From Alphaproteobacteria bacterium (GTDB taxonomy: Bacteria > Pseudomonadota > Alphaproteobacteria > MPNO01): a stretch of 64,000 nucleotides of DNA. Location of the stretch: assembly GCA_965203455.1 (NCBI GenBank), contig CBDBCV010000015.1, positions 219,359 to 283,358 on the forward strand. Direction: 5' to 3'. The position numbers were made by a program, and so were the translations under genes. The notes under the pieces are model-generated. The model was given only the letters and a program-made list of their open reading frames with translations, made no database searches and was not told where the DNA came from. This document shows positions 1 to 64,000 of the stretch, in pieces; position 1 is the first letter of the stretch, and each line of letters opens with the position of its first letter.

Positions 1-258
1 GAGCGGGTATTGAAGGCGGATCCGCATTGCGGCCATCTCTTCATCTACCGCGGCCGCCGGGGCGACCTGATCAAGATGATCTGGTGGGACGGCCAGGGTG
101 CGTGCCTGTTCTCGAAGCGTCTGGAGCGCGGCCGCTTCGTGTGGCCGTCGGCATCGGAAGGGAAGGTGTCGGTGACGCCGGCGCAGCTGTCGATGCTGCT
201 TGAGGGGATCGACTGGCGGGCGCCGGTTCGCACCTGGAGACCGCTGGCCGCGGGCTGA
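1..258 (+). CDS. tnpB: IS66 family accessory protein TnpB (IS66 Orf2), 5' end outside window
   Basis: Translation ...IWWDGQGACLFSKRLERGRFVWP...SVTPAQLSMLLEGIDWR is the typical C-terminal half of IS66 Orf2; followed 75 bp later by an IS66 tnpC start. Confidence 0.8.
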   Translation, partial: ERVLKADPHCGHLFIYRGRRGDLIKMIWWDGQGACLFSKRLERGRFVWPSASEGKVSVTPAQLSMLLEGIDWRAPVRTWRPLAAG

Positions 259-332
259 TTCACCGTTTATAAACAATGGGTTGACTGTCATTCGGGCTTC
301 CCTTTGTCGGCCCCTTCGGGTAGGATGCGGCC

Positions 333-897
333 ATGCTCGAAGCGGCCCATTCCCTGCCCGACGACATCGCCGCGTTGAAGGCGATGGTGCTGGCCTCGCG
401 GGCCGAACTGGCGGCACGGGACGCCGAGCTGCGCAACCGCGATCTGTTGATCGAGAAGCTCAGGCACCAGCTTGCGGGTCTGCGGCGGCAGCGCTTCGGC
501 GTCACCTCGGAGGCCCTCGACCAGCTTGATCTCGGGCTGGAGGACGAGGAGATCGCGCGGGCGGCCGAGGCGCCGACCGAGCCGACGCCCGCCACGAAGA
601 AGCAGCCGAAGCGCCGTCCCCTGCCGGACCACCTGCCGCGCGAGGAGACGGTTCTCGCGCCGGGCGAGCGCTGCGCGGACTGCGGCGGCCGTCTCAAGCG
701 GCTCGGCGAGGATGTGACGGAGGAGCTGGAGTACATCCCCGGCCGCTTCGTGGTGAAGCGCATCGTCCGTCCGCGCCTGGCCTGCGGCGGCTGCGAGAAG
801 TTCCACCAGGCGCCGCTGCCGCCGCGACCGATCGAGCGCGGCCGACCGGGCCCCGGCCTTCTGGCGCATGTGCTGGTCTCGAAGTATTGCGATCACC
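333..897 (+). pseudogene. tnpC: IS66 family transposase TnpC, N-terminal exon (leucine-zipper plus CxxC...CxxC zinc-finger region), interrupted after the conserved ...CDH codon by a group II intron
   Basis: Protein aligns with the N-terminal 190 aa of the intact 545-aa TnpC at 37942..39579 (RCADCGG...LACGGCEK zinc finger; ...LVSKYCDH versus ...LVAKFADH|QPFYRQ). Reading frame ends a few codons into intron sequence that starts GTGTG at 898. Confidence 0.8.
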
Positions 898-2758
898 GTG
901 TGTCCTGAAGCACCGCCATGAAAGGAGGTGCGCAACTGCAAGAGAGATGAGGGTAGGCCCCTCGGGGTCGACGATCAGGCGTCGGTCTCAAACCACCACG
1001 AGCTGCTGTCGTAAAGAGCGATGGTGGTGAGCGTCGTGGAAACGGCGGGACGACGATCTCGTCAGGTGAGGTCCGGGGAGACGAGCGAAAGCGAACCGCC
1101 GATGAACTTCCGAAAGCGTATGGTCGATGTCAGAACCGGGGGTGGTGGTCACTCCGGGACAAGCATGGGCGGAGTCCTGGAGTCCGGCCCACGCGGCATC
1201 CGGCTCGAAGGCGGCGTGAACCCGGAACAGGCTTTCTTGCGGAACAGGAGAACCTGTCGTCCCGATGCCAAGGGAGACGGCCAACCGGGCAGCCCCCGGA
1301 AGGCTCAGAGTACCGATGCGGGGCACAGGGGCAGAACAGCCCGTAGTAGGGATGAAGGCGCTGTAATGGCGCTGGACCGAAGGGGCTGTGGTGTTCAGCC
1401 GCTGCCGTCGGCCAACTGGTGACAGGAGGAGCCGGATGACAGGGGCAAAGCCGTTCCCGATAGCAAAGAGGGAAGTCTGGGAAGCCTTCAAGCATGTGAA
1501 GGCAAACCGGGGAGCGGCTGGAGTAGATGGGCAGACGGTCGAGAGTCTGGAGGAACGGCTTGGTCCGGAACTCTACAAGCTCTGGAATCGCATGTCCTCA
1601 GGCAGCTATATGCCGCCTCCGGTTCGCAGGGTGAACATCCCCAAGGAGGGCGGCGGGAAGCGCCCGTTGGGCATACCGACGGTCACGGACCGCATCGCTC
1701 AGGAGGTTGTTCGCCGACATCTGGAGCCCTTGTTGGAACCGATTTTCCATGAGGACTCATACGGATATCGGCCGAAGCGATCCGCCATTGACGCCATCCG
1801 GACAGCGCGTCGGCGATGCTGGCGCTACGACTGGGTGCTGGACATGGACATCAAGGGGTTCTTCGACAACATCGACCACGAGTTGCTGCTGAAGGCCGTT
1901 CGTCACCATACGGACTGCCGGTGGGTGCTGCTCTATGTCGAGCGCTGGTTGAAGGCTCCCGTGATCGAGGAGGACGGCACCGTTGTCGCACGGGACAGGG
2001 GCACGCCACAGGGCGGGGTAATTTCGCCAGTATTGTCCAACCTGTTCCTGCACTATGCGTTCGATCAATGGATGAAAAGGTCGATGCCGCATGTTCCGTT
2101 CGAACGGTATGCGGACGATATAATCTGCCATTGTCGAACGGAGGAGGCGGCAAAGACCCTCTGGCGGCGGGTTGCGGACCGATTGGCCGAGTGCGGCCTG
2201 GAGGTCCATCCGCAGAAGACCAAGGTGGTCTACTGCAAGGATACCAACCGCAAGGCGGACTACCCGACGGTCGCGTTCGACTTCCTGGGCTACCGTTTCC
2301 AGCCAAGGTTCGCGGCGTGGCGCGGCGGGTTGTTCGGGGTCTCGTTCCTTCCGGCTGCCAGCCCGACTGCGCTCAAGGCGTTTCGGCGCCGCGTGCGACA
2401 GTGGCGTTTGCAACGGCGTAGCGACAAGGCACTGCTTGACCTTGCCCGCATGTTTCATCGCGAAATTGCAGGGTGGATCGGCTACTTCGGCGCATTCTAC
2501 AAGTCGGCGCTCTATCCGACCCTTCGTCTGATAGACGCCCACTTGCAGCGATGGGCAATGCGGAAGTTCAAACGCTTCCGACAACGACCGCGTCAGGCTC
2601 GTCTCTGGCTTGCCAGAATCGCGAAAGCGGAGCCGTGGCGGTTCGCCCATTGGACCCTTGTGCACGGGCAGGGCCGGACGCTGGGAGCCGTATGAGCTGA
2701 GAGGTTCACGTACGGTTCTGGGAGCGCGTGGGGGTGAGATTCCCCCGCGCGACTCGCT
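898..2758 (+). mobile_element. Group II intron (about 1861 bp) with intron-encoded RT/maturase, inserted in IS66 tnpC; 3' boundary approximate
   Basis: Begins GTGTG immediately after exon sequence GATCACC. The 1861-bp stretch recurs in reverse orientation at 28485..30345 in a different IS66 copy (encoded protein identical). Encodes an RT/maturase ORF in the domain IV position. The last shared bases are ...GCGACTCGCTTG. Confidence 0.8.
1388..2695 (+). CDS. ltrA-like: Group II intron reverse transcriptase/maturase (IEP); start may be the internal Met at 1436
   Basis: RT motifs: GIPTVTDRIAQEV (RT1/2), palm motifs FDNIDH and YADD, and a maturase X domain (GWIGYFGAFYKS). 435-aa ORF identical to 28549..29856(-). 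Confidence 0.9.
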   Translation: MVFSRCRRPTGDRRSRMTGAKPFPIAKREVWEAFKHVKANRGAAGVDGQTVESLEERLGPELYKLWNRMSSGSYMPPPVRRVNIPKEGGGKRPLGIPTVTDRIAQEVVRRHLEPLLEPIFHEDSYGYRPKRSAIDAIRTARRRCWRYDWVLDMDIKGFFDNIDHELLLKAVRHHTDCRWVLLYVERWLKAPVIEEDGTVVARDRGTPQGGVISPVLSNLFLHYAFDQWMKRSMPHVPFERYADDIICHCRTEEAAKTLWRRVADRLAECGLEVHPQKTKVVYCKDTNRKADYPTVAFDFLGYRFQPRFAAWRGGLFGVSFLPAASPTALKAFRRRVRQWRLQRRSDKALLDLARMFHREIAGWIGYFGAFYKSALYPTLRLIDAHLQRWAMRKFKRFRQRPRQARLWLARIAKAEPWRFAHWTLVHGQGRTLGAV

Positions 2759-2791
2759 TGATTCGCAGAGAAAATACGCCACAAAGAGTTT

Positions 2792-3115
2792 TTGCCTGAA
2801 TTTGTTCAATCGGCGCTGGTTAGTTTAGTTGGAAGCAAGGAGTACTTCGATAGAGATGCTGTGGTTCAAATCATTCGAGAATTGCGACGAAATTCAGGGA
2901 TATATCTGGGACGAACAGCTTTCGATGTTGCGCAAAATTTGACCGAACGAACGGATGCATTGGAAATCAGGGAATATTTTGATCGCTCTAACGATTGGGA
3001 ACGAAGAAGGATAATTCAACTTATGAAGAGTGCGTTACCGGAACAGGAATACCGGGCATGGAGACGTGCCATAAGAACATATATTGCGAAGGATCCTTTT
3101 GCACGAGCGATCTGA
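2792..3115 (+). CDS. Hypothetical 107-aa protein in a low-GC (about 43%) island directly upstream of a HigA-like antitoxin; possible toxin partner
   Basis: Clean ORF in an AT-rich block (about 2760..3270) that contrasts sharply with the 68% GC surroundings. TATAAT-like box at about 3122. No recognisable family from sequence alone. Confidence 0.45.
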   Translation: MPEFVQSALVSLVGSKEYFDRDAVVQIIRELRRNSGIYLGRTAFDVAQNLTERTDALEIREYFDRSNDWERRRIIQLMKSALPEQEYRAWRRAIRTYIAKDPFARAI

Positions 3116-3273
3116 TAGGATGTATAATATTGGCGTTATAACACTTTGTGGAACGACTCTTGACGGTCGTGCGCCGGCGCCGACCAACCAGTCAGGTGAT
3201 TACCGTCTCAGAACAGACTAGTAACGGCGACAATACAGCGTTATGGAATGACCCGGCAGGAGGATTCACCGCC

Positions 3274-3567
3274 ATGACCCGCCTCGACCCCGTCCACCCC
3301 GGCGAAATCCTCAAGCACGAGTTCATGGAGCCGCTCGGTCTCTCCGCCACCGCGCTCGCGGCGGCGATCGGGGTGACGCCGGCGCGGATCGGCGAGATCG
3401 TGCGAGGGCGGCGCGGAATCACGGCGGAGAGCGCGCTGCGGCTGGCGCGCTATTTCGGCACCGATGCGCGGAGCTGGATGAACCTCCGGGACCGCTACGC
3501 GCTGGCGGTCGCCGAGCGGGAGCAGGGCGCCGCGATCGATGCGATCCGGCCGCGGGCGGCGGGGTAG
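3274..3567 (+). CDS. higA: HigA-family antitoxin (XRE-type HTH)
   Basis: MTRLDPVHPGEILKHEFMEPLGLSATALAAAIGVTPARIGEIVRGRRGITAESALRLARYFGTDARSWMNLRDRY is the canonical HigA/VapI signature. The ORF-track start at 3148 is an upstream extension. Confidence 0.75.
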   Translation: MTRLDPVHPGEILKHEFMEPLGLSATALAAAIGVTPARIGEIVRGRRGITAESALRLARYFGTDARSWMNLRDRYALAVAEREQGAAIDAIRPRAAG

Positions 3568-3576
3568 GCGGGGAAC

Positions 3577-3640
3577 CGTCCCTCGATACGGCGTGTAGCC
3601 TGTCCCGAGCGAAGCCGAGGGGCGCCTGCTCGGGATGAGG
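3577..3640. repeat. Partial copy of palindromic repeat family B (CCGTCCCTCGATACGGCG...CTCGGGATGAGGG)
   Basis: Same sequence motif as the full palindromic copy at 15508..15610. Confidence 0.5.
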
Positions 3641-3701
3641 GTGGAGCAACTGCCCCCTCCCGTTCGCGGGAGGGGTTGGGGGAGGGCGGTCGAAAAATGC
3701 C

Positions 3702-4565
3702 CTACCGCGCGCGTCTCAGCGCCGTCTGGGTGAAGTCGCCGAGATCGAGGTCGGTGCCGAACTTGTAGTCCTTCCAGTTCAGCACGGTGCTCTTTCCCGT
3801 CAGGTGGTTGGTCATCGATATGGTGCCGGCCCGCCAGAAGCGGTCGAGATATTTCCTGTAGCCCTCCACCGTCATCGTCTTGAGATGCGCGTTGCGGCGG
3901 TCGAAATACTGGACCTGGATGTTGCGCAGCTCCTCGCGGTCGAGCCAGACGAGCTGGCGGGAGTATCCCGAATCCTTGTTCTTCGGCACGCGCTCCAGGA
4001 CGAAGCACCGGAGCTTGCCGCAGGCCTCCTCGCGCACGAAGCGGTGGGTGTATTTCCCGACCTCGACGGCGCCCATGTCCTCGTAGGAGAACTCGCTCCC
4101 CATGAAGGAGCCAGACTGCTTCGACGAGCTGATGCGCTTGACCCGCTTGAGCGCCGGCAGATAGAGCCACTGGTCGTCCGGCCCGTCCTTGTGGGCGTGG
4201 ACCAGGAACCCGGTCCCCTTGACGTTGCGCGGCCGGTCGAAGACGAAGACGGTCCGGTCGCCGTCGTTCTCGACCTCGATGACCCTGAGGCGGAGCTCGC
4301 GCTTGCTCTCCTGCCCCCGCTTGTTGCGGAGCGTCATCGTCAGGTTCGCGGTGAAATTGCCGAAACCCTTGTCGCTCTGGCGGGCCTCGGTGGCGATCCT
4401 GAGCCCGCGCTCCCCGGCGCTCTCGGCCGCGCCGGCGGCGGGCGGCTCGGCCGCCAGGGCGAGAATGGCGAGACAGACGCCCGAAAGCGTCAGCGTCCTG
4501 CTTGGGTGAGAAATGCGGGTCACCGTTTCCTCCTGTCTCAGGCTACCGGGTCCGTTCGATTTCAC
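3702..4565 (-). CDS. LolA-like outer-membrane lipoprotein-sorting family protein, secreted; likely partner of the adjacent RND exporter; start uncertain
   Basis: Signal-peptide-like LTLSGVCLAILALAA, then the conserved LolA-like/DUF1329-type core (YLPALKRVKRISSSKQSGSFMGSEFSYEDM...). Sits immediately downstream of the MMPL/RND gene on the same strand. Confidence 0.6.
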   Translation of the reverse strand: MKSNGPGSLRQEETVTRISHPSRTLTLSGVCLAILALAAEPPAAGAAESAGERGLRIATEARQSDKGFGNFTANLTMTLRNKRGQESKRELRLRVIEVENDGDRTVFVFDRPRNVKGTGFLVHAHKDGPDDQWLYLPALKRVKRISSSKQSGSFMGSEFSYEDMGAVEVGKYTHRFVREEACGKLRCFVLERVPKNKDSGYSRQLVWLDREELRNIQVQYFDRRNAHLKTMTVEGYRKYLDRFWRAGTISMTNHLTGKSTVLNWKDYKFGTDLDLGDFTQTALRRAR

Positions 4566-6881
4566 GCCGCAGCCGTTCCCCGATCTGCGCGGCGGTCTCC
4601 CTGGTTCCGTCGAGCGCCATCAGCAACGGCGGCAGGAACAGGAAGTCCGCCACCAGGGCGACGATAACCGTTATGCCCATCAGCAGGCCGAGCGCCTGGT
4701 TGTTCGCCATCCCCGACGCGCCGAACACCATGAACCCGATCGCGAACACGACGGTCGTCGCCAGCAGCGCCTTGCCCACCGTGCCGAACGCCGACTGCAC
4801 GGACTCCGAGGGCAGCAGCCCTTCCTTCCGGCCTCTCAGGTACTTCGTCATGAAGTGAATCGTGTCGTCCACGATAATCCCGAACGCGAGCGCGGTGACC
4901 ACCGACGCGGCGACCCCGACCTCCTTGACGGCGTAACCCCACAGGCCCATCGCCATGGCGGCCGGGACGAATTGGGGATCAGGCTGATCAGGCCGTGGCG
5001 CAGGCTCCTGAAGACGAAGACCAGCAGCAGCGAGACGATGCCCATGGCGATGACGGTGCCGATGAGCATGTTCTCGATGTTCCTCTTGATCGAATAGGCG
5101 CCCACGATGGTGACGCCGCTCGCGCCGGTTTCCATGCCGGCGGCGTTCTCGCGGAGCCAGGCTTGCGCGCGGTCGTCGAGGGCGATCTTCTCGCCGACTG
5201 CCAGGTTCCTGAGCACGGCCGTCATGCGCGTCGCCGACCGCTCGACATCGATCAGGTTGTTGAGATCGAGGCCGACCGGCAGGGAAAACTCGTAGAGCAG
5301 CAGATATTGCGCGGCGAGGTCCGAATCGTCCGGAACCCGGTAGAACGCCGGCTCGTCGCCGTTCAGGTTCTTGTTGAGCCGCTTCATGATGTCGGCGATG
5401 GAGAAGACGTGGGTGACTTCCGGCTGGGAACGGAGCCACGCGGCGAACGCGTCGACCTTGCGCAGATATTCCGCGTCCGTGACGCCGTCCGCCCCGCCCG
5501 CGCGGAGCGAGTACTCGAACGGTTCCAGACCGCCGAAGTTCCTGGCGATGAAATCCGCCGACCGCCGGTACTCGTAGCTGCGGTCGAGGAGTTCGTTGTG
5601 GTTTTCGTTGAGCTCGATGCGCGAGATGCCGGCGATCGACACGACCACCACGATGGCGAACGACCACAGCAAAGTCAGGTGGCGGGAAACCACGAACCGT
5701 CCGAAGGAATCGAAAAACCCCGGTTTCCCTTCGTCGCCGCGCCCGGCCCGCATGGGCACCAGCGAGATAAACGCGGGCAGCAGCGTCACCGCGTAGACGA
5801 AGGCGCATATCGAACCGAACGCCACGATGTTGCCCATGACGCGAAACGGCGGCATCTCCGAATAGTTCAGGCTCAGGAAACCGATCGCGGTGGTGAGCGA
5901 CGTCAGGAAAACGGGCCAGATGTTGAATTCCACGGCATGGATCGCCGCCTGCCGCCGGTCCATCCCCCGCCGCATCGCGGCCCGCACCGCCTCTATGATG
6001 TGCACCGCGTGCGCGACGGTGACCGCCATCAGGACGAATAGCGCCGCGCCGCTCTCGCCGTAGAGCGTCAGGCCCGCCCAGCCCGCGAAGCCGAGCCCGG
6101 ACAGGAGGACCGCGACCACCATCACGACGATCGACACGATCCCCCAGAGCGAGCGCAGCATGACTGTCGCGACGACCAGCATCGTCCCGAAAGCGACCGG
6201 CCCGAGAACGCCCATATCCTCGTCGAGCGCGTCGCGGATGGAGCGGTTGAGGAAGAGTTCGCCGGTAAGGTGGTATTCGATCGTCGAATGCTTCGCCCTC
6301 TCCGCCGCGGCGGCGGCGCGGAGAGAGTCGACGACTTCGGCCTTGGCCGCCTGCCGGTTCTCGTCGGGAAGCGCCATGCTGACGATCAGCGCGGCAACGC
6401 GGCCGTCGCGGGAAACGAGGCGCCCGGAAACCTCCTCGGTCCCGAGCGCGATCTCGCGCGCCCGCCTCATCGCGTCACCGTCGAGCGATCCGGCGTCGTC
6501 GATCAGCGGGCTGACGATCAGCTCGTCGCCGACGCCCCTGCTGTGGGAATAGTTCGCGATCGAATCGACGCGGGTGACATAGGGCGTTTGCCAGAGCCGT
6601 TCGGTCAGCTCCTCGACGGCAACCAGCGCTTCGCGCGTGAAAACCCCGCCGGTCTTCGGCGCGACCGCGACGAACGCGGTATCCGATATGGCGTAGGTGT
6701 CTTCCAGCCGCTCGAGCGCGACAAGGTGCGGGTCGTCCTCGTTGAAATGATTCCGGAAGTCGACATCGACGGGAACGATGAACTGCGCGCCCGCCGCAAG
6801 GACCGCCATCAGCGCCAGCGCAAGCAGGACGGTCAGCCACCGGCGCGCCATAATCAGCGCCGTGAAAGAGTGCAAATTCAT
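4543..6881 (-). pseudogene. RND/MMPL-family exporter (HpnN-like) carrying an apparent 1-nt frameshift near 4960-4975
   Basis: The 677-aa ORF 4848..6881 has 12 TM-type segments and two periplasmic loops. The homologous C-terminus (...GLWGYAVKEVGVAASVVTALAFGIIVDDTIHFMTKYLRGRKEG...) continues in another frame (ORF ending 4543). The junction LISLIPN/FVPAAMAMGLW lies around CCCCAATTCG. Confidence 0.7.
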
Positions 6882-6957
6882 CGCGGCTTGCCGAATATTC
6901 GACCGGTTCCGACTATAGCATCCGCCGCCCGCCCCGGCACGGACAATCCCCCCGCCG

Positions 6958-7983
6958 CTACCGCCCCGCGCCCGCCTCCCGCGCGATCCCGAGCAGGGCC
7001 TCGGCGCAGAGCGCGTCCGTCGCCGCGCCGGTCCGCTTGCACGCCGCCTCGGCCTCCACCAGCCGTTCGAGCGCCTCGCCGGCCTTCGCCGCGTCCCACA
7101 GCCGGAGTGCGTCGCGGAAGGCGGGCGCGCGCTTGAAGAACACCGGCGGGCGCAGCGCCTTCACCGCCGCGTCCGGGGAAGCGCCGGCCTCGATCCGGGC
7201 GGCGGCGAGCTGCAGCCGGGCGAAATGGCGCTGGGCCGCGCGCAGGATCGAGACCGCATGGACGCCTTCGTCGGCGAGGACGTCGAGGCCGGCGATCGCC
7301 GCCTCCGCGCGCCCCGCGGCCGCCGCGTCGCACAGCTCGTCGAGGGTGAGGCCGGACTGCGCGCCGCACGAGGCGGCGGCGTCCTCCAGCGTGATCGACC
7401 GGCTGTCGGCGGCATAGAGCACCAGCTTCTCGAGCTCCGAGCGGGTGATCTTGCGGTCCTCGCCGAGCCGGCCGGACAGGAACGCCATCGCGTCCGGCGT
7501 GACCGAGATCCCCGCCTCGTCCAGGGTCTGTCGGATCAGGCGCGAGACCGACGCCGCGTCGTCGGCGTAGCAAGCGATCGCCGCGGCGTCCGGCGCGTCC
7601 TCGAACAGCTTGCGGAGCTTCGAGCGCGGGCCGAGCTCGCCCGCCTCGACGATCGCGAGCGCGGCGGCGTGCTCGCTGTCCAGCAGGATGCGGCACGCCT
7701 CGGCGGCGGCGTCGGTGGCGGCCTCGAGCCGGACCAGCCGGGTCTCGCCGGTGAGCGAGAGCTGCGCCGCCTCGTCGGCCAGCAGGCCGGGCTCGTCGCC
7801 GAGCGCGGCGGGCGCCACCGCGGACACCCGGAACGGATCGGAGAGATCGCCCACATGCCGCTTGCCGAGCGCCGCCGCGCGTTCGCGCGCCAGCCCGCCG
7901 TCCGGGCCGTAGAACAGGACCGCCCGCAGGCTTTCCGGCGGGGCGGCGAGGAAGCGGTCCGCCCGGGCCGGGGGAACCTTCAT
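6958..7983 (-). CDS. holA: DNA polymerase III delta subunit
   Basis: MKVPPARADRFLAAPPESLRAVLFYGPDGGLARER... is the HolA N-terminus. Conserved leuS-lptE-holA order of alphaproteobacteria. Confidence 0.8.
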   Translation of the reverse strand: MKVPPARADRFLAAPPESLRAVLFYGPDGGLARERAAALGKRHVGDLSDPFRVSAVAPAALGDEPGLLADEAAQLSLTGETRLVRLEAATDAAAEACRILLDSEHAAALAIVEAGELGPRSKLRKLFEDAPDAAAIACYADDAASVSRLIRQTLDEAGISVTPDAMAFLSGRLGEDRKITRSELEKLVLYAADSRSITLEDAAASCGAQSGLTLDELCDAAAAGRAEAAIAGLDVLADEGVHAVSILRAAQRHFARLQLAAARIEAGASPDAAVKALRPPVFFKRAPAFRDALRLWDAAKAGEALERLVEAEAACKRTGAATDALCAEALLGIAREAGAGR

Positions 7984-8552
7984 CGCCGCCCGTACAGCCA
8001 GGCGGCGAGCCGCGTGGTCAGCCCGTCGGCGAGCTGGCGCACCCCGCGGGCGCGGGCGTCCCGCTCCGCGGCGAGCGTGGCGTAGGGGGATTGCAGGATG
8101 TTGTAGCTGTTGACCGAGCGCAGCTCGCCGGTCGTCGCCGTCCTGCCCTCGGCGGCGTCCTCCAGCACGTAGCGGGCGGTCAGCGTCAGGTTGACGCGGG
8201 TCGCCACGTCCTGCTTGACGACGCCGAGCCGCCTGGTGCTTTCCGCCACCGTCACCTGGAGCCGCCACGCCGCCGGCGCGTCCGGATCGCCCGGCGGGAA
8301 GCTGAGGAGCAGCGCGTTGCGCAGCTGCTGCCCGGTGCGGTCGGCGATCTGCTCGATCTGGACGCGGGCGAGCTCGCCGCGCGCGCCGCCGTCGGTCGCA
8401 TGGAGCGGCTTGAACCCGCAGCCCGCCGCGCCGGCGCCGAGCAGCGCCAGCGCGAGCCCCGCCGCGGCGAGTTTGAAGCCTCTAGCTCCGCCGTGACGAC
8501 GAAGGAGCGGTGCCGGCCTCTCTCCCGCCGCCCCGCTTTCCCCCACCGTCAT
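7980..8552 (-). CDS. lptE: LPS-assembly lipoprotein LptE; start codon predicted inside the REP element
   Basis: Lipobox LLGAGAAGC; LptE family body (RVQIEQIADRTGQQLRNALL...VNSYNILQSPY). The only ATG upstream of the signal peptide is the CATG of the REP arm at 8550-8552. Confidence 0.6.
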   Translation of the reverse strand: MTVGESGAAGERPAPLLRRHGGARGFKLAAAGLALALLGAGAAGCGFKPLHATDGGARGELARVQIEQIADRTGQQLRNALLLSFPPGDPDAPAAWRLQVTVAESTRRLGVVKQDVATRVNLTLTARYVLEDAAEGRTATTGELRSVNSYNILQSPYATLAAERDARARGVRQLADGLTTRLAAWLYGRR

Positions 8553-8658
8553 GCCCGGACTTGTTCCGGGCATCCACGTCCCTCCGCCGCTTCGCACGCT
8601 CCCGGCGCGCACCGCGATGCCGCAAGACGTGGATGCCCGGAACAAGTCCGGGCATGAC
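8546..8658. repeat. 113-bp composite palindromic element (REP/MITE-like family A): CGTCATGCCCGGACTTGTTCCGGGCATCCACGT ... ACGTGGATGCCCGGAACAAGTCCGGGCATGACG
   Basis: Perfect 33-bp inverted arms, each itself a hairpin. Further copies at 14151..14263 and 26131..26243, a half copy at 17248..17272, and variants at 14337..14422 and 13563..13661. Confidence 0.85.
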
Positions 8659-8706
8659 GACTCGAAGCGACGCGCCGGTAGCGAAGCCGCGCGGACCCGG
8701 TATGCG

Positions 8707-11295
8707 CTACGCCACGACATTGAGGATCCGGTTCGGGACGAAGACGATCTTGCGGATGGGGCGCCCGCCGAGCGCCGCCGTCACCGTCGGCAGCGCGAGC
8801 GCGGCGGCCTCGGCCTCCTGCTGGTCGGCGTCGCGTTCGAGCTCGACGGTGCCGCGGGTCTTGCCCATCACCTGCACCGCGACGGTGACGATCTCGTCAC
8901 GGGCGAGCGCGGCGTCGGCCTCCGGCCAGGGCGCGTCGGCGAGCAGCGTCTCGTGGCCGAGGAACCGCCACAGGCTCTCGCCGAGATGGGGCACCATCGG
9001 CCCGGCCAGAAGCGCCATCGTCTCGCAGGCCTCGCGCCGCACCCAGGCGGCTTCCTCGCCGTCCGCGTCGAAATCCGACAGCAGGTTGACCAGGCTGTGG
9101 ACGCGCGCGACCGCGCGGTTGAAGCGGAACCCCTCCAGGTCGCCGGTCACCCCGCCGATCGCCTTGTGCACCTCGCGGCGGATCGCGGTCAGCGCGGCGT
9201 CGCCCGCGACGCCCGCCGGCATCGGCGCCCCCGGCGGCGCGAGCGGGCGGCCCGGGTCGGTCGCCAGCCGCCACATCCGGTTGACGAAGCGCCACGCGCC
9301 GGCGACGCCCGCCTCGGTCCATTCGAGGTCGCGGTCGGGCGGCGAGTCGGACAGCATGAACCAGCGCGCGGTGTCGGCGCCGTAGGTCTCCATGATGTCC
9401 TCGGGGTCTACCACGTTGCGGCGCGACTTGCTCATCTTCTCCGACCGGCCGACGATCAGTTGCTCGCCGGTGGCGGCGCGGACCGGCGCCTTGCCGGGGC
9501 CCTCGGCGACCTCGACCGGCGGCACCCATTCGCCGTCCCCGGTGCGGTAGGTCTCGTGGCACACCATGCCCTGGGTGAACAGCCCGGCGAAGGGCTCGTC
9601 CAGCGCCAGCTCGTTATGGTCGGTCATCGCGCGGGTGAAGAAGCGCGCGTAGAGCAAATGCAGGATCGCGTGCTCCACCCCGCCGATATACTGATCGACC
9701 GGCAGCCAGTACTCGCCCTCCTCCTCGTCCACCGGCGCGTCGGCGCGGGGCGAGCAGAAGCGCGCGAAATACCACGACGAATCGACGAAGGTGTCGAGCG
9801 TCGAGGTCTCGCGCTCCGCCGCGCCGCCGCAGGCGGGGCAGGGCGCGTGCTTCCAGGTCGGGTGGCGGTCGAGCGGGTTGCCCGGCGTCTCGAAGTCGAT
9901 GTCGTCGGGCAGCTCCACCGGCAGTTCCGCGCGCGGCACCGGGACGATGCCGCAATCGGCGCAGTGGACCACCGGGATCGGGCAGCCCCAGTAGCGCTGG
10001 CGCGACACGCCCCAGTCGCGCAGCCGGTAGTTGACCTCGCGCCGGCCGCTGCCGTCGGCCTCGGCGCGGCGCGCGATCGCCTCCTTCGCCTCCGCGACCG
10101 TCATGCCGTCGATGAAGTCCGAGTTGGCGAGCCTGCCGTCGCCGAGATACGCTTCCCCGTCGACCGCGAAGGCGGCGGGATCCACGTCCTCCGGCACCAC
10201 GACGGGGAGCACCGGCAGGCCGTACTTGCGCGCGAAGTCGAGGTCGCGCTGGTCGTGCGCCGGGCAGCCGAAGATGGCGCCTGTGCCGTATTCCATCAGG
10301 ATGAAGTTGGCGACATAGACCGGCAACGTCCATTCCGGGCGGAACGGGTGCCGCACCCGGAGCCCGGTATCGACGCCGCGCTTCTCGGCCTGCTCGATGG
10401 CCGCCTCGCTGGTGCCGGTGCGGCGGCACTCCTCGACGAAGCCGGCGATCTCCGGGTCGTCCCCGGCGATCTCCGCGGCGAGCGGGTGCTCGGGCGAGAC
10501 CGCGCAGAAGCTCGACCCGAAGATCGTGTCGTGCCGCGTGGTGTAGATGTCGAGCCCGCCCTCGCGCCCGACCATCGGGAAGGTCAGGCGGAGGCCTTCC
10601 GAGCGGCCGATCCAGTTCTCCTGCATCGTCCGCACCTTGTCGGGCCAGCGCTCCAGCCCGGCGAGGGCGGCGCGGAGGTCCTCGGCGTAGTCGGTGATCC
10701 GCAGGAACCATTGCGGCATCTCGCGCTTCTCGACCGGGGCGCCGGAGCGCCAGCCGCAGCCGTCGATCACCTGCTCGTTGGCGAGCACCGTGCGGTCGAC
10801 CGGGTCCCAGTTGACCCAGCCGCTGGCGCGGTACAAGAGCCCGCTCTCCAGGAAGTCGAGGAACATCGCCTGCTGGTGGCGGTAATAGCCGGGATGGCAG
10901 GTCGCGAGCTCGCGGCTCCAGTCGATCGAGAGCCCCATCGAGCGCAGCTGACCCCGCATCGCGGCGATGTTCTCGTAGGTCCACGAGCCGGGGTGGACGC
11001 CCTGCTCCATCGCCGCGTTCTCGGCCGGCATGCCGAACGCGTCCCAGCCCATCGGGTGCAGCACGTTGAAGCCGCGCGCCCGCTTGTAGCGCGCGACCAC
11101 ATCGCCCATCGTGTAGTTCCTGACATGCCCCATGTGGATGCGCCCCGACGGGTAGGGGAACATCTCCAGCACGTAGTATTTGGGGCGCGCGGGGTCCGGC
11201 GCGACGACGAAGGTGCCGCGCTCCTCCCAGACCGCCTGCCAGCTTGCCTCGTTCTCCTTGGCGTCGTAACGCCGGGGCGCGGTGCCGTCGGTCAT
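8707..11295 (-). CDS. leuS: Leucyl-tRNA synthetase
   Basis: 862 aa. HMGH (class I HIGH) motif: [20 protein letters not shown] motif: [13 protein letters not shown]. Full-length alignment to LeuS. Confidence 0.95.
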
Positions 11296-11319
11296 GTCGT
11301 GGCGGGCGGCGCGGATCCG

Positions 11320-11877
11320 TCAGCCGGACGATGCCCGCGCGACGCGGAGTTGCCGGGCGCGGGCGAGGATCTGGTTCTCCAGGTCGGTCGCGGTCTTGGG
11401 CTGCACCGCCGAATCGACCCACTTGCCGTCCGCGTCCCGGGTCTGGCGGAACACCGAGACCCGCAGCCCGTCGGCCCGGAGCTGACGGCCGAGGATGTAG
11501 ACGTTCATCTTGAACCGGTCGCCCGGCGTCTCGGGCGGGGAGTACCAGTCGGTGATGATCACCCCGCCGAACGGGTCGGCGGAACTCAGCGGCATGAAGG
11601 AGACGGTATCGAGCGTCGCGCGCCACAGGAACGCGTTGACGCCGATCCCCGGCCCGCCGCCGCTCTCGCCCCGCGTGGGGCCGAACAGGTTGAACCCGCC
11701 CTCGCCGAACACGGTCGACTCCGGGGGATCGCTCTTGTAGCGGTGCGGCGCGTTGGACTCGATCGGCGGCTCGGGATAGTCCTGCTCCACATCGAGGCCG
11801 CTGCAGGCGCCGAGCGCCAGAAGCATCGCGCCGCCGGTGAGCGCCGCGACGGAACGGCTCGAACGAAACGCCATCAT
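11320..11877 (-). CDS. DUF3576-type lipoprotein conserved upstream of leuS
   Basis: Lipobox LALGACSG. Conserved synteny with leuS in alphaproteobacteria. Confidence 0.65.
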   Translation of the reverse strand: MMAFRSSRSVAALTGGAMLLALGACSGLDVEQDYPEPPIESNAPHRYKSDPPESTVFGEGGFNLFGPTRGESGGGPGIGVNAFLWRATLDTVSFMPLSSADPFGGVIITDWYSPPETPGDRFKMNVYILGRQLRADGLRVSVFRQTRDADGKWVDSAVQPKTATDLENQILARARQLRVARASSG

Positions 11878-12232
11878 GACCTGCTCCCGAGGCGCCCTTC
11901 CACCGCCTCCGATATGGCGGCCCGGGCATCGTCCTGCAAGCGGCGCACTATAGATAAGCCGCCGTTCCGGGGCAACTTCGGATGGGGGCGGGGGCGGGTT
12001 TCAATTGGAGCTTATATCGATTACTTGACAGGAGCGGGGCTGACAGGGGTCGTGCCCCCAGGCGTGGTGTGGTGTAGGAGCAGGAGCCAGCATCGGTAGC
12101 TGTGGGTAAGTGGCCCGCCGCCGCGACCGTGTGGCGTCTGGCGGCGGCGGGCCACTTATCCATAGCGGATGGCCATCGCGGTGCCGGTTAGGGTTGGGCT
12201 TCTACAGTCCATCCGACCGGAGGAGTACCACG

Positions 12233-13435
12233 ATGACCACCAAGGACATGATGACCCTGCAGGCGCTTTTGGAGAAGAGTTCGGACGCCGATCTGCTTCG
12301 CGAGATGATCGGGTTCACGGCCGAGCGTTTGATGGCGCTTGAGGTGGAGGGCCTTGCGGGAGCCGCACACGGCGAGCGTTCGCCGGACCGGCTCACCCAT
12401 CGCAACGGCTACCGGGACCGGGTCTGGGAGACGCGCGCGGGCACGGTGGAGCTGAAGATCCCGAAGCTGCGCAAGGGGAGCTACTTCCCGGGCTTCCTGG
12501 AGCCGCGTCGCATGGCGGAGAAGGCGCTGACGGCGGTGATCCAGGAGGCCTACATCAAGGGCGTGTCGACCCGCTCGGTGGACGACCTGGTGCAGGCCAT
12601 GGGCATGTCGGGCATCTCGAAGAGCCAGGTGTCGCGGCTGTGCGGTGAGATCGACGGCAAGATCCGCGACTTCCTCGACCGCCCGCTGGAGGGCGACTGG
12701 CCGTATCTGTGGCTGGACGCGACCTATGTGAAGATGCGCGAGGCCGGGCGCGTCGTCTCGGTCGCGGTCACGATCGCGGTGGCGGTCAACGACCAGGGCC
12801 GCCGCGAGGTGCTCGGCATGGCGATCGGCGCGTCCGAGGCCGAGACCTTCTGGACCTCCTTCCTGCGCTCCCTGGCCCGCCGCGGCCTGCGCGGCGTCAA
12901 GCTGGTCGTCTCCGATGACCACAAGGGCCTGAAGGCGGCTGCAACGCGCGTCCTCGGCGCCACATGGCAGCGCTGCCGCGTCCACTTCATGCGCACCCTG
13001 CTCGCCCATGCCGGCAAGCAGGGCCGGCGCGTCGTGTCCGCCTTCGTCACCACCGCCTTCGCCCAGGAGGATGCAGACAGCGCCTCCGCCCAGTGGCGCC
13101 AGGTCGCCGACCAGCTCAGGGCCAAGGCGCCGAAGCTCGCCGCTCTCATGGACGAGGCCGAGCACGACGTTCTCGCCTACATGACCTTCCCGGCCGCGCA
13201 TCGCCCCAAGCTGCACTCGACAAACCCGCTCGAACGACTCCATGGCGAGATCAAGCGGCGTACCAACACCGTCGGCATCTTCCCCAACGAGGACGCCATA
13301 ACACGGCTGATCGGCGCCATCCTGCTCGAGCAGAACGACGAATGGGCCGTCCAGAGGGCCAGATACATGACGCTGGAATCAATCGCTCCCGTGAGCGACA
13401 ATGCAACCGTCAAGCTGCCCGCCGTGGCAGCCTGA
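12233..13435 (+). CDS. IS256-family (mutator-type) transposase
   Basis: 400 aa from [16 protein letters not shown]...; conserved DDE and mutator signature ([11 protein letters not shown]...[11 protein letters not shown]...[13 protein letters not shown]...[41 protein letters not shown]). Confidence 0.9.
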
Positions 13436-13562
13436 GCCTACCGGCCCTACCCGCCGGATACCGCGACGGCCGCCAGGCTCTTACACCACGGCTCGGGACA
13501 CGATCCTGACAGGCGTTCCGGGCAGCGCCGGGGCGCATTCGGGTCCCGGCGGGCCGTTCCTC

Positions 13563-13661
13563 CCCGTCATGGTCGGCGAAGGCCGACCATCCACGAGTTT
13601 TTGCGGCGCCGGAAACGAAAAACAAATCGTGGATGGTCGGCCTTCGCCGACCATGACGGGG
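13563..13661. repeat. 99-bp palindromic element, a variant of the REP family (CCCCGTCATGGTCGGCGAAGGCCGACCATCCACGA ... TCGTGGATGGTCGGCCTTCGCCGACCATGACGGGG)
   Basis: Perfect 35-bp inverted arms built on the same CGTCATG-[hairpin]-CATCCACG frame as family A. Confidence 0.8.
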
Positions 13662-13825
13662 GGGAGTCTGGGCGGTTTCCATGCCCGCCGCGACGCGACG
13701 GCGTCCCCGGCCCCGATCCGCGCCCGACAGTCGGCCGTCAAGTAATCGATATAAGCCCCTTTCAATTCCCCGGAGGCGCCCTATCTTCCGTACCGGCCCG
13801 CACCGGCCGCGAGGGAGGGCGAACC

Positions 13826-14089
13826 ATGGCGCGCGAACCGGTCCACCCCGGCGAAACCCTGCGCGAGGACCTCGACGCGCTCGGGATGAGCGCCGCCGGG
13901 CTGGCGCGGCGGATCGGCGTCCCTGCCGACCGCATCGCCCGGATCCTCGACTGCCGGCACGCAATCACGGACGACACCGCGCAGCGGCTCGGACGCCATT
14001 TCGGGACCTCGGGCGCCTTCTGGCTCAACCTTCAGGGGCTCTACGAGGTGCGGATGGCGGAGCGGGAGAAGGGGAGCTTACGTAGATAA
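13826..14089 (+). CDS. higA: HigA-family antitoxin (XRE HTH), orphan; no toxin gene adjacent
   Basis: MAREPVHPGETLREDLDALGMSAAGLARRIGVPADRIARILDCRHAITDDTAQRLGRHFGTSGAFWLNLQGLYEV. The upstream partner position is occupied by the IS256 right end. Confidence 0.7.
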   Translation: MAREPVHPGETLREDLDALGMSAAGLARRIGVPADRIARILDCRHAITDDTAQRLGRHFGTSGAFWLNLQGLYEVRMAEREKGSLRR

Positions 14090-14150
14090 CGCGACGGCCG
14101 GTCGGCTGGCGCGAACCGGCGACTGCCCTGCCGCCTCGCTTACCCCCCAC

Positions 14151-14263
14151 CGTCATGCCCGGACTTGTTCCGGGCATCCATGTCTTGCGGCATCGCGGTG
14201 CGAGCCGGGCGCGGGCGAGGCGGCGGAGGGACGTGGATGCCCGGAACAAGTCCGGGCATGACG
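14151..14263. repeat. 113-bp REP family A composite palindrome
   Basis: Same terminal arms as 8546..8658. Confidence 0.85.
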
Positions 14264-14336
14264 ACAAAAAGGGGCGGTGGGGGGAGGACGCCCGCACCGT
14301 CCGGCCCTTGTCTCCGATCGCGCCGGTTTCCCCGAG

Positions 14337-14422
14337 CGTCACCCCGGACTTGATCCGGGGTCCAGAGATATTGGCGACGCCCTTGCGGGGCTGCCCTGGA
14401 CCCCGGATCAAGTCCGGGGTGA
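14337..14422. repeat. 86-bp REP-like palindrome variant (GTCACCCCGGACTTGATCCGGGGTCCA ... TGGACCCCGGATCAAGTCCGGGGTGAC)
   Basis: Perfect inverted arms, each itself a hairpin. Confidence 0.75.
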
Positions 14423-14458
14423 CACTTTACGCCAGCTTCGAGAGCGTCCTTGCCCCCC

Positions 14459-15457
14459 TCAAACGTTCGCCTCCGGCGCGGTCTTGCTGAGCTTGGCGTG
14501 GCGGTGCTGCCAGGCGGTGACGGGGGCGTGGCGCGGGGTCTCGCCGGGGGCGAGGCAGGTCGGGATGCACTCGATCCTTGCGTCGTAGTCGGGCTGGACG
14601 AAGAAGGCGATCGACTGGCGCCTGGTGCCGCCCGCCGCGTCCGCCGGCGGGTTGACCACCCGGTGCAGGTTGGACAGCCAGCGGTCGTTGGTCCAGACCA
14701 TCATCAAATCGCCGATATTGACCGTGAAGCTGCCCGGCGGCGGGCTCACGTCGATCCAGCCGCCGCCGCGGGCGCGCGCCTGCAGCCCGCCCGGCGCGTC
14801 GTCGATCTGCAGGAGCGTGTGGGTGCCGAAATCGGAATGCGCGCCGCAGCGCAGCTGGCCCGGCGCCGGCGGCGGGTCCTGCTCGGGATAGTTGATCGCC
14901 CGGAGCACGCTCGCATGGCGGGCGAAGCGCCCGAGCAGGTAATCCGCGTCCACGCCGAGCGCCGCGGCGAAGATGCGGAGCAGGCGCCGGTTCAGCCCCT
15001 CCAGCGCGGCGTAGTACGCCCGCACCGTTTCGCCCAGCCCGTCCACCCCCTCGGGCCAGATATTGGGCTCGTAGGCGTAGGCCGCCTCGGGCCGGCGGTA
15101 ATAGGGGTCGTCCGGCAGGTCGAAGCGCCCGAAGGCAAGCGCCTCGCGGTAGTCGGGCGGCGCGTCGTCGTCGTGCGAGGACGCGACGAACTCGTCGCCG
15201 AGCGGCACGTAGCCCCGGTTGATGTTGCGCGCCGGGTTGGCGAAGCGCCGCTTCTCCGCCTCCGGCAGGTCGAAGAAGGCGGCGAACCGGTCGGCGACCC
15301 GCGCCATCAGCGAAGCGTCCACCCCGTGGCCGGTCACCGAGAGGAAGCCGATGCCCTCGACCGCCCGGGCGACCTCGCCGGCGATCCGCCGCCGCGCGGC
15401 CGCGCCGCCCGTCTCGAAGCCGGAAATGTCGATCAGCGGAACTTCGGAGACCGCCAC
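14459..15457 (-). CDS. 2-oxoglutarate/Fe(II)-dependent oxygenase (isopenicillin-N-synthase-like)
   Basis: HxD...H iron triad context (GAHSDFGTHTLL...HRVV) and a DIOX_N-type N-terminus (VPLIDISGF...). Confidence 0.8.
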   Translation of the reverse strand: MAVSEVPLIDISGFETGGAAARRRIAGEVARAVEGIGFLSVTGHGVDASLMARVADRFAAFFDLPEAEKRRFANPARNINRGYVPLGDEFVASSHDDDAPPDYREALAFGRFDLPDDPYYRRPEAAYAYEPNIWPEGVDGLGETVRAYYAALEGLNRRLLRIFAAALGVDADYLLGRFARHASVLRAINYPEQDPPPAPGQLRCGAHSDFGTHTLLQIDDAPGGLQARARGGGWIDVSPPPGSFTVNIGDLMMVWTNDRWLSNLHRVVNPPADAAGGTRRQSIAFFVQPDYDARIECIPTCLAPGETPRHAPVTAWQHRHAKLSKTAPEANV

Positions 15458-15507
15458 CGCGCCGTCCTTTCGCGCGGAAGACTATCTCGTATCCCGTTCG
15501 GGTGGAA

Positions 15508-15610
15508 CCGCGGCTGCCCGTCCCTCGATACGGCGCTGGCGCGCCTACTCGGGATGAGGGAGAAAGGCAGACCTCATCCTGAGTAGCGGCGAAGCTGCGT
15601 ATCGAGGGAC
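15508..15610. repeat. About 100-bp palindromic repeat family B (CCCTCGATACG...CTACTCGGGATGAGG / CCTCATCCTGAGTAG...CGTATCGAGGG)
   Basis: Inverted arms visible directly; partial copy at 3577..3640. Confidence 0.7.
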
Positions 15611-15674
15611 CTGCCTCGGCGCTTCCAACCGACACGAACACGGTCTAGCCTGCGGCGGTCGCGGAGGGAGGCCG

Positions 15675-16796
15675 ATGGAGAGCGCGGATTTCGAGGCGGT
15701 GCGCCGGCCGCTCGCCGAGGCCGAAACCCTGCCGCCCGGGTGCTACACCTCCGACGCGTTCTACCGCCGCGAGATCGAGCGCATCTTCCGCCGCAAGTGG
15801 AACCTCGTCGGCCGCGAGGATTACTGGCCCCAACCCGGCGACTACGCCGCGATGAGCCTCGCCGGGGCGGAGTACGTCGTGCTGCGCGACGGCGAAGGGC
15901 GGCTCCGCGCCTTCGCCAACTCCTGCCGGCACCGGGGCGCCAAGCTGCTCGACGGCGAGGGCCGATGCGAGCGCATCGTCTGCCCCTATCACGGCTGGAC
16001 CTACGCGCTCGACGGCGCGCTCTCCTTCGCCAACGGGATGGAGCGCGCGCGCGGCTTCGACCCGGCGGATTACGGGCTGGCGGAGATCCGGCTGGAGCGC
16101 TGGCAGGGCTTCGTGTTCGTCAATTTCGATCCGGGCTGCGGCCCGCTCGCGGACCATGTCGGCGACCTTGGCGACCACCTGGGCTCGTACGGGCTCGACG
16201 ACATGGTGACCGTCCGGCGCGAGGACTACATCGTCCGCACCAACTGGAAGAGCTATGTCGAGAACTCGATGGAGTCCTTCCACCACGCGACGGTGCACCG
16301 GAACTCCGTAAACGACCCGTCGATCAGGAAGAAGGTCGTGCGCGGCGCGCCGGGGGAATACGTCCTCGTCCAGTCCGATTCCGGCGGGCGGACGCGGGCG
16401 CTGCTCAAGGGCGCGGAGGGATTCCCGCCGATCCCGACGCTGACCGGCGCGGCGGCACGGGGCTCGCAGTATTTGCTGGTCTACCCGGCGACGATGATCG
16501 GCTGCGACGTCGATTCGATGTGGTTCAAGCAGATGCTGCCCGAAGCGCCCGACCGGGTGCGCAACGTCGTCGCGATCTGCTTCCCGCGCGAGACCGCGTC
16601 CCGGCCCGATTTCGAGACCGTGGCCGCGCATTACTACCGGCGCTTCGAGACCGCGATCGCCGAGGACAACGAGATCGCCGAGCGCCAGTTCGCGGGGCTG
16701 TCCTCCGCGCTCGCCCGGCCCGGCCGGTTCTCGCACCGCGAGCCGCTGGTGCACGCGATCGACAACTGGATCCTCGACCAGGTGCTCGACGGCTGA
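15675..16796 (+). CDS. Rieske [2Fe-2S] aromatic-ring-hydroxylating oxygenase, alpha subunit
   Basis: Rieske motif CRHRGAKL...CPYHGW and a catalytic domain with conserved His residues. Confidence 0.85.
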   Translation: MESADFEAVRRPLAEAETLPPGCYTSDAFYRREIERIFRRKWNLVGREDYWPQPGDYAAMSLAGAEYVVLRDGEGRLRAFANSCRHRGAKLLDGEGRCERIVCPYHGWTYALDGALSFANGMERARGFDPADYGLAEIRLERWQGFVFVNFDPGCGPLADHVGDLGDHLGSYGLDDMVTVRREDYIVRTNWKSYVENSMESFHHATVHRNSVNDPSIRKKVVRGAPGEYVLVQSDSGGRTRALLKGAEGFPPIPTLTGAAARGSQYLLVYPATMIGCDVDSMWFKQMLPEAPDRVRNVVAICFPRETASRPDFETVAAHYYRRFETAIAEDNEIAERQFAGLSSALARPGRFSHREPLVHAIDNWILDQVLDG

Positions 16797-16822
16797 GCGC
16801 GCGGACGGAGGGGGAGAGAGCG

Positions 16823-17218
16823 ATGGCCGGACCGGTTTTCCACATGGCGGCGGGCGCGCCCCGCCCGGTGGCGCCCTTCAGCCACGCCGTCGAGGTCGAC
16901 GGCTGGGTGCTGGTCACCGGCCAGATGCCGAACGAGCCCGGAAACGAGGACGCGCCGCTGCCGCCCGACATCGAGGGCCAGACCCGCGCGGTGATGGCGA
17001 ACCTCGAGATCGTCCTCGCCTCGCTCGGCCTCGGGCTCGGGCACGTCGTGATGGCGCGGGTCTACCTGACGCATTTCAGGGACGACTACGCCCGGATGAA
17101 CGCGGTCTACGCCACCTACTGGGACAAGGACAAGCGCCCCGCCCGCACCTGCATCGGCGTCACCGCGCTGGCGCTCGACGCGAGGATCGAGATCGACCTG
17201 GTGGCGAAGCGGGCGTAG
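16823..17218 (+). CDS. ridA: RidA/YjgF family reactive-intermediate deaminase
   Basis: 131-aa protein with the characteristic PFSHAV...GQ...ARVYLTHFRDDYARMNAVY...PARTCIGV pattern. RBS GGAGGG upstream. Confidence 0.85.
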   Translation: MAGPVFHMAAGAPRPVAPFSHAVEVDGWVLVTGQMPNEPGNEDAPLPPDIEGQTRAVMANLEIVLASLGLGLGHVVMARVYLTHFRDDYARMNAVYATYWDKDKRPARTCIGVTALALDARIEIDLVAKRA

Positions 17219-17335
17219 GGGCGGGGGGCGCCGCCCCGCCCCCATCGCGTCATGCCCGGACTCGTTCCGGGCCAACGCTCCCGGCGGACGAGGTAGGAAG
17301 GGTCAGCTGGGCGGGATTCGGACCGATTCCCGCGA

Positions 17336-17608
17336 TCACTCCTTGAACAGTTCCGAGTGAGACCCTGTACGCACTAACCGCAATTCATCGCCTTCGACGC
17401 GGTAGATCAGAAGCCAATCGGGTTCGATGTGAATTTCGCGATGGCCCCGTCAATTTCCCCGCAGCGGGTGATCGCGATAGCGGGTGGGCAGCGCAGCTTG
17501 TCGGATCAATGCGGTTAGCGTCGAGCCGAGCTTGGCCAGATCCTTGCCCCGCCGTTGCGCTCTTCTCACATCCCTCTTGAACTGCGCCGACCGGATCGGG
17601 GTCAGCAC
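17336..17608 (-). pseudogene. yafQ: YafQ-like (RelE superfamily) toxin gene with a premature in-frame TGA at the conserved Trp codon (17450..17452)
   Basis: Minus-strand translation VLTPIRSAQFKRDVRRAQRRGKDLAKLGSTLTALIRQAALPTRYRDHPLRGN*RGHREIHIEPDWLLIYRVEGDELRLVRTGSHSELFKE aligns along its whole length with YafQ (...YKDHPLQGSWKGYRDAHVEPDWILIYK...RTGTHAALFG). TGG is replaced by TGA. Starts 2 nt after the dinJ stop codon. Confidence 0.65.
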
Positions 17609-17609
17609 G

Positions 17610-17867
17610 TCAGATGCCGAGGTCTTCGAACAGCTCCTCGGCGGTGGCGAAGCGCTTGCCCTTGCCCTCGTCGAGCTCCTTCATCGCTTTGAGGGTAATG
17701 GCGTTCGGTACCTGCACGGCAAACGGCAGGCGCTTTTCGTCTGCCACCCGCAGCAACATCAGCCTGATCGCGTCGGAAACCGTCAGACCCATGTCGTGAA
17801 GTGCTTCGGTGGCGCGCGCCTTAGTATCGCTGTCGATCCGTGCGCGTACGACCGTATCGGCGTTCAT
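17610..17867 (-). CDS. dinJ: DinJ/RelB-family antitoxin
   Basis: MNADTVVRARIDSDTKARATEALHDMGLTVSDAIRLMLLRVADEKRLPFAV is the typical DinJ N-terminal RHH domain. Confidence 0.75.
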   Translation of the reverse strand: MNADTVVRARIDSDTKARATEALHDMGLTVSDAIRLMLLRVADEKRLPFAVQVPNAITLKAMKELDEGKGKRFATAEELFEDLGI

Positions 17868-17950
17868 TCGCGTCGCTCCCTGAATGTAGCTTCGATGTAG
17901 CTACGATCATCGTCTAATGCAAGAGCCGCCGGACTGAACTCCGGTAATCC

Positions 17951-19561
<1,611 letters not shown>

Positions 19562-19674
19562 TCTCGTCCTCCCGGGGTTGGGGGATGCGCATGGGCCCGA
19601 CGGCGCCGGCGGGGCGGATGGCGGGGGCCCGTATCACGCGGCAAACTAGTGTGTGCGTTGCGCCGGTTCAACCG

Positions 19675-21638
19675 GGAGAAATGTGCGCTGTGGTGATTTT
19701 TGGCTGTCGCCGGTTCGATTTTGGCGGTTGAATATCGTCCGGCCCGCTTCCCCACCGGGCAGGATACGGGCTTCCGGGGCCTGACAAATACGATTACCGG
19801 AAGATTGTCTGGCGTGCGGGCGTGGCTTCCCCTCTGCCGTCGGGCGGCGGGATCGGGCAGGATTGTCGGGAGGCAGACGAGCGGTCAGCCGGTGTCGAGA
19901 TACGGCACGGCGCCGACCAGGGAGCGCATGCGCTCGGGGCGGCCGGCGCGGGCCTGGGCGAGAGCCATCGCCATCATCACCGCCAGGGCGAGGCCGAGGC
20001 GGGTCTTCATCTTGGCGCGGCCTCGGATGTAGTGGGTCTCGAAGTTGAAGCTGTTGTCGAGGCGGCTGTTGATCCGCTCCATGGCCGAGCGGCGGTTGTA
20101 GCCGCGCCGCCATGACGGACTGCCCCAGGGCGTGGGGGTGAAGATGCGCCGGTCGTGGCTGTCGAGGTCGATGCGCAGGATGCGGCCATAGTCTCCGGGC
20201 TTGACCCCGCCGGCCCGGTGGCAGGCCCGGCTGCCGGCGCAGGCGAAGCCGAAGGCGGCTGCCGGGCAGCGGTATTTGAGCGTGCCGCAGCGGCCCCGAT
20301 CAGCCTCGAACCCCTGAAACGCCATAGCGCGGACCTCGCCGGTCCCGGGACAGACGCAGGACACCCGGCCGCGCTCGTCGTGAACGATGACATCGGCGCG
20401 GTCGGGGAACAGCGGCCGCGTGATCGGCTGCGCCGGATCGTATCTCGGCTCCTGCTTCTCCACCCGCCACATCAGCCGTGTATCGATCAGCGGGCGGGCG
20501 GTCCACCGGTCCCACAGCCGCGCCTTCAGGCGGGCATCGTCGAGACCGCGGTCGGCGCTGAAGTCGGCGCAGCGCCCGGCGATCTCCGGCGCCCTTGCGA
20601 ACAGCTCCTCCAGCATCCCGGACAGCACCTTGGGTTCCGAGGCCGAAGCGCGCGTCACCTCGAAGGCCACCGGAACCTCGTAATCGGTGTCGGCGATCAG
20701 GTGCAGCCCGTAGCCGAACCACGACTTCACCTTCTTCCACACCGCGCCGGTCCTGGCGTCCACCCCGCCCGTCTCGTGCTTGCCCCAGTCGGCGTCGGGG
20801 TCCGAGGTCTTGTCCTCGTCCTTGCCGACCCGGCCCGTCGAGTGGCTCGCGATCGCCTTGCCGTCGTAGCCGAGATGACGCCCGAAGTCCGGCAACGCGG
20901 CGAACAGCGCGGCGCGCAGGCTCTCGATCATGGCGGACACCAGCCCCTGCTCGTCCTCAAGCTGCACAACACGCCCCAGAAACCGCGAGAAGTTCCAGTG
21001 GCTCGGCGCCGTCGAACGAACCCGCGCCGGGCGCGTTACCGCATGCCCGTCGTGAAGCACCGTCACCGGCCCGCTCTGATACGGCAGAGGGTCGAACCCG
21101 CAGATCTCCAGCAACGCCGGGTTGCGCCCCAGCTCCCGCAACAGCGACTGCATCGAGGCGTGTTGCAACACCACCCCCGCGATCAGCGCCCGCCACATCG
21201 CCCGCACCGGGTAGTCGTTACGGCCCCGACCGCGACACACTTCAAGCGCCGTCACGATCTCCTCGTCGGGAAGCACCGCCAGAACCAGGCGCAGCCGTTC
21301 AAGGTCCGGCAGGACTTCGACATCGCGCCACGAAAAGGGTAGCTTCGCCGCCGTCGCCATCGCTGTTCTCCCGACCAGGGGTGGTGGTGGAACAAGGGCC
21401 CCAGGGCCCGATGGCGACACCTTCTATCTCATGCGCACGATCAGGGCGCGCGAGGCCGCCGCAGGAAAACCTCGCTGCCAAGACGCCGCGACCAGCGGCG
21501 TGGGGTGAAAATCGCCAAAACGACCGCCGCAGCGAAACTGAAACCCCGGATATCAACGACCACCACGGGGTATCAAAAATCTCGCACCTCCGTGAACGCC
21601 TTGTAAATCAACCCGTCCCCGACAGCGCAAACGCCTCA
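19675..21638 (-). mobile_element. IS1182/IS5-superfamily insertion sequence, copy 1 (1964 bp), inserted in the pckA-chvI intergenic region
   Basis: Bounded by the same ends as the identical copy at 47695..49657: inside-out TGAGGCGTTTGCGCTGTCGGGGACGG ... CACAGCGCACATTTCTC, with imperfect IRs GAGnnnTnTGCGCTGT. The flanks diverge exactly at these points in the two copies. Confidence 0.75.
19885..21360 (-). CDS. IS1182/IS5-type DDE transposase
   Basis: 491 aa from MATAAKLPFSWRD...; DDE_Tnp_1-type C-terminus (NRRSAMERINSRLDNSFNFETHYIRG). Identical protein at 47973..49448(+). Confidence 0.85.
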   Translation of the reverse strand: MATAAKLPFSWRDVEVLPDLERLRLVLAVLPDEEIVTALEVCRGRGRNDYPVRAMWRALIAGVVLQHASMQSLLRELGRNPALLEICGFDPLPYQSGPVTVLHDGHAVTRPARVRSTAPSHWNFSRFLGRVVQLEDEQGLVSAMIESLRAALFAALPDFGRHLGYDGKAIASHSTGRVGKDEDKTSDPDADWGKHETGGVDARTGAVWKKVKSWFGYGLHLIADTDYEVPVAFEVTRASASEPKVLSGMLEELFARAPEIAGRCADFSADRGLDDARLKARLWDRWTARPLIDTRLMWRVEKQEPRYDPAQPITRPLFPDRADVIVHDERGRVSCVCPGTGEVRAMAFQGFEADRGRCGTLKYRCPAAAFGFACAGSRACHRAGGVKPGDYGRILRIDLDSHDRRIFTPTPWGSPSWRRGYNRRSAMERINSRLDNSFNFETHYIRGRAKMKTRLGLALAVMMAMALAQARAGRPERMRSLVGAVPYLDTG

Positions 21639-21751
21639 CCGGCGCCGCCGCGCGCCCGCGAGGTGCCGAGGAGAGCGGTTCGCCGGGCTTGCCGCGGCCG
21701 CGCGAGACACCATCTAACAGGTCGCGGCCGCAAGCAGGGACGGGAGGCGTC

Positions 21752-22453
21752 GTGAAGCAACGGATCGCGCTGGTCGACGACGACCGCAACCTCCTCGCCT
21801 CGGTCTCGATGCTGCTCGAAGCCGAGGGATTCGCCGTGCGCTGCTTCACCGACGGCGCGTCCGCGCTCGAAGGGCTCGGCGCCGACCCGGTCGATCTCGC
21901 GCTGCTCGACGTGAAGATGCCCCGGATGGACGGCACGGAGCTCCTGCAGCGGCTGCGCAGGCGCTCCGACATCCCGATCGTCTTCCTGACCTCGAAGGAC
22001 GACGAGATCGACGAGGTGCTGGGGCTCCGCATGGGGGCCGACGACTACATCACGAAACCGTTCTCCCAGCGCCTCCTGCTGGAACGCATCCGCACCGTGC
22101 TCCGGCGCCACCGGAAGGGCGCCGCGGGACCCGGCGAGGGCGCCGCCGATCCCGCGCTGGTGCGGGGCGAGCTCACCCTGGACGAGTCGCGCCATCTCTG
22201 CTCGTGGCGCGGCCGGCCGGTCGACCTCACGGTGACCGAATTCCTGATCGTCAAGGCGCTCGCCGTCCGCCCCGGCCACGTCAAGTCGCGCGACCAGCTG
22301 ATGGACGCCGCCTATGGCGAGCACATCTATGTCGACGACCGCACGATCGACAGCCACATAAAGCGGCTGCGCAAGAAGTTCCGGCTGGCCGACGAGGATT
22401 TCGGCCATATTGAAACCCTCTACGGCATCGGCTACCGGTACAGGGAGGACTGA
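21752..22453 (+). CDS. chvI: OmpR-family response regulator ChvI
   Basis: GTG start preceded by GGGAGG. Receiver domain (ALVDDD...LDVKMP) plus winged-helix domain ([11 protein letters not shown]...YGIGYRY). Followed by chvG-hprK-rapZ-EIIA-HPr as in Rhizobiales/Rhodospirillales. Confidence 0.85.
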
Positions 22454-22515
22454 GCCGCCGGGCCGCGCCGGCCCCCGACCGCCGGCGCGGCGCACCGACG
22501 ACCGGGGATGCTCCG

Positions 22516-24090
22516 ATGATCTCGCCCCTCACGCGACGCGTGCTGACGGTCAACGTCCTGGCCCTCGGGGCGCTCGTCGCCGGGCTGCTCTATCTCGACC
22601 GGTACGAGGACGGGCTGGTCGAGGCGGAGCTCGCCTCGCTGCACACCCAGGCGGAGATATTCGCCGGCGCGCTCGGCGAGGGCGCGGCGGGGGAAGCGGC
22701 CGGCGGGGACCGGGCGCTGCTCCCGGTCACCGCGCGGCCGATGCTGCGCCGGCTGGTCGGCCCCACAAGGGCGCGGGCGCGGCTGTTCGGCGCAAGCGGC
22801 GCGCTGATCGTCGACAGCCGCGACATGGTGGGCCCGGGCGCGCCGGTGCAGGAGGAGGCGCTGCCGCCGCCCGGCGAGGAAGGATTCGCCGGCCGTCTCG
22901 CCATCGCCGCCTATGAATGGGTGCTCGGCCTCTTGCCCGCCCGCGACCGCCCGCGCGACTATGCCGAACGCGCGGTCCAGCGCGCCGCCGACTACCCGGA
23001 AGCCGCGTCCGCGCTCGGCGGCGAGGCGCGGGCCCGCGTCCGCTTCGACGAACGCGACGACATGGTGCTGATCGCGGCGGTTCCCGTGCAGCGCTTCAAG
23101 CGGGTGCTCGGCGCGCTCATGCTCAGCGCCGACGGCGGCGATATCCGGGAGGCGGTGCGCGACGTGCGCCTCGGCATCCTCAACGCCTTCGCCGTCGCGC
23201 TCGGGGTGACGGTGATCCTCTCACTTTACCTCGCCAACGCGATCACGCGCCCGGTGAAGCGGCTCGCCGAGGCCGCGCGGCAGGTCAAGGGCGGGCGGGA
23301 CGAGCATCTCAAGATCCCCGACTTCACCGCCCGGCGCGACGAGATCGGCGATCTGTCGGCGGCGCTGCGCGACATGACGGCGGATCTGTGGAACCGGATG
23401 GAGGCCGTCGAGCGTTTCGCCGCCGACGTGTCGCACGAGATCAAGAACCCGCTCACCTCGCTCTCCAGCGCGGTGGAGACCGCCGCGCGCATCTCGGACC
23501 CGGCGCAGCAGCGGCGGCTCATGGCGATAATCCAGGAGGACGTGCGCCGCCTCGACCGGCTGATTTCCGACATCTCGAGCGCTTCCCGCCTCGATGCCGA
23601 GCTCGCGCGGGCGGAGATGTCGGAGATCGATATCGGCCGGCTGCTGGAGACGCTCGTCGAGATCCACGGGGCCGCGAGCGCACGCGGCGGCAACGGGCTG
23701 GAGCTCGCGCTCGACGGAGCCCCCCTGCGCGCCACAGGCATCGAGAGCCGGCTGGTCCAGGTGTTCCAGAACCTGCTCGACAACGCCTTCTCGTTCAGCC
23801 CGCCCGGCGCGCCCGTCACGATCCGGGCGCTCAGGGAGAACGGAGCGCTTGCGGTCACCGTCGACGACGAGGGCCCCGGAATCCCGGAGGAAAAACTCGA
23901 TTCCGTGTTCGAGCGGTTCTACAGCCAGCGCCCGGAAGGCGAGGAGTTCGGCGGACACTCCGGGCTCGGCCTCGCGATCTCGCGTCAGATCGTCGAGGCG
24001 CATCGGGGCTCCATCGCCGCCTCCAACCGCTATGACGGGAACGGCGTCGTCGCCGGCGCGCGCTTCACCGTCCGCCTGCCGGCGGGCTGA
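22516..24090 (+). CDS. chvG: Sensor histidine kinase ChvG/ExoS
   Basis: Two TM segments, HAMP, H-box (ADVSHEIKNPLTSL), N/G1/G2 boxes (NLLDNAFSF, DDEGPGIP, GGHSGLGLAIS). Confidence 0.85.
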   Translation: MISPLTRRVLTVNVLALGALVAGLLYLDRYEDGLVEAELASLHTQAEIFAGALGEGAAGEAAGGDRALLPVTARPMLRRLVGPTRARARLFGASGALIVDSRDMVGPGAPVQEEALPPPGEEGFAGRLAIAAYEWVLGLLPARDRPRDYAERAVQRAADYPEAASALGGEARARVRFDERDDMVLIAAVPVQRFKRVLGALMLSADGGDIREAVRDVRLGILNAFAVALGVTVILSLYLANAITRPVKRLAEAARQVKGGRDEHLKIPDFTARRDEIGDLSAALRDMTADLWNRMEAVERFAADVSHEIKNPLTSLSSAVETAARISDPAQQRRLMAIIQEDVRRLDRLISDISSASRLDAELARAEMSEIDIGRLLETLVEIHGAASARGGNGLELALDGAPLRATGIESRLVQVFQNLLDNAFSFSPPGAPVTIRALRENGALAVTVDDEGPGIPEEKLDSVFERFYSQRPEGEEFGGHSGLGLAISRQIVEAHRGSIAASNRYDGNGVVAGARFTVRLPAG

Positions 24091-24093
24091 GCG

Positions 24094-24534
24094 ATGGCGA
24101 CGGTCCATGCGAGCTGCGTCGACATCGACGGGCGGGGCGTTCTCCTTCTCGGACCGCCGGGCAGCGGAAAATCGGACCTCGCGCTTCGCCTGATCGACGG
24201 CGGCGCGGTCCTCGTCGCCGACGACCGGGTCGACATCCGCGCCGCCGGCGGCCGACTGCGGGCCTGGCCGCCGAAGACGCTGGCCGGCAGGATGGAGGTG
24301 CGGGGACTCGGCATCCTCGCCCTCGACTGGCGGCCTTGCGCGACGCTCGCGCTCGCGGTGGAGCTTCTGACCGGCGCCGGGCCCGCCCGTCTCCCCGAAC
24401 CCGCCGCGTGGCGTTACCGCGGCATCGCGCTGCCGCTGATCCGGCTCGCCCCGTTCGAATCCTCGGCCGCCGCGAAAATCCGCCTCGCCGCGCGGGCCGC
24501 GGATACCGACCCCGGCCCCGGCGGCGCCCCATGA
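24094..24534 (+). CDS. hprK: HPr kinase/phosphorylase, short C-terminal-domain form
   Basis: P-loop GPPGSGKSDLAL and the HprK C-terminal signature (MEVRGLGIL). Confidence 0.8.
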   Translation: MATVHASCVDIDGRGVLLLGPPGSGKSDLALRLIDGGAVLVADDRVDIRAAGGRLRAWPPKTLAGRMEVRGLGILALDWRPCATLALAVELLTGAGPARLPEPAAWRYRGIALPLIRLAPFESSAAAKIRLAARAADTDPGPGGAP

Positions 24535-25406
24535 CCGCGGCCCCGGCGCGGATCGTGGTCGTCACCGGGATGTCGGGCGCGGGCAAGACCGCGGCGTTGA
24601 AGGCGCTCGAGGATCTCGGCTACGAGGCCGTCGACAACGCGCCGCTTGCCCTGGTCCCCGAGCTCGTCGGCCCCGGGAGCGACGGCGGGCGCCCGCTCGC
24701 CATCGGCATCGACATCCGGACGCGCGATTTCACCGTCGCCGGGTTCTCCGCGCGGCTGGATGCGCTCGCCGCACCGCCGGGCGCGTCCGTCCGGCTGGTC
24801 TTTCTCGACTGCGGCGACGAGGTCCTGGGGCGGCGCTTTTCCGAGACCCGGCACCGCCACCCGCTCGCCGAAGAGGGCCGGCTGACCGAGGCGATCGGCC
24901 GGGAGCGCGCGCTGCTCGCGCCGCTCCGCGAACGCGCCGACGAGGCGATCGACACATCGACCCTCACCCTCGCCGGGCTCAAGCGGCGGCTCGCCAACGC
25001 CTGCGGGCTGGGGGACGCGCCCGCGCCCGCGATCTCGCTGGTCTCGTTCGCCTATCGCAACGGGCTGCCGCCCGAGGCCGACATCGTGCTCGACGTCCGC
25101 TTCCTGGCGAACCCGCATTACGAGGCGGATCTCGCGCCGCTCACCGGGCTGGACGCGGCGGTCGGCGCGTTCGTCGGGGCCGACCCCGCGTTCGCGCCGT
25201 TCTTCGAATCGCTGAACGGCTTCCTCGCGGTGGTCCTGCCGCGCTACCGGGCCGAGGGCAAGAGCCATCTCACCATCGCGGTCGGCTGCACCGGGGGCCG
25301 GCACCGCTCGGTGTTCGTCGTCGAGAGGCTCGCCGCCCGGCTCGCCGGGGAGGGTCAGCGGGCCGCCGCGACGCACCGCGACCTCGCCACCGAAGCCGGG
25401 GCGTGA
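24531..25406 (+). CDS. rapZ: RNase adapter protein RapZ (YhbJ)
   Basis: Walker A GMSGAGKT at the N-terminus and a conserved C-terminal domain (GCTGGRHRSV). ATGA overlap with the hprK stop. Confidence 0.85.
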   Translation: MTAAPARIVVVTGMSGAGKTAALKALEDLGYEAVDNAPLALVPELVGPGSDGGRPLAIGIDIRTRDFTVAGFSARLDALAAPPGASVRLVFLDCGDEVLGRRFSETRHRHPLAEEGRLTEAIGRERALLAPLRERADEAIDTSTLTLAGLKRRLANACGLGDAPAPAISLVSFAYRNGLPPEADIVLDVRFLANPHYEADLAPLTGLDAAVGAFVGADPAFAPFFESLNGFLAVVLPRYRAEGKSHLTIAVGCTGGRHRSVFVVERLAARLAGEGQRAAATHRDLATEAGA

Positions 25407-25418
25407 CAGGATAGGGCG

Positions 25419-25832
25419 ATGGGCATGATCGGCATGGTGCTGGTGACGCACGGCAACCTCGCGAAGGAGCTGGTCGCCGCGCTCGAACACGTGGTCGGGC
25501 CGCAGGAACGGACCGAGACCGTCTGCATCGGCCCCAACGACGACGCCGAGGCGCGGCGCCGGGACATCGCCGACAGCGTCGCGCGGGCCGACGGCGGCAG
25601 CGGGGTGATCCTGCTGACCGACATGTTCGGCGGCACGCCGTCCAACCTCGCGATCTCGCTGATGAAGGACGGCCATGTCGAGGTCATCGCCGGCGTCAAC
25701 CTGCCGATGCTGGTCAAGCTCTCCAGCGTGCGCGGCCGCGACGGCCTGGAAGAGGCGGTCGCCGCCGCGCAGGAGGCGGGCCGCAAGTACATCAGCGTCG
25801 CGTCCCGGCTGCTCGGCGACAAGGAAGAATGA
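25419..25832 (+). CDS. manX: PTS EIIA component, mannose/fructose family (EIIA-Ntr cluster type)
   Basis: MIGMVLVTHGNLAKEL with the phosphorylatable His (THG), and DMFGGTP. Confidence 0.85.
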   Translation: MGMIGMVLVTHGNLAKELVAALEHVVGPQERTETVCIGPNDDAEARRRDIADSVARADGGSGVILLTDMFGGTPSNLAISLMKDGHVEVIAGVNLPMLVKLSSVRGRDGLEEAVAAAQEAGRKYISVASRLLGDKEE

Positions 25833-26113
25833 CCGCCGGACGGGGCGTCGCCCGCCGCGAGGTCGAGGTGGTGAACGAGCGCGGCCTGCACGCCCGCGTC
25901 GCCGCCAGGATCGCCGCCGCCGCCGAGCGGTTCGATGCCGACATCCGCTTCGCGTGCAAGGGAGAGACGGTCTCGGCGCTCTCGATCATGGGCCTCCTGA
26001 TGCTCGCGGCGACGCGGGGGACCCGGCTGGAGGTTTCCGCGTCCGGCAGCGACGCCGCGGCGGCGGTCGAGGCGTTGGCCGCGATGTTCGCCAACGGCTT
26101 CGAGGAGGGGTGA
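25829..26113 (+). CDS. ptsH: Phosphocarrier protein HPr (NPr)
   Basis: 94 aa. His-15 context RGLHARVAA. Regulatory-Ser region replaced, as is typical for alphaproteobacterial HPr. Confidence 0.85.
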   Translation: MTAGRGVARREVEVVNERGLHARVAARIAAAAERFDADIRFACKGETVSALSIMGLLMLAATRGTRLEVSASGSDAAAAVEALAAMFANGFEEG

Positions 26114-26130
26114 GGGAGTCCGGTGCCCGC

Positions 26131-26243
26131 CGTCATGCCCGGACTTGTTCCGGGCATCCACGTGGGGTTGCCGACTCTCGTGTCCCCGGTTCACCCGCCC
26201 TGCCGCGGGGCGTGGATGCCCGGAACAAGTCCGGGCATGACGA
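26131..26243. repeat. 113-bp REP family A composite palindrome
   Basis: Same terminal arms as 8546..8658 and 14151..14263. Confidence 0.85.
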
Positions 26244-26294
26244 AATAGAGGGGCCGCCGACGCGAAGACCTCTGCGGTTTGAAGAAAAACAGAT

Positions 26295-26558
26295 ATGCTT
26301 CAGGCCATGAAAAAACGACTCGCCACCTATCCGCTGCGCTTGCCGGTGTCCCTGAAGGAGGCCGTCGCCGAGATGGCCAGACGCGACGGGACGAGCATCA
26401 ACCAGTTCGTGACGACGGCGGTCGCCGAGAAGCTGTCGGCAATGAGAACGGCCGAGTTCTTCTCCGAACGCCGGGCGTCGGCGGATATCAGCAACGCCCG
26501 GCGCATCCTGTTCAGGGACGGGGGCAGGAAGCCGGAGTCCGAAGACCGCTTGCCTTGA
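26295..26558 (+). CDS. HicB-family/ribbon-helix-helix antitoxin-like protein
   Basis: MKKRLATYPLRLPVSLKEAVAEMARRDGTSINQFVTTAVAEKLSAMRTAEFF matches the HicB-type antitoxin C-terminal DNA-binding pattern. No toxin gene recognised nearby. Confidence 0.5.
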   Translation: MLQAMKKRLATYPLRLPVSLKEAVAEMARRDGTSINQFVTTAVAEKLSAMRTAEFFSERRASADISNARRILFRDGGRKPESEDRLP

Positions 26559-26758
26559 TCTCAAAGGCAGCGTCTCCATTCAGGCTGCGGTCGCCGCCTC
26601 GCACCGCCGGCTATTCCACAGCCCCGACATCGTCACCCCCGCGTGGCGGCGCCGGCACCGGTAGAGTCGGAAAAGGGGCGGGGCGGGGACGATGTCGCGA
26701 ATCCGCAATATTCTTTCAAGCCCGCCAAAGAACAGGCAGAACAACGGCTGGAGGAAAG

Positions 26759-27148
26759 TCAGTCGACGCGTTCATGGGCAATGGCGGCCGCGAATTCCGT
26801 GTTGCCGATGTTCTGGAGACGCCACGTCACGTGGGGGGTGTCCCCGAACCGGAAAACGCCGCTTCTCACACCCCCAACCATGGCAGGCGGAATTTCGAAT
26901 TTCGCGGTATCCATCGACAGTCCCGCGCCGACAGCCTTGATCAACGCCTCCTTCATCGTCCACAGGCTGTAGAACAGATCCACCTTCCGATTTCCGCTCG
27001 CCGTTTCGAGGGCATCCCGTTCCCCCGGTGCGAACAGTAACCGGATATAGCCGTCCAGATCGCGTTCCGCCGTGCGGTCCTCCACATCCACGCCGATGCG
27101 GCCCTCCCGCGCCAGGGCGATCAGGCCGTGCCGGCCGCTATGGCTCAC
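26759..27148 (-). CDS. 4'-phosphopantetheinyl transferase (Sfp/EntD-type), probably N-terminally truncated
   Basis: C-terminal PPTase motifs GVDVE...FSLWTMKEALIKAVG. Only 129 aa. The upstream region is disrupted about 280 bp before the IS66 copy B terminus. Confidence 0.65.
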   Translation of the reverse strand: MSHSGRHGLIALAREGRIGVDVEDRTAERDLDGYIRLLFAPGERDALETASGNRKVDLFYSLWTMKEALIKAVGAGLSMDTAKFEIPPAMVGGVRSGVFRFGDTPHVTWRLQNIGNTEFAAAIAHERVD

Positions 27149-27501
27149 GTTGAAGGGGACGGAGGCCGCGACGCCCCCGACGCGGGCGAACGGCTTGCCG
27201 AGTTTCGACGCGCCGAACGAGAGGTCCGCGTTCCGGCAGCCGAGTCTGCCGCAGAGCAGCGACCGGAGCGCGGCGCGGCAGAGGGTAAATTCGCGGCGAG
27301 GCCGGGGATACAGGAAGCGGCGCCGGCGCGACCGTTCGGCTCCGTCGAGCCAATCGAGCGCCTCTGCCTCGCGGGAGGCGTCGACCGTCAGATCGACATA
27401 AACGACCGTGGCATCGTCCCGTTTCGTGGTAAGCGGTGTTCAGACCCCATATCGGGTCTGGATTGACAGCGTTTTCTTGAGGGTGGGCTTGGGCGCCGCG
27501 A

Positions 27502-28410
27502 TCAGCCGGTGTCGACGTCGGGCTTGGGATCAAAGTTCCACGGCAGCAGCTCGTGGATCCTCGACTGTGGGTGACCCGCGGCGATCTTCTCGAGCGCGCT
27601 CCTGAGCCAGGCGTGCGGCTCGACGCCGTTCATCTTGCAGGTCTCGATCAGCGAGGCGATCCGGGCCCACGCGGCGGCGCCCTCGTCGTGGCCCGCGAAC
27701 AGGGCGTTCTTTGCCGTGAGCTTCAGCGGGCGGATGCGGTTCTCGACGAAGTTCGAGTCGATCTCGACGCGCCCGTCGCGGAGGAACACCAGCAACCCGT
27801 CCCACCGGTTGGCGATGTAGGTCAGCTTCTCGCCCAGGCGCGAGCGCGGCGAGACGCGCGAGCGCTGCTCGTCGAGCCACACTCCGAAGGCGTTCACCAG
27901 CGGCGCGGACTCCGTCCAGCGCACCGCCTGGCGCGTCGCCGGCGCCGCGCCCCGGATCCTGTCCTCGATCGCGTAGAGCCGCGCGATCCGCTCCAGACCG
28001 GCCTTCGCGACCGGCGAGGCGTTCGAATCGAAGATGTCCTTCAGCGCGCGCCTGGCGTGCGCCCAGCAGGCCGAGAGCGTCAGCGCTCCCCCCGGCCGGT
28101 CCGCACGGCGCAGCGGGTTGTAGCCGCTATAGCCGTCGATCTGCGCGGTCCCCGAGAACCCTTCCAGCAGCGTCTCCGCATGCTTGCCGCCGCGGCCCGG
28201 CGCGTAGGCATAGACCACCCCAGGCGGGTCCGCCCCCGACCACGGCCGCTCGTCGCGCACCATCGTCCACATGTAGCCCGTCCTGGTCCGGCCCCGGCCC
28301 GGGTCGAGAACCCGGATCGGCGTCTCGTCCACCCCGAGCTTCGCCGACCGCTTGAGGTCCGCCGCCAGGCAGTCCACCAGGGGGCGAAGATGGAACGACG
28401 CCTTGCCCAC
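27502..28410 (-). pseudogene. tnpC: IS66 TnpC C-terminal part (different lineage from D/E), frameshifted about 12 codons downstream of the intron site
   Basis: DDE region (...KLTAKNALFAGHDEGAAAWARIASLIETCKMNGVEPHAWL...ELLPWNFDP). Upstream, PLYRQSQIYA is in another frame relative to RRLGLELPRATLADWVGKASF (1-nt indel versus the PFYRQSEAYRREGIDLDR of copy D). Confidence 0.7.
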
Positions 28411-28484
28411 CCAGTCGGCCAGCGTCGCGCGGGGCAGCTCAAGCCCCAGACGCCGCGTAGATCTGCGATTGACGGTAGAGCGGC

Positions 28485-30345
28485 AAGCGAGTCGCGCGGG
28501 GGAATCTCACCCCCACGCGCTCCCAGAACCGTACGTGAACCTCTCAGCTCATACGGCTCCCAGCGTCCGGCCCTGCCCGTGCACAAGGGTCCAATGGGCG
28601 AACCGCCACGGCTCCGCTTTCGCGATTCTGGCAAGCCAGAGACGAGCCTGACGCGGTCGTTGTCGGAAGCGTTTGAACTTCCGCATTGCCCATCGCTGCA
28701 AGTGGGCGTCTATCAGACGAAGGGTCGGATAGAGCGCCGACTTGTAGAATGCGCCGAAGTAGCCGATCCACCCTGCAATTTCGCGATGAAACATGCGGGC
28801 AAGGTCAAGCAGTGCCTTGTCGCTACGCCGTTGCAAACGCCACTGTCGCACGCGGCGCCGAAACGCCTTGAGCGCAGTCGGGCTGGCAGCCGGAAGGAAC
28901 GAGACCCCGAACAACCCGCCGCGCCACGCCGCGAACCTTGGCTGGAAACGGTAGCCCAGGAAGTCGAACGCGACCGTCGGGTAGTCCGCCTTGCGGTTGG
29001 TATCCTTGCAGTAGACCACCTTGGTCTTCTGCGGATGGACCTCCAGGCCGCACTCGGCCAATCGGTCCGCAACCCGCCGCCAGAGGGTCTTTGCCGCCTC
29101 CTCCGTTCGACAATGGCAGATTATATCGTCCGCATACCGTTCGAACGGAACATGCGGCATCGACCTTTTCATCCATTGATCGAACGCATAGTGCAGGAAC
29201 AGGTTGGACAATACTGGCGAAATTACCCCGCCCTGTGGCGTGCCCCTGTCCCGTGCGACAACGGTGCCGTCCTCCTCGATCACGGGAGCCTTCAACCAGC
29301 GCTCGACATAGAGCAGCACCCACCGGCAGTCCGTATGGTGACGAACGGCCTTCAGCAGCAACTCGTGGTCGATGTTGTCGAAGAACCCCTTGATGTCCAT
29401 GTCCAGCACCCAGTCGTAGCGCCAGCATCGCCGACGCGCTGTCCGGATGGCGTCAATGGCGGATCGCTTCGGCCGATATCCGTATGAGTCCTCATGGAAA
29501 ATCGGTTCCAACAAGGGCTCCAGATGTCGGCGAACAACCTCCTGAGCGATGCGGTCCGTGACCGTCGGTATGCCCAACGGGCGCTTCCCGCCGCCCTCCT
29601 TGGGGATGTTCACCCTGCGAACCGGAGGCGGCATATAGCTGCCTGAGGACATGCGATTCCAGAGCTTGTAGAGTTCCGGACCAAGCCGTTCCTCCAGACT
29701 CTCGACCGTCTGCCCATCTACTCCAGCCGCTCCCCGGTTTGCCTTCACATGCTTGAAGGCTTCCCAGACTTCCCTCTTTGCTATCGGGAACGGCTTTGCC
29801 CCTGTCATCCGGCTCCTCCTGTCACCAGTTGGCCGACGGCAGCGGCTGAACACCACAGCCCCTTCGGTCCAGCGCCATTACAGCGCCTTCATCCCTACTA
29901 CGGGCTGTTCTGCCCCTGTGCCCCGCATCGGTACTCTGAGCCTTCCGGGGGCTGCCCGGTTGGCCGTCTCCCTTGGCATCGGGACGACAGGTTCTCCTGT
30001 TCCGCAAGAAAGCCTGTTCCGGGTTCACGCCGCCTTCGAGCCGGATGCCGCGTGGGCCGGACTCCAGGACTCCGCCCATGCTTGTCCCGGAGTGACCACC
30101 ACCCCCGGTTCTGACATCGACCATACGCTTTCGGAAGTTCATCGGCGGTTCGCTTTCGCTCGTCTCCCCGGACCTCACCTGACGAGATCGTCGTCCCGCC
30201 GTTTCCACGACGCTCACCACCATCGCTCTTTACGACAGCAGCTCGTGGTGGTTTGAGACCGACGCCTGATCGTCGACCCCGAGGGGCCTACCCTCATCTC
30301 TCTTGCAGTTGCGCACCTCCTTTCATGGCGGTGCTTCAGGACACA
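28485..30345 (-). mobile_element. Group II intron (second copy, reverse orientation) inserted in IS66 tnpC at the identical codon
   Basis: The exon/intron junction GCCGACCACC|GTGTG is at 30345/30346. Intron-less allele in copies D and E: GCCGACCACC|AACCGTTCTACCG. Same 1861-bp length as 898..2758. Confidence 0.8.
28549..29856 (-). CDS. ltrA-like: Group II intron reverse transcriptase/maturase (identical to 1388..2695)
   Basis: 435-aa protein identical to the other intron copy. Confidence 0.9.
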   Translation of the reverse strand: MVFSRCRRPTGDRRSRMTGAKPFPIAKREVWEAFKHVKANRGAAGVDGQTVESLEERLGPELYKLWNRMSSGSYMPPPVRRVNIPKEGGGKRPLGIPTVTDRIAQEVVRRHLEPLLEPIFHEDSYGYRPKRSAIDAIRTARRRCWRYDWVLDMDIKGFFDNIDHELLLKAVRHHTDCRWVLLYVERWLKAPVIEEDGTVVARDRGTPQGGVISPVLSNLFLHYAFDQWMKRSMPHVPFERYADDIICHCRTEEAAKTLWRRVADRLAECGLEVHPQKTKVVYCKDTNRKADYPTVAFDFLGYRFQPRFAAWRGGLFGVSFLPAASPTALKAFRRRVRQWRLQRRSDKALLDLARMFHREIAGWIGYFGAFYKSALYPTLRLIDAHLQRWAMRKFKRFRQRPRQARLWLARIAKAEPWRFAHWTLVHGQGRTLGAV

Positions 30346-30986
30346 CGGTGGTCGGCGAACTTGGCGACCAGCGTGTGCGCCACCAGCCCCTCGGTCGGCA
30401 GGCCGCGCGGCACCAGGTATTCCGGCGCCGGCGCCTGGACGCTCTGCTTGCCCTCGCAGGCGCGGCAGATGTATTTCGGCCGGATCGTCACCAGCACTCT
30501 CAACTTCGCCGGCACGATGTCGAGCCGCTCGGTGCGGTCCTCGCCGACCCTGGTCATCGCGCCACAGCCGCAAGGGCACTCCGTGCTCTGCGGCTCGATC
30601 ACCTTCTCGAAGCGTTCAAGGTGCCTGGGCAGATGGCCGAGATTACGATTGGTCGGCTGCGGCTTGCGCCGTTCTCTGCCGGTCGCCGCGTCGGCCTTCT
30701 CCCGGGCTTCCGCCAACATCCCCTCGGCGACCGCGATGTCCTCGAACAGCGGCAGCCGGTCCTGATCGGCATGGCGCTTCTCCGAGCGCGCGCCCCACAC
30801 GGCATGGTTCAGCGAGGCGATGATCCGCTCCAGGCGTTCGCGCGCCTGCTCGGACACAGCCAGCGCATCCTCGGCGGCCTTGCGCTCGGCGCGCTCCTTC
30901 GCAAGTTGGGCTTCGACGGCCGCCAGACGGCGTTGCAGATCGCTCACGGGAACGGCGCTTCCCATGCTTGTTGGCATCGGATCCAT
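30346..30986 (-). pseudogene. tnpC: IS66 TnpC N-terminal exon (identical to the copy D/E N-terminus), interrupted by the intron after ...KFADH
   Basis: The 216-aa translation is identical to residues 1-208 of the 545-aa TnpC of copy D, followed by RVS* read into the intron. Confidence 0.8.
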
Positions 30987-31123
30987 CTTTCAGAATCAAT
31001 GAGATAATGCAAGGCGACCATGCTTCCGGCCCCGCTGTAAACGGGGCCGGACAGCTCGTCCTGGCGACACCGGGGAGACGGTGGGATGGACACCGTTCCC
31101 CGGTGAGGCGACAAGGTGCGCGA

Positions 31124-31477
31124 TCAGGCCGCCTGGCGCGGCCGTGGCCGTCGCACGGCCCGGACCGCCCGCCAATCGAGACCCTCGAACAACGCCGAGA
31201 ACTGCGCTGGCGACAGCCCGATCACTCCATCCGACGGGCGCGGCCACTGGAAGCCGCCGCCCTCCAGGCGCTTGTAGACCATGACCAGCCCGGTGCGGTC
31301 CCAGACCAGGATCTTCATCCTGTCGCCCCGCCTGGAGCGGAAGGCGAAGACCGCGCCGCTATAGGGGTCGTGGCCCAGCACCGTCTGCACCACCGCCGAC
31401 AGCCCGTCATGTCCCTTGCGGAAGTCGACGGGGCGGGTCGCCAGCCAGACCCGCACCTTCTCCCCGGTCAGGATCAT
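31124..31477 (-). CDS. tnpB: IS66 TnpB (Orf2)
   Basis: 117 aa, MILTGEKVRVWLATRPVDFRKGHDGL...; identical to the tnpB of copies D and E. Confidence 0.85.
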   Translation of the reverse strand: MILTGEKVRVWLATRPVDFRKGHDGLSAVVQTVLGHDPYSGAVFAFRSRRGDRMKILVWDRTGLVMVYKRLEGGGFQWPRPSDGVIGLSPAQFSALFEGLDWRAVRAVRRPRPRQAA

Positions 31478-31899
31478 GGCGCGGCCCGAACGCAGACCAG
31501 GATGCGCGACAGGTGCCCCGCGTCGAAGTCCGGCGGCACCACCACCCGGATGTCGGCGATCTCGATCGCGATACCGTCCCCGGGCGCCGATGCCGCGCCG
31601 TTCCGCTCAGCAGCCACCGACACCGTCACCGGGACCAGGCCGAACGGATCGTCGACCGCGCCGGAAACCGGGCCAAGAAGGCCGTCCCGAGCCATGCGCC
31701 GCCAGCCGCTCAACTGCGTCCGCGAAAGGCCGTGGCGCCGGGCAACACCCGCCACCGTCGCTCCCTCCTCGAACGTCTCCGCCACAATCCGCGCCTTCTC
31801 CGCTTCCGGCCACACCCGCGCGCCGTTCGCGCACGTCGCAACCGCAACCGCAGCGTCGGTGGCCTCCTCCGTTACTCGCTCATGCAATCTGTCTGTCAT
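31474..31899 (-). CDS. tnpA: IS66 TnpA (Orf1, HTH)
   Basis: 141 aa. HTH segment ATVAGVARRHGLSRTQLSGWRR. Identical to copies C and E; 1 aa different in D. Confidence 0.85.
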   Translation of the reverse strand: MTDRLHERVTEEATDAAVAVATCANGARVWPEAEKARIVAETFEEGATVAGVARRHGLSRTQLSGWRRMARDGLLGPVSGAVDDPFGLVPVTVSVAAERNGAASAPGDGIAIEIADIRVVVPPDFDAGHLSRILVCVRAAP

Positions 31900-31978
31900 C
31901 TGTCACCTCCGTCGTTGACAAGGGCCAGATGAACACGAAAATCTCAGGTCACAACGAGGGTGACGGCGCGGCGCTTAC

Positions 31979-32058
31979 TTGCGAAGCGCCGGAGGCTTGC
32001 GCTTCATGATCGCGCCGCCCCCCAGATGGGTCTCCACAAAAACGTCGTGCGGCGGCAT
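31979..32058 (-). pseudogene. Putative N-terminal fragment of an N6-adenine DNA methyltransferase, truncated by the IS66 copy B left end
   Basis: Minus-strand translation MPPHDVFVETHLGGGAIMKRKP resembles motif I (ExFxGGGA) of D12-class MTases. Only about 27 codons remain before the IS terminus, so this is weak. Confidence 0.3.
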
Positions 32059-32234
32059 CAGGCTCACGATCGCCTGGCAAAGCCCCGTCGTCGCCTTCGA
32101 TCCGTACCATGCCGCCATCGCCGCCCCCGACGCGCTTCGCCCGGACGGCCGGTCTATAGGGCGGACGGCCTATGGTGTCAAACGAAAATCCGTCCCAAAT
32201 CCAAAATCGACGCCGTGGTTTAACCGCTTACCCA

Positions 32235-32820
32235 CCGCCGACAGCCCGTCATGTCCCTTGCGGAAGTCGACGGGGCGGGTCGCCAGCCAGACCCGCACCT
32301 TCTCCCCGGTCAGGATCATGGCGCGGCCCGAACGCAGACCAGGATGCGCGACAGGTGCCCCGCGTCGAAGTCCGGCGGCACCACCACCCGGATGTCGGCG
32401 ATCTCGATCGCGATACCGTCCCCGGGCGCCGATGCCGCGCCGTTCCGCTCAGCAGCCACCGACACCGTCACCGGGACCAGGCCGAACGGATCGTCGACCG
32501 CGCCGGAAACCGGGCCAAGAAGGCCGTCCCGAGCCATGCGCCGCCAGCCGCTCAACTGCGTCCGCGAAAGGCCGTGGCGCCGGGCAACACCCGCCACCGT
32601 CGCTCCCTCCTCGAACGTCTCCGCCACAATCCGCGCCTTCTCCGCTTCCGGCCACACCCGCGCGCCGTTCGCGCACGTCGCAACCGCAACCGCAGCGTCG
32701 GTGGCCTCCTCCGTTACTCGCTCATGCAATCTGTCTGTCATCTGTCACCTCCGTCGTTGACAAGGGCCAGATGAACACGAAAATCTCAGGTCACAACGAG
32801 GGTGACGGCGCGGCGCTTAC
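32235..32820 (-). mobile_element. IS66 copy C: a 586-bp left-end fragment (IRL, tnpA, first third of tnpB), truncated inside tnpB
   Basis: Sequence identical to 31392..31978 of copy B including the terminal GTAAGCGCCGCGCC (ends 32820). Breaks at 32235, directly abutting ...GGTTTAACCGCTTAC. Confidence 0.75.
32316..32741 (-). CDS. tnpA: IS66 TnpA (in fragment C)
   Basis: Identical 141-aa protein. Confidence 0.85.
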   Translation of the reverse strand: MTDRLHERVTEEATDAAVAVATCANGARVWPEAEKARIVAETFEEGATVAGVARRHGLSRTQLSGWRRMARDGLLGPVSGAVDDPFGLVPVTVSVAAERNGAASAPGDGIAIEIADIRVVVPPDFDAGHLSRILVCVRAAP

Positions 32821-32890
32821 CGACGTGGCACCGCAGCCCCCTAAGATAGTGTCCATTAGCCGATAATGGACACTATCGACCTCTGGAACC

Positions 32891-33598
32891 TCACCACAGA
32901 CTGCGGCTCCAAGCCGTCTCGCCACAAGGGCGGTCACGCCAGACGCTTACCGTGCATCCAGCCGCCGGTGTAATACTCCGCCTCGACCCGCGCCCGGCCC
33001 CAGAAGCGCACCGCGATCTCCTGCTGGGTGAGCCCCTCCGCCTGGCCCGCCAGCGCCGCCAGCAGTTCGCCGTCCCCCGTGCCCCTCCCTGCCGAGGGGC
33101 CGGGCCGTCCGGCCAGGCGTCCTCGATGCGCGCCACCTCGCGCACCAGCACCAGGCGCAGCCCGCCGTCTTCGGGGAACACCGTGGCGGGCGGAAGCCGG
33201 ACCTGCACCGACCGCCCGTCGCGCTCGATCCGGAGCATCAGCCCGCCGTCCGCCAGACGCAGCCCGGAGAGCGACGCCCCGCCCTCGTCAGCCAGCCGGA
33301 CCAGCGGCGGCGCGTCCCGCGTCACCCGGCCCTCGACCACCCCGGCCCGCGCCCAGAAGGGCGCCAGCGGGCGCGCTCCGTGCGGGTCCTCCCAGGCCGC
33401 CATGCCCCAGGACGGCGCCGCCAGGTCGGCCGCCGTCTGCAAGCGCACCGGGAAGGGCGCCCGCTCCGGCAGGCCGGGCGGCGGCCGCCGCCGCGCCCAC
33501 GCCTCGCGGTAGCCCCTGCTGGCCCGCAGAAAGCGCCAGGCCCGCACCCCGTCCCAGCCGCCGGCCCGCGGCGCCACCGTCGGCATCCCCCGCCGCAC
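32891..33598 (-). CDS. DUF6499/DUF2285-type putative regulator typical of alphaproteobacterial integrative elements
   Basis: N-terminal motif WDGVRAWRFLRASRGYREAWARR resembles the conserved AWEFLRRNPxYR signature of DUF6499/DUF2285 proteins. Homology is modest. Confidence 0.45.
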   Translation of the reverse strand: MRRGMPTVAPRAGGWDGVRAWRFLRASRGYREAWARRRPPPGLPERAPFPVRLQTAADLAAPSWGMAAWEDPHGARPLAPFWARAGVVEGRVTRDAPPLVRLADEGGASLSGLRLADGGLMLRIERDGRSVQVRLPPATVFPEDGGLRLVLVREVARIEDAWPDGPAPRQGGARGTANCWRRWRARRRGSPSRRSRCASGAGRGSRRSITPAAGCTVSVWRDRPCGETAWSRSLW

Positions 33599-33607
33599 CG
33601 CCGCCGC

Positions 33608-34567
33608 TCACGGCGCGCGCCTTGCGCCGAAGGCGCCGAGCCAGTCCGCGGTATCGAACACGCCGTACGCCTCCTGGTGGGCCGGGCCGTGGAAGCGGCC
33701 TTCGAGCCGGTCGGTCCCGGCCGTCCCGGCGGCGAACCGCCCCCCGGCGAGCGGCATGTCTGTCCATTTCAGCGGCGCCTCGACGCCGTCGAGGGCGATG
33801 TCGACATCGACCCGGGGCCGCGACAGGTCTTCGATGGTCAGCGTCGCCGTGCCCGCGACCCGCTCGAACGCCCCCGTCGGGCTCGCCTCGGCGATGCCGG
33901 TCCAGGTCGCGCGCCCGGTTCCCGCCGGATTGCCGCCGGCGGCCGCGCCCGCCGCCCAGGCCCGCGCCAGCGTGAACGTGCCGGTCATCGCCGTTTCCCC
34001 GATCTCCGCCGACAGCGGGCCCGTGCCGAGGGTCAGGGCCGCGAAGCCGTGCGCGCCCCAGAACCCCCAGCTCGTCGCCTGCGGCGAGACGGTCACCGTC
34101 AGGTCGGGCAGCGTCTCCGCGACCGCGAAGCCGCCGACGGCCTTCACCGTATCGAACCCGCCCCTCTCGCCAATCGCCGCCGTGCCCGAACCGATACCTC
34201 CGTCCCCGGAGAGGTCGAGCAGGTCCCGCGCCGCCAGCGCCGCGCCGTCCGCCGCCATGCAGCGCGCCCCCGAACAGGTCACAGGCTCGACGAACGCGTC
34301 GTCGATGTCGTCCTCCCCCTCGGCGGAGAGCGACCAGCGCGCGTGAAGCCCGGTCATCGCCAGGGTGTCGGCGCCCTCGCGCAGCGTTTCGAGCCGGGCC
34401 AGGGGCGTCTCCCCGGAGTCCGGCGGCGTCCCGGGGCCGCCGGTGACCGGGGCGCCGCCGCCGCCGCCGCAGGCGGCGAGCATGAGCGCGGCCGCCGCGA
34501 ACGCCGCAGTGCGCAGGGGTGCGCCGTTCAGCGCGAACACGCTTCCCTTCCTCGTCATCGTCCGCAC
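33608..34567 (-). CDS. Surface lipoprotein with a TbpB/fHbp-like C-terminal beta-barrel (Slam-dependent lipoprotein type)
   Basis: Lipobox LMLAAC. C-terminal pattern ...GTATLTIEDLSRPRVDVDIALDGVEAPLKWTDMPLAGGRFAAGTAGTDRLEGRFHGPAHQEAYGVFDTADWLGAFGARR is typical of TbpB_B_D/fHbp lipid-anchored barrels. Confidence 0.55.
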   Translation of the reverse strand: MRTMTRKGSVFALNGAPLRTAAFAAAALMLAACGGGGGAPVTGGPGTPPDSGETPLARLETLREGADTLAMTGLHARWSLSAEGEDDIDDAFVEPVTCSGARCMAADGAALAARDLLDLSGDGGIGSGTAAIGERGGFDTVKAVGGFAVAETLPDLTVTVSPQATSWGFWGAHGFAALTLGTGPLSAEIGETAMTGTFTLARAWAAGAAAGGNPAGTGRATWTGIAEASPTGAFERVAGTATLTIEDLSRPRVDVDIALDGVEAPLKWTDMPLAGGRFAAGTAGTDRLEGRFHGPAHQEAYGVFDTADWLGAFGARRAP

Positions 34568-37028
34568 CCCGCTCAGTACCGCAGCGTCAGGTCGAGCCTG
34601 ATCGTCTGCTCCGGCCCGGACGCGCCGCCCTCGCGGTGCTCGCCCGCAAGCTCCACCGCCATGTCGGCGCGATGGGTATCGAACCGGGTCCCGAGCCGCA
34701 GCCGCCGGCTGTCGTCCCCTGCAAGCCCGGTCTCGGCAAACGGCGTCAGCAGGCCGTACGGCGTCAGGCCGAGGCCGTAGCCGATGCGGGCGTCAAGGGC
34801 CGCATCGGTGCCTGCGGCACTGTCCGCCGCCGGCAGCGCGTCGCGCCACAGCGCCTCGGCGCCGCCCGCCTCCGCGCCCCAGCGCGGGCTCAGCATCAGC
34901 GACAGGCCGCGCCCCTCGGCCCCCGGGCCGACCCGCGCCGTCACGCTGATGCCTTTCTCCTCGGCGCCGTCTTCCGTATGCGCCGCCAGCCACCGGCCCC
35001 GCGCCTCGACCTGCACCCGCGGCGCCGTCCAGCGCACGCCGCCGGCGATCTCCAGACCGGTCCCGGTCAGCCCGTCGCCGCCGTCCCGGCGCGCCGCCGC
35101 CTCCACGAACGGGGTCAGCGCCGTGGCGTCGTCGAGGGCGAAGCGCCGCGACGCCTCCATCCCGGCCCGCAGCCGCCAGCTGTCCGCCGTCAGACCATGG
35201 ACAGGGTCCGGACCCTCTTCCGTCTCCATCCGCGTCATGCTGGCATCCGCCCGCGCCGCCAGGTCGATCCCGGCCACCGGCGGCAGGGCGTGGCGCAGGC
35301 CCAGCGACGCCATCCGCATCGCGAGGTCGCCGGTCTCTTCCGTCTCGTCCTCCAGCCGGTGGCGCGCCTCGCCCCAGCCGGCGCCGAGCACGCCGCGCAG
35401 TTCCAGCCCCTCCGACACCGTCCAGCGCCCGTAGGGATACACCGCCGTCAGCTCGGTCTCCAGGCGGCCCGTCTCGCCGCCGTCGAGGCCGTAGTCCGCC
35501 TCGCCGGTGCCATGGCTCACCGCAAGCCCCGCCACCCAGGCCCCGGCCCGCGCGTCGATCCCCAGCCAGCCGGTGCGCATCTCGCCGTCGTAATGCATCC
35601 CGTCGGGATGCCCCGCGAAGGTCCCGTAGTCGCCCCGGCCCCACACCGCCCAGCGCGGCGCATGCGGGTCATGGCCCGCCTCGCCCTCGGCCGCGCCCAG
35701 GCCCAGCGAGAAGGCGCTCGCGTTCAGCAGCTGGTCCGACCCCACGGTCCGGCTCCCGGCACCGCCGCAGTCCGCGGTTGCGGCCCCGAGGCCGGTCCCG
35801 CCGAGGCCGTGGCGCCACGGGTCGCCGGCCGCGCAGGCGCCGCCCGCCAGGCTCGTCCCGGCACCGGACACGGCGAGCGGCACCGTCTCGCCGGCCAGGG
35901 TCAGGCCGCTCATCGGCGCCTCCGCCGTCAGACGCGCCCCGATATTGTCCAGCGCCCCGGTCAGCGCCCGCCGCGCCACCGCCGCCAGCGTGCGCCGCAC
36001 CGTCTGCTTCACCAGCGCCGTGCGCGCATTCTCCACCCTCACCTCGAAGGTCAGGATCGCCGCGTCCGCCTCGGTGCGGTTCGAATCCGCATCGTCCGCC
36101 CGCCAGGTGAAGGTCCAGCTGCCGCTCTCCGGAGGCGTACCCGAGAGACGCCGCGCCGCCATGTCGAACATGAGGCCCGCCAGGCCCGCAGGTTCTGAGG
36201 TCAGGGTGTAGGTGAGCGTGCCGTTGCCTCCGGTCGCCTCGGGCAGCGTCACCGCCGTCATCGCCGCGCCCGGGGCCAGATCCAGCGCCGATACCGAGGC
36301 GTCGCCGAAAGTCGGTGTCTCGTCCCGCACCGTCACCGTGAATGTCAGGATCGCCGCATCCGTCTCCGACCGGTTGCCGTCGGCATCGTCCGCCCGGTAC
36401 GTGAACGTCCAGCTGCCGCTCTCCGTCGGGGGCGTGCCCGAAAGCTGCCGCGTCTCCGGATCGAACGCGAGGCCCGCCAGACCTTGCGGAACCGAGGTCA
36501 GGGTGTAGGTCAGCGCCCCGTTGCCGCCCGTCGCCTCGGGCAGCACCACCGCCGTCATCGCCGCGCCCGGGGCCAGGTCCAGTGCCGGTACCGAGGCCTC
36601 GCCGAAAGTCGGCGCCTCGTCGCGCACCGTCACCGTGAAGGTCAGGATCGCCGCATCCGCCTCCGTCCGGTTGCTGTCGGCATCGTCGGCCCGGTATGTG
36701 AACGTCCAGCTGCCGATCTCCGGAGGCGTGCCCGAGAGCCGCCGCGTCGCCGGGTCGAAGGCAAGGCCGGCCAGGCCCGTGGGCGCCGAGGTCAGGGTGT
36801 AGCTCAGCGCCCCGTTGCCGCCCGTCGCCTCGGGCAGCACCACCGCCGTCATCGCCGCGCCCGGGGCCAGGTCCAGCGCCGTCACCGGTGCGTCGCCGAA
36901 CACCGGCGCCGCATCGCCCACCTTCACCCACACCGAGGCCGTGTCGGTCGTAAGCGCCGCGCCGTCACCCTCGTTGTGACCTGAGATTTTCGTGTTCATC
37001 TGGCCCTTGTCAACGACGGAGGTGACAG

Positions 37029-37454
37029 ATGACAGACAGATTGCATGAGCGAGTAACGGAGGAGGCCACCGACGCTGCGGTTGCGGTTGCGACGTGCGCG
37101 AACGGCGCGCGGGTGTGGCCGGAAGCGGAGAAGGCGCGGATTGTGGCGGAGACGTTCGAGGAGGGAGCGACGGTGGCGGGTGTTGCCCGGCGCCACGGCC
37201 TTTCGCGGACGCAGTTGAGCGGCTGGCGGCGCATGGCTCGGGACGGCCTTCTTGGCCCGGTTTCCGGCGCGGTCGACGATCCGTTCGGCCTGGTCCCGGT
37301 GACGGTGTCGGTGGCTGCTGAGCGGAACGGCGCGGCATCGGCGCCCGGGGACGGTATCGCGATCGCGATCGCCGACATCCGGGTGGTGGTGCCGCCGGAC
37401 TTCGACGCGGGGCACCTGTCGCGCATCCTGGTCTGCGTTCGGGCCGCGCCATGA
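37029..37454 (+). CDS. tnpA: IS66 TnpA (Orf1)
   Basis: 141 aa; 1 aa different from the other copies (IAIAIADI). Confidence 0.85.
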   Translation: MTDRLHERVTEEATDAAVAVATCANGARVWPEAEKARIVAETFEEGATVAGVARRHGLSRTQLSGWRRMARDGLLGPVSGAVDDPFGLVPVTVSVAAERNGAASAPGDGIAIAIADIRVVVPPDFDAGHLSRILVCVRAAP

Positions 37455-37804
37455 TCCTGACCGGGGAGAAGGTGCGGGTCTGGCTGGCGACCCGCCCCGT
37501 CGACTTCCGCAAGGGACATGACGGGCTGTCGGCGGTGGTGCAGACGGTGCTGGGCCACGACCCCTATAGCGGCGCGGTCTTCGCCTTCCGCTCCAGGCGG
37601 GGCGACAGGATGAAGATCCTGGTCTGGGACCGCACCGGGCTGGTCATGGTCTACAAGCGCCTGGAGGGCGGCGGCTTCCAGTGGCCGCGCCCGTCGGATG
37701 GAGTGATCGGGCTGTCGCCAGCGCAGTTCTCGGCGTTGTTCGAGGGTCTCGATTGGCGGGCGGTCCGGGCCGTGCGACGGCCACGGCCGCGCCAGGCGGC
37801 CTGA
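37451..37804 (+). CDS. tnpB: IS66 TnpB (Orf2)
   Basis: 117 aa, identical to other copies. ATGA overlap with tnpA. Confidence 0.85.
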   Translation: MILTGEKVRVWLATRPVDFRKGHDGLSAVVQTVLGHDPYSGAVFAFRSRRGDRMKILVWDRTGLVMVYKRLEGGGFQWPRPSDGVIGLSPAQFSALFEGLDWRAVRAVRRPRPRQAA

Positions 37805-37941
37805 TCGCGCACCTTGTCGCCTCACCGGGGAACGGTGTCCATCCCACCGTCTCCCCGGTGTCGCCAGGACGAGCTGTCCGGCCCCGTTTACAGCGGGGCC
37901 GGAAGCATGGTCGCCTTGCATTATCTCATTGATTCTGAAAG

Positions 37942-39579
37942 ATGGATCCGATGCCAACAAGCATGGGAAGCGCCGTTCCCGTGAGCGATCTGCAACGCCG
38001 TCTGGCGGCCGTCGAAGCCCAACTTGCGAAGGAGCGCGCCGAGCGCAAGGCCGCCGAGGATGCGCTGGCTGTGTCCGAGCAGGCGCGCGAACGCCTGGAG
38101 CGGATCATCGCCTCGCTGAACCATGCCGTGTGGGGCGCGCGCTCGGAGAAGCGCCATGCCGATCAGGACCGGCTGCCGCTGTTCGAGGACATCGCGGTCG
38201 CCGAGGGGATGTTGGCGGAAGCCCGGGAGAAGGCCGACGCGGCGACCGGCAGAGAACGGCGCAAGCCGCAGCCGACCAATCGTAATCTCGGCCATCTGCC
38301 CAGGCACCTTGAACGCTTCGAGAAGGTGATCGAGCCGCAGAGCACGGAGTGCCCTTGCGGCTGTGGCGCGATGACCAGGGTCGGCGAGGACCGCACCGAG
38401 CGGCTCGACATCGTGCCGGCGAAGTTGAGAGTGCTGGTGACGATCCGGCCGAAATACATCTGCCGCGCCTGCGAGGGCAAGCAGAGCGTCCAGGCGCCGG
38501 CGCCGGAATACCTGGTGCCGCGCGGCCTGCCGACCGAGGGGCTGGTGGCGCACACGCTGGTCGCCAAGTTCGCCGACCACCAACCGTTCTACCGTCAGAG
38601 CGAGGCATACCGGCGCGAGGGGATCGACCTCGACCGCACCATGCTGGGGAACTGGGCGGGGCGCGGGATGCAGGTGCTGGCCCCGGTGATCGACCGGATG
38701 ATCGAGCACCTCAAGGCGTCGGACGGTCTGTTCATGGACGAGACCACGGTGCCGGTGATGGCGCCGGGGACCGGCAAGACGCGCCTCGACTATCTGTGGG
38801 CGATCGCCCGCGATCAGCGCGGCTATGGCGGGGTCGACCCGCCGATCGTGGTGTTCCACCACTCGCGCCATCGAAGTGCGAAGGTCGCTCTGGAGTTGAT
38901 GCGGGGCTACACCGGCGGCGGCCCGCTGCATGTGGACGGCTACAGGGTGTACGATGCGCTCGGCGATCCGAAGCAGACGGTCAGCCCATGGGTGCTCGCC
39001 TACTGCTGGACCCACTGGCGGAGACGCTTCGTCGACTTCCAGCGCGCCACGGAGTCGCCCCTGTGCGAGGAAATCCTCGCACGGATCGCGGCGCTCTACC
39101 GGATCGAGACCATGGTGCGCGGTCACCCGCCAGAGCTGCGGCTGAAGGCGCGGCAGGAGTTGTCGGCGCCGATCGTCGAGGCCATGCGGCCCTGGCTCGA
39201 GGCCCGGCTCGACCGTCTGTCCAGCGCGTCCGAACTCGCCAGGCACATCCGCTACGCCCTCAAGCGCTGGGATGGCCTGTGCCGGTTCCTCCATGACGGA
39301 CGTATCGAGATGGACACCAACCCTGTCGAGAACCTCATCCGTCCGGTGAAGCTCACAAAGAAAAACGCGCTGTTCGCCGGCAGCGACGACGGCGCCAGGA
39401 CCTGGGCGCGGTGCGCCAGCCTGATCGGCACCTGCAAGCTCAACGGCGTCAATCCGCAGGTCTACCTGACCGACACCCTGCGCCGGATCATCGACATGCA
39501 CCCCCTGTCACGCATCGACGAACTCATGCCCTGGAACTTCGACCCGAAAATCCCGGGCCTCACACGTCAACAAGGGTAA
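37942..39579 (+). CDS. tnpC: IS66 transposase TnpC, intact 545 aa (intron-less allele)
   Basis: N-terminal leucine zipper and zinc finger (CPCGCG...CRACEG). DDE domain (...FMDETTV...HVDGYRVY...NPVENLIRP...). The uninterrupted site reads ...KFADHQPFYRQ... Confidence 0.9.
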   Translation: MDPMPTSMGSAVPVSDLQRRLAAVEAQLAKERAERKAAEDALAVSEQARERLERIIASLNHAVWGARSEKRHADQDRLPLFEDIAVAEGMLAEAREKADAATGRERRKPQPTNRNLGHLPRHLERFEKVIEPQSTECPCGCGAMTRVGEDRTERLDIVPAKLRVLVTIRPKYICRACEGKQSVQAPAPEYLVPRGLPTEGLVAHTLVAKFADHQPFYRQSEAYRREGIDLDRTMLGNWAGRGMQVLAPVIDRMIEHLKASDGLFMDETTVPVMAPGTGKTRLDYLWAIARDQRGYGGVDPPIVVFHHSRHRSAKVALELMRGYTGGGPLHVDGYRVYDALGDPKQTVSPWVLAYCWTHWRRRFVDFQRATESPLCEEILARIAALYRIETMVRGHPPELRLKARQELSAPIVEAMRPWLEARLDRLSSASELARHIRYALKRWDGLCRFLHDGRIEMDTNPVENLIRPVKLTKKNALFAGSDDGARTWARCASLIGTCKLNGVNPQVYLTDTLRRIIDMHPLSRIDELMPWNFDPKIPGLTRQQG

Positions 39580-40101
39580 CCGCGCGGCGCTTACTGTCGG
39601 TCTTCCCCTCCGGGTCGGTCACCGTGAGGCGGAACACCAGGATGTCCAGAGTGTACGGCCCGGCCGGTGCCGTGAACGTCGGCCGCGCCGTGTCCGCGCC
39701 CTCGAGCGCCACTGCCGTCCGGTAGATACCGCTCCACCCCAGCACCTGCCTCCAGGAATACCTCAGTTCGCCCCCGTCCGGGTCCGTGCTCTCCGAACCG
39801 TCCAGCCTCACCCGCGCCCCCGGCGCGGCATCGATCTCCGCCCCGGCATCCGCCCGCGGCGTGCCGGGGGGCGGGGTGTAGCTGGGGGTGGAGGTGGTGG
39901 GCGTGGTGGAGACGCTCCCCGTCGTCGTGCCGGCGGCGGTTGCGAAGGCGCTGCCGGGGCAGTTGGCGCCCTGTTCGCCGACCGTGGCCTGAAGCCGCAC
40001 CTGATAGGCCGTGCCGGCCTCCAGTCCGCTGATCGTGTAGCTGGTCGCGCCGGCGCTCGAGATCGTGACCGGGGTCCAGCTTCCCCGTAAGCGCCGCGCG
40101 G

Positions 40102-41739
40102 TTACCCTTGTTGACGTGTGAGGCCCGGGATTTTCGGGTCGAAGTTCCAGGGCATGAGTTCGTCGATGCGTGACAGGGGGTGCATGTCGATGATCCGGCG
40201 CAGGGTGTCGGTCAGGTAGACCTGCGGATTGACGCCGTTGAGCTTGCAGGTGCCGATCAGGCTGGCGCACCGCGCCCAGGTCCTGGCGCCGTCGTCGCTG
40301 CCGGCGAACAGCGCGTTTTTCTTTGTGAGCTTCACCGGACGGATGAGGTTCTCGACAGGGTTGGTGTCCATCTCGATACGTCCGTCATGGAGGAACCGGC
40401 ACAGGCCATCCCAGCGCTTGAGGGCGTAGCGGATGTGCCTGGCGAGTTCGGACGCGCTGGACAGACGGTCGAGCCGGGCCTCGAGCCAGGGCCGCATGGC
40501 CTCGACGATCGGCGCCGACAACTCCTGCCGCGCCTTCAGCCGCAGCTCTGGCGGGTGACCGCGCACCATGGTCTCGATCCGGTAGAGCGCCGCGATCCGT
40601 GCGAGGATTTCCTCGCACAGGGGCGACTCCGTGGCGCGCTGGAAGTCGACGAAGCGTCTCCGCCAGTGGGTCCAGCAGTAGGCGAGCACCCATGGGCTGA
40701 CCGTCTGCTTCGGATCGCCGAGCGCATCGTACACCCTGTAGCCGTCCACATGCAGCGGGCCGCCGCCGGTGTAGCCCCGCATCAACTCCAGAGCGACCTT
40801 CGCACTTCGATGGCGCGAGTGGTGGAACACCACGATCGGCGGGTCGACCCCGCCATAGCCGCGCTGATCGCGGGCGATCGCCCACAGATAGTCGAGGCGC
40901 GTCTTGCCGGTCCCCGGCGCCATCACCGGCACCGTGGTCTCGTCCATGAACAGACCGTCCGACGCCTTGAGGTGCTCGATCATCCGGTCGATCACCGGGG
41001 CCAGCACCTGCATCCCGCGCCCCGCCCAGTTCCCCAGCATGGTGCGGTCGAGGTCGATCCCCTCGCGCCGGTATGCCTCGCTCTGACGGTAGAACGGTTG
41101 GTGGTCGGCGAACTTGGCGACCAGCGTGTGCGCCACCAGCCCCTCGGTCGGCAGGCCGCGCGGCACCAGGTATTCCGGCGCCGGCGCCTGGACGCTCTGC
41201 TTGCCCTCGCAGGCGCGGCAGATGTATTTCGGCCGGATCGTCACCAGCACTCTCAACTTCGCCGGCACGATGTCGAGCCGCTCGGTGCGGTCCTCGCCGA
41301 CCCTGGTCATCGCGCCACAGCCGCAAGGGCACTCCGTGCTCTGCGGCTCGATCACCTTCTCGAAGCGTTCAAGGTGCCTGGGCAGATGGCCGAGATTACG
41401 ATTGGTCGGCTGCGGCTTGCGCCGTTCTCTGCCGGTCGCCGCGTCGGCCTTCTCCCGGGCTTCCGCCAACATCCCCTCGGCGACCGCGATGTCCTCGAAC
41501 AGCGGCAGCCGGTCCTGATCGGCATGGCGCTTCTCCGAGCGCGCGCCCCACACGGCATGGTTCAGCGAGGCGATGATCCGCTCCAGGCGTTCGCGCGCCT
41601 GCTCGGACACAGCCAGCGCATCCTCGGCGGCCTTGCGCTCGGCGCGCTCCTTCGCAAGTTGGGCTTCGACGGCCGCCAGACGGCGTTGCAGATCGCTCAC
41701 GGGAACGGCGCTTCCCATGCTTGTTGGCATCGGATCCAT
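40102..41739 (-). CDS. tnpC: IS66 transposase TnpC, intact 545 aa
   Basis: Identical to 37942..39579. Confidence 0.9.
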   Translation of the reverse strand: MDPMPTSMGSAVPVSDLQRRLAAVEAQLAKERAERKAAEDALAVSEQARERLERIIASLNHAVWGARSEKRHADQDRLPLFEDIAVAEGMLAEAREKADAATGRERRKPQPTNRNLGHLPRHLERFEKVIEPQSTECPCGCGAMTRVGEDRTERLDIVPAKLRVLVTIRPKYICRACEGKQSVQAPAPEYLVPRGLPTEGLVAHTLVAKFADHQPFYRQSEAYRREGIDLDRTMLGNWAGRGMQVLAPVIDRMIEHLKASDGLFMDETTVPVMAPGTGKTRLDYLWAIARDQRGYGGVDPPIVVFHHSRHRSAKVALELMRGYTGGGPLHVDGYRVYDALGDPKQTVSPWVLAYCWTHWRRRFVDFQRATESPLCEEILARIAALYRIETMVRGHPPELRLKARQELSAPIVEAMRPWLEARLDRLSSASELARHIRYALKRWDGLCRFLHDGRIEMDTNPVENLIRPVKLTKKNALFAGSDDGARTWARCASLIGTCKLNGVNPQVYLTDTLRRIIDMHPLSRIDELMPWNFDPKIPGLTRQQG

Positions 41740-41876
41740 CTTTCAGAATCAATGAGATAATGCAAGGCGACCATGCTTCCGGCCCCGCTGTAAACGGGGC
41801 CGGACAGCTCGTCCTGGCGACACCGGGGAGACGGTGGGATGGACACCGTTCCCCGGTGAGGCGACAAGGTGCGCGA

Positions 41877-42230
41877 TCAGGCCGCCTGGCGCGGCCGTGG
41901 CCGTCGCACGGCCCGGACCGCCCGCCAATCGAGACCCTCGAACAACGCCGAGAACTGCGCTGGCGACAGCCCGATCACTCCATCCGACGGGCGCGGCCAC
42001 TGGAAGCCGCCGCCCTCCAGGCGCTTGTAGACCATGACCAGCCCGGTGCGGTCCCAGACCAGGATCTTCATCCTGTCGCCCCGCCTGGAGCGGAAGGCGA
42101 AGACCGCGCCGCTATAGGGGTCGTGGCCCAGCACCGTCTGCACCACCGCCGACAGCCCGTCATGTCCCTTGCGGAAGTCGACGGGGCGGGTCGCCAGCCA
42201 GACCCGCACCTTCTCCCCGGTCAGGATCAT
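41877..42230 (-). CDS. tnpB: IS66 TnpB (Orf2)
   Basis: Identical 117 aa. Confidence 0.85.
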   Translation of the reverse strand: MILTGEKVRVWLATRPVDFRKGHDGLSAVVQTVLGHDPYSGAVFAFRSRRGDRMKILVWDRTGLVMVYKRLEGGGFQWPRPSDGVIGLSPAQFSALFEGLDWRAVRAVRRPRPRQAA

Positions 42231-42652
42231 GGCGCGGCCCGAACGCAGACCAGGATGCGCGACAGGTGCCCCGCGTCGAAGTCCGGCGGCACCACCACCC
42301 GGATGTCGGCGATCTCGATCGCGATACCGTCCCCGGGCGCCGATGCCGCGCCGTTCCGCTCAGCAGCCACCGACACCGTCACCGGGACCAGGCCGAACGG
42401 ATCGTCGACCGCGCCGGAAACCGGGCCAAGAAGGCCGTCCCGAGCCATGCGCCGCCAGCCGCTCAACTGCGTCCGCGAAAGGCCGTGGCGCCGGGCAACA
42501 CCCGCCACCGTCGCTCCCTCCTCGAACGTCTCCGCCACAATCCGCGCCTTCTCCGCTTCCGGCCACACCCGCGCGCCGTTCGCGCACGTCGCAACCGCAA
42601 CCGCAGCGTCGGTGGCCTCCTCCGTTACTCGCTCATGCAATCTGTCTGTCAT
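42227..42652 (-). CDS. tnpA: IS66 TnpA (Orf1)
   Basis: Identical 141 aa. Confidence 0.85.
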   Translation of the reverse strand: MTDRLHERVTEEATDAAVAVATCANGARVWPEAEKARIVAETFEEGATVAGVARRHGLSRTQLSGWRRMARDGLLGPVSGAVDDPFGLVPVTVSVAAERNGAASAPGDGIAIEIADIRVVVPPDFDAGHLSRILVCVRAAP

Positions 42653-44047
42653 CTGTCACCTCCGTCGTTGACAAGGGCCAGATGAACACGAAAATCTCAG
42701 GTCACAACGAGGGTGACGGCGCGGCGCTTACGCTTCCCCCCGTCTTGCGGTATTGCAGCTGCCAGCCGTTCCGCTCGGCCTGGGTCGGGGCGGTCCAGGT
42801 CAGGGACAGTCGGTCGGAACCCGGCGTGACCGACAGAGCCGTCGGCGGCTGTGCCGTCGGGCAGGTGACCCCGCCGGTCGGCGTCGCCGTCACCCAGGTC
42901 GTGGCCGTCCCGTCGCCGGCGCTGTTCACCGCCCGCACCCTGAAGCTGTACTCGGCGTCGTTGTCGAGGTTCCTCACCGTGTAGGTCAGGGTGCGGATGC
43001 CGGAACCGGGGATCGGGGCCCAGCTCGCACTGCCCCTGTCACCCGTCTTGGCGTAGATCAGCTTGTAGCCGGTGATGGTCGCGTCGTTCGGGTCGTTCCA
43101 GTTCAACGTCACCTGCCGGTCGCCCGCCGAAGCCCTGAAGCCGGGCGGGGCAGCGGGGCTGGTGACCCCGTCGTCGTCGACGATGGTCAGCGTGAGAGTG
43201 GCATCCCGGGTCCAGCCCGGCTCCTCGGAGGAAACATGCAGGATGATGGTCTCGTTGCTTTCGTCCCGGGTATCGCCGAGAATCCGGATCTTGACGGTTT
43301 CCTCGGTCTCGCCCTCGGCAATGGCGACGGCGGCGCTGTCCAACAGAAAGCACCAATCCGTATCCGCCGGTTGCAGCGGCGGCTCGCAGGCGTCCTGCGA
43401 TTTCGTGGGTTCCGTCGCCGTGCCCGGATCGCCGGCAGAGGAGATCAGGGCCGTGAAGTCCTCGGGCGCCGGCTCGCCGAGCGTGATGGTGACGGTGACG
43501 TCCGTGTGGCCGGAATTCCCCTCGGTGATCCGGGTCGAAGTCGCCGACAGCGTGATGGTCTTCGTGCTCGGGGCTTCGACGACCGTGAACGTGGTCGAGG
43601 TCGTCCCTTTCGAGGCGTCGCCGTCGGGACCGTTCCATTCCCAGGTGACCGTGTGCGTGCCGGGGCCCACCGTGGCGCAGGGATCGAAGTTGACGTTGCC
43701 GGTGCCGACGACCTGGGCGCTGATGACGGCGGGCGCCTCCGTGATCGACACGCCGTTCGTGGTGTCCTTGAGCGCACTGTCCGCCGGAACGGCGGTCCGG
43801 CCCGGGCGTTTCTCCAGATAGGTCGTGCCGTCATAGGAAACCGAAAGCAGGTTGTAGCACACCACCACCGTGCCCCCGGCCCCCGCCGTCACGCGCCTGT
43901 CCGGGTCGGAGATGAGAACCGGAGGGGCCGCGGTCGGGGTGGCGGGGGCATTGTTGCTGTTTGCAAATGCCTGTTCTACGGTACCTCCACCACTGAGCCG
44001 AACCGGCTGAACGCTGAAGGTATACGCGGTGCCGTTGGTGAGACCCG

Positions 44048-45040
44048 TTACCGTGTAACTTCTGGTTGAGGTGGCGTCGGTTTGTCGGACAGGCTGACGG
44101 CGTTTTCAAGGTGTATTCCGGTTGAAGTTTGTGCCGCCAGAATCCTCTTGGATCGATCTTTCTGCTGCTGCTGTTGCGCCTGTGGGTATGTGGTCAAGGC
44201 GCGAAGCGGCTTGTCCATCATATCCACAGGCGTGTCGCCCCGGTAGGCCTCGGCCGGCGTCCGCCCGCCGAGTGCCGAGTGCGGTCTCTCGGTGTTGTAG
44301 AAGCCGATCCACTGGCCGATGACGCGCCGGGCTGCGAAGCCGTCGGCGATCTCGTGCAGGTAGACCGCCTCGTATTTGAGCGAGCGCCACAGCCGCTCGA
44401 TGAAGATGTTGTCCATGCACCGGCCGCGGCCGTCCATCGAGATGCGGATACCGGCCTCCCGCAGGCGCGCGGTGAAGGCGAAGCCGGTGAACTGGCTGCC
44501 CTGGTCGGTGTTGAAGATCTGCGGGGTGCCATGGCGCGCCAGGGCTTCGTCGAGAGCCTCGACACAGAACCCCGCGTCCAGCGTGTTCGACAGCCGCCAG
44601 GCCAGGACGCAGCGGCTCGCCCAGTCCATGATCGCCACCAGGTAGAGGAAGCCGCGCCGCACCGGGATGTAGGTGATGTCGGCGCACCACACATGGTTCG
44701 GCCGCTCGATCGCCAGACCCCGCAGCAGATATGGATAAACCCGGTGCCCGAGGTGCGGCGCACTGGTCCGCGGCGCCCGATAGACCGCCTGAAGACCAAG
44801 CAGGCGCATCAGGCGAGCGGCCCGCCGCCGCCCGATCCGCACCCCCTCGCGGCGCAGATGCCGAACCATCTGGCGGGCGCCGTAGAACGGATACTTGAGG
44901 AACAGCGCGTCGATCCGGCGCATCAGAGCCAGCGTCTCCGCGCTCTCCCCCTTCGGCCGGTCATAGAGCGACGAGCGCCCGATCGACAGCAGACGGCATT
45001 GCCGGGTCAGGCTCAACGACGGGTGGCCCCGCACAACCAT
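44048..45040 (-). CDS. IS3 OrfB (DDE integrase-core transposase); stop codon lies 20 nt outside the IS end
   Basis: rve-type catalytic core (CADITYI...DWASRCVLAW...FNTDQGSQFT...ERLWRSLKYE). The frame runs ...KPTPPQ across the terminus and stops in flanking DNA. Confidence 0.85.
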   Translation of the reverse strand: MVVRGHPSLSLTRQCRLLSIGRSSLYDRPKGESAETLALMRRIDALFLKYPFYGARQMVRHLRREGVRIGRRRAARLMRLLGLQAVYRAPRTSAPHLGHRVYPYLLRGLAIERPNHVWCADITYIPVRRGFLYLVAIMDWASRCVLAWRLSNTLDAGFCVEALDEALARHGTPQIFNTDQGSQFTGFAFTARLREAGIRISMDGRGRCMDNIFIERLWRSLKYEAVYLHEIADGFAARRVIGQWIGFYNTERPHSALGGRTPAEAYRGDTPVDMMDKPLRALTTYPQAQQQQQKDRSKRILAAQTSTGIHLENAVSLSDKPTPPQPEVTR

Positions 45041-45408
45041 CGCCCGTCTCCCGGACCGGCTCAGCGACCGGACCCGCGTGACAAAAAATCACGCTCTACG
45101 ATCAACTCCCCGATCTTGGCGTGAAGAGCCCGGACCTCGCTCTCGTGATCCCGCGCCCGGCGCTCACCTCCACCGGAAAAGACCTCCCCCAGACCCTCCA
45201 TCGCCTGGCGCTTCCACACACCCACCTGGTTCGGATGCACCTGGTGCTTCGAGGCAATCTCCTGAAGCGTCCGATCACCCCGTAGCGCCTCCAAGGCTAT
45301 CTTCGCCTTCAGCTCCCCCGAAAACCTGCGTCGCTTGCTCATCCGCATTCCTCCGTCACACGGCGGAATACACCTTGACGACCTGTCCGATTTTGCGACG
45401 CCACCTCA
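44068..45408 (-). mobile_element. IS3-family element copy a (1341 bp) with 3-bp TSD GGT
   Basis: Terminal IRs TGAGGTGGCGTCG...TCGGACAGG...CAAGGTGTATTCCG at both ends. GGT repeated at 44065..44067 and 45409..45411. orfA/orfB pair in -1 frame arrangement. Confidence 0.85.
45061..45348 (-). CDS. IS3 OrfA (HTH)
   Basis: 95 aa, MRMSKRRRFSGELKAKIALEALRGDRTLQEIASKHQVHPNQVGVWKRQ... is the typical IS3 OrfA with HTH and leucine zipper. Confidence 0.85.
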   Translation of the reverse strand: MRMSKRRRFSGELKAKIALEALRGDRTLQEIASKHQVHPNQVGVWKRQAMEGLGEVFSGGGERRARDHESEVRALHAKIGELIVERDFLSRGSGR

Positions 45409-46040
45409 GGTGGCGGCATTGGAACTCGGGATGGTGTTAGTGACACTGGTCGCCGACCCCGTCTGGCTGTACCTCCAGGCGTTGTGCCCGCTACCGCCGT
45501 AGGTCCAGGTCAGCGTGACCTGCCCGTCGCCTGGCGTCGCGGTGAGGACGACCTGCGCCTGCGCGGCCTGGGGCGCGAGGGCGGCGGCGAGTGTCAGCAG
45601 CAGAAAGGCAGCAAGCGCCGCGCTCAGGCGGCGAACAGGTCTCCCGGGGGCGCCCACCGGATCAGCCCCGCGCCCGGATGCCGAATCCTCGGGGGGGGGG
45701 GTACGAAGGTCGCGCGCGCGTGAGGCGGTCACGTCCTCACCCCGCCCGGACAGCCGCCGCAGGAGGCCGCGCATCGCAATGACGCTTGCAATGTTCGTCA
45801 TGACCTCACCCCCGGTACCGGACTTTGATTGATGCGACCGCAGAACAGCGGCAGCAAGCCTTTCAGCCTCGTTCTTCTTTAGGAAAAACAGCGACCCGCT
45901 GCAAGCCCTGCGCGACCGCTGCATTGCTTGCCCGGGGTCCTGCGAAGGAGTAGCGTCGCCGGGAATGCAGGGTGCCGGGACGGCGGCAGGAGAAACTCCC
46001 GCGCGCGCCATAGGGCCCGGCGCTGCGCAGGGAGAGGGCA

Positions 46041-47606
46041 ATGACCCGGCAGCGTTTACCCATCGGGATCCAGGACTTCCGGACGATCCGGAGCGAGGGC
46101 TTCTACTATGTCGACAAGACCCCGCTGATCCGGCGGCTGGTGGACGAGGGGCGCCACTACTTCCTGTCGCGTCCGCGCCGCTTCGGCAAGAGCCTGCTGC
46201 TCGACACGCTGCGGTCGCTGTTCGCCTGCGACGAGCCGCTGTTCCGGGGGCTGGACATCCACCCGCACTGGGACTGGTCCGCGCCGCACCCGGTGGTGCG
46301 GCTCAGCTTCGACGGCAAGTACAACGAACCGGGCGAGATCGAGCGCAACGTCCTCAACCAGCTGGCCATCATCGAACATGCTGCCGATCTCGACACGGGG
46401 CCGGTCGCCGACACGGGGCCGGAGCGCCTGCAGAATGTCCTTTATCGCCTGCGCCACGCCACCGGCCGGCAGGCCGTGGTGCTGGTGGACGAATACGACA
46501 AGCCGATCCTGGACGTGCTCCATGACCCGGAGCTTGCGCGGGCCAACCGGGACTGGCTGCGGGGCTTCTACGGCATCGTCAAGGGCAGCGCCGAACATGT
46601 CCGCTTCGTCTTCGTCACCGGGGTGAGCATGTTCTCGAAGGTCAGCCTGTTCTCGGGCCTCAACAACCTCAAGGACATCAGCCTCGATCCGCGCTACGCC
46701 GCGATCTGCGGCTACCGGGACGAGGACCTGGACCGGGTGTTCGCTCCAGAACTCGACGGGCTGGATCGGGAGGAGATCCGCGCCTGGTACGACGGCTACC
46801 GCTGGCGGGGCAGGGAGCCGGTCTACAACCCCTACGATGTGCTGCTGCTGCTGGACAGCCGCGAGTTCCGCCCCTGGTGGTTCGAGACCGGGTCTCCGGA
46901 CTTCCTGTTCCGCATGCTGATGGAGCAGTCGGTGAGCCCGATGGAGCTGGAGGGCCGGCTGGCCGGGATGGATCTGGTCTCCAAGTTCGACGTGGGCGAC
47001 ATCGGCATCGAGGCGCTGCTCTTCCAGACCGGCTACCTCACCATCGCGGGCGAGGAGCGGGACGACTTCGATATCCTCTACCGTCTGGACTATCCCAATC
47101 GTGAGGTCCGGCTCAGCCTGAACCGGGGATTGCTCGCCTGGCTGGGCAAGAAGGGCGTCGAGCCCCTGGAGCGGGGGCGGGAGTTCTGCGCCCTGCTTGA
47201 GGCGCACGACTTCGCGGGCTTCGGCGAGACGCTGCGCGCCTGGCTCGCGGGCATTCCCTACCAGTGGCATGCGAGGGGGGACCTCGCGCGCTACGAGGCG
47301 TGGTATGCGAGCCTGCTCTACATGTGCCTGCGCGCGGTCGGTGCCGACCTGCGGGTGGAGGAGGCCTCCGCCCGCGGCCGGGCGGACATGGTGCTGCGTC
47401 TCGGCGGGCAGGTCTTCGTGATCGAGTTCAAGGTGGCGGAGACCGAGGACGGCCGCGCGGCCGCGCTCGATGCGGCCATGGCGCAGATGCGCGAACGGGG
47501 CTATGCGGACAAGTACCGCGACCATGACGGGCCGGTCCACCTGGTCGGCGTGGCCTGCGGCCGCGAGGCGCGCAACCTTCTCGACATCCGCGCTGAACCC
47601 GCATGA
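46041..47606 (+). CDS. AAA-ATPase-like domain protein with a C-terminal PD-(D/E)XK nuclease domain (PF09820 + PF08011 architecture)
   Basis: N-terminal FYYVDKTPLI...RPRRFGKSLLLDTL (degenerate Walker A). C-terminal PDDEXK_9-type region (...RADMVLRLGGQVFVIEFKV...). Sits between the adhesin start (divergent) and IS1182 copy 2. Confidence 0.75.
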   Translation: MTRQRLPIGIQDFRTIRSEGFYYVDKTPLIRRLVDEGRHYFLSRPRRFGKSLLLDTLRSLFACDEPLFRGLDIHPHWDWSAPHPVVRLSFDGKYNEPGEIERNVLNQLAIIEHAADLDTGPVADTGPERLQNVLYRLRHATGRQAVVLVDEYDKPILDVLHDPELARANRDWLRGFYGIVKGSAEHVRFVFVTGVSMFSKVSLFSGLNNLKDISLDPRYAAICGYRDEDLDRVFAPELDGLDREEIRAWYDGYRWRGREPVYNPYDVLLLLDSREFRPWWFETGSPDFLFRMLMEQSVSPMELEGRLAGMDLVSKFDVGDIGIEALLFQTGYLTIAGEERDDFDILYRLDYPNREVRLSLNRGLLAWLGKKGVEPLERGREFCALLEAHDFAGFGETLRAWLAGIPYQWHARGDLARYEAWYASLLYMCLRAVGADLRVEEASARGRADMVLRLGGQVFVIEFKVAETEDGRAAALDAAMAQMRERGYADKYRDHDGPVHLVGVACGREARNLLDIRAEPA

Positions 47607-47694
47607 ACGGGATTCGCGCCGTCCGGGATGCTCCTTTTGACGAACGCGAAAGATTCCGTTCCGATTGCATTCCGAAAGCGTGGATCGGCCCACT

Positions 47695-49657
47695 TGAGGC
47701 GTTTGCGCTGTCGGGGACGGGTTGATTTACAAGGCGTTCACGGAGGTGCGAGATTTTTGATACCCCGTGGTGGTCGTTGATATCCGGGGTTTCAGTTTCG
47801 CTGCGGCGGTCGTTTTGGCGATTTTCACCCCACGCCGCTGGTCGCGGCGTCTTGGCAGCGAGGTTTTCCTGCGGCGGCCTCGCGCGCCCTGATCGTGCGC
47901 ATGAGATAGAAGGTGTCGCCATCGGGCCCTGGGGCCCTTGTTCCACCACCACCCCTGGTCGGGAGAACAGCGATGGCGACGGCGGCGAAGCTACCCTTTT
48001 CGTGGCGCGATGTCGAAGTCCTGCCGGACCTTGAACGGCTGCGCCTGGTTCTGGCGGTGCTTCCCGACGAGGAGATCGTGACGGCGCTTGAAGTGTGTCG
48101 CGGTCGGGGCCGTAACGACTACCCGGTGCGGGCGATGTGGCGGGCGCTGATCGCGGGGGTGGTGTTGCAACACGCCTCGATGCAGTCGCTGTTGCGGGAG
48201 CTGGGGCGCAACCCGGCGTTGCTGGAGATCTGCGGGTTCGACCCTCTGCCGTATCAGAGCGGGCCGGTGACGGTGCTTCACGACGGGCATGCGGTAACGC
48301 GCCCGGCGCGGGTTCGTTCGACGGCGCCGAGCCACTGGAACTTCTCGCGGTTTCTGGGGCGTGTTGTGCAGCTTGAGGACGAGCAGGGGCTGGTGTCCGC
48401 CATGATCGAGAGCCTGCGCGCCGCGCTGTTCGCCGCGTTGCCGGACTTCGGGCGTCATCTCGGCTACGACGGCAAGGCGATCGCGAGCCACTCGACGGGC
48501 CGGGTCGGCAAGGACGAGGACAAGACCTCGGACCCCGACGCCGACTGGGGCAAGCACGAGACGGGCGGGGTGGACGCCAGGACCGGCGCGGTGTGGAAGA
48601 AGGTGAAGTCGTGGTTCGGCTACGGGCTGCACCTGATCGCCGACACCGATTACGAGGTTCCGGTGGCCTTCGAGGTGACGCGCGCTTCGGCCTCGGAACC
48701 CAAGGTGCTGTCCGGGATGCTGGAGGAGCTGTTCGCAAGGGCGCCGGAGATCGCCGGGCGCTGCGCCGACTTCAGCGCCGACCGCGGTCTCGACGATGCC
48801 CGCCTGAAGGCGCGGCTGTGGGACCGGTGGACCGCCCGCCCGCTGATCGATACACGGCTGATGTGGCGGGTGGAGAAGCAGGAGCCGAGATACGATCCGG
48901 CGCAGCCGATCACGCGGCCGCTGTTCCCCGACCGCGCCGATGTCATCGTTCACGACGAGCGCGGCCGGGTGTCCTGCGTCTGTCCCGGGACCGGCGAGGT
49001 CCGCGCTATGGCGTTTCAGGGGTTCGAGGCTGATCGGGGCCGCTGCGGCACGCTCAAATACCGCTGCCCGGCAGCCGCCTTCGGCTTCGCCTGCGCCGGC
49101 AGCCGGGCCTGCCACCGGGCCGGCGGGGTCAAGCCCGGAGACTATGGCCGCATCCTGCGCATCGACCTCGACAGCCACGACCGGCGCATCTTCACCCCCA
49201 CGCCCTGGGGCAGTCCGTCATGGCGGCGCGGCTACAACCGCCGCTCGGCCATGGAGCGGATCAACAGCCGCCTCGACAACAGCTTCAACTTCGAGACCCA
49301 CTACATCCGAGGCCGCGCCAAGATGAAGACCCGCCTCGGCCTCGCCCTGGCGGTGATGATGGCGATGGCTCTCGCCCAGGCCCGCGCCGGCCGCCCCGAG
49401 CGCATGCGCTCCCTGGTCGGCGCCGTGCCGTATCTCGACACCGGCTGACCGCTCGTCTGCCTCCCGACAATCCTGCCCGATCCCGCCGCCCGACGGCAGA
49501 GGGGAAGCCACGCCCGCACGCCAGACAATCTTCCGGTAATCGTATTTGTCAGGCCCCGGAAGCCCGTATCCTGCCCGGTGGGGAAGCGGGCCGGACGATA
49601 TTCAACCGCCAAAATCGAACCGGCGACAGCCAAAAATCACCACAGCGCACATTTCTC
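47695..49657 (+). mobile_element. IS1182/IS5-superfamily insertion sequence, copy 2 (1963 bp), identical to 19675..21638
   Basis: Same termini as copy 1; flanks differ from copy 1 on both sides. Confidence 0.75.
47973..49448 (+). CDS. IS1182/IS5-type DDE transposase (identical to copy 1)
   Basis: Identical 491-aa protein. Confidence 0.85.
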   Translation: MATAAKLPFSWRDVEVLPDLERLRLVLAVLPDEEIVTALEVCRGRGRNDYPVRAMWRALIAGVVLQHASMQSLLRELGRNPALLEICGFDPLPYQSGPVTVLHDGHAVTRPARVRSTAPSHWNFSRFLGRVVQLEDEQGLVSAMIESLRAALFAALPDFGRHLGYDGKAIASHSTGRVGKDEDKTSDPDADWGKHETGGVDARTGAVWKKVKSWFGYGLHLIADTDYEVPVAFEVTRASASEPKVLSGMLEELFARAPEIAGRCADFSADRGLDDARLKARLWDRWTARPLIDTRLMWRVEKQEPRYDPAQPITRPLFPDRADVIVHDERGRVSCVCPGTGEVRAMAFQGFEADRGRCGTLKYRCPAAAFGFACAGSRACHRAGGVKPGDYGRILRIDLDSHDRRIFTPTPWGSPSWRRGYNRRSAMERINSRLDNSFNFETHYIRGRAKMKTRLGLALAVMMAMALAQARAGRPERMRSLVGAVPYLDTG

Positions 49658-50287
49658 TTCTTGATATGAGAGCAGCTCACGCTCTTGCTGCTGCTTGTAG
49701 ATCCGCTGCAGCCGTGCCTGTTCCGCCTGCCTCTGGCGCTCGAGCCGCTCCTGTTGAGCCTTTTGGAATTCATAGGCCTGCCGCTGCCGGTCGCGGGTCT
49801 GCTGAAACATCCGTATGGCCCGGTTCGTCTGGCGTACGCTTCGTTCGTACGCCCGTCTGCTGTCTTCGCGCCTCTCCGCCGCGGCGCGCTCGGCCTCCCT
49901 TTGCCGCGCGGCCGCGGCTTCTCTCCGGTCCCGCTCGGCGCGGCGCGCCTCCTCGCGGTGCCGCGCGGCTTCCGCCTCCGCGCGGGCGGTCTCCCGTTGC
50001 CGCGCCTCCGCCGCCTCGGCTTCCCGCCGCGCCTGTTCGGCCCGGCGGTCGGCCTCGATCTTCTCCAGTGCCCCTGCGTACCCGGCCGATTGCGCGGCGC
50101 CGCCCGCTCGGCCGTTCATCGCCCTCTCGTAGTTGGAAAGGCCGGTCCCGGCCTCCCTTGCCGCCATCGGCGCCGCCCGCGCGGCCGTGTGCGACGTCGA
50201 TCCGGTCTCCGCCGCATCCGGCGCCCAGGGATCGCGCCCGGTCCAACGGTCGCCGGCAGGCCGACCTCCGCCGCATCCGGCGCCCAC
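49637..50287 (-). CDS. Arg/Glu/Ala-rich coiled-coil hypothetical protein, C-terminally truncated by the IS1182 copy 2 insertion; possibly the 3' part of the upstream secreted-protein gene after a frameshift in a 57-bp tandem repeat
   Basis: The last five residues (KCALW) are encoded by the IS terminus. The upstream ORF 50116..50862 shares the repeated peptide GDRxxGxxWxGRDPWAPDAAE in a different frame. Confidence 0.45.
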   Translation of the reverse strand: MGAGCGGGRPAGDRWTGRDPWAPDAAETGSTSHTAARAAPMAAREAGTGLSNYERAMNGRAGGAAQSAGYAGALEKIEADRRAEQARREAEAAEARQRETARAEAEAARHREEARRAERDRREAAAARQREAERAAAERREDSRRAYERSVRQTNRAIRMFQQTRDRQRQAYEFQKAQQERLERQRQAEQARLQRIYKQQQERELLSYQEEKCALW

Positions 50288-50862
50288 GGGTCGCGCCCGG
50301 CCCAGGGGTTCCCGGGAGCCCGGTCCCCCGCGGCCGCGCCCCCGAGCGTTCCCGGATCGCCCGGCGCCACCGACGAGTGAACTGCATCTTGCAGTTCATG
50401 CAGCTCGGACCCGACCTCGTATCCGAAATCCCAAACCGTGAGGGCGGTTTCGACATGTGGAGAAACGGCCCGCCCCATCGCGGCCGCGCCGCCCCATCGC
50501 CTGGCCAGCTTCTTCAACACGGGACCCAGGACCTTCGTCTTCTCCAGCCGCTTCCAGACCTTCTTCCCGACCTCCCACGCTCCCCGCTCGACCGCATCGA
50601 CAGTCTTGTCGACCGCCTTGTCGATCTCCTTGTCGATCCTGGCTTCGGGGGAACCCGGTGCGGGTCGCTGCCGCTCCTGCGGCTTGGCCTCCCTTGCCGG
50701 ATCCTTCTTCTCCATGGCCCCAGTCCCGGCCTCCATGAGATAATGCATTTCGAGGCCGAACCCGTGCGCCGGGACGGGTGCAACGGAAACCGCCGCCAGC
50801 GCCAGGAGGGCCGCGCAGGCGGAGACCGGGTTTGCAAGGGCGAGCGGGTGTCGTGCGAGCAT
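50116..50862 (-). CDS. Secreted hypothetical protein (signal peptide MLARHPLALANPVSACAALLALAAVSVAPVPA)
   Basis: Clear Sec signal. Lys/Glu-rich amphipathic segment. 4-nt overlap with the upstream gene. Confidence 0.45.
   Translation of the reverse strand: MLARHPLALANPVSACAALLALAAVSVAPVPAHGFGLEMHYLMEAGTGAMEKKDPAREAKPQERQRPAPGSPEARIDKEIDKAVDKTVDAVERGAWEVGKKVWKRLEKTKVLGPVLKKLARRWGGAAAMGRAVSPHVETALTVWDFGYEVGSELHELQDAVHSSVAPGDPGTLGGAAAGDRAPGNPWAGRDPWAPDAAEVGLPATVGPGAIPGRRMRRRPDRRRTRPRGRRRWRQGRPGPAFPTTRGR
50195..50310. repeat. About 57-bp tandem repeat x2 inside coding sequence
   Basis: ...GGCGCCCAGGGATCGCGCCCGGTCCAACGGTCGCCGGCAGGCCGACCTCCGCCGCATCC repeated with a few substitutions. Confidence 0.6.
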
Positions 50863-50866
50863 GGCC

Positions 50867-51934
50867 TTATCCTTTCCCCGGCCCGGCGGCATCGGCCGCC
50901 ACGGCCGTGTCGAGAAGCGAAACGATCAGGATGCGGCGCAGCGAACACGCCGCCCCCTCCAGCCGGCACTGGACCAGGAAGTAGACCTGCCCGTCCTCGG
51001 GCAGCGACCCGATCAGCAGCCGCCGGTCCGCGCCGGCGTCCAGGATCATGTCGAGCACGAGCCGGGCCGCCAGACCCTCGGGCAAGGCCGCCGCCGCTTC
51101 CGCCGTCGCCGGGTCGGTCGCGGGCGCCGCTGCCGCCACCGCGCCGGCATCGCCCGAGGACAGCGCCGCCGTCACCCTGGCCAGCGTCGGGCGCAGCCAT
51201 TCCGGGGCGCCCGACGCCCAGCCGGCGTGCTGGCGCGCATTCCACAGCAGCCGCGGCCAGGCGGCGTGCGCGCGGGCCGCGTCATCCGCGAAGCTGGCGG
51301 CGGCCTTCGCGCCGGACCGCGCCCCCGGCGGGTGCAGACGGTGGAATTCGGCCAGACGGGAGAGCGCGGTCGCCGAGAGCGCCTCGACCATGCCGGCGTC
51401 GGACTCCAGCCATGACGGGCGAGGCGCCGCCGCGCGCGGCGGACCCCCGGAATCCTCGCCGGGAAAGACCCGTGCGGCGGCGACCCGCCAGCCGTCGTCC
51501 TGCTTCTCCCACCGGGTGGCGACGGCAACGTCGAGCAGCGGGTTGTAGTAGAGCGCGGCCGGCCCGGGCGAGCGCAGCCGGCCGAGCGCCACCATCGTGT
51601 TCCGGAAGAACGCCGGCCACAGGCCGGGCGGGGCGCGCTCAGCGAGACCGCCCGGGATCCGGGACAGGACGGCGTTCCCGCCTCCCTTGACGACCGCTGC
51701 CCGCAGCGCCAGCGCGTGCGCGGCAAAGCGGCGCGCCCCGTCATCGGTTTGCATCAGCCTCCCCACCGCGCGCGCGGCGGAGGCCGCGGGAGGCTCCGTT
51801 GCGGCGGAAGCCTGCGCGCCGCTCGCCGGCCCGGATTTCCGTTCCTGGGCAACCGCCCCCGCAGGGCAGGCCAGGGCGGCGACCGCCAGCACCGCCGCCG
51901 CAACTGGCGCCAGCCCGATCCGGTTCGCAAGCAT
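50867..51934 (-). CDS. Secreted hypothetical protein (signal peptide MLANRIGLAPVAAAVLAVAALACPAGAVA)
   Basis: 355 aa, no recognisable domain. Co-directional with the two downstream ORFs. Confidence 0.5.
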   Translation of the reverse strand: MLANRIGLAPVAAAVLAVAALACPAGAVAQERKSGPASGAQASAATEPPAASAARAVGRLMQTDDGARRFAAHALALRAAVVKGGGNAVLSRIPGGLAERAPPGLWPAFFRNTMVALGRLRSPGPAALYYNPLLDVAVATRWEKQDDGWRVAAARVFPGEDSGGPPRAAAPRPSWLESDAGMVEALSATALSRLAEFHRLHPPGARSGAKAAASFADDAARAHAAWPRLLWNARQHAGWASGAPEWLRPTLARVTAALSSGDAGAVAAAAPATDPATAEAAAALPEGLAARLVLDMILDAGADRRLLIGSLPEDGQVYFLVQCRLEGAACSLRRILIVSLLDTAVAADAAGPGKG

Positions 51935-52310
51935 CGCCGGGCGCTCAGCCCCCGGGCGGGTGGCTGTCACCTCGCCGAGGCTCGCGGCCGTCGCCGCCGT
52001 CCGGGCTTCCGGCCCGGAGACCGGCGCGCCGGGAAGGCAGCCACGCGCGCCGCATCCGGCACGGTCCCGTAGCGCGGTTCCGGAAAAGGGAGAGCGAGCC
52101 CGGCCCGGCTCCCGGTTTACACGATGCAGGAAGAAGCGCGAGGCGCGAGGCGGATTTTACACAACTGTCCGCTTGCCGATGTCAAGAAACGGATCCATCC
52201 GTTCGCTGCGTTCGGGTCAAGACTATACCCGACCCCCGGCTTGTCAATGGCCTGCACGCCATCCTCCAATGACGGCCGCAGGAATGGAAGCGGCGGCCTG
52301 GACACCCGGC

Positions 52311-53312
52311 TCAGCGCCTGGGCGGGGCGGCCATCGCCTCGTCGAGGCTCGCCGCCGTCAGCACCGCCTCCGCCCAGGCTTCCAGCTCGGAGGCCGACGC
52401 GTGGCGAACCCGCTCGCGCACCGCATCCGGCACAATCCCGAAGCGCAACTCCAGAAGGCGCAGAACGATCCCGGCCTGGCCCTCGGTGCGGCCTCGTTCG
52501 ATGCCTTGTTCGATGCCTTGTTCGATGCCTTGTTTGATGCCTTGTTCGATACCCTGTTCGATCCAGGCTTCGGCGACGGTACCCATCAGCGCCTCCCATC
52601 GGTCCGGCTTCGTCCGGCGCAGCGACGCCTCCAGCATCACGGGCGTCAGGTTCATGCGCTCGGCAATGTAGCGCACAATATGACGCTCGAACGCGCTCCC
52701 GGCAACCGGCCCGCCGGTCATCAGGTCGAGGAGGTCGGCCGGTATGTCAGTGGCATGGACCACCCGGAGCGCCAGCAGCCCGGCCCGGACCTCCGGCGTC
52801 CGCGACAGATGCAGCGGCTCGATCCCGCCCAGGTCGTGCAGCACATAGGCGAACTCCCGGACAAACGGCCCGAGTTCCTCGGGCGCGTCGATCATCTCCG
52901 CCACCGAGCGCGGCACGGTCCACGTGCCCGGGCCGTGGTAGAAGACAAGCGGGATGATCGCCGGCAGCCGGTCCCTGGCAGCGCCGCCCTCGATCTCGCG
53001 GAGCCAGATGCTGACGAGGTATTTCAGGATCTGGAGCGGCGTGGCGGCGTCGATATGGCTCTTGTGCTCCAGGAGCGCGAATATGAAGGCATCCTCGCCG
53101 GTCCTGAGCCTGACCCTGAAGAGGGCGTCGCACTGGGTCCTTGCGGCGTCCTCGTCGACGAAGCTGCCCTCGACCGCCTCCGGCGGGGTGTCGGGGTCGA
53201 GCAGGCCGGCGACCTCCGGCGGCAGGTAGTCCGCGAGCAGCGCGCCGGCGCGGGCCGGGTCTGAGACCAGCGCCCGGAACAGCGCGTCGTGCGGCGTTGC
53301 GGGAAGGCTCAC
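52311..53312 (-). CDS. rpn: Rpn-family recombination-promoting nuclease / putative transposase (YhgA-like, PDDEXK_7)
   Basis: N-terminal HDALFRALVSDP... Catalytic D...EHK motif (FIFALLEHKSHID). C-terminal (EQGIx) repeats encoded by a 15-bp tandem repeat. Confidence 0.75.
   Translation of the reverse strand: MSLPATPHDALFRALVSDPARAGALLADYLPPEVAGLLDPDTPPEAVEGSFVDEDAARTQCDALFRVRLRTGEDAFIFALLEHKSHIDAATPLQILKYLVSIWLREIEGGAARDRLPAIIPLVFYHGPGTWTVPRSVAEMIDAPEELGPFVREFAYVLHDLGGIEPLHLSRTPEVRAGLLALRVVHATDIPADLLDLMTGGPVAGSAFERHIVRYIAERMNLTPVMLEASLRRTKPDRWEALMGTVAEAWIEQGIEQGIKQGIEQGIEQGIERGRTEGQAGIVLRLLELRFGIVPDAVRERVRHASASELEAWAEAVLTAASLDEAMAAPPRR
52497..52571. repeat. 15-bp tandem repeat x5 (CGATGCCTTGTTCGA period) encoding EQGIEQGIKQGIEQGIEQGIE in rpn
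   Basis: Visible directly; coding, not CRISPR. Confidence 0.8.
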
Positions 53313-53764
53313 CGGGCGGGCGCCCGGCGGGCATCCCGCCCGCGGTCCGTGACAGGAACGGCATTCGTCATGGCGGCACCCTACGCCGGCCAGCCTTTCC
53401 GGTCGACCGGGGATGCGGGCGACCGAAGGACCGCCGACGTTCCCGGCGCCTCCTCCCCGCCTCTCGACACCGTCCGGCGGATGCGCCGGTTACCGCACGG
53501 CCCCGGAGAGGGCGCGGCCTGTCCCGGACGACACGACGATCGGCGCCATTCGCCGCCTGGAGGATGATGTTTCCTGTTCGTCCCTTGTTCCCCGTCTTGG
53601 AAGCGCATATCTGGCTTCCATGGAGTCGCACGGATCCCGCATTTCCGCCTCTGCCGGAGCGTTGCCTCGATGGTAGCGTCCATCGGCAAGATCGCCTCGC
53701 CGGCGCAGGGCGTGGGGTATTTCGAGCGCGACGGCTCTCTCTCTCTCTCTTGAGTAAAAAAAAC

Positions 53765-53928
53765 CTACGCCATTGCTTCCGCCCCAATTTTCACATCCGG
53801 GGTTTCGACAACCTTGACCAGTTGGTAGCCGAGTTGTCTGGCGCGGCGGCCGAGGTTTGAGACCGTCCGGTTCACCCGGCGCTGCTCATAGGTCTCCATC
53901 CCGCGCTCCACATATTCCTCGCCGCGGG
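53765..53928 (-). pseudogene. IS110-family transposase, C-terminal fragment (separated from the rest by the nested IS3)
   Basis: Translation TRGEEYVERGMETYEQRRVNRTVSNLGRRARQLGYQLVKVVETPDVKIGAEAMA* resembles the conserved C-terminal tail of IS110-family transposases. Confidence 0.6.
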
Positions 53929-54128
53929 TGAGGTGGCGTCGCAAAATCGGACAGGTCGTCAAGGTGTATTCCGCCGTGTGACGGAGGAATGCGGATGAGC
54001 AAGCGACGCAGGTTTTCGGGGGAGCTGAAGGCGAAGATAGCCTTGGAGGCGCTACGGGGTGATCGGACGCTTCAGGAGATTGCCTCGAAGCACCAGGTGC
54101 ATCCGAACCAGGTGGGTGTGTGGAAGCG
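53929..54128 (+). mobile_element. IS3 left-end fragment (first 200 bp, including the orfA 5' end), in tandem with the full copy b
   Basis: Identical to 54129..54328 and ends at ...GTGTGGAAGCG. GGG at 53926..53928 matches GGG at 55471..55473, a 3-bp TSD flanking the whole 1542-bp unit. Confidence 0.8.
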
Positions 54129-54188
54129 TGAGGTGGCGTCGCAAAATCGGACAGGTCGTCAAGGTGTATTCCGCCGTGTGACGGAGGA

Positions 54189-54476
54189 ATGCGGATGAGC
54201 AAGCGACGCAGGTTTTCGGGGGAGCTGAAGGCGAAGATAGCCTTGGAGGCGCTACGGGGTGATCGGACGCTTCAGGAGATTGCCTCGAAGCACCAGGTGC
54301 ATCCGAACCAGGTGGGTGTGTGGAAGCGCCAGGCGATGGAGGGTCTGGGGGAGGTCTTTTCCGGTGGAGGTGAGCGCCGGGCGCGGGATCACGAGAGCGA
54401 GGTCCGGGCTCTTCACGCCAAGATCGGGGAGTTGATCGTAGAGCGTGATTTTTTGTCACGCGGGTCCGGTCGCTGA
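54189..54476 (+). CDS. IS3 OrfA
   Basis: Identical 95-aa protein. Confidence 0.85.
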   Translation: MRMSKRRRFSGELKAKIALEALRGDRTLQEIASKHQVHPNQVGVWKRQAMEGLGEVFSGGGERRARDHESEVRALHAKIGELIVERDFLSRGSGR

Positions 54477-54496
54477 GCCGGTCCGGGAGACGGGCG

Positions 54497-55470
54497 ATGG
54501 TTGTGCGGGGCCACCCGTCGTTGAGCCTGACCCGGCAATGCCGTCTGCTGTCGATCGGGCGCTCGTCGCTCTATGACCGGCCGAAGGGGGAGAGCGCGGA
54601 GACGCTGGCTCTGATGCGCCGGATCGACGCGCTGTTCCTCAAGTATCCGTTCTACGGCGCCCGCCAGATGGTTCGGCATCTGCGCCGCGAGGGGGTGCGG
54701 ATCGGGCGGCGGCGGGCCGCTCGCCTGATGCGCCTGCTTGGTCTTCAGGCGGTCTATCGGGCGCCGCGGACCAGTGCGCCGCACCTCGGGCACCGGGTTT
54801 ATCCATATCTGCTGCGGGGTCTGGCGATCGAGCGGCCGAACCATGTGTGGTGCGCCGACATCACCTACATCCCGGTGCGGCGCGGCTTCCTCTACCTGGT
54901 GGCGATCATGGACTGGGCGAGCCGCTGCGTCCTGGCCTGGCGGCTGTCGAACACGCTGGACGCGGGGTTCTGTGTCGAGGCTCTCGACGAAGCCCTGGCG
55001 CGCCATGGCACCCCGCAGATCTTCAACACCGACCAGGGCAGCCAGTTCACCGGCTTCGCCTTCACCGCGCGCCTGCGGGAGGCCGGTATCCGCATCTCGA
55101 TGGACGGCCGCGGCCGGTGCATGGACAACATCTTCATCGAGCGGCTGTGGCGCTCGCTCAAATACGAGGCGGTCTACCTGCACGAGATCGCCGACGGCTT
55201 CGCAGCCCGGCGCGTCATCGGCCAGTGGATCGGCTTCTACAACACCGAGAGACCGCACTCGGCACTCGGCGGGCGGACGCCGGCCGAGGCCTACCGGGGC
55301 GACACGCCTGTGGATATGATGGACAAGCCGCTTCGCGCCTTGACCACATACCCACAGGCGCAACAGCAGCAGCAGAAAGATCGATCCAAGAGGATTCTGG
55401 CGGCACAAACTTCAACCGGAATACACCTTGAAAACGCCGTCAGCCTGTCCGACAAACCGACGCCACCTCA
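54497..55470 (+). CDS. IS3 OrfB transposase (no in-element stop; the six-frame ORF continues to 57217 through the antisense IS110)
   Basis: Identical to the orfB of copy a up to ...KPTPPQ. Confidence 0.8.
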
Positions 55471-56725
55471 GGGTGACCAGCGTGTAGACCAGGCAGGCAA
55501 GCTCGCGGGCGGTTGCGTTGATGGCAACCGGGGCATCCTTGCGGGCGAGGCGCGCACGGTGCCGGGCGCCGATGAACGTCTGGCTCCTGCGAGCGTTCAG
55601 GGCCGCCATGCGAAGGGACTGCGCGGCCTTGTTGATCACCTTGGGCGAGCGGCCCGGCAGGGGTTTGCCACCACTGATGCGGGTTCCCGGCGCCAGCCCG
55701 AGCCAGGAACAGAAGTGCTGCGCGGACGGGAAGGCCGAGAAGTCCGGGCCGATCTCCGACGCGATCGTGAGTGCGGTCGTAACCCCGATCGCAGGGATCG
55801 CGGTGAGATCGACGCCCATCATCCTGTGCAGGGCCTCGGCCATCGCCTTTTCGCTGGCGGCCCGCTTGGCAGCATCGCTCCGGATCTTCGACGGGCAGCG
55901 CGTGGGAGTGTTGTCCGGAGCCGCATTCGCCGGACCGTCCGTCCCATCGTCCGGCGGCGTCAGGCTGTCGATCTGCGCCGCGATCTGCGCCTCGCAGACC
56001 TCAATCTGGCCAGTGAGAAAGTCGAAGCGCTGCATCGCCTGCGTCAGTGCGAACAGATGCTCCTCGCGCCAGGTGCCCTGCAATGCTGCCGTGATCCTGT
56101 CGCCGCTGGCCTTGATCCGCCCGTCCCGAAGTTCTGCGAGCCGGTGTGGATCACGCTCGCCGTCGACGATCGCCCGCAGGATCCTCTGTCCCGTCACGCC
56201 GGTGATGTCGCTGATCACCGAGTCAAGCCGCACGTTCATCTCGGTCAGCGCCTTCTGCATGTGCAGCACACAGCGCGCGCGATCTTCGATCAGCCGCTTC
56301 GCCTGGCGCACATACGAGCGCAGCGGGCATACCGCATCGCCGGGACGGAAGGCACCTCGCAGAAGCCCGTAAGACAGAAGCTGACGGATCCACTGGCAAT
56401 CAAGCACATCGCTCTTGCGACCGGCGATCTGCTTCGTCATCCGCGGCGGCACGAGCATCACCTCGAAGCCGGCGCGATCCAGAACCTCGTAGACCGGAAT
56501 CCAGTACACCGAGGTCGACTCCATCGCCACCTTGTTCACCCCGCAGGACGACAGCCATGCCGCCATCTCCTCAAGATCCCGCGTGAAGGCATCGAACGAC
56601 CGGACCGGTTCCGAACAACTTTCGGGGTCGACCGCGACATAGTGAACGTCCTTGCCGATATCGATCCCGGCACAATCCCGGTTCACGACTTGCAGGCTCT
56701 CGGACCGTCGGCGCTTGCGTGGCAT
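55471..56725 (-). pseudogene. IS110-family transposase, N-terminal 418 aa (DEDD RuvC-like domain), interrupted by IS3
   Basis: N-terminal GIDIGKDVHYVAV (DEDD_Tnp_IS110) and Transposase_20 region (LTAIPAIGVTTALTIASEIGPDFSAFPSAQHFCSWLGLAPGTRISGGK). The IS110 element ends are not identifiable (the family lacks IRs); approximate extent 53740..56850. Confidence 0.75.
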
Positions 56726-56946
56726 CCAAATCCCTCCTCTGACCGCTTCGCTTCACTCGGGTCGGGGAGGAACCACGGCAAATCTCAATCTCTTGAACGA
56801 GGTCGCGGGAACCCCGCGCCATCAGTGACAGAAGCCGATCATGGTTCGGGCCACGCTACTTTACGGGTGCCTGAGCACGCCATTGCCAAGCCGGCCTCGA
56901 CTGCCCCGACCGCCCGACGAATCACATCTTCGAACTGCGCCAGCAA

Positions 56947-59900
56947 GTGCCCGTTTTTACTTTCGCGACAGGGCCGGTGCCGCGCGGGGGTGGATGCTAC
57001 TATGCGAAGGATGACGGGGCGCACCGCGAGGCGAGCGCTTGGGCGGGCCGGGGCGCGGAAGCGCTGGGTCTCTCCGGCCCGGTCGATCCGGAGGCGTTCC
57101 GCCGCGTGCTGGAAGGCGAGGTTCCCCGGAACGGGTCCGGGGCAGGCCCGGGCGGGCGGCGGCTGGGCCGCAGGGAACCGGACGGGACCGTCAAGCACCG
57201 TCCGGGCCGCGACGTGACCCTGAGCGCGCCGAAGTCGGTGTCCCTGATGGCGATGGTGGGCGGCGACGAACGGATCGTCGGGGCGCACGACCGGGCGGTG
57301 ATGGCGACGCTGGGCTGGATCGAGAAGAACGCCGTCGAGACAAGGCTGCGCGATCCCGCGACCGGGGCGATGGTCCGGGCCGGGAACCAGAAGACGGTCG
57401 CGGCCTGCTTCCGGCACGATACTTCCAGGAACCTCGATCCGCAGCTGCATACCCATGCCGTCGTCGCGAACATGGTCCAGGGCGAGGACGCCAGATGGCG
57501 GACCATGGTCGATGACGGGCTGTTTCAGGGCAAGATGGCGATCGGGGCGATCTACCGGGCGGAACTGGCGCAGGGGCTGACGGGCCTCGGCTATCGCGTG
57601 GAAAAGACCCATGCCGACGGCCGTTTCGAGATCGAGGGCGTCTCGCGCGCGGTCATCGACGCCTTCTCCACGCGCCGGGCGGAGATCGAGGCGGCGATGG
57701 CCGAACGCGGGATGGGGGTGTCGAAGGACAATCCCCACCTGGCGGCGAAGGCGGCGCTGATGACGCGGGCGGCGAAGCGGGACATCGACCGGGGCGAACT
57801 CACCCGGTCGTGGCAGCGCCAGGCGAAGGCGCTCGGCTTCTCGGCCGCCAAGGTCAAGACGAACGCGTGCAAGGCCGAACGCGGCCTGCCCGGGCCGGAC
57901 CTGTTCGCGGGTCCGGGATACGCGGCGGGCGACGCGGCGGCCTGGGCGGTGGAACATCTCTCCGAGCGCCACTCGGTGTTCGGCCATGCCGGCCTGCTGG
58001 CGGCGACGCTGGCCCGCGAGCCGGGCGCGGTGACCGTCGATGCCGCCGAACGCGCCATCGCGGCGCTCGAACGCGGCGGCAGCCTTCATGCCGCGCGCGG
58101 CCTCGATCATGGCCGACACTGGACCACGGACGCGGCGCTGGCGCGGGAATCGGAGACCGTCGCGCTGATGCGCGCGGGCCGGGGGGCGGAGAAGACGGTG
58201 ATGCGCCGCTGGGTGGCGGAGACGAAGCTCCACCGGGGCCGTCTCAACGAGGGCCAGAAGGAGGCGGTCAAGGCCATCCTCGCCAGCACGGATCGCGTCC
58301 TGGGCGTGCAGGGCTATGCCGGGACGGGGAAGACGACGATGCTGAAGCGCCTGCGCGCGCTCGGCGAGAGCCGGGGCTACCGCACCGCAGGTCTCGCGCC
58401 CTCGGCCTCGGCGGCGAAGACGCTTCAGAATGAATCCGGCATCCGGTCCGAGACGCTGCAACGCTATCTCGCCCGCCATGACGGGATCGCCCAGGGGCGG
58501 GGCTCGGCCGACGGCCTGCGCAAGCTCCGCGCCGCCAACGCGAGGACGATGCTGGTGGTGGACGAGTCCTCGCTCGCCTCCAGCGCGCAGATGAGGAACC
58601 TGCTGCGCATCGCGACGGCGCTGCGGCTTCCCCGCGTGGTGCTGGTCGGCGACGAGAAGCAGCTCGGCGCGGTCGAGGCCGGCAAGCCCTTCGCCCAGCT
58701 CAAGGCCACCGGGATGGCGACGGCGGTGATGGACGACATCGTGCGCCAGCGCGATGCCGAACTGAAGGCGGCGGTTAAGGCCAGCCTCACCGGCGACGTG
58801 AAGGGCGCCTTCGTGAAGCTCGGCGGGAACATCCGCCAGGTCGAATACGGGGATCTCGGCCTGGAAACCGCGCGCCAGTGGCTCGACCTGCCGTCCGGCG
58901 AGCGCGAGCGAACCGGGGTGATCGCGCCGACGCGGGCCTTGCGCGACGAGATCAACGCCATGATCCGCGCGGGCCTGGTCGCCGAAGGCGCCGTCGACGG
59001 CCCCGCCCGGCAGGGCGAGAGGCTGGTCTCGCGCGACCTCACCCGCGCCGAGATGGCCCGCGCCTCCAGCTACAACATCGGCGACACGGTGATCTTCACC
59101 CGTCCCTACAAGACGCTCGGGGTGGAGAAGGGCGACGAACGGAGGGTCGCCGGCATCGACCGGCGTTGGGGCGTGCTGCGGCTGGAGGACAGGCAGGGCA
59201 ACCGGACGCCGTGGCGGCCGGACCGCATCGCCGCCGCGAAGGGCGGGGTCGAGGTCTATCGCAGCGAGGCGATGGAGCTGCGCCGGGGCGACCGGGTACG
59301 CTTCACCCGCAACGATCCCGCCTCCGGCCTCGCCAACGGAGAGACCGCGACGGTCGAAACCGTCGAGCGGAACGGCGTGGTCTTCCGTCTCGACGACGGC
59401 AAGGTCGTGAAACTCGGCGACGGCGATGCCCGGCTCCGGCATATCGACCGCGCCTTCGCGGCCACGGTCCATGCCTTCCAGGGCCGCACGGTGGACCGGA
59501 TCTTCGCCGCGATGCCGGCGGAGAACCCGAGGCCGGTCAACCAGCGCGCGTTCTATGTCGCGATCAGCCGCGCACGGGATGCCGCCCAACTCGTCACCGA
59601 CGACGCCTGGAAGCTCGCGGACAGGCTCGAACGCGCGACCGGCGAGCGGCTCGCGGCGCTCGACGCCACCGCGAAACAGGCCGCCCGGGAGACCGTGTTC
59701 GGACGCGACGCCGGGCGCGATGGGGTCGGCGATCCCCTGACACGTGCCTCCGACGCGATGGATCGGGGTCTCGAACCGGATCGCCAAGATCGCCGGGAGC
59801 CCGGACGCGAGCGCGATTCCAGTCCCGGAAGCGACCGTGACGCCGGTCGCCGACGCGAGCGGGAACACCGCATCGGAAGTGAAACCGGCAAGGATCGTGA

Positions 59901-60033
59901 CGCGAAATCGGCCGGCAAGGGCGATGGATTCGACCGCGGCGGCGCGGATCGCCAAGGCGTTTCCCGCGACGCCGGCCATGAAAAGGCGGCCGAACCTAAG
60001 CAGAAGACGCCCGACTTCGACCTCGGGATGTAG
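56947..60033 (+). CDS. traA: Conjugative relaxase/helicase TraA (TrwC/TraI MOBF-type relaxase domain plus RecD-like helicase); extreme N-terminus possibly altered by the adjacent IS110
   Basis: Relaxase motifs YYAKDDG...AWAGRGAEALGL (motif I region), HTHAVVANM (3-His motif III), helicase Walker A GYAGTGKTT, and a long acidic/basic C-terminal tail. The conserved N-terminal segment before YYAKD is shorter than in TrwC homologues. Confidence 0.85.
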   Translation: MPVFTFATGPVPRGGGCYYAKDDGAHREASAWAGRGAEALGLSGPVDPEAFRRVLEGEVPRNGSGAGPGGRRLGRREPDGTVKHRPGRDVTLSAPKSVSLMAMVGGDERIVGAHDRAVMATLGWIEKNAVETRLRDPATGAMVRAGNQKTVAACFRHDTSRNLDPQLHTHAVVANMVQGEDARWRTMVDDGLFQGKMAIGAIYRAELAQGLTGLGYRVEKTHADGRFEIEGVSRAVIDAFSTRRAEIEAAMAERGMGVSKDNPHLAAKAALMTRAAKRDIDRGELTRSWQRQAKALGFSAAKVKTNACKAERGLPGPDLFAGPGYAAGDAAAWAVEHLSERHSVFGHAGLLAATLAREPGAVTVDAAERAIAALERGGSLHAARGLDHGRHWTTDAALARESETVALMRAGRGAEKTVMRRWVAETKLHRGRLNEGQKEAVKAILASTDRVLGVQGYAGTGKTTMLKRLRALGESRGYRTAGLAPSASAAKTLQNESGIRSETLQRYLARHDGIAQGRGSADGLRKLRAANARTMLVVDESSLASSAQMRNLLRIATALRLPRVVLVGDEKQLGAVEAGKPFAQLKATGMATAVMDDIVRQRDAELKAAVKASLTGDVKGAFVKLGGNIRQVEYGDLGLETARQWLDLPSGERERTGVIAPTRALRDEINAMIRAGLVAEGAVDGPARQGERLVSRDLTRAEMARASSYNIGDTVIFTRPYKTLGVEKGDERRVAGIDRRWGVLRLEDRQGNRTPWRPDRIAAAKGGVEVYRSEAMELRRGDRVRFTRNDPASGLANGETATVETVERNGVVFRLDDGKVVKLGDGDARLRHIDRAFAATVHAFQGRTVDRIFAAMPAENPRPVNQRAFYVAISRARDAAQLVTDDAWKLADRLERATGERLAALDATAKQAARETVFGRDAGRDGVGDPLTRASDAMDRGLEPDRQDRREPGRERDSSPGSDRDAGRRREREHRIGSETGKDRDAKSAGKGDGFDRGGADRQGVSRDAGHEKAAEPKQKTPDFDLGM

Positions 60034-60922
60034 CCTCCCGGCTCCGCTTCCGGCCAGCACGAGGACGGCGGCAACCCCGAAACGTCCGGCAAGGCGCGCG
60101 CGTTCAAGCCGCCGGTCTCGCCAAAACCGGGCGCCGGATCGCCAGCCGCCGCCACGCGGCGACGGGGATGCTCTGCCGTGTCCTGGAGCCGCCTGACGCC
60201 GCCTCCGGTATCTTGGGAAAGCGCGCAACCGATCGGTCGCGCTGTTGGAAATCCCCTGCCCGGAGAGTCCCGCAGGATTCGCACTGTAGGACGGAACAAA
60301 CACAGGAATTGTCCCGCCGAATCAAGGGCGTCATACCGCGCAACACGCCGGACCGCCGATCGGCATGCACGCTTTTCCATGACACGATTGTCGGCGTTTG
60401 GGGGCCCCAGCGCACCGCAGCGCACGCCAGTCCGCCCATGCCGCGTTCGCACCATGGTGCGGCAGGTATGTCCAGCTAACGGGCGTAAGCCCGTCCATGC
60501 GGGATCGGTGTTCAGCCATGATGCCGGGGCCTGTTATGCAGGGACGCTCCGATCGGCAAAGCCATCGCGGCGCTTGAGCGAGACGACCCGCCAACGATCC
60601 GTGAGCGCGTTCCGCGTCGCCTTCCTGACGGCAGAGGTAACGGAATGGCGGGCGGCAGGCAAACCGGCGAAGGCAGTTTTTATCTCGCGCGCCACGCTCG
60701 TCCGTTTGCTGCCGACAGATATGCGTCACCGGCCGTCAGGGCGCTGCGCCGAAGCCGTCTGCACATGTTGCCTCGCCGCACGAAGGGCTGAACGACGCGG
60801 TGGATCGCAAGACATCTGTCGGGCGTTTGGCCCTGTCGGGCCGGACGTGTTTCATTCAATATCGCACGATCCACCGAACGGGTTCCGACAAGTCGGGGCA
60901 CTGGCGACGAGAAAGCAAGTCG

Positions 60923-61324
60923 ATGCTGACCGAGAATGACGTTGTAAAGGCGGTAGCGAAGCACCTTCAGATGGGCGGCTGGCGCATTGAACACACGAGC
61001 AGCACCGGCGATCGCGGTCACGACATCTTGGCGACGAAAGGCGAGACGACGCTTGCGATCGAGGCAAAGGGTGGGACATCAAGCAAGCCCGGTACCAACC
61101 GTTACGGTAAGCCGTTCAATAGCTCCCAGAAACGCGCCCATGTCGCTGCCGCCCTCTACAAGGCTGTTGTCGTCTTCGGAACTGGCCGGTGCCGGCCGGG
61201 AATAGCCCTGCCATCGGATGACCGGCACCGGAAACTCATCAAGGAGATCGGACCCGCACTCAATGCGCTGCATGTGACGGTCTTTCTTGTCGATGACGAT
61301 TCGACCGTGCGAGAGTGGCCATGA
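60923..61324 (+). CDS. Small hypothetical protein with a PD-(D/E)xK-nuclease-like motif, in a lower-GC stretch
   Basis: 133 aa from MLTENDVVKAV...; pattern GHDILATKGETTLAIEAKGG resembles the D-x(n)-(D/E)xK core of Mrr/restriction-endonuclease-like folds. Local GC is about 55% against about 68% background. Confidence 0.4.
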   Translation: MLTENDVVKAVAKHLQMGGWRIEHTSSTGDRGHDILATKGETTLAIEAKGGTSSKPGTNRYGKPFNSSQKRAHVAAALYKAVVVFGTGRCRPGIALPSDDRHRKLIKEIGPALNALHVTVFLVDDDSTVREWP

Positions 61325-61414
61325 TCGCCGGAGTTCAGGAACAACGTAATGCTTCCGTTCTCGGGTGACGGCAGCGGCCGAACCGACGGTAAATCCGCAA
61401 TCTGTCTTGCCGCC

Positions 61415-62388
61415 TGAGGTGGCGTCGGTTTGTCGGACAGGCTGACGGCGTTTTCAAGGTGTATTCCGGTTGAAGTTTGTGCCGCCAGAATCCTCTTGGA
61501 TCGATCTTTCTGCTGCTGCTGTTGCGCCTGTGGGTATGTGGTCAAGGCGCGAAGCGGCTTGTCCATCATATCCACAGGCGTGTCGCCCCGGTAGGCCTCG
61601 GCCGGCGTCCGCCCGCCGAGTGCCGAGTGCGGTCTCTCGGTGTTGTAGAAGCCGATCCACTGGCCGATGACGCGCCGGGCTGCGAAGCCGTCGGCGATCT
61701 CGTGCAGGTAGACCGCCTCGTATTTGAGCGAGCGCCACAGCCGCTCGATGAAGATGTTGTCCATGCACCGGCCGCGGCCGTCCATCGAGATGCGGATACC
61801 GGCCTCCCGCAGGCGCGCGGTGAAGGCGAAGCCGGTGAACTGGCTGCCCTGGTCGGTGTTGAAGATCTGCGGGGTGCCATGGCGCGCCAGGGCTTCGTCG
61901 AGAGCCTCGACACAGAACCCCGCGTCCAGCGTGTTCGACAGCCGCCAGGCCAGGACGCAGCGGCTCGCCCAGTCCATGATCGCCACCAGGTAGAGGAAGC
62001 CGCGCCGCACCGGGATGTAGGTGATGTCGGCGCACCACACATGGTTCGGCCGCTCGATCGCCAGACCCCGCAGCAGATATGGATAAACCCGGTGCCCGAG
62101 GTGCGGCGCACTGGTCCGCGGCGCCCGATAGACCGCCTGAAGACCAAGCAGGCGCATCAGGCGAGCGGCCCGCCGCCGCCCGATCCGCACCCCCTCGCGG
62201 CGCAGATGCCGAACCATCTGGCGGGCGCCGTAGAACGGATACTTGAGGAACAGCGCGTCGATCCGGCGCATCAGAGCCAGCGTCTCCGCGCTCTCCCCCT
62301 TCGGCCGGTCATAGAGCGACGAGCGCCCGATCGACAGCAGACGGCATTGCCGGGTCAGGCTCAACGACGGGTGGCCCCGCACAACCAT
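61415..62388 (-). CDS. IS3 OrfB transposase (reads past the IS end to 61156 in the six-frame track)
   Basis: Identical OrfB body. The C-terminal extension ...PPQAARQIADLP... is flank-encoded. Confidence 0.8.
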
Positions 62389-62408
62389 CGCCCGTCTCCC
62401 GGACCGGC

Positions 62409-62696
62409 TCAGCGACCGGACCCGCGTGACAAAAAATCACGCTCTACGATCAACTCCCCGATCTTGGCGTGAAGAGCCCGGACCTCGCTCTCGTGATCCC
62501 GCGCCCGGCGCTCACCTCCACCGGAAAAGACCTCCCCCAGACCCTCCATCGCCTGGCGCTTCCACACACCCACCTGGTTCGGATGCACCTGGTGCTTCGA
62601 GGCAATCTCCTGAAGCGTCCGATCACCCCGTAGCGCCTCCAAGGCTATCTTCGCCTTCAGCTCCCCCGAAAACCTGCGTCGCTTGCTCATCCGCAT
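62409..62696 (-). CDS. IS3 OrfA
   Basis: Identical 95-aa protein. Confidence 0.85.
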   Translation of the reverse strand: MRMSKRRRFSGELKAKIALEALRGDRTLQEIASKHQVHPNQVGVWKRQAMEGLGEVFSGGGERRARDHESEVRALHAKIGELIVERDFLSRGSGR

Positions 62697-62882
62697 TCCT
62701 CCGTCACACGGCGGAATACACCTTGACGACCTGTCCGATTTTGCGACGCCACCTCAGCCGTCACCGCTGTCCCGGGCCTGTGGTCCCTCCATCACCCAAG
62801 AACGGAAGCATTACGGAACAACACCGTCCGGGTCGATCTGCATGACTGACCTCGCCAGGTTCGGGGGCATGCCGATGCCGTC

Positions 62883-64000
62883 TCACCCTGTGACTTGGAC
62901 GATTCTGGTGGCGATGCGATTGGCGGCGGACTTGACGGGGTCGTTGGCGAGGTGGGCGTAGCGTGCGGTGGTCTGGACCTTGTTGTGCCCGAGCAGCTTT
63001 CCGATCATGGGCAGGCCCTCGCCGACCAGCAGGCCGCCGCTGGCGAAGGAGTGACGCAGGTCGTGGATGCGAAGGTTCCCGATGCGGGCGCGCTTCAGGA
63101 CGCGGTACCAGGGGCCGTGCAGGAAGGCGAGATGGGCGCCCTGCTTCTGGCCGGGGATGACCCAGGGGCTGTCTTCGGCGCGCCGGATGCCGCGCAGCAC
63201 GGCGATGGCGGGCTCGCCCAGATGCACGATCTTCGCGCCGGTCTTGGAATCGGGCAAGCACAGTTCGCCCCGGTCGAGGTCGACATGCTCCCAGCGCAGG
63301 GAGAGGATTTCGCCGCTGCGGCACCCGGTCAGCATCAGCAGCCGGATGGCGGCGACCGCCGCCGGCGAGGCGAAGCCCTCGCGCTCGGCGTCGCGCAGGG
63401 CGGCGCCGAGGCGGCGGTACTCGTCGTCGGAGAGGAAGCGCTCGCGCTTGTGCTCGGGGTATTTCTTGACGAACCGGCACGGGTTGACGCCCTCGGGGCG
63501 CATCTCCCAGACCTCGGCCATGGTCAGCATCCGGGAGAGGACGCCGAGGGTCCGGTTGGCGTGGCCGGGCACGGCGCGCATGTCGTGATGCAGGGCGGCG
63601 GCGTCGGCCCGGCCGATGTCGGCGACCCGGCGCTTGCCGAGCCGGGGCAGGATGCGCTTGTTGACGATCTCGCGATAGAGCCTGGCGGTGCTTGGCTTGA
63701 GATGGTCGGGGGCATAGTCGTCCATGAAGCGCCTGGCGAGGTCGGCCATGGTGGGTCCGCCCGTCTTGCGGGGGATCTTCCCGTCGAGGTCGCGCCCGGT
63801 TTTGGCGAGGGTGACGATCTCCGCGGCGCGCGCCCGTGCGGCGGCCGGGGTGATGGGGCCGTGCGGCCCGATGGTGGTCTTGATGGCGCGGCCCTCGTGG
63901 CGGTACTTGACGATGTAGACCTTTCGTCCGGTGGGATGGACGCGGACGCCGAAGCCCTTGATGTCGTCGTCCCAGACGACCCTCTCGCGTTCGGCGGGGA
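62883..64000 (-). CDS. int: Tyrosine-type site-specific integrase (P4-like), 5' end beyond the window
   Basis: Catalytic domain with R...HxxR...Y context (LTGCRSGEI, HDLRHSFAS, TTARYAHL). The frame continues upstream of the listed Met through ...IKGFGVRVHPTGRKVYIVKYRHEGRAIKTTIGP... (P4-type N-terminal domain) to the window edge. Confidence 0.85.
   Translation of the reverse strand, partial: PAERERVVWDDDIKGFGVRVHPTGRKVYIVKYRHEGRAIKTTIGPHGPITPAAARARAAEIVTLAKTGRDLDGKIPRKTGGPTMADLARRFMDDYAPDHLKPSTARLYREIVNKRILPRLGKRRVADIGRADAAALHHDMRAVPGHANRTLGVLSRMLTMAEVWEMRPEGVNPCRFVKKYPEHKRERFLSDDEYRRLGAALRDAEREGFASPAAVAAIRLLMLTGCRSGEILSLRWEHVDLDRGELCLPDSKTGAKIVHLGEPAIAVLRGIRRAEDSPWVIPGQKQGAHLAFLHGPWYRVLKRARIGNLRIHDLRHSFASGGLLVGEGLPMIGKLLGHNKVQTTARYAHLANDPVKSAANRIATRIVQVTG

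What the first reader, a model, noticed from the sequence alone, without database searches (positions are those of the whole stretch)
1..31978. Chimeric IS66 copy B and truncated copy A are consistent with an inversion of about 25 kb by recombination between the two inverted intron copies
Copy B carries the 5' end (IRL, tnpA, tnpB, tnpC 5' exon) of the D/E lineage, but after the intron the tnpC 3' part and IR (GTAAGCGGTGTTCAGACC...) come from a different IS66 lineage. It has no 8-bp TSD (GTTTCGTG versus TTGCGAAG). Copy A has a different-lineage 5' half and intron, followed after about 20 nt of exon-2-like sequence by unrelated low-GC DNA. The two introns lie in inverted orientation about 25.7 kb apart. 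Homologous recombination between them would exchange the downstream exon partners. The current arrangement is what one expects if an intact non-D/E element (5' as in copy A, 3' as in copy B) and a D/E-type copy had recombined through their 1.86-kb introns. The intron would then act not only as a selfish element but also as a portable homology region that rearranges the chromosome.
Basis: inference. Interest (0 to 1): 0.6.

Follow-up and report, generated by a model that had tools for sequence, protein, structure and literature searches.

The report
Flank-swapped group II introns in IS66
Two identical copies of a self-splicing mobile intron sit in broken IS66 transposase genes, and all four flanks come from different elements, so one 25-kb inversion between the copies cannot explain the arrangement, although recombination among the genome's many intron copies, or a mis-assembly, can.

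Summary
Two 1,861-nt group II intron copies (898-2758 on the + strand, 28486-30346 on the - strand) are 100% identical, inverted, and about 25.7 kb apart. Both sit at the DH|LPLYRQ codons of IS66 tnpC.

Copy B joins a D/E-type 5' half (1631/1632 identical to copies D and E) to a 3' half of another lineage ("Z", 62% nt identity to D/E). It has no TSD, whereas D and E each have a perfect 8-bp TSD.

Copy A joins an "A-type" 5' half to the 3' part of an unrelated low-GC gene, within 0-3 nt of the intron end. The "20 nt exon-2-like" stretch is not significant.

The inversion reading fails its own test. A-type and Z-type are different IS66 lineages:
- A natural, TSD-flanked A-type element is 92% identical to copy A in the N-half but 43% to Z in the C-half.
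- A natural Z-type element shows 37% and 95%.
- Terminal repeats do not match either (14/30, against 20-24/30 for cognate ends).

Un-flipping the segment therefore restores no cognate element, and the expected reciprocal product (A 5'-intron-D/E 3') is absent.

Best reading: separate exchanges among the genome's many identical intron copies. A long-read mis-join is a serious rival. The biology is of a known kind. Interest is low to moderate.

The parts
1..258 (+). Copy A: 3' part of the A-type IS66 tnpB. The element's IRL, tnpA and tnpB start lie upstream of the window.
   Evidence: Pfam TnpB_IS66, E=1.6e-27. 92.5% nt identity to the TSD-flanked A-type element in L003, and 99.8% to L004.
333..897 (+). 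Copy A: A-type tnpC exon 1. It ends ...SKYCDH at the intron insertion site.
   Evidence: Pfam LZ_Tnp_IS66 and zf-IS66. The ORF 333-908 is identical to P0258, which is recorded on 12 contigs. Aa identity is 36% to D/E and 38% to the Z-type N-half.
898..2758 (+). Group II intron copy 1 (1861 nt). The 5' end is GTGTG. Its ORF at 1436-2695 encodes a 419-aa RT-maturase without an endonuclease domain.
   Evidence: Rfam RF01999 at 949-1067 and RF00029 at 2683-2758. RVT_1 and GIIM domains. 100% identical to copy 2.
2759..3115 (+). Non-cognate 3' flank of copy A: TGA, then from 2762 the 3'-terminal 117 codons of a low-GC (43%) gene of unknown function. The gene is 5'-truncated at the intron boundary.
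   Evidence: The frame is open from 2762. Five homologues at 59-73% identity extend at least 78 aa further N-terminally. No Pfam family. Not exon-2-like.
27421..27428 (.). The 8 bp outside copy B's right end (GTTTCGTG on the + strand). It has no partner in the window.
27429..28485 (-). Copy B: Z-type IS66 3' half, comprising tnpC exon 2 and the IRR (GTAAGCGGTGTTCAGACCCC). A +1 G frameshift lies at about 28453.
   Evidence: Pfam DDE_Tnp_IS66 and DDE_Tnp_IS66_C. 95.9% aa identity to P0006 and 94.4% nt identity to L025, a natural TSD-flanked Z-type element. 62% nt identity to D/E.
28486..30346 (-). Group II intron copy 2, identical to copy 1, with its ORF at 28549-29808.
30347..31978 (-). Copy B: D/E-type IS66 5' half, comprising the IRL at 31958-31978, tnpA at 31474-31899, tnpB at 31124-31477 and tnpC exon 1 at 30347-30986.
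   Evidence: 1631/1632 identical to copy D. Pfam hits for all three genes. The outside flank is CTTCGCAA.
31979..32231 (-). 'W': a 253-nt fragment that begins with an IS66-like terminus (GTAAGCGGTTAAACC) and is cut by copy B's IRL. The rest of W is absent from the window.
32232..32820 (-). Copy C: the first 589 nt of a D/E-type element, truncated by W.
   Evidence: 100% identical to 36950-37538. IRL located.
32821..32950 (-). The 5'-terminal 130 nt of another A-type element (IRL GTAAGCGTCTGGCGTGACC), cut by copy C.
   Evidence: 100% identical to L004 1-121 and 83% to the L003 IRL region. Its flank GATGCACG does not pair with 27421-27428.
36950..39594 (+). Copy D: an intact, intron-less D/E-type IS66 with the TSD TGTCGGTC. 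Reference for the empty homing site CACC|AACCG.
40087..42731 (-). Copy E: an intact, intron-less D/E-type IS66 with the TSD GGGGAAGC.

Best explanation
The element is an endonuclease-less group II intron: a ribozyme plus a 419-aa RT-maturase, the domain layout known for RmInt1. It homes into the conserved DH|LPLYRQ-coding site of IS66 tnpC and so invades several diverged IS66 lineages.

Shown here:
- Relatives of the intron occupy this site in many lineages, including a cognate D/E-like element.
- The source assembly holds many identical copies. The exact intron protein is recorded on 14 contigs.

Inferred:
- The intron is the only long identical tract shared by the A-type, Z-type and D/E-type elements. 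RecA-type homologous recombination between dispersed intron copies therefore swaps whatever lies on either side.
- Copy B (D/E 5'-intron-Z 3') is one such product. A D/E-type element had inserted into W, which lay in C, which lay in an A-type element. A crossover within its intron then replaced its 3' side. That single event accounts for the loss of its own 3' half, of the right halves of W, C and the A-type element, and of the TSD.
- Copy A (A 5'-intron-low-GC gene) is a second product. The junction lies exactly at the intron's 3' end. That is best explained if the partner intron had first retrotransposed into the low-GC gene and a crossover then replaced its 5' side.
- The partners of both exchanges lie outside the window. 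The exchanges may have been deletions, inversions or translocations.
- Copies A and B are not each other's reciprocal products.
For: - Intron identity and class.
- Same insertion site across lineages:
  - 20 JGI loci and ENA loci L026-L034.
  - MAG loci L036 and L037. L036 is a cognate D/E-like exon 1-intron-D/E-like exon 2, with exon 2 starting AACCGTTCTACC.
  - The P. denitrificans plasmid and Sr.md.I1 in an IS66 transposase.
- Many copies in the source assembly:
  - Exact intron protein on 14 contigs.
  - A 5'-intron ORF on 12 contigs.
  - Intron-Z 3' ORF on 7 contigs, plus variants.
- The four flanks come from four sources:
  - N-half versus C-half identities.
  - Natural A-type element with TSD CTTTAGTG and its own exon 2, QSRIFARDGIELD....
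  - Natural Z-type element with TSD AGTAGATC.
  - IR comparison.
  - The low-GC gene family.
- No TSD for copy B, and a stack of four left ends against one right end.
- No D/E 3' end or A-type 3' half anywhere between the introns.
- Ectopic recombination at group II introns and at intron/IS tandems is an accepted idea.
Against: - No partner locus or reciprocal product was seen. The source assembly could not be retrieved.
- The counts of A 5'-intron and intron-Z 3' ORFs in the source assembly are similar (about 14 and about 12). An A 5'-intron-Z 3' hybrid could therefore be the standard element there, which would revive part of the inversion model.
- An ectopic intron insertion in the low-GC gene is inferred, not observed.
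- Both junction anomalies could be assembly errors.
Confidence: 0.5

Rival explanations
1. A single reciprocal crossover between the two inverted introns flipped 2759-28485. Before the flip, the region held an intact A 5'-intron-Z 3' element and a D/E 5'-intron element.
For: - Two identical 1.86-kb repeats in inverted orientation, 25.7 kb apart.
- Both copies have non-cognate flanks and copy B lacks a TSD.
- The only IS66 3' half near copy A is copy B's, and it lies in the orientation an inversion predicts.
- Similar counts of A 5'-intron and intron-Z 3' ORFs in the source assembly leave room for a resident hybrid element.
Against: - Un-flipping gives A 5'-intron-Z 3', which joins two different lineages.
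  - N-half/C-half identities are 0.37/0.95 to natural Z and 0.92/0.43 to natural A.
  - Natural pairs with C-half identity of at least 0.95 never fall below 0.81 in the N-half.
  - IRs match at 14/30.
- Un-flipping also gives D/E 5'-intron-low-GC gene, which is still non-cognate.
- The expected D/E exon 2 and the W remainder after copy A's intron are absent.
- No intron-less A+Z protein scored near the top in a search of 5.8 billion proteins.
- The model needs as many extra events as the alternative.
Confidence: 0.15
2. Assembly artefact. The assembler threaded reads through the wrong copy of a 1.86-kb repeat that is 100% identical and present many times. This produced false 5'/3' flank combinations at one or both introns.
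For: - Both intron copies in the window have mismatched flanks.
- The intron is highly repeated in the assembly.
- The source is multi-contig.
- Single-base indels interrupt the MMPL gene near 4900 and copy B's exon 2 at about 28453.
Against: - Even with correct threading, an intron abutting the low-GC gene and a D/E 5'-intron junction must exist somewhere. Part of the anomaly is therefore real.
- Repeats of 1.9-4.5 kb are normally spanned by long reads.
- The independent 1x contig L004 confirms A-type IRL-tnpA-tnpB-exon 1-intron continuity at 99.8% identity. It does not cover the disputed junctions.
Confidence: 0.25
3. Aberrant retromobility rather than homologous recombination made copy A's 3' junction. 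The intron reverse-spliced at its homing site in an A-type element. cDNA priming by a nascent strand from elsewhere, as expected for an endonuclease-less intron, then joined the intron's 3' end to foreign DNA.
For: - The junction lies within 0-3 nt of the intron's 3' end.
- The intron protein lacks an endonuclease domain.
- Two unrelated metagenome loci, L022 and L023, also show IS66-site introns whose 3' flank diverges after 3-6 nt. In L023 the 5' exon is bona fide IS66.
Against: - There is no experimental precedent for this in the material read here.
- L022 and L023 are short-read contigs, and L023 ends 12 nt after the junction.
- The model does not explain copy B.
Confidence: 0.1

Closest known systems
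RmInt1-related group II introns that home into insertion sequences. Examples are RmInt1 in ISRm2011-2 and Sr.md.I1 in an IS66 transposase ORF of Sinorhizobium medicae (PMC4615759).
   Same: - A mobile group II intron that carries an RT-maturase ORF and no endonuclease domain.
- RmInt1's 419-aa protein length matches this one (from my own knowledge).
- It resides inside a transposase gene of a multi-copy IS, here IS66 tnpC.
   Different: - Class D membership and sequence relatedness to RmInt1 were not tested here.
- The closest annotated relative found is an 80%-identical intron in an IS66 transposase on P. denitrificans PD1222 plasmid 1.
- Here both copies have non-cognate flanks.
Ectopic homologous recombination between dispersed group II intron copies or intron/IS tandems. 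Leclercq et al. 2011 on Wolbachia is cited, and the idea is discussed, in PMC3522654.
   Same: Long identical intron copies act as substrates for rearrangement. Intron-plus-IS tandems are argued to be especially prone to it.
   Different: The exchange here appears to join IS66 lineages that are otherwise too diverged to recombine, and an ectopic site. This gives hybrid elements. No reciprocal product or alternative arrangement was observed.
IS-mediated chromosomal inversion between inverted IS copies.
   Same: The geometry is the same: identical inverted repeats bracket a 25.7-kb segment, and hybrid copies lack a TSD.
   Different: Flank reconciliation fails. Swapping the flanks does not rebuild two intact, TSD-flanked elements.

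Membership tests
Bacterial mobile group II intron | Conserved ribozyme domains, with a 5' GUGYG and domains V/VI at the 3' end | tested here: met
   RF01999 (112.9 bits) and RF00029 (56.8 bits) hit both copies. GTGTG lies at 898.
Bacterial mobile group II intron | Intron-encoded protein with RT and maturase (X) domains | tested here: met
   RVT_1 at E=5e-44 and GIIM at E=1e-14. No HNH or endonuclease family was reported.
Bacterial mobile group II intron | Removing the intron restores a continuous host ORF at a defined homing site | tested here: met
   Exon 1 ends ...KYCDH and exon 2 starts LPLYRQ in frame. The same site is used in 20 JGI loci, in L026-L029, and in L036-L038.
Bacterial mobile group II intron | Splicing and retrohoming activity | not testable with these tools
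   100% identity between the copies and an intact ORF are compatible with recent activity.
RmInt1-like (class D, IIB3) intron | Phylogenetic placement of the intron protein and ribozyme in class D | not tested
   Only the domain layout and protein length match. The literature records a class D intron in an IS66 transposase.
IS66 family insertion sequence | tnpA, tnpB and tnpC gene set with IS66-specific domains | tested here: met
   HTH_Tnp_1, TnpB_IS66, LZ_Tnp_IS66, zf-IS66, DDE_Tnp_IS66 and DDE_Tnp_IS66_C.
IS66 family insertion sequence | Matching terminal IRs (GTAAGCG...) and an 8-bp TSD | tested here: not met
   This is met for D and E. For copy B the ends are of different types and there is no TSD. 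Copy A's left end lies outside the window. Copies A and B are therefore fragments or hybrids, not intact members.
Inversion by reciprocal recombination between inverted repeats (A x B) | Identical inverted repeats bracket the segment | tested here: met
   1861/1861 identical, inverted, 25,727 nt apart.
Inversion by reciprocal recombination between inverted repeats (A x B) | Swapping the flanks back restores two cognate elements | tested here: not met
   A 5' with Z 3' joins different lineages. D/E 5' with the low-GC gene is also non-cognate. No D/E 3' half lies next to copy A.
Inversion by reciprocal recombination between inverted repeats (A x B) | TSDs reconcile after un-flipping: the flank of copy A's IRL equals CACGAAAC | not testable with these tools
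   Copy A's IRL is upstream of position 1. The source assembly was absent from the searchable collections.
Inversion by reciprocal recombination between inverted repeats (A x B) | Relatives show the opposite orientation of the segment | tested here: inconclusive
   Window 15645-26117 is collinear with relative L035. Neither outside flank of the segment has a counterpart in the 21.6 kb of L035 that was available.

The most novel reading that the evidence does not exclude
A group II intron homes into a codon block conserved across IS66 lineages. It thereby provides the only long identical tract between elements that are otherwise 55-60% different at the protein level. This lets the lineages, and ectopic intron sites, recombine. 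The result would be hybrid insertion sequences, such as D/E 5'-intron-Z 3' and possibly a multi-copy A 5'-intron-Z 3', together with chromosome rearrangements. In that reading the intron shuffles modules between transposon lineages.
Probability: 0.3. Interest if true: 0.5.

Novelty: new member of a known kind. Interest (0 to 1): 0.3.

Why it matters
If the junctions are real, this locus is a clear natural example of a retroelement nested in a transposon acting as portable homology. It would join IS lineages that could not otherwise recombine and would break TSD bookkeeping. That matters for interpreting IS-rich genomes and for judging repeat-mediated mis-assemblies in long-read MAGs. The principle itself, ectopic recombination at group II introns and at intron/IS tandems, is already described. 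The specific 25-kb inversion is not supported, so the finding is mainly a well-documented case and not a new mechanism.

Tried and rejected
- **Retrieving the source contig to read copy A's IRL flank.** Six exact-protein look-ups failed. The single genome-contig scan found only a different MAG. Two viral-contig scans for the A-exon/intron and intron/Z-exon junctions found nothing.
- **Plasmid database.** It holds no close relative of A exon 1 or Z exon 2.
- **Other left ends as TSD partners of 27421-27428.** I tested W (32231), copy C (32820) and the A-type IRL fragment (32950). None pairs.
- **A simple nested-insertion-plus-deletion model.** Here the A-type fragment at 32950 and the Z IRR at 27429 would be the two ends of one element. 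I rejected it because the flanks GATGCACG and CACGAAAC differ.
- **Co-conversion during retrohoming as the source of copy B's foreign exon 2.** I rejected this because about 1 kb of 3' exon, through to the IRR, is replaced.
- **The 'exon-2-like 20 nt'.** I rejected this on the shuffle test and on the reading-frame homology.
- **Synteny test of the inversion with relative L035.** It was inconclusive.
- **JGI metagenome and ENA relatives of the intron.** All sit in other IS66 lineages, so they could not show which exon 2 normally follows an A-type exon 1 in this genome.

Full report
**What is there**

The window holds a 1,925-nt inverted repeat with arms at 836-2760 and 28484-30408. Its core is a group II intron of 1,861 nt, at 898-2758 on the + strand and 28486-30346 on the - strand. 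The two copies are identical at every base.

Rfam's group II D1-D4 and domain V/VI models hit both copies well above threshold. The 5' end reads GTGTG. The internal ORF (1436-2695, 419 aa) has RT and group II maturase domains and no endonuclease domain.

Both copies interrupt IS66 tnpC after the codons ...K(Y/F)xDH and before LPLYRQ.

**Copy B (27429-31978, minus strand)**

- From the IRL to the last exon-1 base, copy B is 1631/1632 identical to the two intact intron-less elements D (36950-39594) and E (40087-42731).
- After the intron, the 1,057 nt through to the IRR are only 62% identical to D/E.
- D and E each have a perfect 8-bp TSD. Copy B has CTTCGCAA on one side and CACGAAAC on the other.
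- Copy B's exon 2 carries one extra G at about 28453 relative to the multi-copy form of the same ORF, P0247.

**Copy A (window start to 2758)**

- Copy A begins within tnpB. Its exon 1 belongs to a lineage unlike D/E, with 36% aa identity in TnpC.
- Directly after the intron come TGA and then, from 2762, an open frame of 117 codons at 43% GC.
- This frame is the C-terminal part of a small family of uncharacterised proteins. Five homologues at 59-73% identity align from the first codon and extend at least 78 residues further upstream.
- The intron's 3' end is therefore joined, within 0-3 nt, to the interior of an unrelated gene.

**Testing the inversion model**

The model predicts that copy A's 5' half and copy B's 3' half are the two halves of one element.

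I built the hybrid protein and searched 5.8 billion proteins. I also searched with the N-half alone.

- The C-half is 95% identical to P0006. P0006's gene lies in a complete element with matching IRs and the TSD AGTAGATC (L025). Its N-half is only 37% identical to copy A's.
- Copy A's exon 1 is 92.5% identical at the DNA level to an element in L003. That element has the TSD CTTTAGTG and its own 3' half, QSRIFARDGIELDRSTLAGWVG.... Its C-half is 43% identical to copy B's.
- Other relatives of copy A's N-half carry the same kind of exon 2.
- Among 6,777 pairs of natural full-length TnpC proteins, the 124 pairs with C-half identity of at least 0.95 have N-half identity of 0.81-1.00. The hybrid lies far outside that range.
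- Terminal repeats agree with this. Cognate ends match at 20-24 of 30 positions. The A-type IRL and copy B's IRR match at 14 of 30, which is background.
- No D/E-type IRR and no A-type 3' half lies anywhere between the introns.

The four flanks of the two introns therefore come from four sources: A-type IS66, a low-GC gene, D/E-type IS66 and Z-type IS66. Flipping 2759-28485 back restores no cognate pair. The one remaining decisive test is the octamer left of copy A's IRL, which lies outside the window.

**Context to the right of copy B**

On the minus strand, four IS66-type left ends are stacked:
- an A-type IRL fragment (32821-32950, identical to L004);
- copy C (32232-32820, D/E type, 589 nt);
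- a 253-nt fragment W with the terminus GTAAGCGGTTAAACC (31979-32231);
- copy B's IRL (31978).

Each is cut by the next, and none of their right-hand remainders follows copy B. One crossover inside the intron of the innermost D/E-type element would remove all of them at once and would destroy the TSD. The crossover could have produced a deletion, an inversion or a translocation.

**The intron family**

- The same intron 3' end occurs in 20 JGI metagenome contigs. Nearly all sit at the LPLYRQ site of diverse IS66 tnpC genes.
- Copies 91% identical sit in yet another IS66 lineage.
- A MAG carries a 99.6-99.9% identical intron in two further contexts. One is a cognate D/E-like exon 1-intron-D/E-like exon 2. 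D/E-type elements are therefore genuine hosts.
- An 80%-identical intron is annotated inside an IS66 transposase on P. denitrificans PD1222 plasmid 1.
- Sr.md.I1 is reported in an IS66 transposase in S. medicae.

In the source assembly, the exact intron protein is recorded on 14 contigs, the A 5'-intron ORF on 12, and the intron-Z 3' ORF on 7, plus variants.

**Interpretation**

The intron is the only long identical tract shared by these diverged IS66 lineages. Recombination among its many copies is the simplest way to swap flanks. It is also already an accepted property of group II introns and of intron/IS tandems.

I favour two separate exchanges with partners outside the window (confidence 0.5). 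For copy A, the partner would be an intron that had retrotransposed into the low-GC gene.

It needs a resident A 5'-intron-Z 3' hybrid and an already broken D/E 5'-intron-low-GC copy. The similar ORF counts do not exclude such a hybrid.

A mis-join through the repeat in a long-read assembly is a serious rival (0.25). Both copies in the window are anomalous, the repeat is abundant, and single-base indels interrupt an MMPL gene and copy B's exon 2.

Aberrant priming during retromobility could explain copy A's exact 3' junction. Two similar junctions occur in metagenome contigs L022 and L023. This does not explain copy B.

**Synteny**

Window 15645-26117 carries the Rieske oxygenase, L-PSP, pckA, chvI, chvG, hprK, rapZ, EIIA and ptsH genes. 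It is collinear with a relative (L035), apart from an IS at 19676-21647. The genes that flank this block in the relative are not in the window, so the orientation test is inconclusive.

**Verdict**

The specific inversion is not supported. The general idea that the intron serves as portable homology remains the best explanation, but it is unproven and not new. Interest is 0.3.

Noticed in passing
window 31979-32950 (minus strand): Four IS66-type left ends are stacked within 1 kb: the A-type IRL fragment, copy C, fragment W and copy B's IRL. Each is cut by the next, and none of the matching right halves is in the window. None of their flanks pairs with 27421-27428.
   Followed up: partly
window 31979-32231 (minus strand): Fragment W starts with an IS66-like terminus (GTAAGCGGTTAAACC). 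It contains the start of an ORF, MAAWYGSKATTGLCQAIVSLMPPHDVFVETHLGGGAIMKRK, cut by copy B. From memory this resembles the N-terminus of a Dam-type adenine methylase. This was not tested.
   Followed up: no
L005-L024, L026-L034, L036-L038: A whole family of related group II introns (74-99% identical) shares the same 3' end and the same insertion site, the DH|LPLYRQ codons of IS66 tnpC, across many IS66 lineages and environments.
   Followed up: partly
L022 (from 1648) and L023 (from 2209): Two metagenome copies of the intron family have 3' flanks that stop resembling IS66 exon 2 after 3-6 nt, as copy A does. In L023 the 5' exon is genuine IS66. Both are short contigs, and L023 ends 12 nt after the junction.
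   Followed up: partly
L003 10580-14013; L026 6382-9564: Elements encoding three tyrosine recombinases sit inside IS66 tnpC. The L003 element has 95-nt perfect inverted repeats and lies 14 nt downstream of the intron site. This suggests that this stretch of tnpC is a target for a second kind of mobile element.
   Followed up: no
window 2762-3115: A low-GC (43%) fragment of a gene family with no Pfam match (homologues P0001-P0005). It is followed by an HTH_3 (XRE-type) gene at about 3274-3567. The intact gene and its function are unknown.
   Followed up: partly
window 4543-6881 (minus strand); ~28453: An MMPL-family transporter gene is split into two overlapping frames near 4900. Copy B's exon 2 has a +1 G. 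These are either real pseudogenes or residual long-read indel errors.
   Followed up: no
window 8547-14263: A 113-nt inverted repeat pair (8547-8659 and 14151-14263, 96% complementary) brackets a 1182-aa ORF with no Pfam match and a Mutator-family (IS256-like) transposase gene at 12110-13435. This may be a transposon with cargo.
   Followed up: no
window 19676-21647 and 47686-49657; 44067-45408, 54129-55472, 61413-62756: Other 100%-identical IS copies are present: a 1972-nt pair in inverted orientation 26 kb apart, and three copies of a 1344-nt IS. The copy at 19676-21647 lies between pckA and chvI relative to L035. These repeats could also mediate rearrangements or mis-joins.
   Followed up: partly
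window 36130-37016: Three tandem 296-nt repeats (68-100% identical) in a region of very high GC (about 78%) abut copy D's left end. Copies D and E are inserted 492 nt apart in what looks like one large repeat-containing gene.
   Followed up: no
L004 2748-3339: In a 1x ENA contig from the same or a very close organism, another A-type exon 1-intron copy has the 1344-nt IS inserted at intron position 1306. Intron copies in this genome are therefore themselves IS targets.
   Followed up: partly

What the first reader, a model, noticed from the sequence alone, without database searches (positions are those of the whole stretch)
898..30345. Same group II intron homed into the identical codon of tnpC in two different IS66 lineages, with the empty site preserved in two further copies
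An 1861-bp group II intron with an identical 435-aa RT/maturase is inserted right after the conserved ...(C/A)DH codon of IS66 TnpC in both copy A (898..2758, +) and copy B (28485..30345, -). The two host IS66 elements differ in their tnpB and tnpC protein sequences. Exon 1 reads GATCACC|GTGTG in copy A and GCCGACCACC|GTGTG in copy B. Copies D and E, which share copy B's 5' half exactly, show the uninterrupted site GCCGACCACC|AACCGTTCTACCG. So the homing site (the IBS1 region ending ...CACC, in the ADH|QPFYRQ motif) can be read directly by filled-site versus empty-site comparison in one window. This would be a group II intron specialised for the catalytic-region codon of an IS66 transposase, using the IS as a vehicle for spread. 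Splicing would be needed to restore transposase function, which suggests the intron could regulate IS66 activity.
Basis: partly seen in the sequence, partly recalled or inferred. Interest (0 to 1): 0.75.

Follow-up and report, generated by a model that had tools for sequence, protein, structure and literature searches.

The report
Group II intron in IS66 transposase genes
Two identical copies of a mobile self-splicing intron sit at the conserved IS66 transposase site that this already catalogued intron lineage normally targets, but in this window both host genes have since been broken by swaps of the DNA downstream of the intron.

Summary
The intron is real. It is an endonuclease-less bacterial class D group II intron. 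It is 80.9% nt identical to Pa.de.I1 of Paracoccus denitrificans, which a 2013 compilation already lists with host gene 'Transposase IS66'.

About 30 related introns from plasmids, genomes and metagenomes sit at the same tnpC position, ..K(Y/F)xDH|LPLYRQ. EBS1 (GGUGGUC) and EBS2 (GCGUAU) pair with the 5' exon, and compensatory changes in relatives support both pairings. Site specialisation is therefore confirmed, but it is not new.

- Copy A is followed by the 3' end of a DRT8-type defence reverse transcriptase gene (42% GC), not by tnpC.
- Copy B joins the left half of a D/E-type IS66 (100% identical to D and E up to the splice site) to the right half of a third IS66 lineage (46% aa identity). 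It has no target-site duplication and carries a frameshift.

Recombination between dispersed intron copies after homing is the best explanation. Misassembly is the main rival. D and E are intact, empty, valid targets. Verdict: new member of a known kind, with modest interest.

The parts
1..258 (+). 3' part of the tnpB gene of an A-type IS66 element, cut by the window start
   Evidence: Pfam TnpB_IS66 E=1.6e-27. It is 49% identical to the D-type TnpB.
333..897 (+). A-type IS66 tnpC 5' exon: 188 codons plus 1 nt, ending ..SKYCDH
   Evidence: Pfam LZ_Tnp_IS66 and zf-IS66. It is 40% identical to the D-type N-half. The junction is read.
898..2758 (+). Group II intron copy A: class D, 1861 nt, starting GUGUG and ending ..GACUCGCU
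   Evidence: RF01999 at 949-1067 and RF00029 (DV-DVI) at 2683-2758. 100% identical to copy B. 80.9% identical over its full length to Pa.de.I1.
1116..1121 (+). EBS2 (GCGUAU), which pairs with exon positions -14..-9. The copy B equivalent is 30123-30128 (-).
   Evidence: It lies in an unpaired stretch of the consensus fold. Compensatory changes occur in L022 (CAGAAU/AUUCUG) and L002 (GCAUAU/AUAUGC).
1144..1150 (+). EBS1 (GGUGGUC), which pairs with exon positions -7..-1. The copy B equivalent is 30094-30100 (-).
   Evidence: It lies in the terminal loop of the CCGGG/CCGGG hairpin. Compensatory changes occur in L022/L023 (GUGAGUC with GACUCGC/GACUUGC) and L008 (A with -1 U).
1436..2695 (+). Intron-encoded RT/maturase: 419 aa from ATG 1436, or 435 aa if counted from GTG 1388. 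The copy B equivalent is 28549-29808 (-).
   Evidence: Pfam finds RVT_1 (5.7e-44) and GIIM (1.3e-14) and no endonuclease domain. YADD is present and a Shine-Dalgarno sequence GGAGGAG lies upstream. It is 79% identical to the Pa.de.I1 IEP.
2759..3115 (+). Non-cognate 3' flank of copy A: the 3'-terminal ~105 codons of a DRT8-type defence reverse transcriptase gene, 5'-truncated exactly at the intron junction, 42% GC
   Evidence: PADLOC Drt8 E=1.2e-12, profile positions 389-483 of 493. Homologues P0121-P0124 lie at the 3' end of RVT_1 genes. There is no TnpC homology.
27429..28485 (-). Right part of a third (X-type) IS66: tnpC C-terminal half (3' exon TGCCGCTCTACCG.., LPLYRQ..) and the right inverted repeat ending at 27429. 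An extra G in the GGGG run at 28444-28447 causes a frameshift.
   Evidence: Pfam DDE_Tnp_IS66 and DDE_Tnp_IS66_C. 46% aa identity to D/E, and 95% to database protein P0001, whose N-half is only 48% identical to the D-type and 41% to the A-type. The IR is read.
28486..30346 (-). Group II intron copy B, identical to copy A
30347..31978 (-). Left part of a D/E-type IS66: IRL, tnpA, tnpB and the tnpC N-half ending ..KFADH. It is 100% identical to D and E up to the splice site and out to the exact IRL tip.
   Evidence: Repeat I4. The flanks CTTCGCAA (left) and CACGAAAC (beyond 27429) do not form a target-site duplication.
36950..39594 (+). Intact IS66 copy D (2645 bp; tnpA, tnpB and a 545-aa tnpC) with the empty homing site between 38581 and 38582. 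TSD TGTCGGTC.
40087..42731 (-). Intact IS66 copy E, identical to D, with the empty homing site between 41100 and 41099. TSD GGGGAAGC.
32232..32820 (-). Partial D/E-type IS66 copy F (first 589 nt), interrupted by another IS66-family end at 32231
   Evidence: Repeat I7.

Best explanation
The element is a mobile bacterial class D (IIB3-type) group II intron whose protein has reverse transcriptase and maturase domains but no DNA endonuclease.

Its lineage retrohomes into one conserved site of IS66-family tnpC, between the first and second base of the Leu codon in ..K(Y/F)xDH|LPLYRQ. The site is read mainly by RNA-DNA pairing: EBS1 GGUGGUC pairs with -7..-1, and EBS2 GCGUAU pairs with -14..-9, with a one-nucleotide linker at -8. 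Because that stretch is conserved across IS66 lineages, one intron can enter several of them.

In this genome it entered at least an A-type and a D/E-type IS66. The 5' junctions show this directly.

Later, the DNA downstream of each intron copy was exchanged. Copy A is now followed by the tail of a drt8 defence gene. Copy B is followed by the right half of a third IS66 lineage. The most likely cause is homologous recombination between dispersed, identical 1.86-kb intron copies, at least two of which lie outside the window. For copy A this would include a copy that had inserted ectopically into drt8.

Both host elements are now dead chimeras. D and E are intact, transposition-derived, still-empty targets.

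Shown: the identity, class and site of the intron, the EBS/IBS pairings, the non-cognate flanks, and the status of D and E.
Inferred: the recombination mechanism and the order of events.
For: Intron identity:
- Rfam hits.
- Pfam finds RVT_1 and GIIM only.
- 80.9% nt and 79% IEP identity to Pa.de.I1. Table S1 of PMC3552965 lists Pa.de.I1 as class D with host 'Transposase IS66', at the same coordinates as my hit.

Lineage-wide site:
- All 29 visible 5' junctions are at ..DH| of IS66 tnpC. They comprise the 2 window copies, 14 plasmid or genome loci and 13 metagenome loci.
- 33 of 37 3' junctions are (L)PLYRQ-type.

Pairings with compensatory changes.

Chimerism of copy B:
- 1632 nt are 100% identical to D/E, ending exactly at the splice site and at the IRL tip.
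- The 3' half is 46% aa identical to D/E.
- Proteins 76-95% identical to that 3' half have N-halves only 46-65% identical to the D-type.
- There is no TSD.
- As a control, L005 shows what a cognate filled IS66 looks like: 97% and 92% to the same database protein.
- L006 shows the genuine filled D/E-type element: both halves are ~90% identical, with 3' exon AACCGTTCTACCG.

Copy A:
- The flank is a Drt8 C-terminus with homology starting at the junction.

D and E:
- Each has its own 8-bp TSD.

Published context:
- Recombination between intron copies as a source of genome instability is an accepted idea (PMC5894124, citing Leclercq and Cordaux).
Against: - No reciprocal junction is present in the window (X-type 5' half|intron|D-type 3' half, drt8 5' part|intron, or intron|A-type 3' half). 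The exchanges are therefore inferred from one product each.
- Simple recombination predicts swapped 5' flanks as often as swapped 3' flanks. Across all loci I saw 0 of 29 foreign 5' flanks against 4 of 37 foreign 3' flanks. The numbers are small, roughly p = 0.1.
- Three of the four foreign 3' flanks keep the first 2-4 nt of the canonical exon TGCC (window A TG, L105 TGC, L104 TGCC). Recombination inside the intron does not explain this by itself. It requires either ectopic sites selected for a 3'-exon match or a different joining mechanism.
- The window may come from a metagenome assembly, so misjoins at identical repeats cannot be excluded without reads.
Confidence: 0.68

Rival explanations
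1. The intron homed independently into two intact IS66 lineages, sits in functional tnpC genes that need splicing to be expressed, and D/E are the exact empty alleles of copy B.
For: Both 5' junctions are at the canonical site. Copy B's 5' exon is identical to D/E. The intron looks functional: the ORF is intact, YADD is present, and DV/DVI are recognisable.
Against: Copy A has no tnpC 3' exon; a drt8 fragment follows instead. Copy B's 3' exon is from another lineage and is frameshifted, and the composite has no TSD. Neither gene can yield a normal TnpC after splicing.
Confidence: 0.05
2. Assembly artefact. The genome carries several identical intron copies, each in a cognate IS66, and the assembler joined the wrong flanks across the 1.86-kb repeat. 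The extra G in a GGGG run would be a homopolymer sequencing error.
For: The closest genome hits are long-read metagenome-assembled genomes, and the exact IEP is not in the indexed collection. Both anomalies coincide exactly with a perfect repeat. The frameshift lies in a homopolymer.
Against: The same window carries longer perfect repeats assembled in plausible, TSD-flanked contexts: 2645-bp IS66 x2, a 1972-bp IS x2 and a 1.34-kb IS x3. The drt8 gene is truncated exactly at the junction, and its 5' part would still have to abut some intron copy. Similar foreign 3' flanks occur in independent metagenome contigs L104, L105 and L095.
Confidence: 0.14
3. Aberrant endonuclease-independent retrohoming. 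After reverse splicing into the IS66 site, cDNA synthesis was primed by a stray DNA 3' end that paired with only the first 2-4 nt of the 3' exon. This fused the intron's 3' end directly to foreign DNA in one step.
For: Foreign flanks are seen only on the 3' side (4 of 37, against 0 of 29 on the 5' side). Three of them retain TG, TGC or TGCC of the canonical exon. Class D introns lack an endonuclease and are reported to use nascent strands at replication forks as primers (PMC4615759; PMC5894124).
Against: The numbers are small. The retained bases are equally explained by 3'-exon recognition at ectopic sites. Copy B has a complete, canonical 3' exon of another IS66, which fits ordinary recombination better. 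I know of no experimental precedent.
Confidence: 0.1
4. One segmental duplication that included the flanking IS sequence.
For: The two copies are 100% identical. The repeat finder extends the match 62 nt into the 5' exons (I3).
Against: That 62-nt extension is merely conserved tnpC coding sequence with many mismatches. Upstream, the proteins are only 40-49% identical. The 3' flanks are unrelated.
Confidence: 0.01

Closest known systems
Pa.de.I1 (Paracoccus denitrificans PD1222 plasmid 1, CP000491/NC_008688 19065-20924; bacterial class D group II intron)
   Same: Identical insertion site in IS66 tnpC (..YADH|LPLYRQ), almost the same length (1860 vs 1861 nt), and an RT-X protein with no endonuclease domain. 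Identity is 80.9% nt over the whole intron and 79% for the IEP. EBS1 and EBS2 are the same.
   Different: About 19% sequence divergence, below the >95% identity at which the intron database gives introns the same name. The host genus and host IS66 lineages differ. In Paracoccus both exons are present, whereas here both copies have foreign 3' flanks.
Sr.md.I1 (Sinorhizobium medicae WSM419) and RmInt1/RmInt2 (S. meliloti), class D introns resident in IS elements
   Same: They are class D, endonuclease-less and IIB-like, with EBS1/2/3 recognition and a one- or two-nucleotide linker. They live inside insertion sequences. Sr.md.I1 lies in an ORF annotated as transposase IS66 and retrohomes experimentally with a lagging-strand bias. 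The hypothesis that the intron controls the spread of its host IS has been published (PMC4615759, PMC4238363, PMC3035460).
   Different: RmInt1 targets ISRm2011-2 and RmInt2 targets the IRs of ISRm17. The published Sr.md.I1 target features (IBS3 = C paired with EBS3 G; conserved T-15 and G-16) do not match this site (+1 T or A; A at -15 and -16). It is therefore probably a different position in IS66, but I could not read the Sr.md.I1 site itself.
IS66 family insertion sequences (tnpA-tnpB-tnpC, GTAAGCG.. inverted repeats, 8-bp TSD)
   Same: D and E show all of these features. The A-type, D-type and X-type fragments have the expected Pfam domains.
   Different: The copy A and copy B hosts are truncated or chimeric and are no longer complete IS66 elements.

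Membership tests
Group II intron | Conserved 5' end GUGYG, plus a domain V / domain VI module with a bulged branch-point A near the 3' end | tested here: met
   The 5' end is GUGUG. RF00029 covers DV-DVI at 56.8 bits against a gathering score of 40. The bulged A lies in ..CGCGCG-A-CUCGCU, 7 nt from the 3' end. The 3' end is ..CU rather than the commoner AY, as in Pa.de.I1.
Group II intron | Domain I-IV ribozyme architecture with the ORF in domain IV | tested here: met
   RF01999 scores 112.9 bits against a gathering score of 36. The consensus fold of domain I from 11 relatives places EBS1 in a hairpin loop. The full-length alignment to Pa.de.I1 covers an intron that the published table lists as having domains I-VI. 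I did not model all six domains independently.
Group II intron | Exon-binding sites that pair with the 5' exon (EBS1-IBS1, EBS2-IBS2) | tested here: met
   EBS1 makes 7 of 7 pairs with both window exons. EBS2 makes 5 of 6 pairs with the copy B exon and 4 of 6 with the copy A exon. Relatives L022/L023, L002 and L008 show compensatory changes.
Group II intron | EBS3-IBS3 (IIB-type) pairing with the first 3'-exon nucleotide | tested here: inconclusive
   The +1 base is T in most loci, but A (L006), C (L005) and G (L008) occur beside nearly identical domain I sequences. No covarying partner could be assigned.
Group II intron | Self-splicing and retrohoming activity | not testable with these tools
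   The only indirect signs are an intact ORF with YADD, identical copies, and occupancy of the same site in several IS66 lineages.
Bacterial class D (IIB3) group II introns | RT-X intron-encoded protein without a D/En region | tested here: met
   Pfam finds RVT_1 at residues 84-304 and GIIM at 329-402 and nothing else. The protein ends about 30 residues after GIIM.
Bacterial class D (IIB3) group II introns | Phylogenetic placement of the IEP (X domain plus class-specific C-terminal tail) within class D | tested here: met
   This rests on close homology only: 79% IEP identity to Pa.de.I1, which Table S1 of PMC3552965 classifies as class D. I built no tree and made no explicit comparison of the C-tail signature.
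IS66 family insertion sequence (the host) | tnpA, tnpB and DDE tnpC genes; terminal inverted repeats starting GTAAGCG; 8-bp target-site duplication | tested here: met
   All features are met for D and E. For the copy B composite the TSD test was run and not met (CTTCGCAA vs CACGAAAC). Copy A is cut by the window start on the left and has no right half.
DRT8 defence reverse transcriptase (flank of copy A) | Match to the Drt8 profile across the RT domain and C-terminal domain | tested here: inconclusive
   Only the C-terminal 105 residues are present (profile 389-483 of 493, E=1.2e-12). The full-length homologues in L108 and L110 match Drt8 at 4.6e-84 and 5.1e-93. It is a gene fragment, not a system.

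The most novel reading that the evidence does not exclude
The foreign 3' flanks may not come from ordinary recombination. They could be a direct by-product of endonuclease-independent retrohoming. In that case cDNA synthesis would be primed by a stray DNA end pairing with only the first 2-4 nt of the 3' exon. The intron would then itself fuse IS66 left halves to other DNA, here truncating a DRT8 anti-phage gene, and would act as an active generator of chromosomal rearrangements. A related, milder reading is that intron copies serve as portable homology that shuffles the DNA-binding and catalytic halves of different IS66 transposases, a bacterial form of exon shuffling.
Probability: 0.1. Interest if true: 0.6.

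Novelty: new member of a known kind. Interest (0 to 1): 0.3.

Why it matters
It adds one more member, with clean EBS/IBS covariation, to a class D intron lineage already catalogued as living in IS66 transposase genes. It also gives a clear natural example of what happens after such an intron spreads. Identical copies in different IS66 lineages become sites where flanking DNA is exchanged. The results here are dead chimeric insertion sequences and a truncated defence gene, next to core genes (leuS, pckA, chvI/chvG-like). This is useful for annotating IS66/intron composites and for judging repeat-mediated rearrangements in assemblies. It does not open a new question.

Tried and rejected
1. A single inversion between the two inverted intron copies, restoring a coherent A-type IS66 (A 5' half plus the 3' half now next to copy B). 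Rejected. Database TnpCs that are 76-95% identical to that 3' half have N-halves only 39-52% identical to the A-type. P0108, which is 70% identical to the A N-half, is only 62% identical to the 3' half.

2. Copy A's flank as a highly diverged tnpC. Rejected. No tblastn hit scored better than E = 0.3. The flank is a Drt8 C-terminus.

3. Widespread N/C mosaicism of natural IS66 TnpCs with a breakpoint at the intron site. Not seen. Identity profiles rise gradually at the zinc finger, with no step at the site.

4. Using a 419-aa S. meliloti IEP (65% identical) as RmInt1 for class assignment. Dropped. That intron occurs in only 12 plasmid records, so it is not the widespread RmInt1. Class was assigned through Pa.de.I1 instead.

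5. Exact-sequence look-ups of the IEP, the flank ORF and the LolA-like neighbour, to find the source genome or an uninterrupted drt8 locus. None is on record.

6. Reading the ancestral drt8 target from homologues. They are too divergent (60-73% aa) to say whether an IBS-like sequence preceded the breakpoint.

7. Locating EBS3. No covarying position was found.

8. Reading the Sr.md.I1 target sequence from the paper's supplement. It is not held as text.

9. Searching the window for the drt8 5' part or further tnpC fragments. None found.

Full report
**Observation**

The window holds two copies of an 1861-nt element, at 898-2758 (+) and 28486-30346 (-). They are 100% identical.

Both copies match Rfam group-II-D1D4-2 (RF01999, 112.9 bits) and the domain V/VI model RF00029 (56.8 bits). 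The internal ORF has Pfam RVT_1 and GIIM domains and nothing else, so there is no endonuclease domain. It carries YADD. It most likely starts at ATG 1436, behind a GGAGGAG Shine-Dalgarno sequence, which gives 419 aa rather than 435.

**What the intron is**

A megablast against plasmids found the whole 1861 nt aligned at 80.9% identity to Paracoccus denitrificans PD1222 plasmid 1, positions 19065-20924. The IEP is 79% identical. Those coordinates are exactly those of Pa.de.I1 in Table S1 of Toro and Martinez-Abarca 2013 (PMC3552965). There it is listed as class D, RT-X, domains I-VI, 1860 nt, host gene 'Transposase IS66'. The window intron is therefore a new member of a catalogued class D (IIB3) lineage.

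**Site specialisation**

I read the junctions of every relative I could fetch:
- four plasmid introns (Paracoccus, Bradyrhizobium septentrionale, Mycetohabitans, Burkholderia pseudomallei);
- the 3' junction of a Rhizobium etli intron;
- ten genome or MAG loci with IEP identity of 58-100%;
- twenty metagenome contigs that share the exact last 23 nt of the intron.

All 29 visible 5' junctions lie after ..K(Y/F)xDH plus one base of IS66 tnpC. Of 37 visible 3' junctions, 33 continue with (L)PLYRQ or PLHRQ.

More distant IEP relatives (54-68% identity) are not in IS66. Several of them sit right after the YADD-coding sequence of other RT genes.

The site corresponds to residue ~213 of the 545-aa TnpC. 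That is position ~20 of the Pfam DDE_Tnp_IS66 domain.

**Exon recognition**

In an alignment of domain I from the relatives, GGUGGUC (window 1144-1150) sits in the loop of a CCGGG/CCGGG hairpin. GCGUAU (1116-1121) sits in an unpaired stretch.

EBS1 pairs 7 of 7 with both window exons (GAUCACC, GACCACC). Relatives show compensatory changes:
- L022/L023 have GUGAGUC opposite GACUCGC/GACUUGC.
- L008 has an A opposite -1 U.

EBS2 pairs with -14..-9, leaving -8 as a linker. L022 has CAGAAU opposite AUUCUG, and L002 has GCAUAU opposite AUAUGC. The copy A exon has two mismatches in IBS2 and the D/E-type exon has one.

I could not assign EBS3. The +1 base is T, A, C or G beside almost identical domain I sequences.

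**The flanks are not cognate**

*Copy B.* The 1632 nt upstream (30347-31978) are 100% identical to D and E. The identity stops exactly at the splice site on one side and at the tip of the left inverted repeat on the other. The downstream exon (28485 to 27429) encodes a tnpC C-half only 46% identical to D/E.
- Database TnpCs that are 76-95% identical to this C-half have N-halves only 46-65% identical to the D-type and 39-52% to the A-type. The C-half therefore comes from a third lineage, which I call X.
- As a control, the filled IS66 in L005 matches a single database protein at 97% (N-half) and 92% (C-half).
- The composite has no target-site duplication (CTTCGCAA vs CACGAAAC). D and E each have a perfect 8-bp one (TGTCGGTC and GGGGAAGC).
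- An extra G in the GGGG run at 28444-28447 also frameshifts the C-half. This could be a homopolymer sequencing error.
- The genuine filled D/E-type element exists in a related MAG, L006. Both halves are ~90% identical to D, and the junction reads ..GATCACC|intron|AACCGTTCTACCG. D and E are therefore valid, still-empty targets.

*Copy A.* After the intron the sequence is TGATTCGCAGAG.. at 42% GC, in a 69% GC window. It has no TnpC homology.
- Its ORF (2792-3115, with homology starting at the junction itself) is the C-terminal ~105 residues of a DRT8-type defence reverse transcriptase (PADLOC Drt8, E=1.2e-12, profile positions 389-483 of 493).
- Homologues sit at the 3' end of RVT_1 genes that match Drt8 at 1e-84 to 1e-93.
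- The 5' three-quarters of that gene are not in the window.

Splicing of copy A would give a truncated TnpC (..DH-LIRRENTPQRVFA-stop). Splicing of copy B would give a frameshifted hybrid.

**Mechanism**

Copy B's left half is inherited at the DNA level right out to the IS terminus, which a transcript would not contain. Its right half starts with a complete canonical 3' exon. The exchange must therefore have happened within or at the intron. Homologous recombination between identical 1.86-kb intron copies resident in different IS66 elements explains this simply.

A single inversion between the two window copies does not restore coherent elements, because A-N and X-C are not cognate. At least two exchanges with copies outside the window are needed.

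For copy A, the same model requires an ectopic copy in drt8. Ectopic transposition is documented for RmInt1 (PMC5894124).

The 25.7-kb segment between the two inverted copies carries core genes: leuS, pckA, a chvI/chvG-like pair and rapZ. Such exchanges therefore rearrange the chromosome itself.

**Unexplained detail**

Among the four foreign 3' flanks, three keep the first 2, 3 or 4 nt of the canonical exon TGCC: window A, L105 and L104. L095 does not. No foreign 5' flank was seen in 29 junctions. L105 has a normal IS66 5' exon, like copy A.

This could reflect 3'-exon recognition at ectopic sites followed by recombination. It could also reflect microhomology joining at the 3' junction during endonuclease-independent retrohoming. 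The numbers are too small to decide.

**Caveat**

The closest genome hits are long-read MAGs, and the window's exact proteins are not indexed. Misjoining at a perfect repeat is possible. I rate it at about 0.14, for two reasons. Longer perfect repeats in the same window are assembled in TSD-consistent contexts. Independent contigs also show the same kind of foreign 3' flank.

**Comparison and novelty**

Class D introns living in insertion sequences are well described: RmInt1 in ISRm2011-2, RmInt2 in ISRm17, and Sr.md.I1 in an IS66 transposase ORF, with experimental retrohoming (PMC4615759). Pa.de.I1 is catalogued in IS66. The idea that inefficient splicing lets the intron restrain its host IS is published (PMC4238363, PMC3035460). 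So is the idea that recombination between intron copies destabilises genomes (PMC5894124).

The finding is therefore a new member of a known kind. The added value is threefold: the covariation-backed EBS/IBS map, the demonstration that the whole sub-lineage uses the DH|LPLYRQ site, and the evidence that both local copies have undergone flank exchange, one of them truncating a defence RT gene.

Noticed in passing
L021, L025, L032, L052, L061, L066 (5' junctions about 500 nt upstream of the IEP match): More distant relatives of the intron (IEP 55-62% identical) are inserted directly after ..(R)YADD-coding sequence, for example CGCTATGCGGACGATA|GTGCGCC. This appears to be a sister lineage that homes into the YADD motif of other reverse transcriptase genes.
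   Followed up: no
L022:3496-7165 (also L023, L024): The IS66-homing intron here is about 3.67 kb and contains a second group II intron of another Rfam type (RF02003, D1D4-4) at L022:5205-5340. It is a twintron.
   Followed up: partly
L005:1158-3947 and L006:5325-7939: In the related Alphaproteobacteria MAG, both near-identical intron copies are themselves interrupted by 2.6-2.8 kb insertions. The one in L006 lies within domain V and has IS21-like paired ORFs of 522 and 264 aa.
   Followed up: partly
window 2759-3115: This is the only low-GC island of the window (42% against 69%). It is the 3' fragment of a DRT8-type defence reverse transcriptase gene, followed by an HTH_3 (HigA-like) gene at 3148-3567.
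   Followed up: yes
L104, L105, L095 (metagenome contigs): Independent cases of the same intron lineage with a non-IS66 3' flank. L104 reads TGCC|ACATGG.. into what reads, by my own translation, as the antisense middle of a serine-recombinase-like ORF (not scanned against any family library). L105 reads TGC|ATGTAGTCC and has a normal IS66 5' exon. L095 reads AGCTCC...
   Followed up: partly
window 31979-32950: A nested pile of IS66-family ends, each starting GTAAGCG, at 32950, 32820 (partial D-type copy F, 589 nt), 32231 (another element) and 31978 (copy B). Successive IS66 elements appear to have inserted into each other's terminal few hundred bases.
   Followed up: partly
window 36950-42731: D and E are identical 2645-bp IS66 copies arranged tail to tail, 492 nt apart. 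Each has its own 8-bp target duplication (TGTCGGTC and GGGGAAGC), so they are two separate transposition events.
   Followed up: yes
window 19676-21647 and 47686-49657: A 1972-nt IS (510-aa DDE_Tnp_1/DUF772 transposase) is present twice in inverted orientation at 100% identity. The first copy sits between pckA and the chvI-like response regulator gene.
   Followed up: no
window 44067-45408, 54129-55472, 61413-62756; also 53925-54133: There are three identical copies of a 1.34-kb IS3-family element (rve integrase core), plus an extra ~205-nt copy of its end next to the second copy.
   Followed up: no
window 36130-37016: Three tandem ~296-nt repeats (100%, 86% and 68% identity) run up to and overlap the left end of IS66 copy D. 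They lie inside a long minus-strand ORF (34573-37512).
   Followed up: no
window 56947-60030 and 12110-13432: A TrwC-type relaxase/helicase (1028 aa) and an IS256-family (Transposase_mut) transposase. Part of the window looks like an integrated conjugative element or plasmid remnant beside core chromosomal genes (leuS 8707-11292, pckA 17951-19558).
   Followed up: no
window 28444-28447: An extra G in a GGGG run frameshifts the X-type tnpC C-half just 39 nt into the 3' exon. It may be a real pseudogenising mutation or a homopolymer sequencing error.
   Followed up: partly

What the first reader, a model, noticed from the sequence alone, without database searches (positions are those of the whole stretch)
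17336..17867. dinJ-yafQ module in which the toxin is silenced by a TGG to TGA change at the conserved tryptophan
The antitoxin dinJ (17610..17867, -) is intact. The adjacent yafQ-like frame (17336..17608) aligns along its whole length with YafQ toxins, but has a single in-frame opal codon (17450..17452) exactly where the conserved Trp sits (...DHPLRGN*RGHREIHIEPDW...). This is a neat example of toxin inactivation by one point mutation while the antitoxin and operon structure are kept. Alternatively it could be a programmed read-through site (UGA with Trp misincorporation).
Basis: seen in the sequence. Interest (0 to 1): 0.5.

Follow-up and report, generated by a model that had tools for sequence, protein, structure and literature searches.

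The report
Toxin gene killed by one stop codon
This is an ordinary chromosomal dinJ-yafQ toxin-antitoxin pair whose toxin gene carries one recent TGG-to-TGA stop mutation while the antitoxin stays intact, which is the usual first step in the decay of such modules.

Summary
dinJ (17610..17867, -) is intact. The yafQ frame (17336..17608, -) matches the YafQ family end to end but has an in-frame TGA at 17450..17452, which is codon 53.

All 20 syntenic orthologous loci I fetched (pckA-dinJ-yafQ, 75-97% nucleotide identity) have TGG there and an uninterrupted 90-codon toxin. Trp is present in 120 of the 120 best homologues. The change is therefore a private G-to-A transition at base 17450.

The stop lies upstream of four of the five residues that the E. 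coli YafQ mechanism assigns roles to, so the 52-residue product should be inactive. The promoter, the invariant GTAGCTAC palindrome, the ribosome-binding site and the TGA-C-GTG gene junction are all kept.

Programmed read-through is not supported. The stop is not conserved, no RNA structure flanks it, and UGA ends neighbouring genes normally.

Such lesions are common. Among 80 metagenomic loci retrieved through the antitoxin alone, 15 have a broken or missing toxin. The adjacent brnTA module is present in this window only as a 27-nt relic.

The finding is real but ordinary. I could not exclude a base-call error or a minority variant.

The parts
17610..17867 (-). dinJ: intact RelB/DinJ-family antitoxin gene, 85 aa, ATG to TGA
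   Evidence: It has no internal stop. It matches PF04221 (E 1.2e-23) and TIGR02384 (80.7 bits against a cut-off of 45.65). It is 92-99% identical to 15 database DinJ proteins. dN/dS across the clade is 0.06-0.17.
17336..17608 (-). yafQ pseudogene: a 90-codon YafQ-family toxin frame interrupted at codon 53, with a GTG start one base after the dinJ stop
   Evidence: Sequence and translation are. The repaired protein matches PF15738 (E 5e-34) full length and TIGR00053 at 89.3 bits. It matches E. coli YafQ structures at E 2.4e-24. It is 97% identical to the intact orthologue P0001.
17450..17452 (-). Premature opal codon (TGA) replacing Trp53. The mutated base is 17450, which is A on the coding strand and T on the + strand; orthologues have G and C there.
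   Evidence: The three-way DNA alignment shows TGA against TGG. The codon count is TGG in 20 of 20 orthologous loci and TGA only in the window. The context is AAU UGA CGG.
17450..17608 (-). Remaining open frame: 52 aa covering the N-terminal part of YafQ, predicted to be catalytically dead
   Evidence: The ORF is listed. It keeps only His47 (E. coli His50). It lacks the equivalents of His63, Asp67, His87 and Phe91 (here His60, Asp64, His84, Phe88). The residue mapping comes and the residue roles from PMC4652777.
17894..17922 (-). Putative dinJ-yafQ promoter: TTGCAT (17922..17917), a 17-nt spacer, then TACATC (17899..17894)
   Evidence: Read from the sequence. The TTG start of the first hexamer and the spacing are conserved in all orthologues. 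The second hexamer is TACAAT or TACATT in 17 loci and TACATC in the window, L001 and L171. The strict consensus scan did not report a promoter here, so function is inferred.
17885..17904 (-). Putative DinJ operator: the palindrome GTAGCTAC (17904..17897) overlapping the second promoter hexamer, plus the half-site GCTACA (17890..17885)
   Evidence: GTAGCTAC is invariant, 36-38 nt upstream of the ATG, in all 19 orthologous loci that include this region. The surrounding intergenic sequence has diverged. Binding by DinJ is inferred, not tested.
17876..17880 (-). Shine-Dalgarno-like GGGAG, 8 nt upstream of the dinJ ATG
   Evidence: Read from the sequence. It is conserved in the orthologues.
17264..17290 (-). 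27-nt relic of a neighbouring brnA antitoxin gene (it encodes ...FRANAPGG...). It shows that a second toxin-antitoxin module at this spot has already been eroded.
   Evidence: It matches the inside of brnA at 100% in L002 and L170 (27 nt) and in L175 and L176 (24 nt). brnT and brnA are both present in L175 and L176. Only brnA is present in L001, L171, L002 and L170.

Best explanation
The locus is a chromosomal, vertically inherited type II toxin-antitoxin operon of the DinJ-YafQ family. DinJ is a RelB-type ribbon-helix-helix antitoxin and auto-repressor. YafQ is a RelE-superfamily ribosome-dependent mRNA endonuclease. The operon sits just downstream of pckA in a Defluviicoccus-like alphaproteobacterial lineage.

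In this genome alone, a single G-to-A transition at base 17450 changed Trp53 (TGG) to an opal stop. Translation now ends after 52 residues. That is before the equivalents of E. coli His63, Asp67, His87 and Phe91, so the product cannot form the RNase active site. The toxin is a pseudogene.

The antitoxin, its promoter and operator, and the coupled gene junction are untouched. This fits the order in which such modules decay. A toxin knock-out costs nothing, whereas losing the antitoxin first would be lethal. The antitoxin gene is expected to decay later.

The lesion is young. No other disabling change and no private substitution lies 3' of the stop.

Shown here: the sequence, family membership, orthologue comparison, conservation of regulatory elements and the absence of recoding signals. 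Inferred: loss of toxicity, DinJ binding to the palindrome, and that the base call is correct.
For: - The sequence and frame are as described, and family membership passes curated cut-offs.
- Twenty syntenic orthologous loci (pckA-dinJ-yafQ...RidA-Rieske) from at least 14 different samples all have TGG and an open 90-codon frame.
- Trp is present in 120 of the 120 best homologues.
- Both genes are under strong purifying selection across the clade, with dN/dS 0.07-0.12 at dS about 1. The intact state is therefore ancestral and maintained.
- The window's private changes relative to its four closest relatives are 5 in dinJ and 3 in yafQ (one synonymous, T39A, W53*). None lies 3' of the stop.
- Catalytic residue roles come from PMC4652777 and are mapped through the alignment.
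- In an antitoxin-anchored sample of 80 metagenomic loci, 62 have an intact toxin, 8 have internal stops, 2 are partial and 5 have no toxin. The stops include three independent single-nonsense cases, L107/L110, L152 and L160/L161.
- The neighbouring brnTA module shows the full decay series: a complete pair in L175/L176, an orphan antitoxin in L001/L171/L002/L170, and a 27-nt relic in the window.
Against: - The TGA allele is seen only once. The window's exact DinJ sequence occurs on a single contig in the protein collection, and no second assembly of the same strain was found. A consensus error or a minority variant in a metagenome-assembled genome therefore cannot be excluded.
- Zero private substitutions in the 111 nt after the stop is uninformative. 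About 1.7 would be expected at the operon's private-change density.
- Loss of toxicity is inferred, not measured.
- Near-cognate decoding of UGA by Trp-tRNA would regenerate the wild-type protein at a low level.
Confidence: 0.8

Rival explanations
1. The TGA is not the organism's true or dominant sequence. It would then be a base-call or consensus error, or a low-frequency variant captured in a metagenome-assembled contig, and the toxin would really be intact (TGG).
For: The allele is a singleton: 20 of 20 orthologues have TGG. The window's exact DinJ sequence occurs on a single 534,553-bp contig, and no independent copy was found. There is no secondary decay after the stop.
Against: The neighbouring conserved genes in the window (pckA 536 aa, Rieske oxygenase 373 aa, RidA 131 aa, dinJ 85 aa) are all uninterrupted and match the orthologue lengths. 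The dinJ-yafQ region aligns to L001 and L002 without any indel. There is thus no sign of an error-prone assembly. A G-to-A substitution is not a typical systematic assembly error. Single-nonsense yafQ alleles are demonstrably common in nature.
Confidence: 0.13
2. The UGA is leaky or programmed. Trp-tRNA decodes it at some frequency and regenerates authentic YafQ, so the mutation lowers toxin dosage rather than abolishing it.
For: UGA is read by Trp-tRNA in competition with RF2 at about 2-4% in an E. coli K-12 reporter (PMC10570021). Here the inserted residue would be the wild-type one. From my own recollection of Poole et al. 1995 (not checked here), UGA followed by C is a weak termination context in E. 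coli. The downstream frame is still perfect.
Against: The stop is absent from all 20 orthologues, so nothing indicates selection for it. The UGA-C context follows automatically from the ancestral TGG-C. No stable RNA structure flanks the site (z = +0.88; 155 of 200 shuffles fold at least as well). UGA ends dinJ, yafQ, the Rieske gene, chvI and the transposase gene normally. No suppressor tRNA lies in the window. A toxin at a few per cent would be swamped by the upstream, fully translated antitoxin.
Confidence: 0.05
3. RNA-level recoding of the stop restores a sense codon. This would be either selenocysteine insertion at UGA, or TadA-type A-to-I editing of UGA to UGI, which is read as Trp.
For: TadA editing regulates another toxin, hokB, in E. 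coli. [quoted passage not shown] The site here is GACG, one base off.
Against: All native editing sites lie in TACG within a tRNA-Arg-like loop. Here the A follows G, and in the predicted fold it lies in a weak stem, not a loop. There is no SECIS-like hairpin downstream. The same downstream sequence accompanies TGG in every orthologue.
Confidence: 0.01

Closest known systems
Escherichia coli DinJ-YafQ type II toxin-antitoxin system (PDB 4ML0, 4Q2U, 4ML2)
   Same: The gene order is the same: the antitoxin comes first and the toxin follows immediately. The toxin matches E. coli YafQ over residues 7-88 (E 2.4e-24). The equivalents of His50, His63, Asp67, His87 and Phe91 are all encoded. The antitoxin belongs to the RelB/DinJ family. 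A palindromic site overlaps the promoter.
   Different: The toxin frame is interrupted at the codon equivalent to E. coli Trp56, so four of those five residues are not translated. The operator sequence (GTAGCTAC) and the host (a high-GC alphaproteobacterium, 68.8% GC) differ. I did not search for a LexA box.
Eroded chromosomal toxin-antitoxin modules, as in the Photorhabdus study (PMC13617665)
   Same: The toxin is disabled and the antitoxin intact. The module lies in a small spot that gains and loses toxin-antitoxin genes. [quoted passage not shown] The neighbouring brnTA module shows the later steps.
   Different: In that study most defective toxins showed large truncations, and only two cases showed point mutations. 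Here the lesion is a single base change in an otherwise perfect frame, so this locus is at the earliest visible stage.
Other single-nonsense yafQ alleles next to intact dinJ in metagenomes (L107/L110, L152, L160/L161)
   Same: They belong to the same family and have the same architecture, with one stop codon in an otherwise alignable toxin frame downstream of a full-length antitoxin.
   Different: Their stops fall at other codons (Gln9, Gln37). They are not orthologous in genomic position to the window's locus.

Membership tests
YafQ toxin family (Pfam PF15738, NCBIfam TIGR00053; RelE/ParE superfamily) | Sequence match over the whole domain above the curated cut-off | tested here: met
   With codon 53 read as Trp: PF15738 scores 116.9 bits against a cut-off of 30, over profile positions 5-88 of 88. 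TIGR00053 scores 89.3 against 87.25. TIGR02385 scores 91.9 against 27.9.
YafQ toxin family (Pfam PF15738, NCBIfam TIGR00053; RelE/ParE superfamily) | Catalytic residues equivalent to E. coli His50, His63, Asp67, His87 and Phe91 | tested here: met
   His47, His60, Asp64, His84 and Phe88 are encoded in the frame and are 115-120 of 120 conserved in homologues. All except His47 lie after the stop.
YafQ toxin family (Pfam PF15738, NCBIfam TIGR00053; RelE/ParE superfamily) | Uninterrupted open reading frame of about 90 codons, giving a functional gene | tested here: not met
   There is an in-frame TGA at codon 53. The 120 best homologues are 88-111 aa. The locus is therefore a pseudogene of the family, not a functional member.
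YafQ toxin family (Pfam PF15738, NCBIfam TIGR00053; RelE/ParE superfamily) | Ribosome-dependent mRNA cleavage and growth arrest that the cognate antitoxin neutralises | not testable with these tools
   This needs kill-rescue and cleavage assays.
RelB/DinJ antitoxin family (Pfam PF04221, NCBIfam TIGR02384) | Sequence match above the cut-off, an intact ORF, and a position directly upstream of the toxin | tested here: met
   PF04221 scores 83.3 bits against 22.4, and TIGR02384 scores 80.7 against 45.65. The gene encodes 85 aa with no stop. Its stop codon lies one base before the toxin start.
RelB/DinJ antitoxin family (Pfam PF04221, NCBIfam TIGR02384) | Auto-repression through a palindromic operator in its own promoter | tested here: inconclusive
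   An invariant GTAGCTAC palindrome overlaps the putative second promoter hexamer in all 19 orthologous loci that include this region. Binding was not tested.
Programmed stop-codon read-through | The stop codon is conserved among orthologues while the downstream frame is kept under selection | tested here: not met
   None of the 20 orthologous loci has a stop at this codon; all have TGG.
Programmed stop-codon read-through | A stimulatory RNA structure or special context at the stop | tested here: not met
   The 91-nt fold around the site has z = +0.88 against shuffles. The UGA-C context is inherited from the ancestral TGG-C.
UGA reassigned to Trp (genetic codes 4 and 25) | UGA is not used as a terminator in the genome | tested here: not met
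   dinJ, yafQ, the Rieske oxygenase gene, chvI and the transposase gene all end in TGA. dinJ, yafQ and the Rieske gene do so at the same lengths as their orthologues. GC content is 68.8%.
Selenoprotein (UGA read as Sec) | A SECIS hairpin immediately 3' of the UGA | tested here: not met
   There is no stable hairpin downstream. The same downstream sequence follows TGG in the orthologues.
TadA-dependent A-to-I mRNA editing site | The edited A lies in a TACG motif within a tRNA-Arg-like hairpin loop | tested here: not met
   The site is GACG, and the A is not in a predicted loop. The motif definition comes from PMC5630033.

The most novel reading that the evidence does not exclude
The opal codon is decoded as Trp at a physiologically meaningful rate, either by near-cognate Trp-tRNA or by A-to-I editing of UGA to UGI. 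The lineage would then have turned a constitutive toxin into a low-dose toxin whose level depends on translational fidelity or on stress, rather than having lost it.
Probability: 0.04. Interest if true: 0.6.

Novelty: already known. Interest (0 to 1): 0.12.

Why it matters
It matters little beyond annotation. The gene should be labelled a yafQ pseudogene and dinJ an orphan antitoxin in the making.

The locus does give a clean, datable snapshot of the first step of toxin-antitoxin erosion. It has one transition, no secondary damage and 20 intact orthologues for comparison. It also sits next to a second module (brnTA) that shows the later steps in sister genomes. That could serve as a small teaching example, or as a data point for studies of toxin-antitoxin turnover in symbiont-like alphaproteobacteria.

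Tried and rejected
- **Genome scan with the repaired toxin.** The window's own species was not found, so the organism could not be named. The closest named relatives are 'Defluviicoccus sp.' and 'Rhodospirillales bacterium' MAGs.
- **Exact look-ups of the window's DinJ and PckA for encoding contigs.** Nothing was on record, although both proteins are in the collection on one 534,553-bp contig. The truncated 52-aa product is not in the collection.
- **DNA pattern covering both alleles in JGI metagenomes.** There were no matches.
- **Strict sigma-70 promoter and terminator scan.** It found nothing. The promoter proposal rests on conservation instead.
- **Genes apparently missing in L170 and L174.** These loci seemed to lack a toxin gene, which briefly suggested more pseudogenes among close relatives. 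tblastn showed both frames are intact and were simply not called.
- **Relaxed selection on the toxin in the closest trio.** Toxin dN/dS is 0.36-0.57 against 0.09-0.17 for the antitoxin. The counts are too small (3-9 changes) to conclude anything.
- **Selenocysteine, code reassignment and TadA editing.** All were considered and rejected.
- **Ends of the nearby insertion sequence.** They could not be defined from inverted repeats.
- **Structure prediction.** I did not run it, because sequence-level membership is unambiguous.

Full report
**1. The observation**

- dinJ runs 17610..17867, from ATG to TGA, and encodes 85 aa with no interruption.
- One base after its stop, a GTG opens a 90-codon frame (17336..17608). 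That frame contains a single in-frame TGA at 17450..17452 (codon 53): ...YRDHPLRGN*RGHREIHIEPDWLLIY...
- The ORF list shows only a 52-aa open frame there.

**2. Family membership**

- With codon 53 read as Trp, the protein matches Pfam YafQ_toxin PF15738 over positions 5-88 of the 88-position profile (E 5e-34, 116.9 bits).
- It passes the narrow NCBIfam YafQ model TIGR00053 (89.3 bits against a cut-off of 87.25) and the RelE/StbE model TIGR02385.
- It matches the solved E. coli YafQ structures at E 2.4e-24.
- The upstream protein matches RelB PF04221 (E 1.2e-23) and TIGR02384 RelB_DinJ.
- The name dinJ-yafQ is therefore justified.

**3. The lost residue**

- In the alignment to E. coli YafQ the stop falls on Trp56.
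- The column is Trp in 120 of the 120 best database homologues. All of these are 88-111 aa long, so none ends at this point.
- In 93 more distant homologous matches in the fetched genomic loci the column is W 79, Y 9, L 4, F 1.
- The proposed YafQ mechanism uses His50 or His63 as general base, His87 as general acid, Asp67 to tune His87, and Phe91 to stack on the mRNA (PMC4652777).
- Through the alignment these residues are His47, His60, Asp64, His84 and Phe88 here. Only His47 precedes the stop.
- I infer that the 52-residue product cannot be an active RNase.

**4. Orthologues**

- The closest intact toxins (P0001 at 97%, P0002 at 91%) lie in the same genomic position as in the window. That position is downstream of pckA, with RidA and a Rieske oxygenase beyond, and chvI/chvG on the other side of pckA.
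- Further toxin hits gave syntenic loci at about 75-79% toxin nucleotide identity. One of them is in a Defluviicoccus sp. MAG (GCA_028821395.1).
- Strains sharing a broken toxin would be invisible to a toxin search. I therefore also searched with the antitoxin. This gave 15 DinJ proteins at 92-99% identity, and I fetched 12 more loci from them.
- Two of those loci (L170, L174) had no toxin gene called. tblastn shows both frames are open and complete.
- Codon 53 is TGG in 20 of 20 orthologous loci and TGA only in the window.
- The change is a G-to-A transition on the coding strand at base 17450 (C to T on the + strand).

**5. Selection and age**

- Across the clade, at dS of roughly 0.8-1.5, dN/dS is 0.07-0.12 for the toxin and 0.06-0.12 for the antitoxin. 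Both genes have been maintained by selection, and the intact toxin is the ancestral state.
- Relative to its four closest relatives, the window has five private substitutions in dinJ and three in yafQ: a synonymous Arg12 change, T39A and W53*. None lies in the 111 nt after the stop.
- This fits a very recent lesion. The absence of later changes has little statistical weight, because about 1.7 would be expected.

**6. Operon structure**

- The gene junction ATC-TGA-C-GTG is identical in the window, L001 and L002, and the same spacing holds in all 20 loci.
- Upstream of dinJ, TTGCAT (17922..17917), a 17-nt spacer and a second hexamer (17899..17894) are conserved in position.
- The 8-bp palindrome GTAGCTAC (17904..17897) overlaps that hexamer. 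It is invariant in every locus that includes this region, while the surrounding spacer has diverged. A GCTACA half-site follows it.
- I read this as the promoter with a DinJ operator. This is an inference.
- The window, L001 and L171 share TACATC where the others have TACAAT or TACATT. The promoter may already have been weaker in this sub-lineage before the nonsense mutation.

**7. Read-through and other recoding**

- Programmed recoding predicts a conserved stop. The stop here is private.
- The 91 nt around it fold no better than shuffled sequence (z = +0.88). This also argues against a SECIS element.
- UGA ends dinJ, yafQ, the Rieske gene, chvI and a transposase gene, and the first three match orthologue lengths. 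GC content is 68.8%. UGA is therefore a normal terminator in this genome.
- No tRNA gene lies in the window.
- A-to-I editing by TadA would turn UGA into a Trp codon. Native sites lie in TACG inside a tRNA-like loop (PMC5630033). Here the motif is GACG and the A is not in a predicted loop.
- What remains is basal misreading of UGA by Trp-tRNA, measured at about 2-4% in an E. coli K-12 reporter (PMC10570021). That would regenerate authentic YafQ at a low level.
- The fully translated antitoxin would be expected to neutralise such a small amount. I give a functional role for this about 4-5%.

**8. How ordinary it is**

- I retrieved 80 metagenomic loci through the antitoxin alone, so the sample is unbiased with respect to toxin state.
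- Of these, 62 have an intact toxin, 8 have internal stops, 2 are partial or frameshifted, 5 have no toxin despite room for one, and 3 are cut by contig ends.
- After removing duplicates there are three independent cases of a single nonsense codon in an otherwise good frame: L107/L110 (Gln9), L152 (Gln37) and L160/L161 (Gln9).
- The toxin-anchored genome sample also contains one interrupted copy (L041) and one fragment (L025).
- A recent study of chromosomal toxin-antitoxin systems reports frequent pseudogenisation, with toxin inactivation preceding antitoxin loss (PMC13617665).

**9. The neighbourhood**

- The stretch between pckA and RidA varies in gene content among relatives. Depending on the genome it holds brnT-brnA, orphan brnA, higB plus an HTH antitoxin, a NOV_C protein or a TonB-dependent receptor.
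- brnT and brnA are both present in L175 and L176. Only brnA remains in L001, L171, L002 and L170.
- The window keeps just 27 nt of brnA (17264..17290, encoding FRANAPGG).
- The later steps of decay can therefore be seen beside the dinJ-yafQ module, which is at step one.

**10. Caveat and verdict**

- The allele is a singleton. The window's exact DinJ sequence occurs on one 534,553-bp contig in the protein collection, and I found no independent assembly of the same strain.
- The flanking conserved genes are all open and of orthologue length, and the region aligns to relatives without indels. The assembly does not look error-prone. Even so, a consensus error or minority variant cannot be excluded without the reads.
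The read-through alternative is not supported. The phenomenon is already known and common, so interest is low.

Noticed in passing
window 19676..21637 (ORF 19885..21420, minus strand): About 2 kb lying between pckA and chvI is absent from the orthologous loci L002 and L088. It encodes a 511-aa protein with a DDE transposase domain (PF01609, PF05598), so it is probably an insertion sequence. Its ends could not be defined from inverted repeats.
   Followed up: partly
window 17264..17290; L175:3201-3780, L001:1588-1887: A 27-nt relic of a brnA antitoxin gene lies between yafQ and RidA. Relatives carry either the complete brnT-brnA pair or an orphan brnA at this spot, which gives a full decay series for a second toxin-antitoxin module.
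   Followed up: yes
L002:4742-4999: In the sister-species locus L002 the antitoxin, not the toxin, carries a premature stop (GAA to TAA, five codons before the normal end, giving 80 aa). Its toxin is open but has several non-conservative changes (G21A, L34S, P41T, R54G). This may be a different route of decay.
   Followed up: partly
window 17894..17899; L001, L171: The putative second promoter hexamer is TACATC in the window, L001 and L171, but TACAAT or TACATT in the other 17 orthologous loci. The dinJ-yafQ promoter may have been weakened in this sub-lineage before the toxin was hit.
   Followed up: partly
L170:2760-3032 and L174:2760-3032: The public gene calls omit the yafQ gene in these two loci, although the 90-codon frame is intact. 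In L170 an over-extended brnA call overlaps it. Counting called genes would wrongly suggest toxin loss.
   Followed up: yes
L090-L169 (JGI metagenome loci): Fifteen of the 80 loci fetched through the antitoxin have a toxin that is interrupted, partial or absent. These include identical Gln9-stop alleles on different contigs (L107/L110 and L160/L161).
   Followed up: partly
window 17219..17250: A GC-rich inverted repeat (GGGGCGGGGCGGCGCCCCCCGCCCC) lies just after the RidA stop, between the convergent RidA and yafQ genes. It may act as a terminator for both directions, but it lacks a T tract and the terminator scan did not report it.
   Followed up: no

What the first reader, a model, noticed from the sequence alone, without database searches (positions are those of the whole stretch)
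34573..45774. Giant FN3/cadherin-like autotransporter-type adhesin gene hit three times by IS elements, with two IS66 copies in opposite orientation 492 bp apart
The roughly 11-kb adhesin locus is interrupted by IS3 copy a (TSD GGT), IS66 copy E (TSD GCTTCCCC) and IS66 copy D (TSD TGTCGGTC). All three are clean independent insertions with intact target duplications. Copies D and E are identical 2645-bp elements in inverted orientation, so they can mediate inversion or deletion of the intervening adhesin segment. Downstream on the same strand lies a TbpB/fHbp-like surface lipoprotein (33608..34567), so the locus looks like a surface-antigen module being dismantled by IS activity.
Basis: seen in the sequence. 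Interest (0 to 1): 0.5.

Follow-up and report, generated by a model that had tools for sequence, protein, structure and literature searches.

The report
Adhesin gene broken by three insertions
One copy of a 1,477-residue surface adhesin gene, carried on a decaying mobile element in what looks like a sponge-symbiont genome, has been cut by three jumping-gene insertions; this is ordinary gene decay, because an intact near-identical copy is recorded on a contig of the same length, taken to be the same contig.

Summary
Two IS66 elements (36950-39594 and 40087-42731; 2645 bp, one mismatch, inverted, 492 bp apart) and one IS3-family element (44067-45408) sit in one minus-strand gene. Each has its own target duplication (TGTCGGTC, GCTTCCCC, GGT).

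Removing each IS plus one duplication restores a single ORF. It encodes 1477 aa from GTG 45657, with ATG 45801 or 45774 as possible alternatives. It differs at 5 residues from an intact 1477-aa protein (P0362). P0362 is recorded on a 534,553-bp contig, the same length as for the window's own gene products. The ORF is also colinear with intact genes in related metagenome contigs, whose alignments break exactly at the IS ends.

The protein has a signal peptide, three FN3 domains, a PKD-like domain, three He_PIG domains and a type Va autotransporter beta-domain. It is not giant: about 60% of the "11 kb" is IS.

The downstream 316-aa lipoprotein is intact and has a TbpB/hemophilin/fHbp fold.

In relatives the adhesin-lipoprotein pair lies next to F-type transfer genes of an integrative conjugative element. 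Here those genes are missing, and half of the surrounding 36 kb is mobile DNA.

Most likely this is neutral decay of a redundant copy. No inversion has occurred. Interest is low.

The parts
45409..45657 (-). Adhesin gene fragment A. It covers codons 1-82 from GTG 45657, with alternative ATG starts at 45774 and 45801. It carries the signal peptide and the start of the first FN3 domain. 45409-45411 is one copy of the GGT duplication.
44067..45408 (-). IS3-family element, 1342 bp. The ends read TGAGGTGGCG...CGCCACCTCA. orfA (45061-45348) has an HTH_Tnp_1 domain and orfB (from 45040) has rve/DDE domains. The 3-bp duplication is GGT. orfB has no stop codon inside the element.
42732..44066 (-). Adhesin gene fragment B, codons 83-525. 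It holds the rest of FN3-1, a weakly Calx-beta-like region, FN3-2 and most of FN3-3.
40087..42731 (-). IS66 copy 2, 2645 bp. TnpA is at 42227-42652, TnpB at 41877-42230 and TnpC at 40102-41739, all on the minus strand. The 8-bp duplication is GCTTCCCC.
39595..40086 (-). Adhesin gene fragment C, codons 525-686. This is the 492-bp piece between the two IS66 copies (end of FN3-3, a Thr/Pro linker, the PKD-like domain). It is still in the original orientation.
36950..39594 (+). IS66 copy 1, 2645 bp. TnpA is at 37029-37454, TnpB at 37451-37804 and TnpC at 37942-39579. The 8-bp duplication is TGTCGGTC. It differs from copy 2 at one base (37366).
34573..36949 (-). Adhesin gene fragment D, codons 686-1477 plus the stop. 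It holds three tandem He_PIG (cadherin-like Ig) repeats of about 296 nt, a long helix and the autotransporter beta-domain, and ends ...LTLRY. The public gene call for this fragment is the 808-aa protein P0241, which starts inside the IS66 end.
33608..34558 (-). Intact 316-aa lipoprotein gene with lipobox LAAC. It starts 14 bp after the adhesin stop codon. The predicted fold is a TbpB-lobe/hemophilin/fHbp handle plus an 8-stranded barrel.
46041..47606 (+). Divergently transcribed 521-aa AAA-ATPase_like/PDDEXK_9 gene, intact. It is the conserved upstream neighbour of the adhesin gene in related elements.
30347..32820 (.). Two truncated copies of the same IS66 (30347-31978 and 32232-32820) with 253 bp between them. 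They lie beyond the lipoprotein gene, on the side where related elements carry the S24-peptidase, HTH_17 and TraL-TraC genes.
56875..60033 (+). TrwC-type relaxase/helicase gene. It is a leftover of the conjugative element.
62883..63998 (-). Tyrosine integrase gene (Arm-DNA-bind_3 plus Phage_integrase domains). It is 72% identical at DNA level to the integrase next to the adhesin locus in L001.

Best explanation
The region is one copy of a 1477-aa type Va autotransporter adhesin gene. Its layout is a Sec signal peptide, three FN3 domains, a PKD-like domain, three cadherin-like He_PIG domains and a C-terminal beta-barrel. It forms a tight two-gene unit with a TbpB-fold lipoprotein gene.

The unit is cargo of an integrative conjugative element with F-type transfer genes. 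That element circulates among MAGs whose titles and related hits point to sponge-associated bacteria.

In this genome the element copy is defunct. Its transfer genes are gone and ISs have piled up in it. Three separate transposition events, two by an expanding IS66 and one by an IS3-family element, each cut the adhesin gene and left a clean target duplication.

The copy is therefore a pseudogene. The lipoprotein gene is intact but has probably lost its promoter. An intact copy with only 5 amino-acid differences appears to lie on the same contig, so nothing selects against these hits.

Shown: the insertions, their independence, the restored frame, the domain content, the folds, the conserved neighbourhood and the existence of the intact copy P0362. 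Inferred: that P0362 lies in the same genome (from matching contig length only), the neutral-decay reading, the loss of lipoprotein expression and the sponge-symbiont origin.
For: - IS boundaries, orientation and duplications.
- IS families: IS66 TnpA/TnpB/TnpC, and IS3 orfA/orfB with rve domains.
- Restored frame: a single ORF after IS and duplication removal.
- Match to intact homologues: gap-free alignment across all three sites with P0002 and P0003, 88% identity.
- Empty sites: L001 and L002 alignments break at the IS ends with 8-bp overlaps, and the IS3 site is contiguous in L001.
- Intact copy: P0362 has 1477 aa and 5 differences from the reconstruction. It and the window's own products P0121 and P0241 are all listed with a 534,553-bp longest contig.
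- Third copy: P0363 ends in GKRRAVTLVVT, which is the translation of the IS66 end.
- Domains.
- Conserved layout: the order adhesin, lipoprotein, S24 peptidase, HTH_17, TraL-TraC recurs in L001, L002 and L008. The adhesin-lipoprotein pair recurs in L001-L007.
- Element remnants: the window keeps a relaxase and an integrase, but no tra genes were found among the ORFs scanned.
- Mobile DNA makes up 49% of 27.4-64 kb.
- Three or more hits in a gene that is 24% of the non-IS DNA has probability 0.23-0.38 for 7-9 random insertions.
- A homologue in another MAG (L005) is cut by an IS4-family element with a 9-bp duplication.
Against: - Neutrality is inferred, not measured. IS66 has hit copies of this gene at three different sites (two here, one in P0363), so a target preference or selection for loss cannot be excluded.
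- The other two copies could not be fetched as DNA. Their context, and whether P0362 is expressed, are unknown.
- That they lie on the same contig rests on the reported contig length of 534,553 bp, not on coordinates.
- Whole-protein Pfam scanning did not list PF03797. Only the isolated C-terminal domain did.
- The barrel model has more strands than the canonical 12 and one low-confidence stretch.
Confidence: 0.85

Rival explanations
1. Adaptive inactivation. Loss of this surface adhesin, for example to escape host recognition or phage or predator attachment, is favoured, and IS hits are the means. The repeated hits would then reflect selection rather than drift.
For: Copies of the gene have been hit at least four times in this genome: three in the window, plus one IS66 in P0363. 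A homologue in another MAG is hit by an IS4-family element.
Against: One insertion is enough to kill the gene, so two further hits add nothing that selection could act on. An intact, nearly identical copy is retained. The whole neighbourhood is 49% mobile DNA, and three hits are expected by chance with probability of about 0.3. The lipoprotein partner is untouched.
Confidence: 0.08
2. The two inverted IS66 copies and the 492-bp piece act as a unit. This would be either a composite transposon that inserted as a whole, or an invertible switch.
For: There are 2645-bp inverted arms at 99.96% identity with a short spacer.
Against: Each IS66 has its own matching 8-bp duplication. The outer flanks (TGTCGGTC and GCTTCCCC) do not match each other. 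The 492 bp is the exact, correctly oriented continuation of the adhesin gene in L001 and L002. The gene is already dead from the IS3 hit upstream, so an inversion would switch nothing.
Confidence: 0.03
3. Assembly artefact. Repeated IS copies were misplaced into the gene when a metagenome bin was assembled.
For: The window holds many identical repeats, and close relatives are MAGs.
Against: All three junction pairs carry exact duplications of the length typical for each IS family. They also restore the reading frame to the base. A misassembly would not create these features.
Confidence: 0.03

Closest known systems
Classical (type Va) autotransporter adhesins such as AIDA-I, and the NalP, Hbp and EstA translocators
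   Different: The passenger is built of FN3, PKD-like and He_PIG Ig-type domains rather than a beta-helix. The predicted C-terminal domain is about 360 aa with about 16-17 DSSP strands, against the usual 12 strands in about 270 aa. About 90 residues separate the long helix from the first barrel strand.
IS66 family insertion sequences
   Same: It has three ORFs: an HTH TnpA, a TnpB_IS66 and a DDE_Tnp_IS66 TnpC with zinc-finger and leucine-zipper parts. It makes an 8-bp target duplication, and its terminal repeats begin GTAAGCG.
   Different: Nothing unusual. No copy at 85% DNA identity or more was found in the plasmid collection.
IS3 family insertion sequences
   Same: It has orfA with HTH_Tnp_1 and orfB with HTH_21/rve/rve_3 domains. 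It makes a 3-bp duplication and has TG...CA ends.
   Different: orfB has no stop codon within the element. It reads through the terminal repeat into the flanking DNA, so its tail differs between copies.
Slam/T11SS-dependent surface lipoproteins (TbpB, LbpB, fHbp, HpuA, NHBA, hemophilin, PmSLP)
   Different: The Pfam TbpB_B_D score is below the cut-off (16.9 against 26 bits). No DUF560/Slam or TonB-dependent receptor gene lies next to it in any locus examined. The partner gene is instead an autotransporter, on a conjugative element. No ligand is known.
Eukaryotic-like (FN3, cadherin) surface proteins and high mobile-element loads reported for sponge symbionts
   Same: The domain content matches. 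Relatives come from MAGs named Ca. Poriferihabitaceae. Beta-domain homologues are named from Ca. Synechococcus spongiarum and Ca. Poribacteria. The papers listed treat such domains as symbiosis traits; only their titles and abstract openings were read here.
   Different: Here the domains are the passenger of an autotransporter carried by a conjugative element. This copy is a pseudogene.

Membership tests
Type Va autotransporter | C-terminal autotransporter beta-domain (PF03797 / TIGR01414) above the curated cut-off | tested here: met
   With the C-terminal 487 aa alone, PF03797 scores 47.3 bits against a cut-off of 26. TIGR01414 scores 24 bits against 16. The whole-protein scan did not list PF03797.
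Type Va autotransporter | Fold of the C-terminal domain matches solved translocator domains | tested here: met
Type Va autotransporter | 12-stranded barrel with a linker helix in the pore | tested here: inconclusive
   DSSP on the model shows about 16-17 strands between residues 128 and 485. There is a low-confidence stretch at 356-410. A 32-residue helix lies about 90 residues before the first strand. Coordinates could not be inspected.
Type Va autotransporter | N-terminal Sec signal peptide | tested here: met
   This was read from the sequence only: RRLSAALAAFLLLTLAAALAPQAAQA followed by QV. No predictor was run.
Type Va autotransporter | Passenger displayed on the cell surface | not testable with these tools
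   This needs expression of the intact copy.
IS66 family | TnpA, TnpB and TnpC ORFs with a DDE_Tnp_IS66 domain | tested here: met
   PF05717 at 5.6e-39 and PF03050 at 3.4e-90, plus zf-IS66, LZ_Tnp_IS66 and the IS66 C-terminal element.
IS66 family | 8-bp target duplication and terminal inverted repeats | tested here: met
   TGTCGGTC and GCTTCCCC flank the two copies. The ends begin GTAAGCGCCGCGC.
IS3 family | orfA (HTH) and orfB (rve DDE integrase core), a 3-bp duplication and TG...CA ends | tested here: met
IS3 family | Programmed -1 frameshift joining orfA and orfB | not tested
   No slippery site was sought.
TbpB/fHbp-type (Slam-dependent) surface lipoprotein | Lipobox and the handle plus 8-stranded beta-barrel fold | tested here: met
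TbpB/fHbp-type (Slam-dependent) surface lipoprotein | Pfam TbpB_B_D (PF01298) above the gathering score | tested here: not met
   16.9 bits against a cut-off of 26, covering the last 35 residues only.
TbpB/fHbp-type (Slam-dependent) surface lipoprotein | Slam (DUF560) translocon or TonB-dependent receptor gene adjacent | tested here: not met
   None is present in the window around the gene or in L001, L002, L008, L009 or L010. Whole genomes were not searched.
Integrative conjugative element with F-type T4SS | Integrase, relaxase and T4SS genes together | tested here: not met
   The relaxase (56875-60033) and integrase (62883-63998) are present. No Tra gene was found among the window ORFs scanned, though not every stretch was scanned. 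Relatives have TraL-E-K-B-V-C beside the pair. The window therefore holds a remnant, not a complete element.

The most novel reading that the evidence does not exclude
The adhesin-plus-TbpB-fold-lipoprotein pair always sits directly upstream of the repressor and transfer-gene block. It may therefore be a dedicated accessory of a family of F-type conjugative elements that moves between sponge-associated bacteria of different classes. Its role would be host-matrix attachment or cell-cell contact for mating. The lipoprotein would reach the surface without a neighbouring Slam, possibly with help from the autotransporter.
Probability: 0.15. Interest if true: 0.55.

Novelty: new member of a known kind. 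Interest (0 to 1): 0.2.

Why it matters
As a finding it matters little. It is a clean textbook case of IS-driven pseudogene formation in a redundant, mobile-element-borne gene.

It does have some practical uses:

- The public gene calls for this locus (the 808-aa P0241) are fragments that start inside an IS end. They should not be read as real proteins.
- The source genome appears to carry at least three copies of the gene in different states of decay. That gives a small natural time series of IS expansion.
- The conserved adhesin-lipoprotein pair on a conjugative element may be shared across bacterial classes in sponges. It is a reasonable candidate for study of how symbionts attach to hosts or to each other.

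Tried and rejected
- Plasmid collection: no match for the adhesin-lipoprotein DNA, and only a 6% partial match for the IS66.
- Sequence search of the PDB with the C-terminal domain: nothing found.
- Whole-protein Pfam scan: it missed the autotransporter domain, so the domain had to be scanned alone.
- Fetching the source contig or the other two gene copies: failed, because P0121, P0241, P0362 and P0363 are not in the position index.
- Is the autotransporter-lipoprotein pairing general? No. Lipoprotein homologues at 42-44% identity stand alone. Beta-domain homologues at 45-48% identity have no such neighbour. The idea of an obligate autotransporter-coupled lipoprotein export module was therefore downgraded.
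- Literature: a search for the pairing turned up no description of it in the two most relevant papers checked.
- Composite-transposon and invertible-switch readings of the IS66 pair: rejected on the duplication pattern.
- The repeats at 862-2760 and 28484-30382: first taken for an IS, they are group II introns.
- Pfam on the ORFs between the lipoprotein gene and the IS66 fragment (32891-33598, 33028-33975) and in 49.5-52 kb: nothing found.
Full report
**1. What is in the sequence**

A self-comparison of the 64-kb window (68.8% G+C) finds a 2646-nt inverted repeat with arms at 36949-39594 and 40087-42732 and 492 nt between them. It also finds three full copies of a 1342-bp element, one of them at 44067-45408.

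Reading the junctions sets the first IS66 at 36950-39594, flanked by TGTCGGTC on both sides. The second is at 40087-42731, flanked by GCTTCCCC. The 1342-bp element is at 44067-45408, flanked by GGT.

The two IS66 copies differ at a single base: IS position 417, C at 37366 against A at 42315. Two truncated copies of the same IS at 30347-31978 and 32232-32820 carry the A.

Pfam confirms the families:
- The 2645-bp element encodes an HTH TnpA, TnpB_IS66 (5.6e-39) and a 545-aa TnpC with DDE_Tnp_IS66 (3.4e-90).
- The 1342-bp element encodes an HTH_Tnp_1 orfA and an rve-type orfB, as in the IS3 family.

**2. Does the gene reconstitute?**

Yes. I deleted each IS together with one copy of its duplication. 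The result is one open frame on the minus strand from 46302 to the stop at 34573.

From GTG 45657 the product is 1477 aa. The insertions fall at codons 82 (IS3), 525 and 686 (IS66).

The four gene pieces add up to 4434 bp. So about 60% of the "11-kb locus" is IS, and "giant" is an overstatement.

**3. Intact alleles**

A protein search found full-length relatives of 1481 and 1489 aa (P0002 and P0003; 86-87% identity over 95-97% of the query). The reconstruction aligns with them end to end, with no gap at any insertion site (88% identity).

Their loci L001 and L002 are colinear with the window at 90-95% DNA identity. The alignments stop exactly at the IS ends and overlap by 8 bp, which are the target duplications:
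- L001 8367-9572 matches window 43943-42732.
- L001 9565-10071 matches 40086-39595.
- L001 10064-12598 matches 36949-34420.

The IS3 site is also contiguous in L001. The 492-bp piece lies in the same orientation as its neighbours. Together with the unswapped duplications, this shows that the two inverted IS66 copies have not recombined.

A cluster look-up was more telling. P0362, a 1477-aa protein, is listed with a 534,553-bp longest contig, the same as the window's own products P0121 and P0241. It differs from the reconstruction at only five residues, all within residues 712-781.

A third copy, P0363, matches up to residue 785 apart from seven substitutions (residues 707-781). It then reads GKRRAVTLVVT-stop, which is the translation of the IS66 terminal repeat. 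IS66 has therefore cut that copy at yet another site.

I could not fetch the DNA of these copies. Their placement on the same contig rests on the matching contig length alone.

**4. What the protein is**

Pfam on the reconstruction gives three FN3 domains (1.9e-29), a K319L-like PKD domain (4.1e-14) and three He_PIG Ig/cadherin-like domains (3.3e-11). There is also a weak Calx-beta-like signal. The three He_PIG units are the ~296-nt tandem repeats at 36130-37016.

The C-terminal 487 residues, scanned alone, hit the autotransporter beta-domain PF03797 at 47.3 bits against a cut-off of 26. They also hit TIGR01414.

The N-terminus carries a typical signal peptide, as read from the sequence.

One oddity remains. 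The model shows about 16-17 strands rather than 12, and part of that region has low confidence.

**5. The neighbouring lipoprotein**

The ORF at 33608-34558 encodes 316 aa with lipobox LAAC. It begins 14 bp after the adhesin stop codon.

Pfam gives only a sub-threshold TbpB_B_D hit. A model built on 61 homologues is confident, however (pLDDT 87.4).

No Slam or TonB-receptor gene is nearby in any locus examined. Slam dependence is thus not established.

**6. Context**

In L001, L002 and L008 the gene order is:
1. AAA-ATPase/PDDEXK_9 (divergent; L001 and L002 only);
2. adhesin;
3. lipoprotein;
4. S24 peptidase (divergent);
5. HTH_17;
6. TraL, TraE, TraK, TraB, TraV and TraC.

This is the edge of a conjugative element with an F-type type IV secretion system. 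In L001 an integrase lies beside it. The adhesin-lipoprotein pair recurs in all seven related loci.

The genomic relatives are long-read MAGs titled Ca. Poriferihabitaceae, Alphaproteobacteria and Gammaproteobacteria. Poriferihabitaceae appears in a sponge genome note. Beta-domain homologues carry names from Ca. Synechococcus spongiarum and Poribacteria, both known from sponges, among other MAG taxa. These are pointers to a sponge-associated setting, not proof.

The pairing does not extend to distant members of either family.

In the window, 3-27 kb holds housekeeping genes: LeuRS, PEPCK, a two-component system, HPr kinase and EIIA. From 27.4 kb onward, 49% of the DNA is mobile.

The AAA-ATPase gene is intact (46041-47606). 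A TrwC relaxase (56875-60033) and an integrase (62883-63998) survive. The S24-HTH-Tra block is missing. Similarity to the related loci ends about 0.4-0.7 kb before the IS66 fragments that lie on that side. This element copy is therefore a wreck.

**7. How it most likely works**

Each insertion is an ordinary transposition that duplicated its target. The first one already inactivated the gene, and the later ones fell into a dead gene inside a dead element.

The gene is 24% of the non-IS DNA in this stretch. With 7-9 insertions there, three or more hits are expected by chance with probability 0.23-0.38. No targeting is needed to explain the count.

A homologue in another MAG (L005) is independently cut by an IS4-family element with a 9-bp duplication, CCCCCGGGC.

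The inverted IS66 pair could flip the 492-bp piece by homologous recombination. It could not delete it, and a flip would have no consequence.

The lipoprotein gene is intact. It is separated from the adhesin promoter by three ISs, so it is probably silent. This last point is inference.

**8. Verdict**

The observation and its main interpretation are correct. The case is clean but ordinary.

The only mildly novel thread is the conserved autotransporter-plus-TbpB-fold-lipoprotein cassette on a conjugative element that may be shared among sponge-associated bacteria. I found no description of it in the two papers checked.

Noticed in passing
898-2760 (+) and 28484-30346 (-): Two 99.5%-identical group II introns. 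Rfam finds RF01999 and RF00029, and the ORF at 1388-2695 has RVT_1 and GIIM domains. Both sit at the same codon (about 213, motif LAHVLVSKYxDH) of IS66-family TnpC genes. Copy b joins an N-part identical to the IS66 of the finding (30347-31978) to the C-part of a diverged IS66 (27502-28483). Copy a has the diverged N-part (324-897) on its left. This suggests retrohoming into IS66 transposase genes, followed by recombination or inversion between the introns across the 25.7-kb housekeeping block. The simple inversion model does not fully fit, because no IS66 C-part lies at 2761 onward.
   Followed up: partly
Not in the window: proteins P0362 and P0363, listed with a 534,553-bp longest contig: The source genome appears to carry at least three copies of the adhesin gene: one intact (1477 aa, 5 differences from the reconstruction), one cut by IS66 after residue 785, and the window copy with three insertions.
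   Followed up: partly
44048-45040, 54129-55470 and 61156-62436: orfB of the IS3-family element has no stop codon inside the element. It reads through the terminal repeat into flanking DNA, giving 330 aa in copy a, 410 aa in copy c and more than 457 aa in copy b.
   Followed up: partly
53929-54128: A 200-bp tandem duplicate of the IS3 end lies directly beside the full copy at 54129-55470. That copy has no matching 3-bp duplication (GCG against GGG). This may be a trace of an IS dimer or of an insertion into an older copy.
   Followed up: no
L005:7254-9975 (approximate): The adhesin homologue in Alphaproteobacteria MAG OZ241893.1 is interrupted by an IS4-family element (NCBIfam transpos_IS4_3, 2.3e-75) with a 9-bp duplication, CCCCCGGGC. 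The site is equivalent to the inside of the window's 492-bp piece.
   Followed up: yes
34576-36036 (C-terminal domain of the adhesin): The predicted beta-domain is about 360 aa with about 16-17 DSSP strands and a 32-residue helix roughly 90 residues upstream of the barrel. It is larger than the canonical 12-strand autotransporter barrel. Residues 356-410 of the model have low confidence.
   Followed up: partly
19676-21638 and 47695-49657: Two identical, inverted copies of an IS5/IS1182-like element (DDE_Tnp_1 plus DUF772) lie 26 kb apart. Copy a is flanked by CCGG on both sides; copy b has no matching flank. A recombination event may have involved copy b.
   Followed up: no
8547-8659 and 14151-14263: A 113-bp inverted repeat (95.6% identity) brackets the LeuRS gene, a DUF3576 gene and an IS256/Mutator-family transposase gene (12110-13435).
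   Followed up: no
L002:1411-5409: L002 carries a second, shorter autotransporter (990 aa) plus lipoprotein (336 aa) pair in tandem, upstream of the main pair. Passenger domains differ between copies while the beta-domain is conserved, so the family evolves by swapping passenger modules.
   Followed up: partly
L003:10102-10315: The stop-to-stop ORF of the L003 homologue begins about 200 nt after the start of the protein-level match. An in-frame stop or a frameshift near the N-terminus is possible.
   Followed up: no
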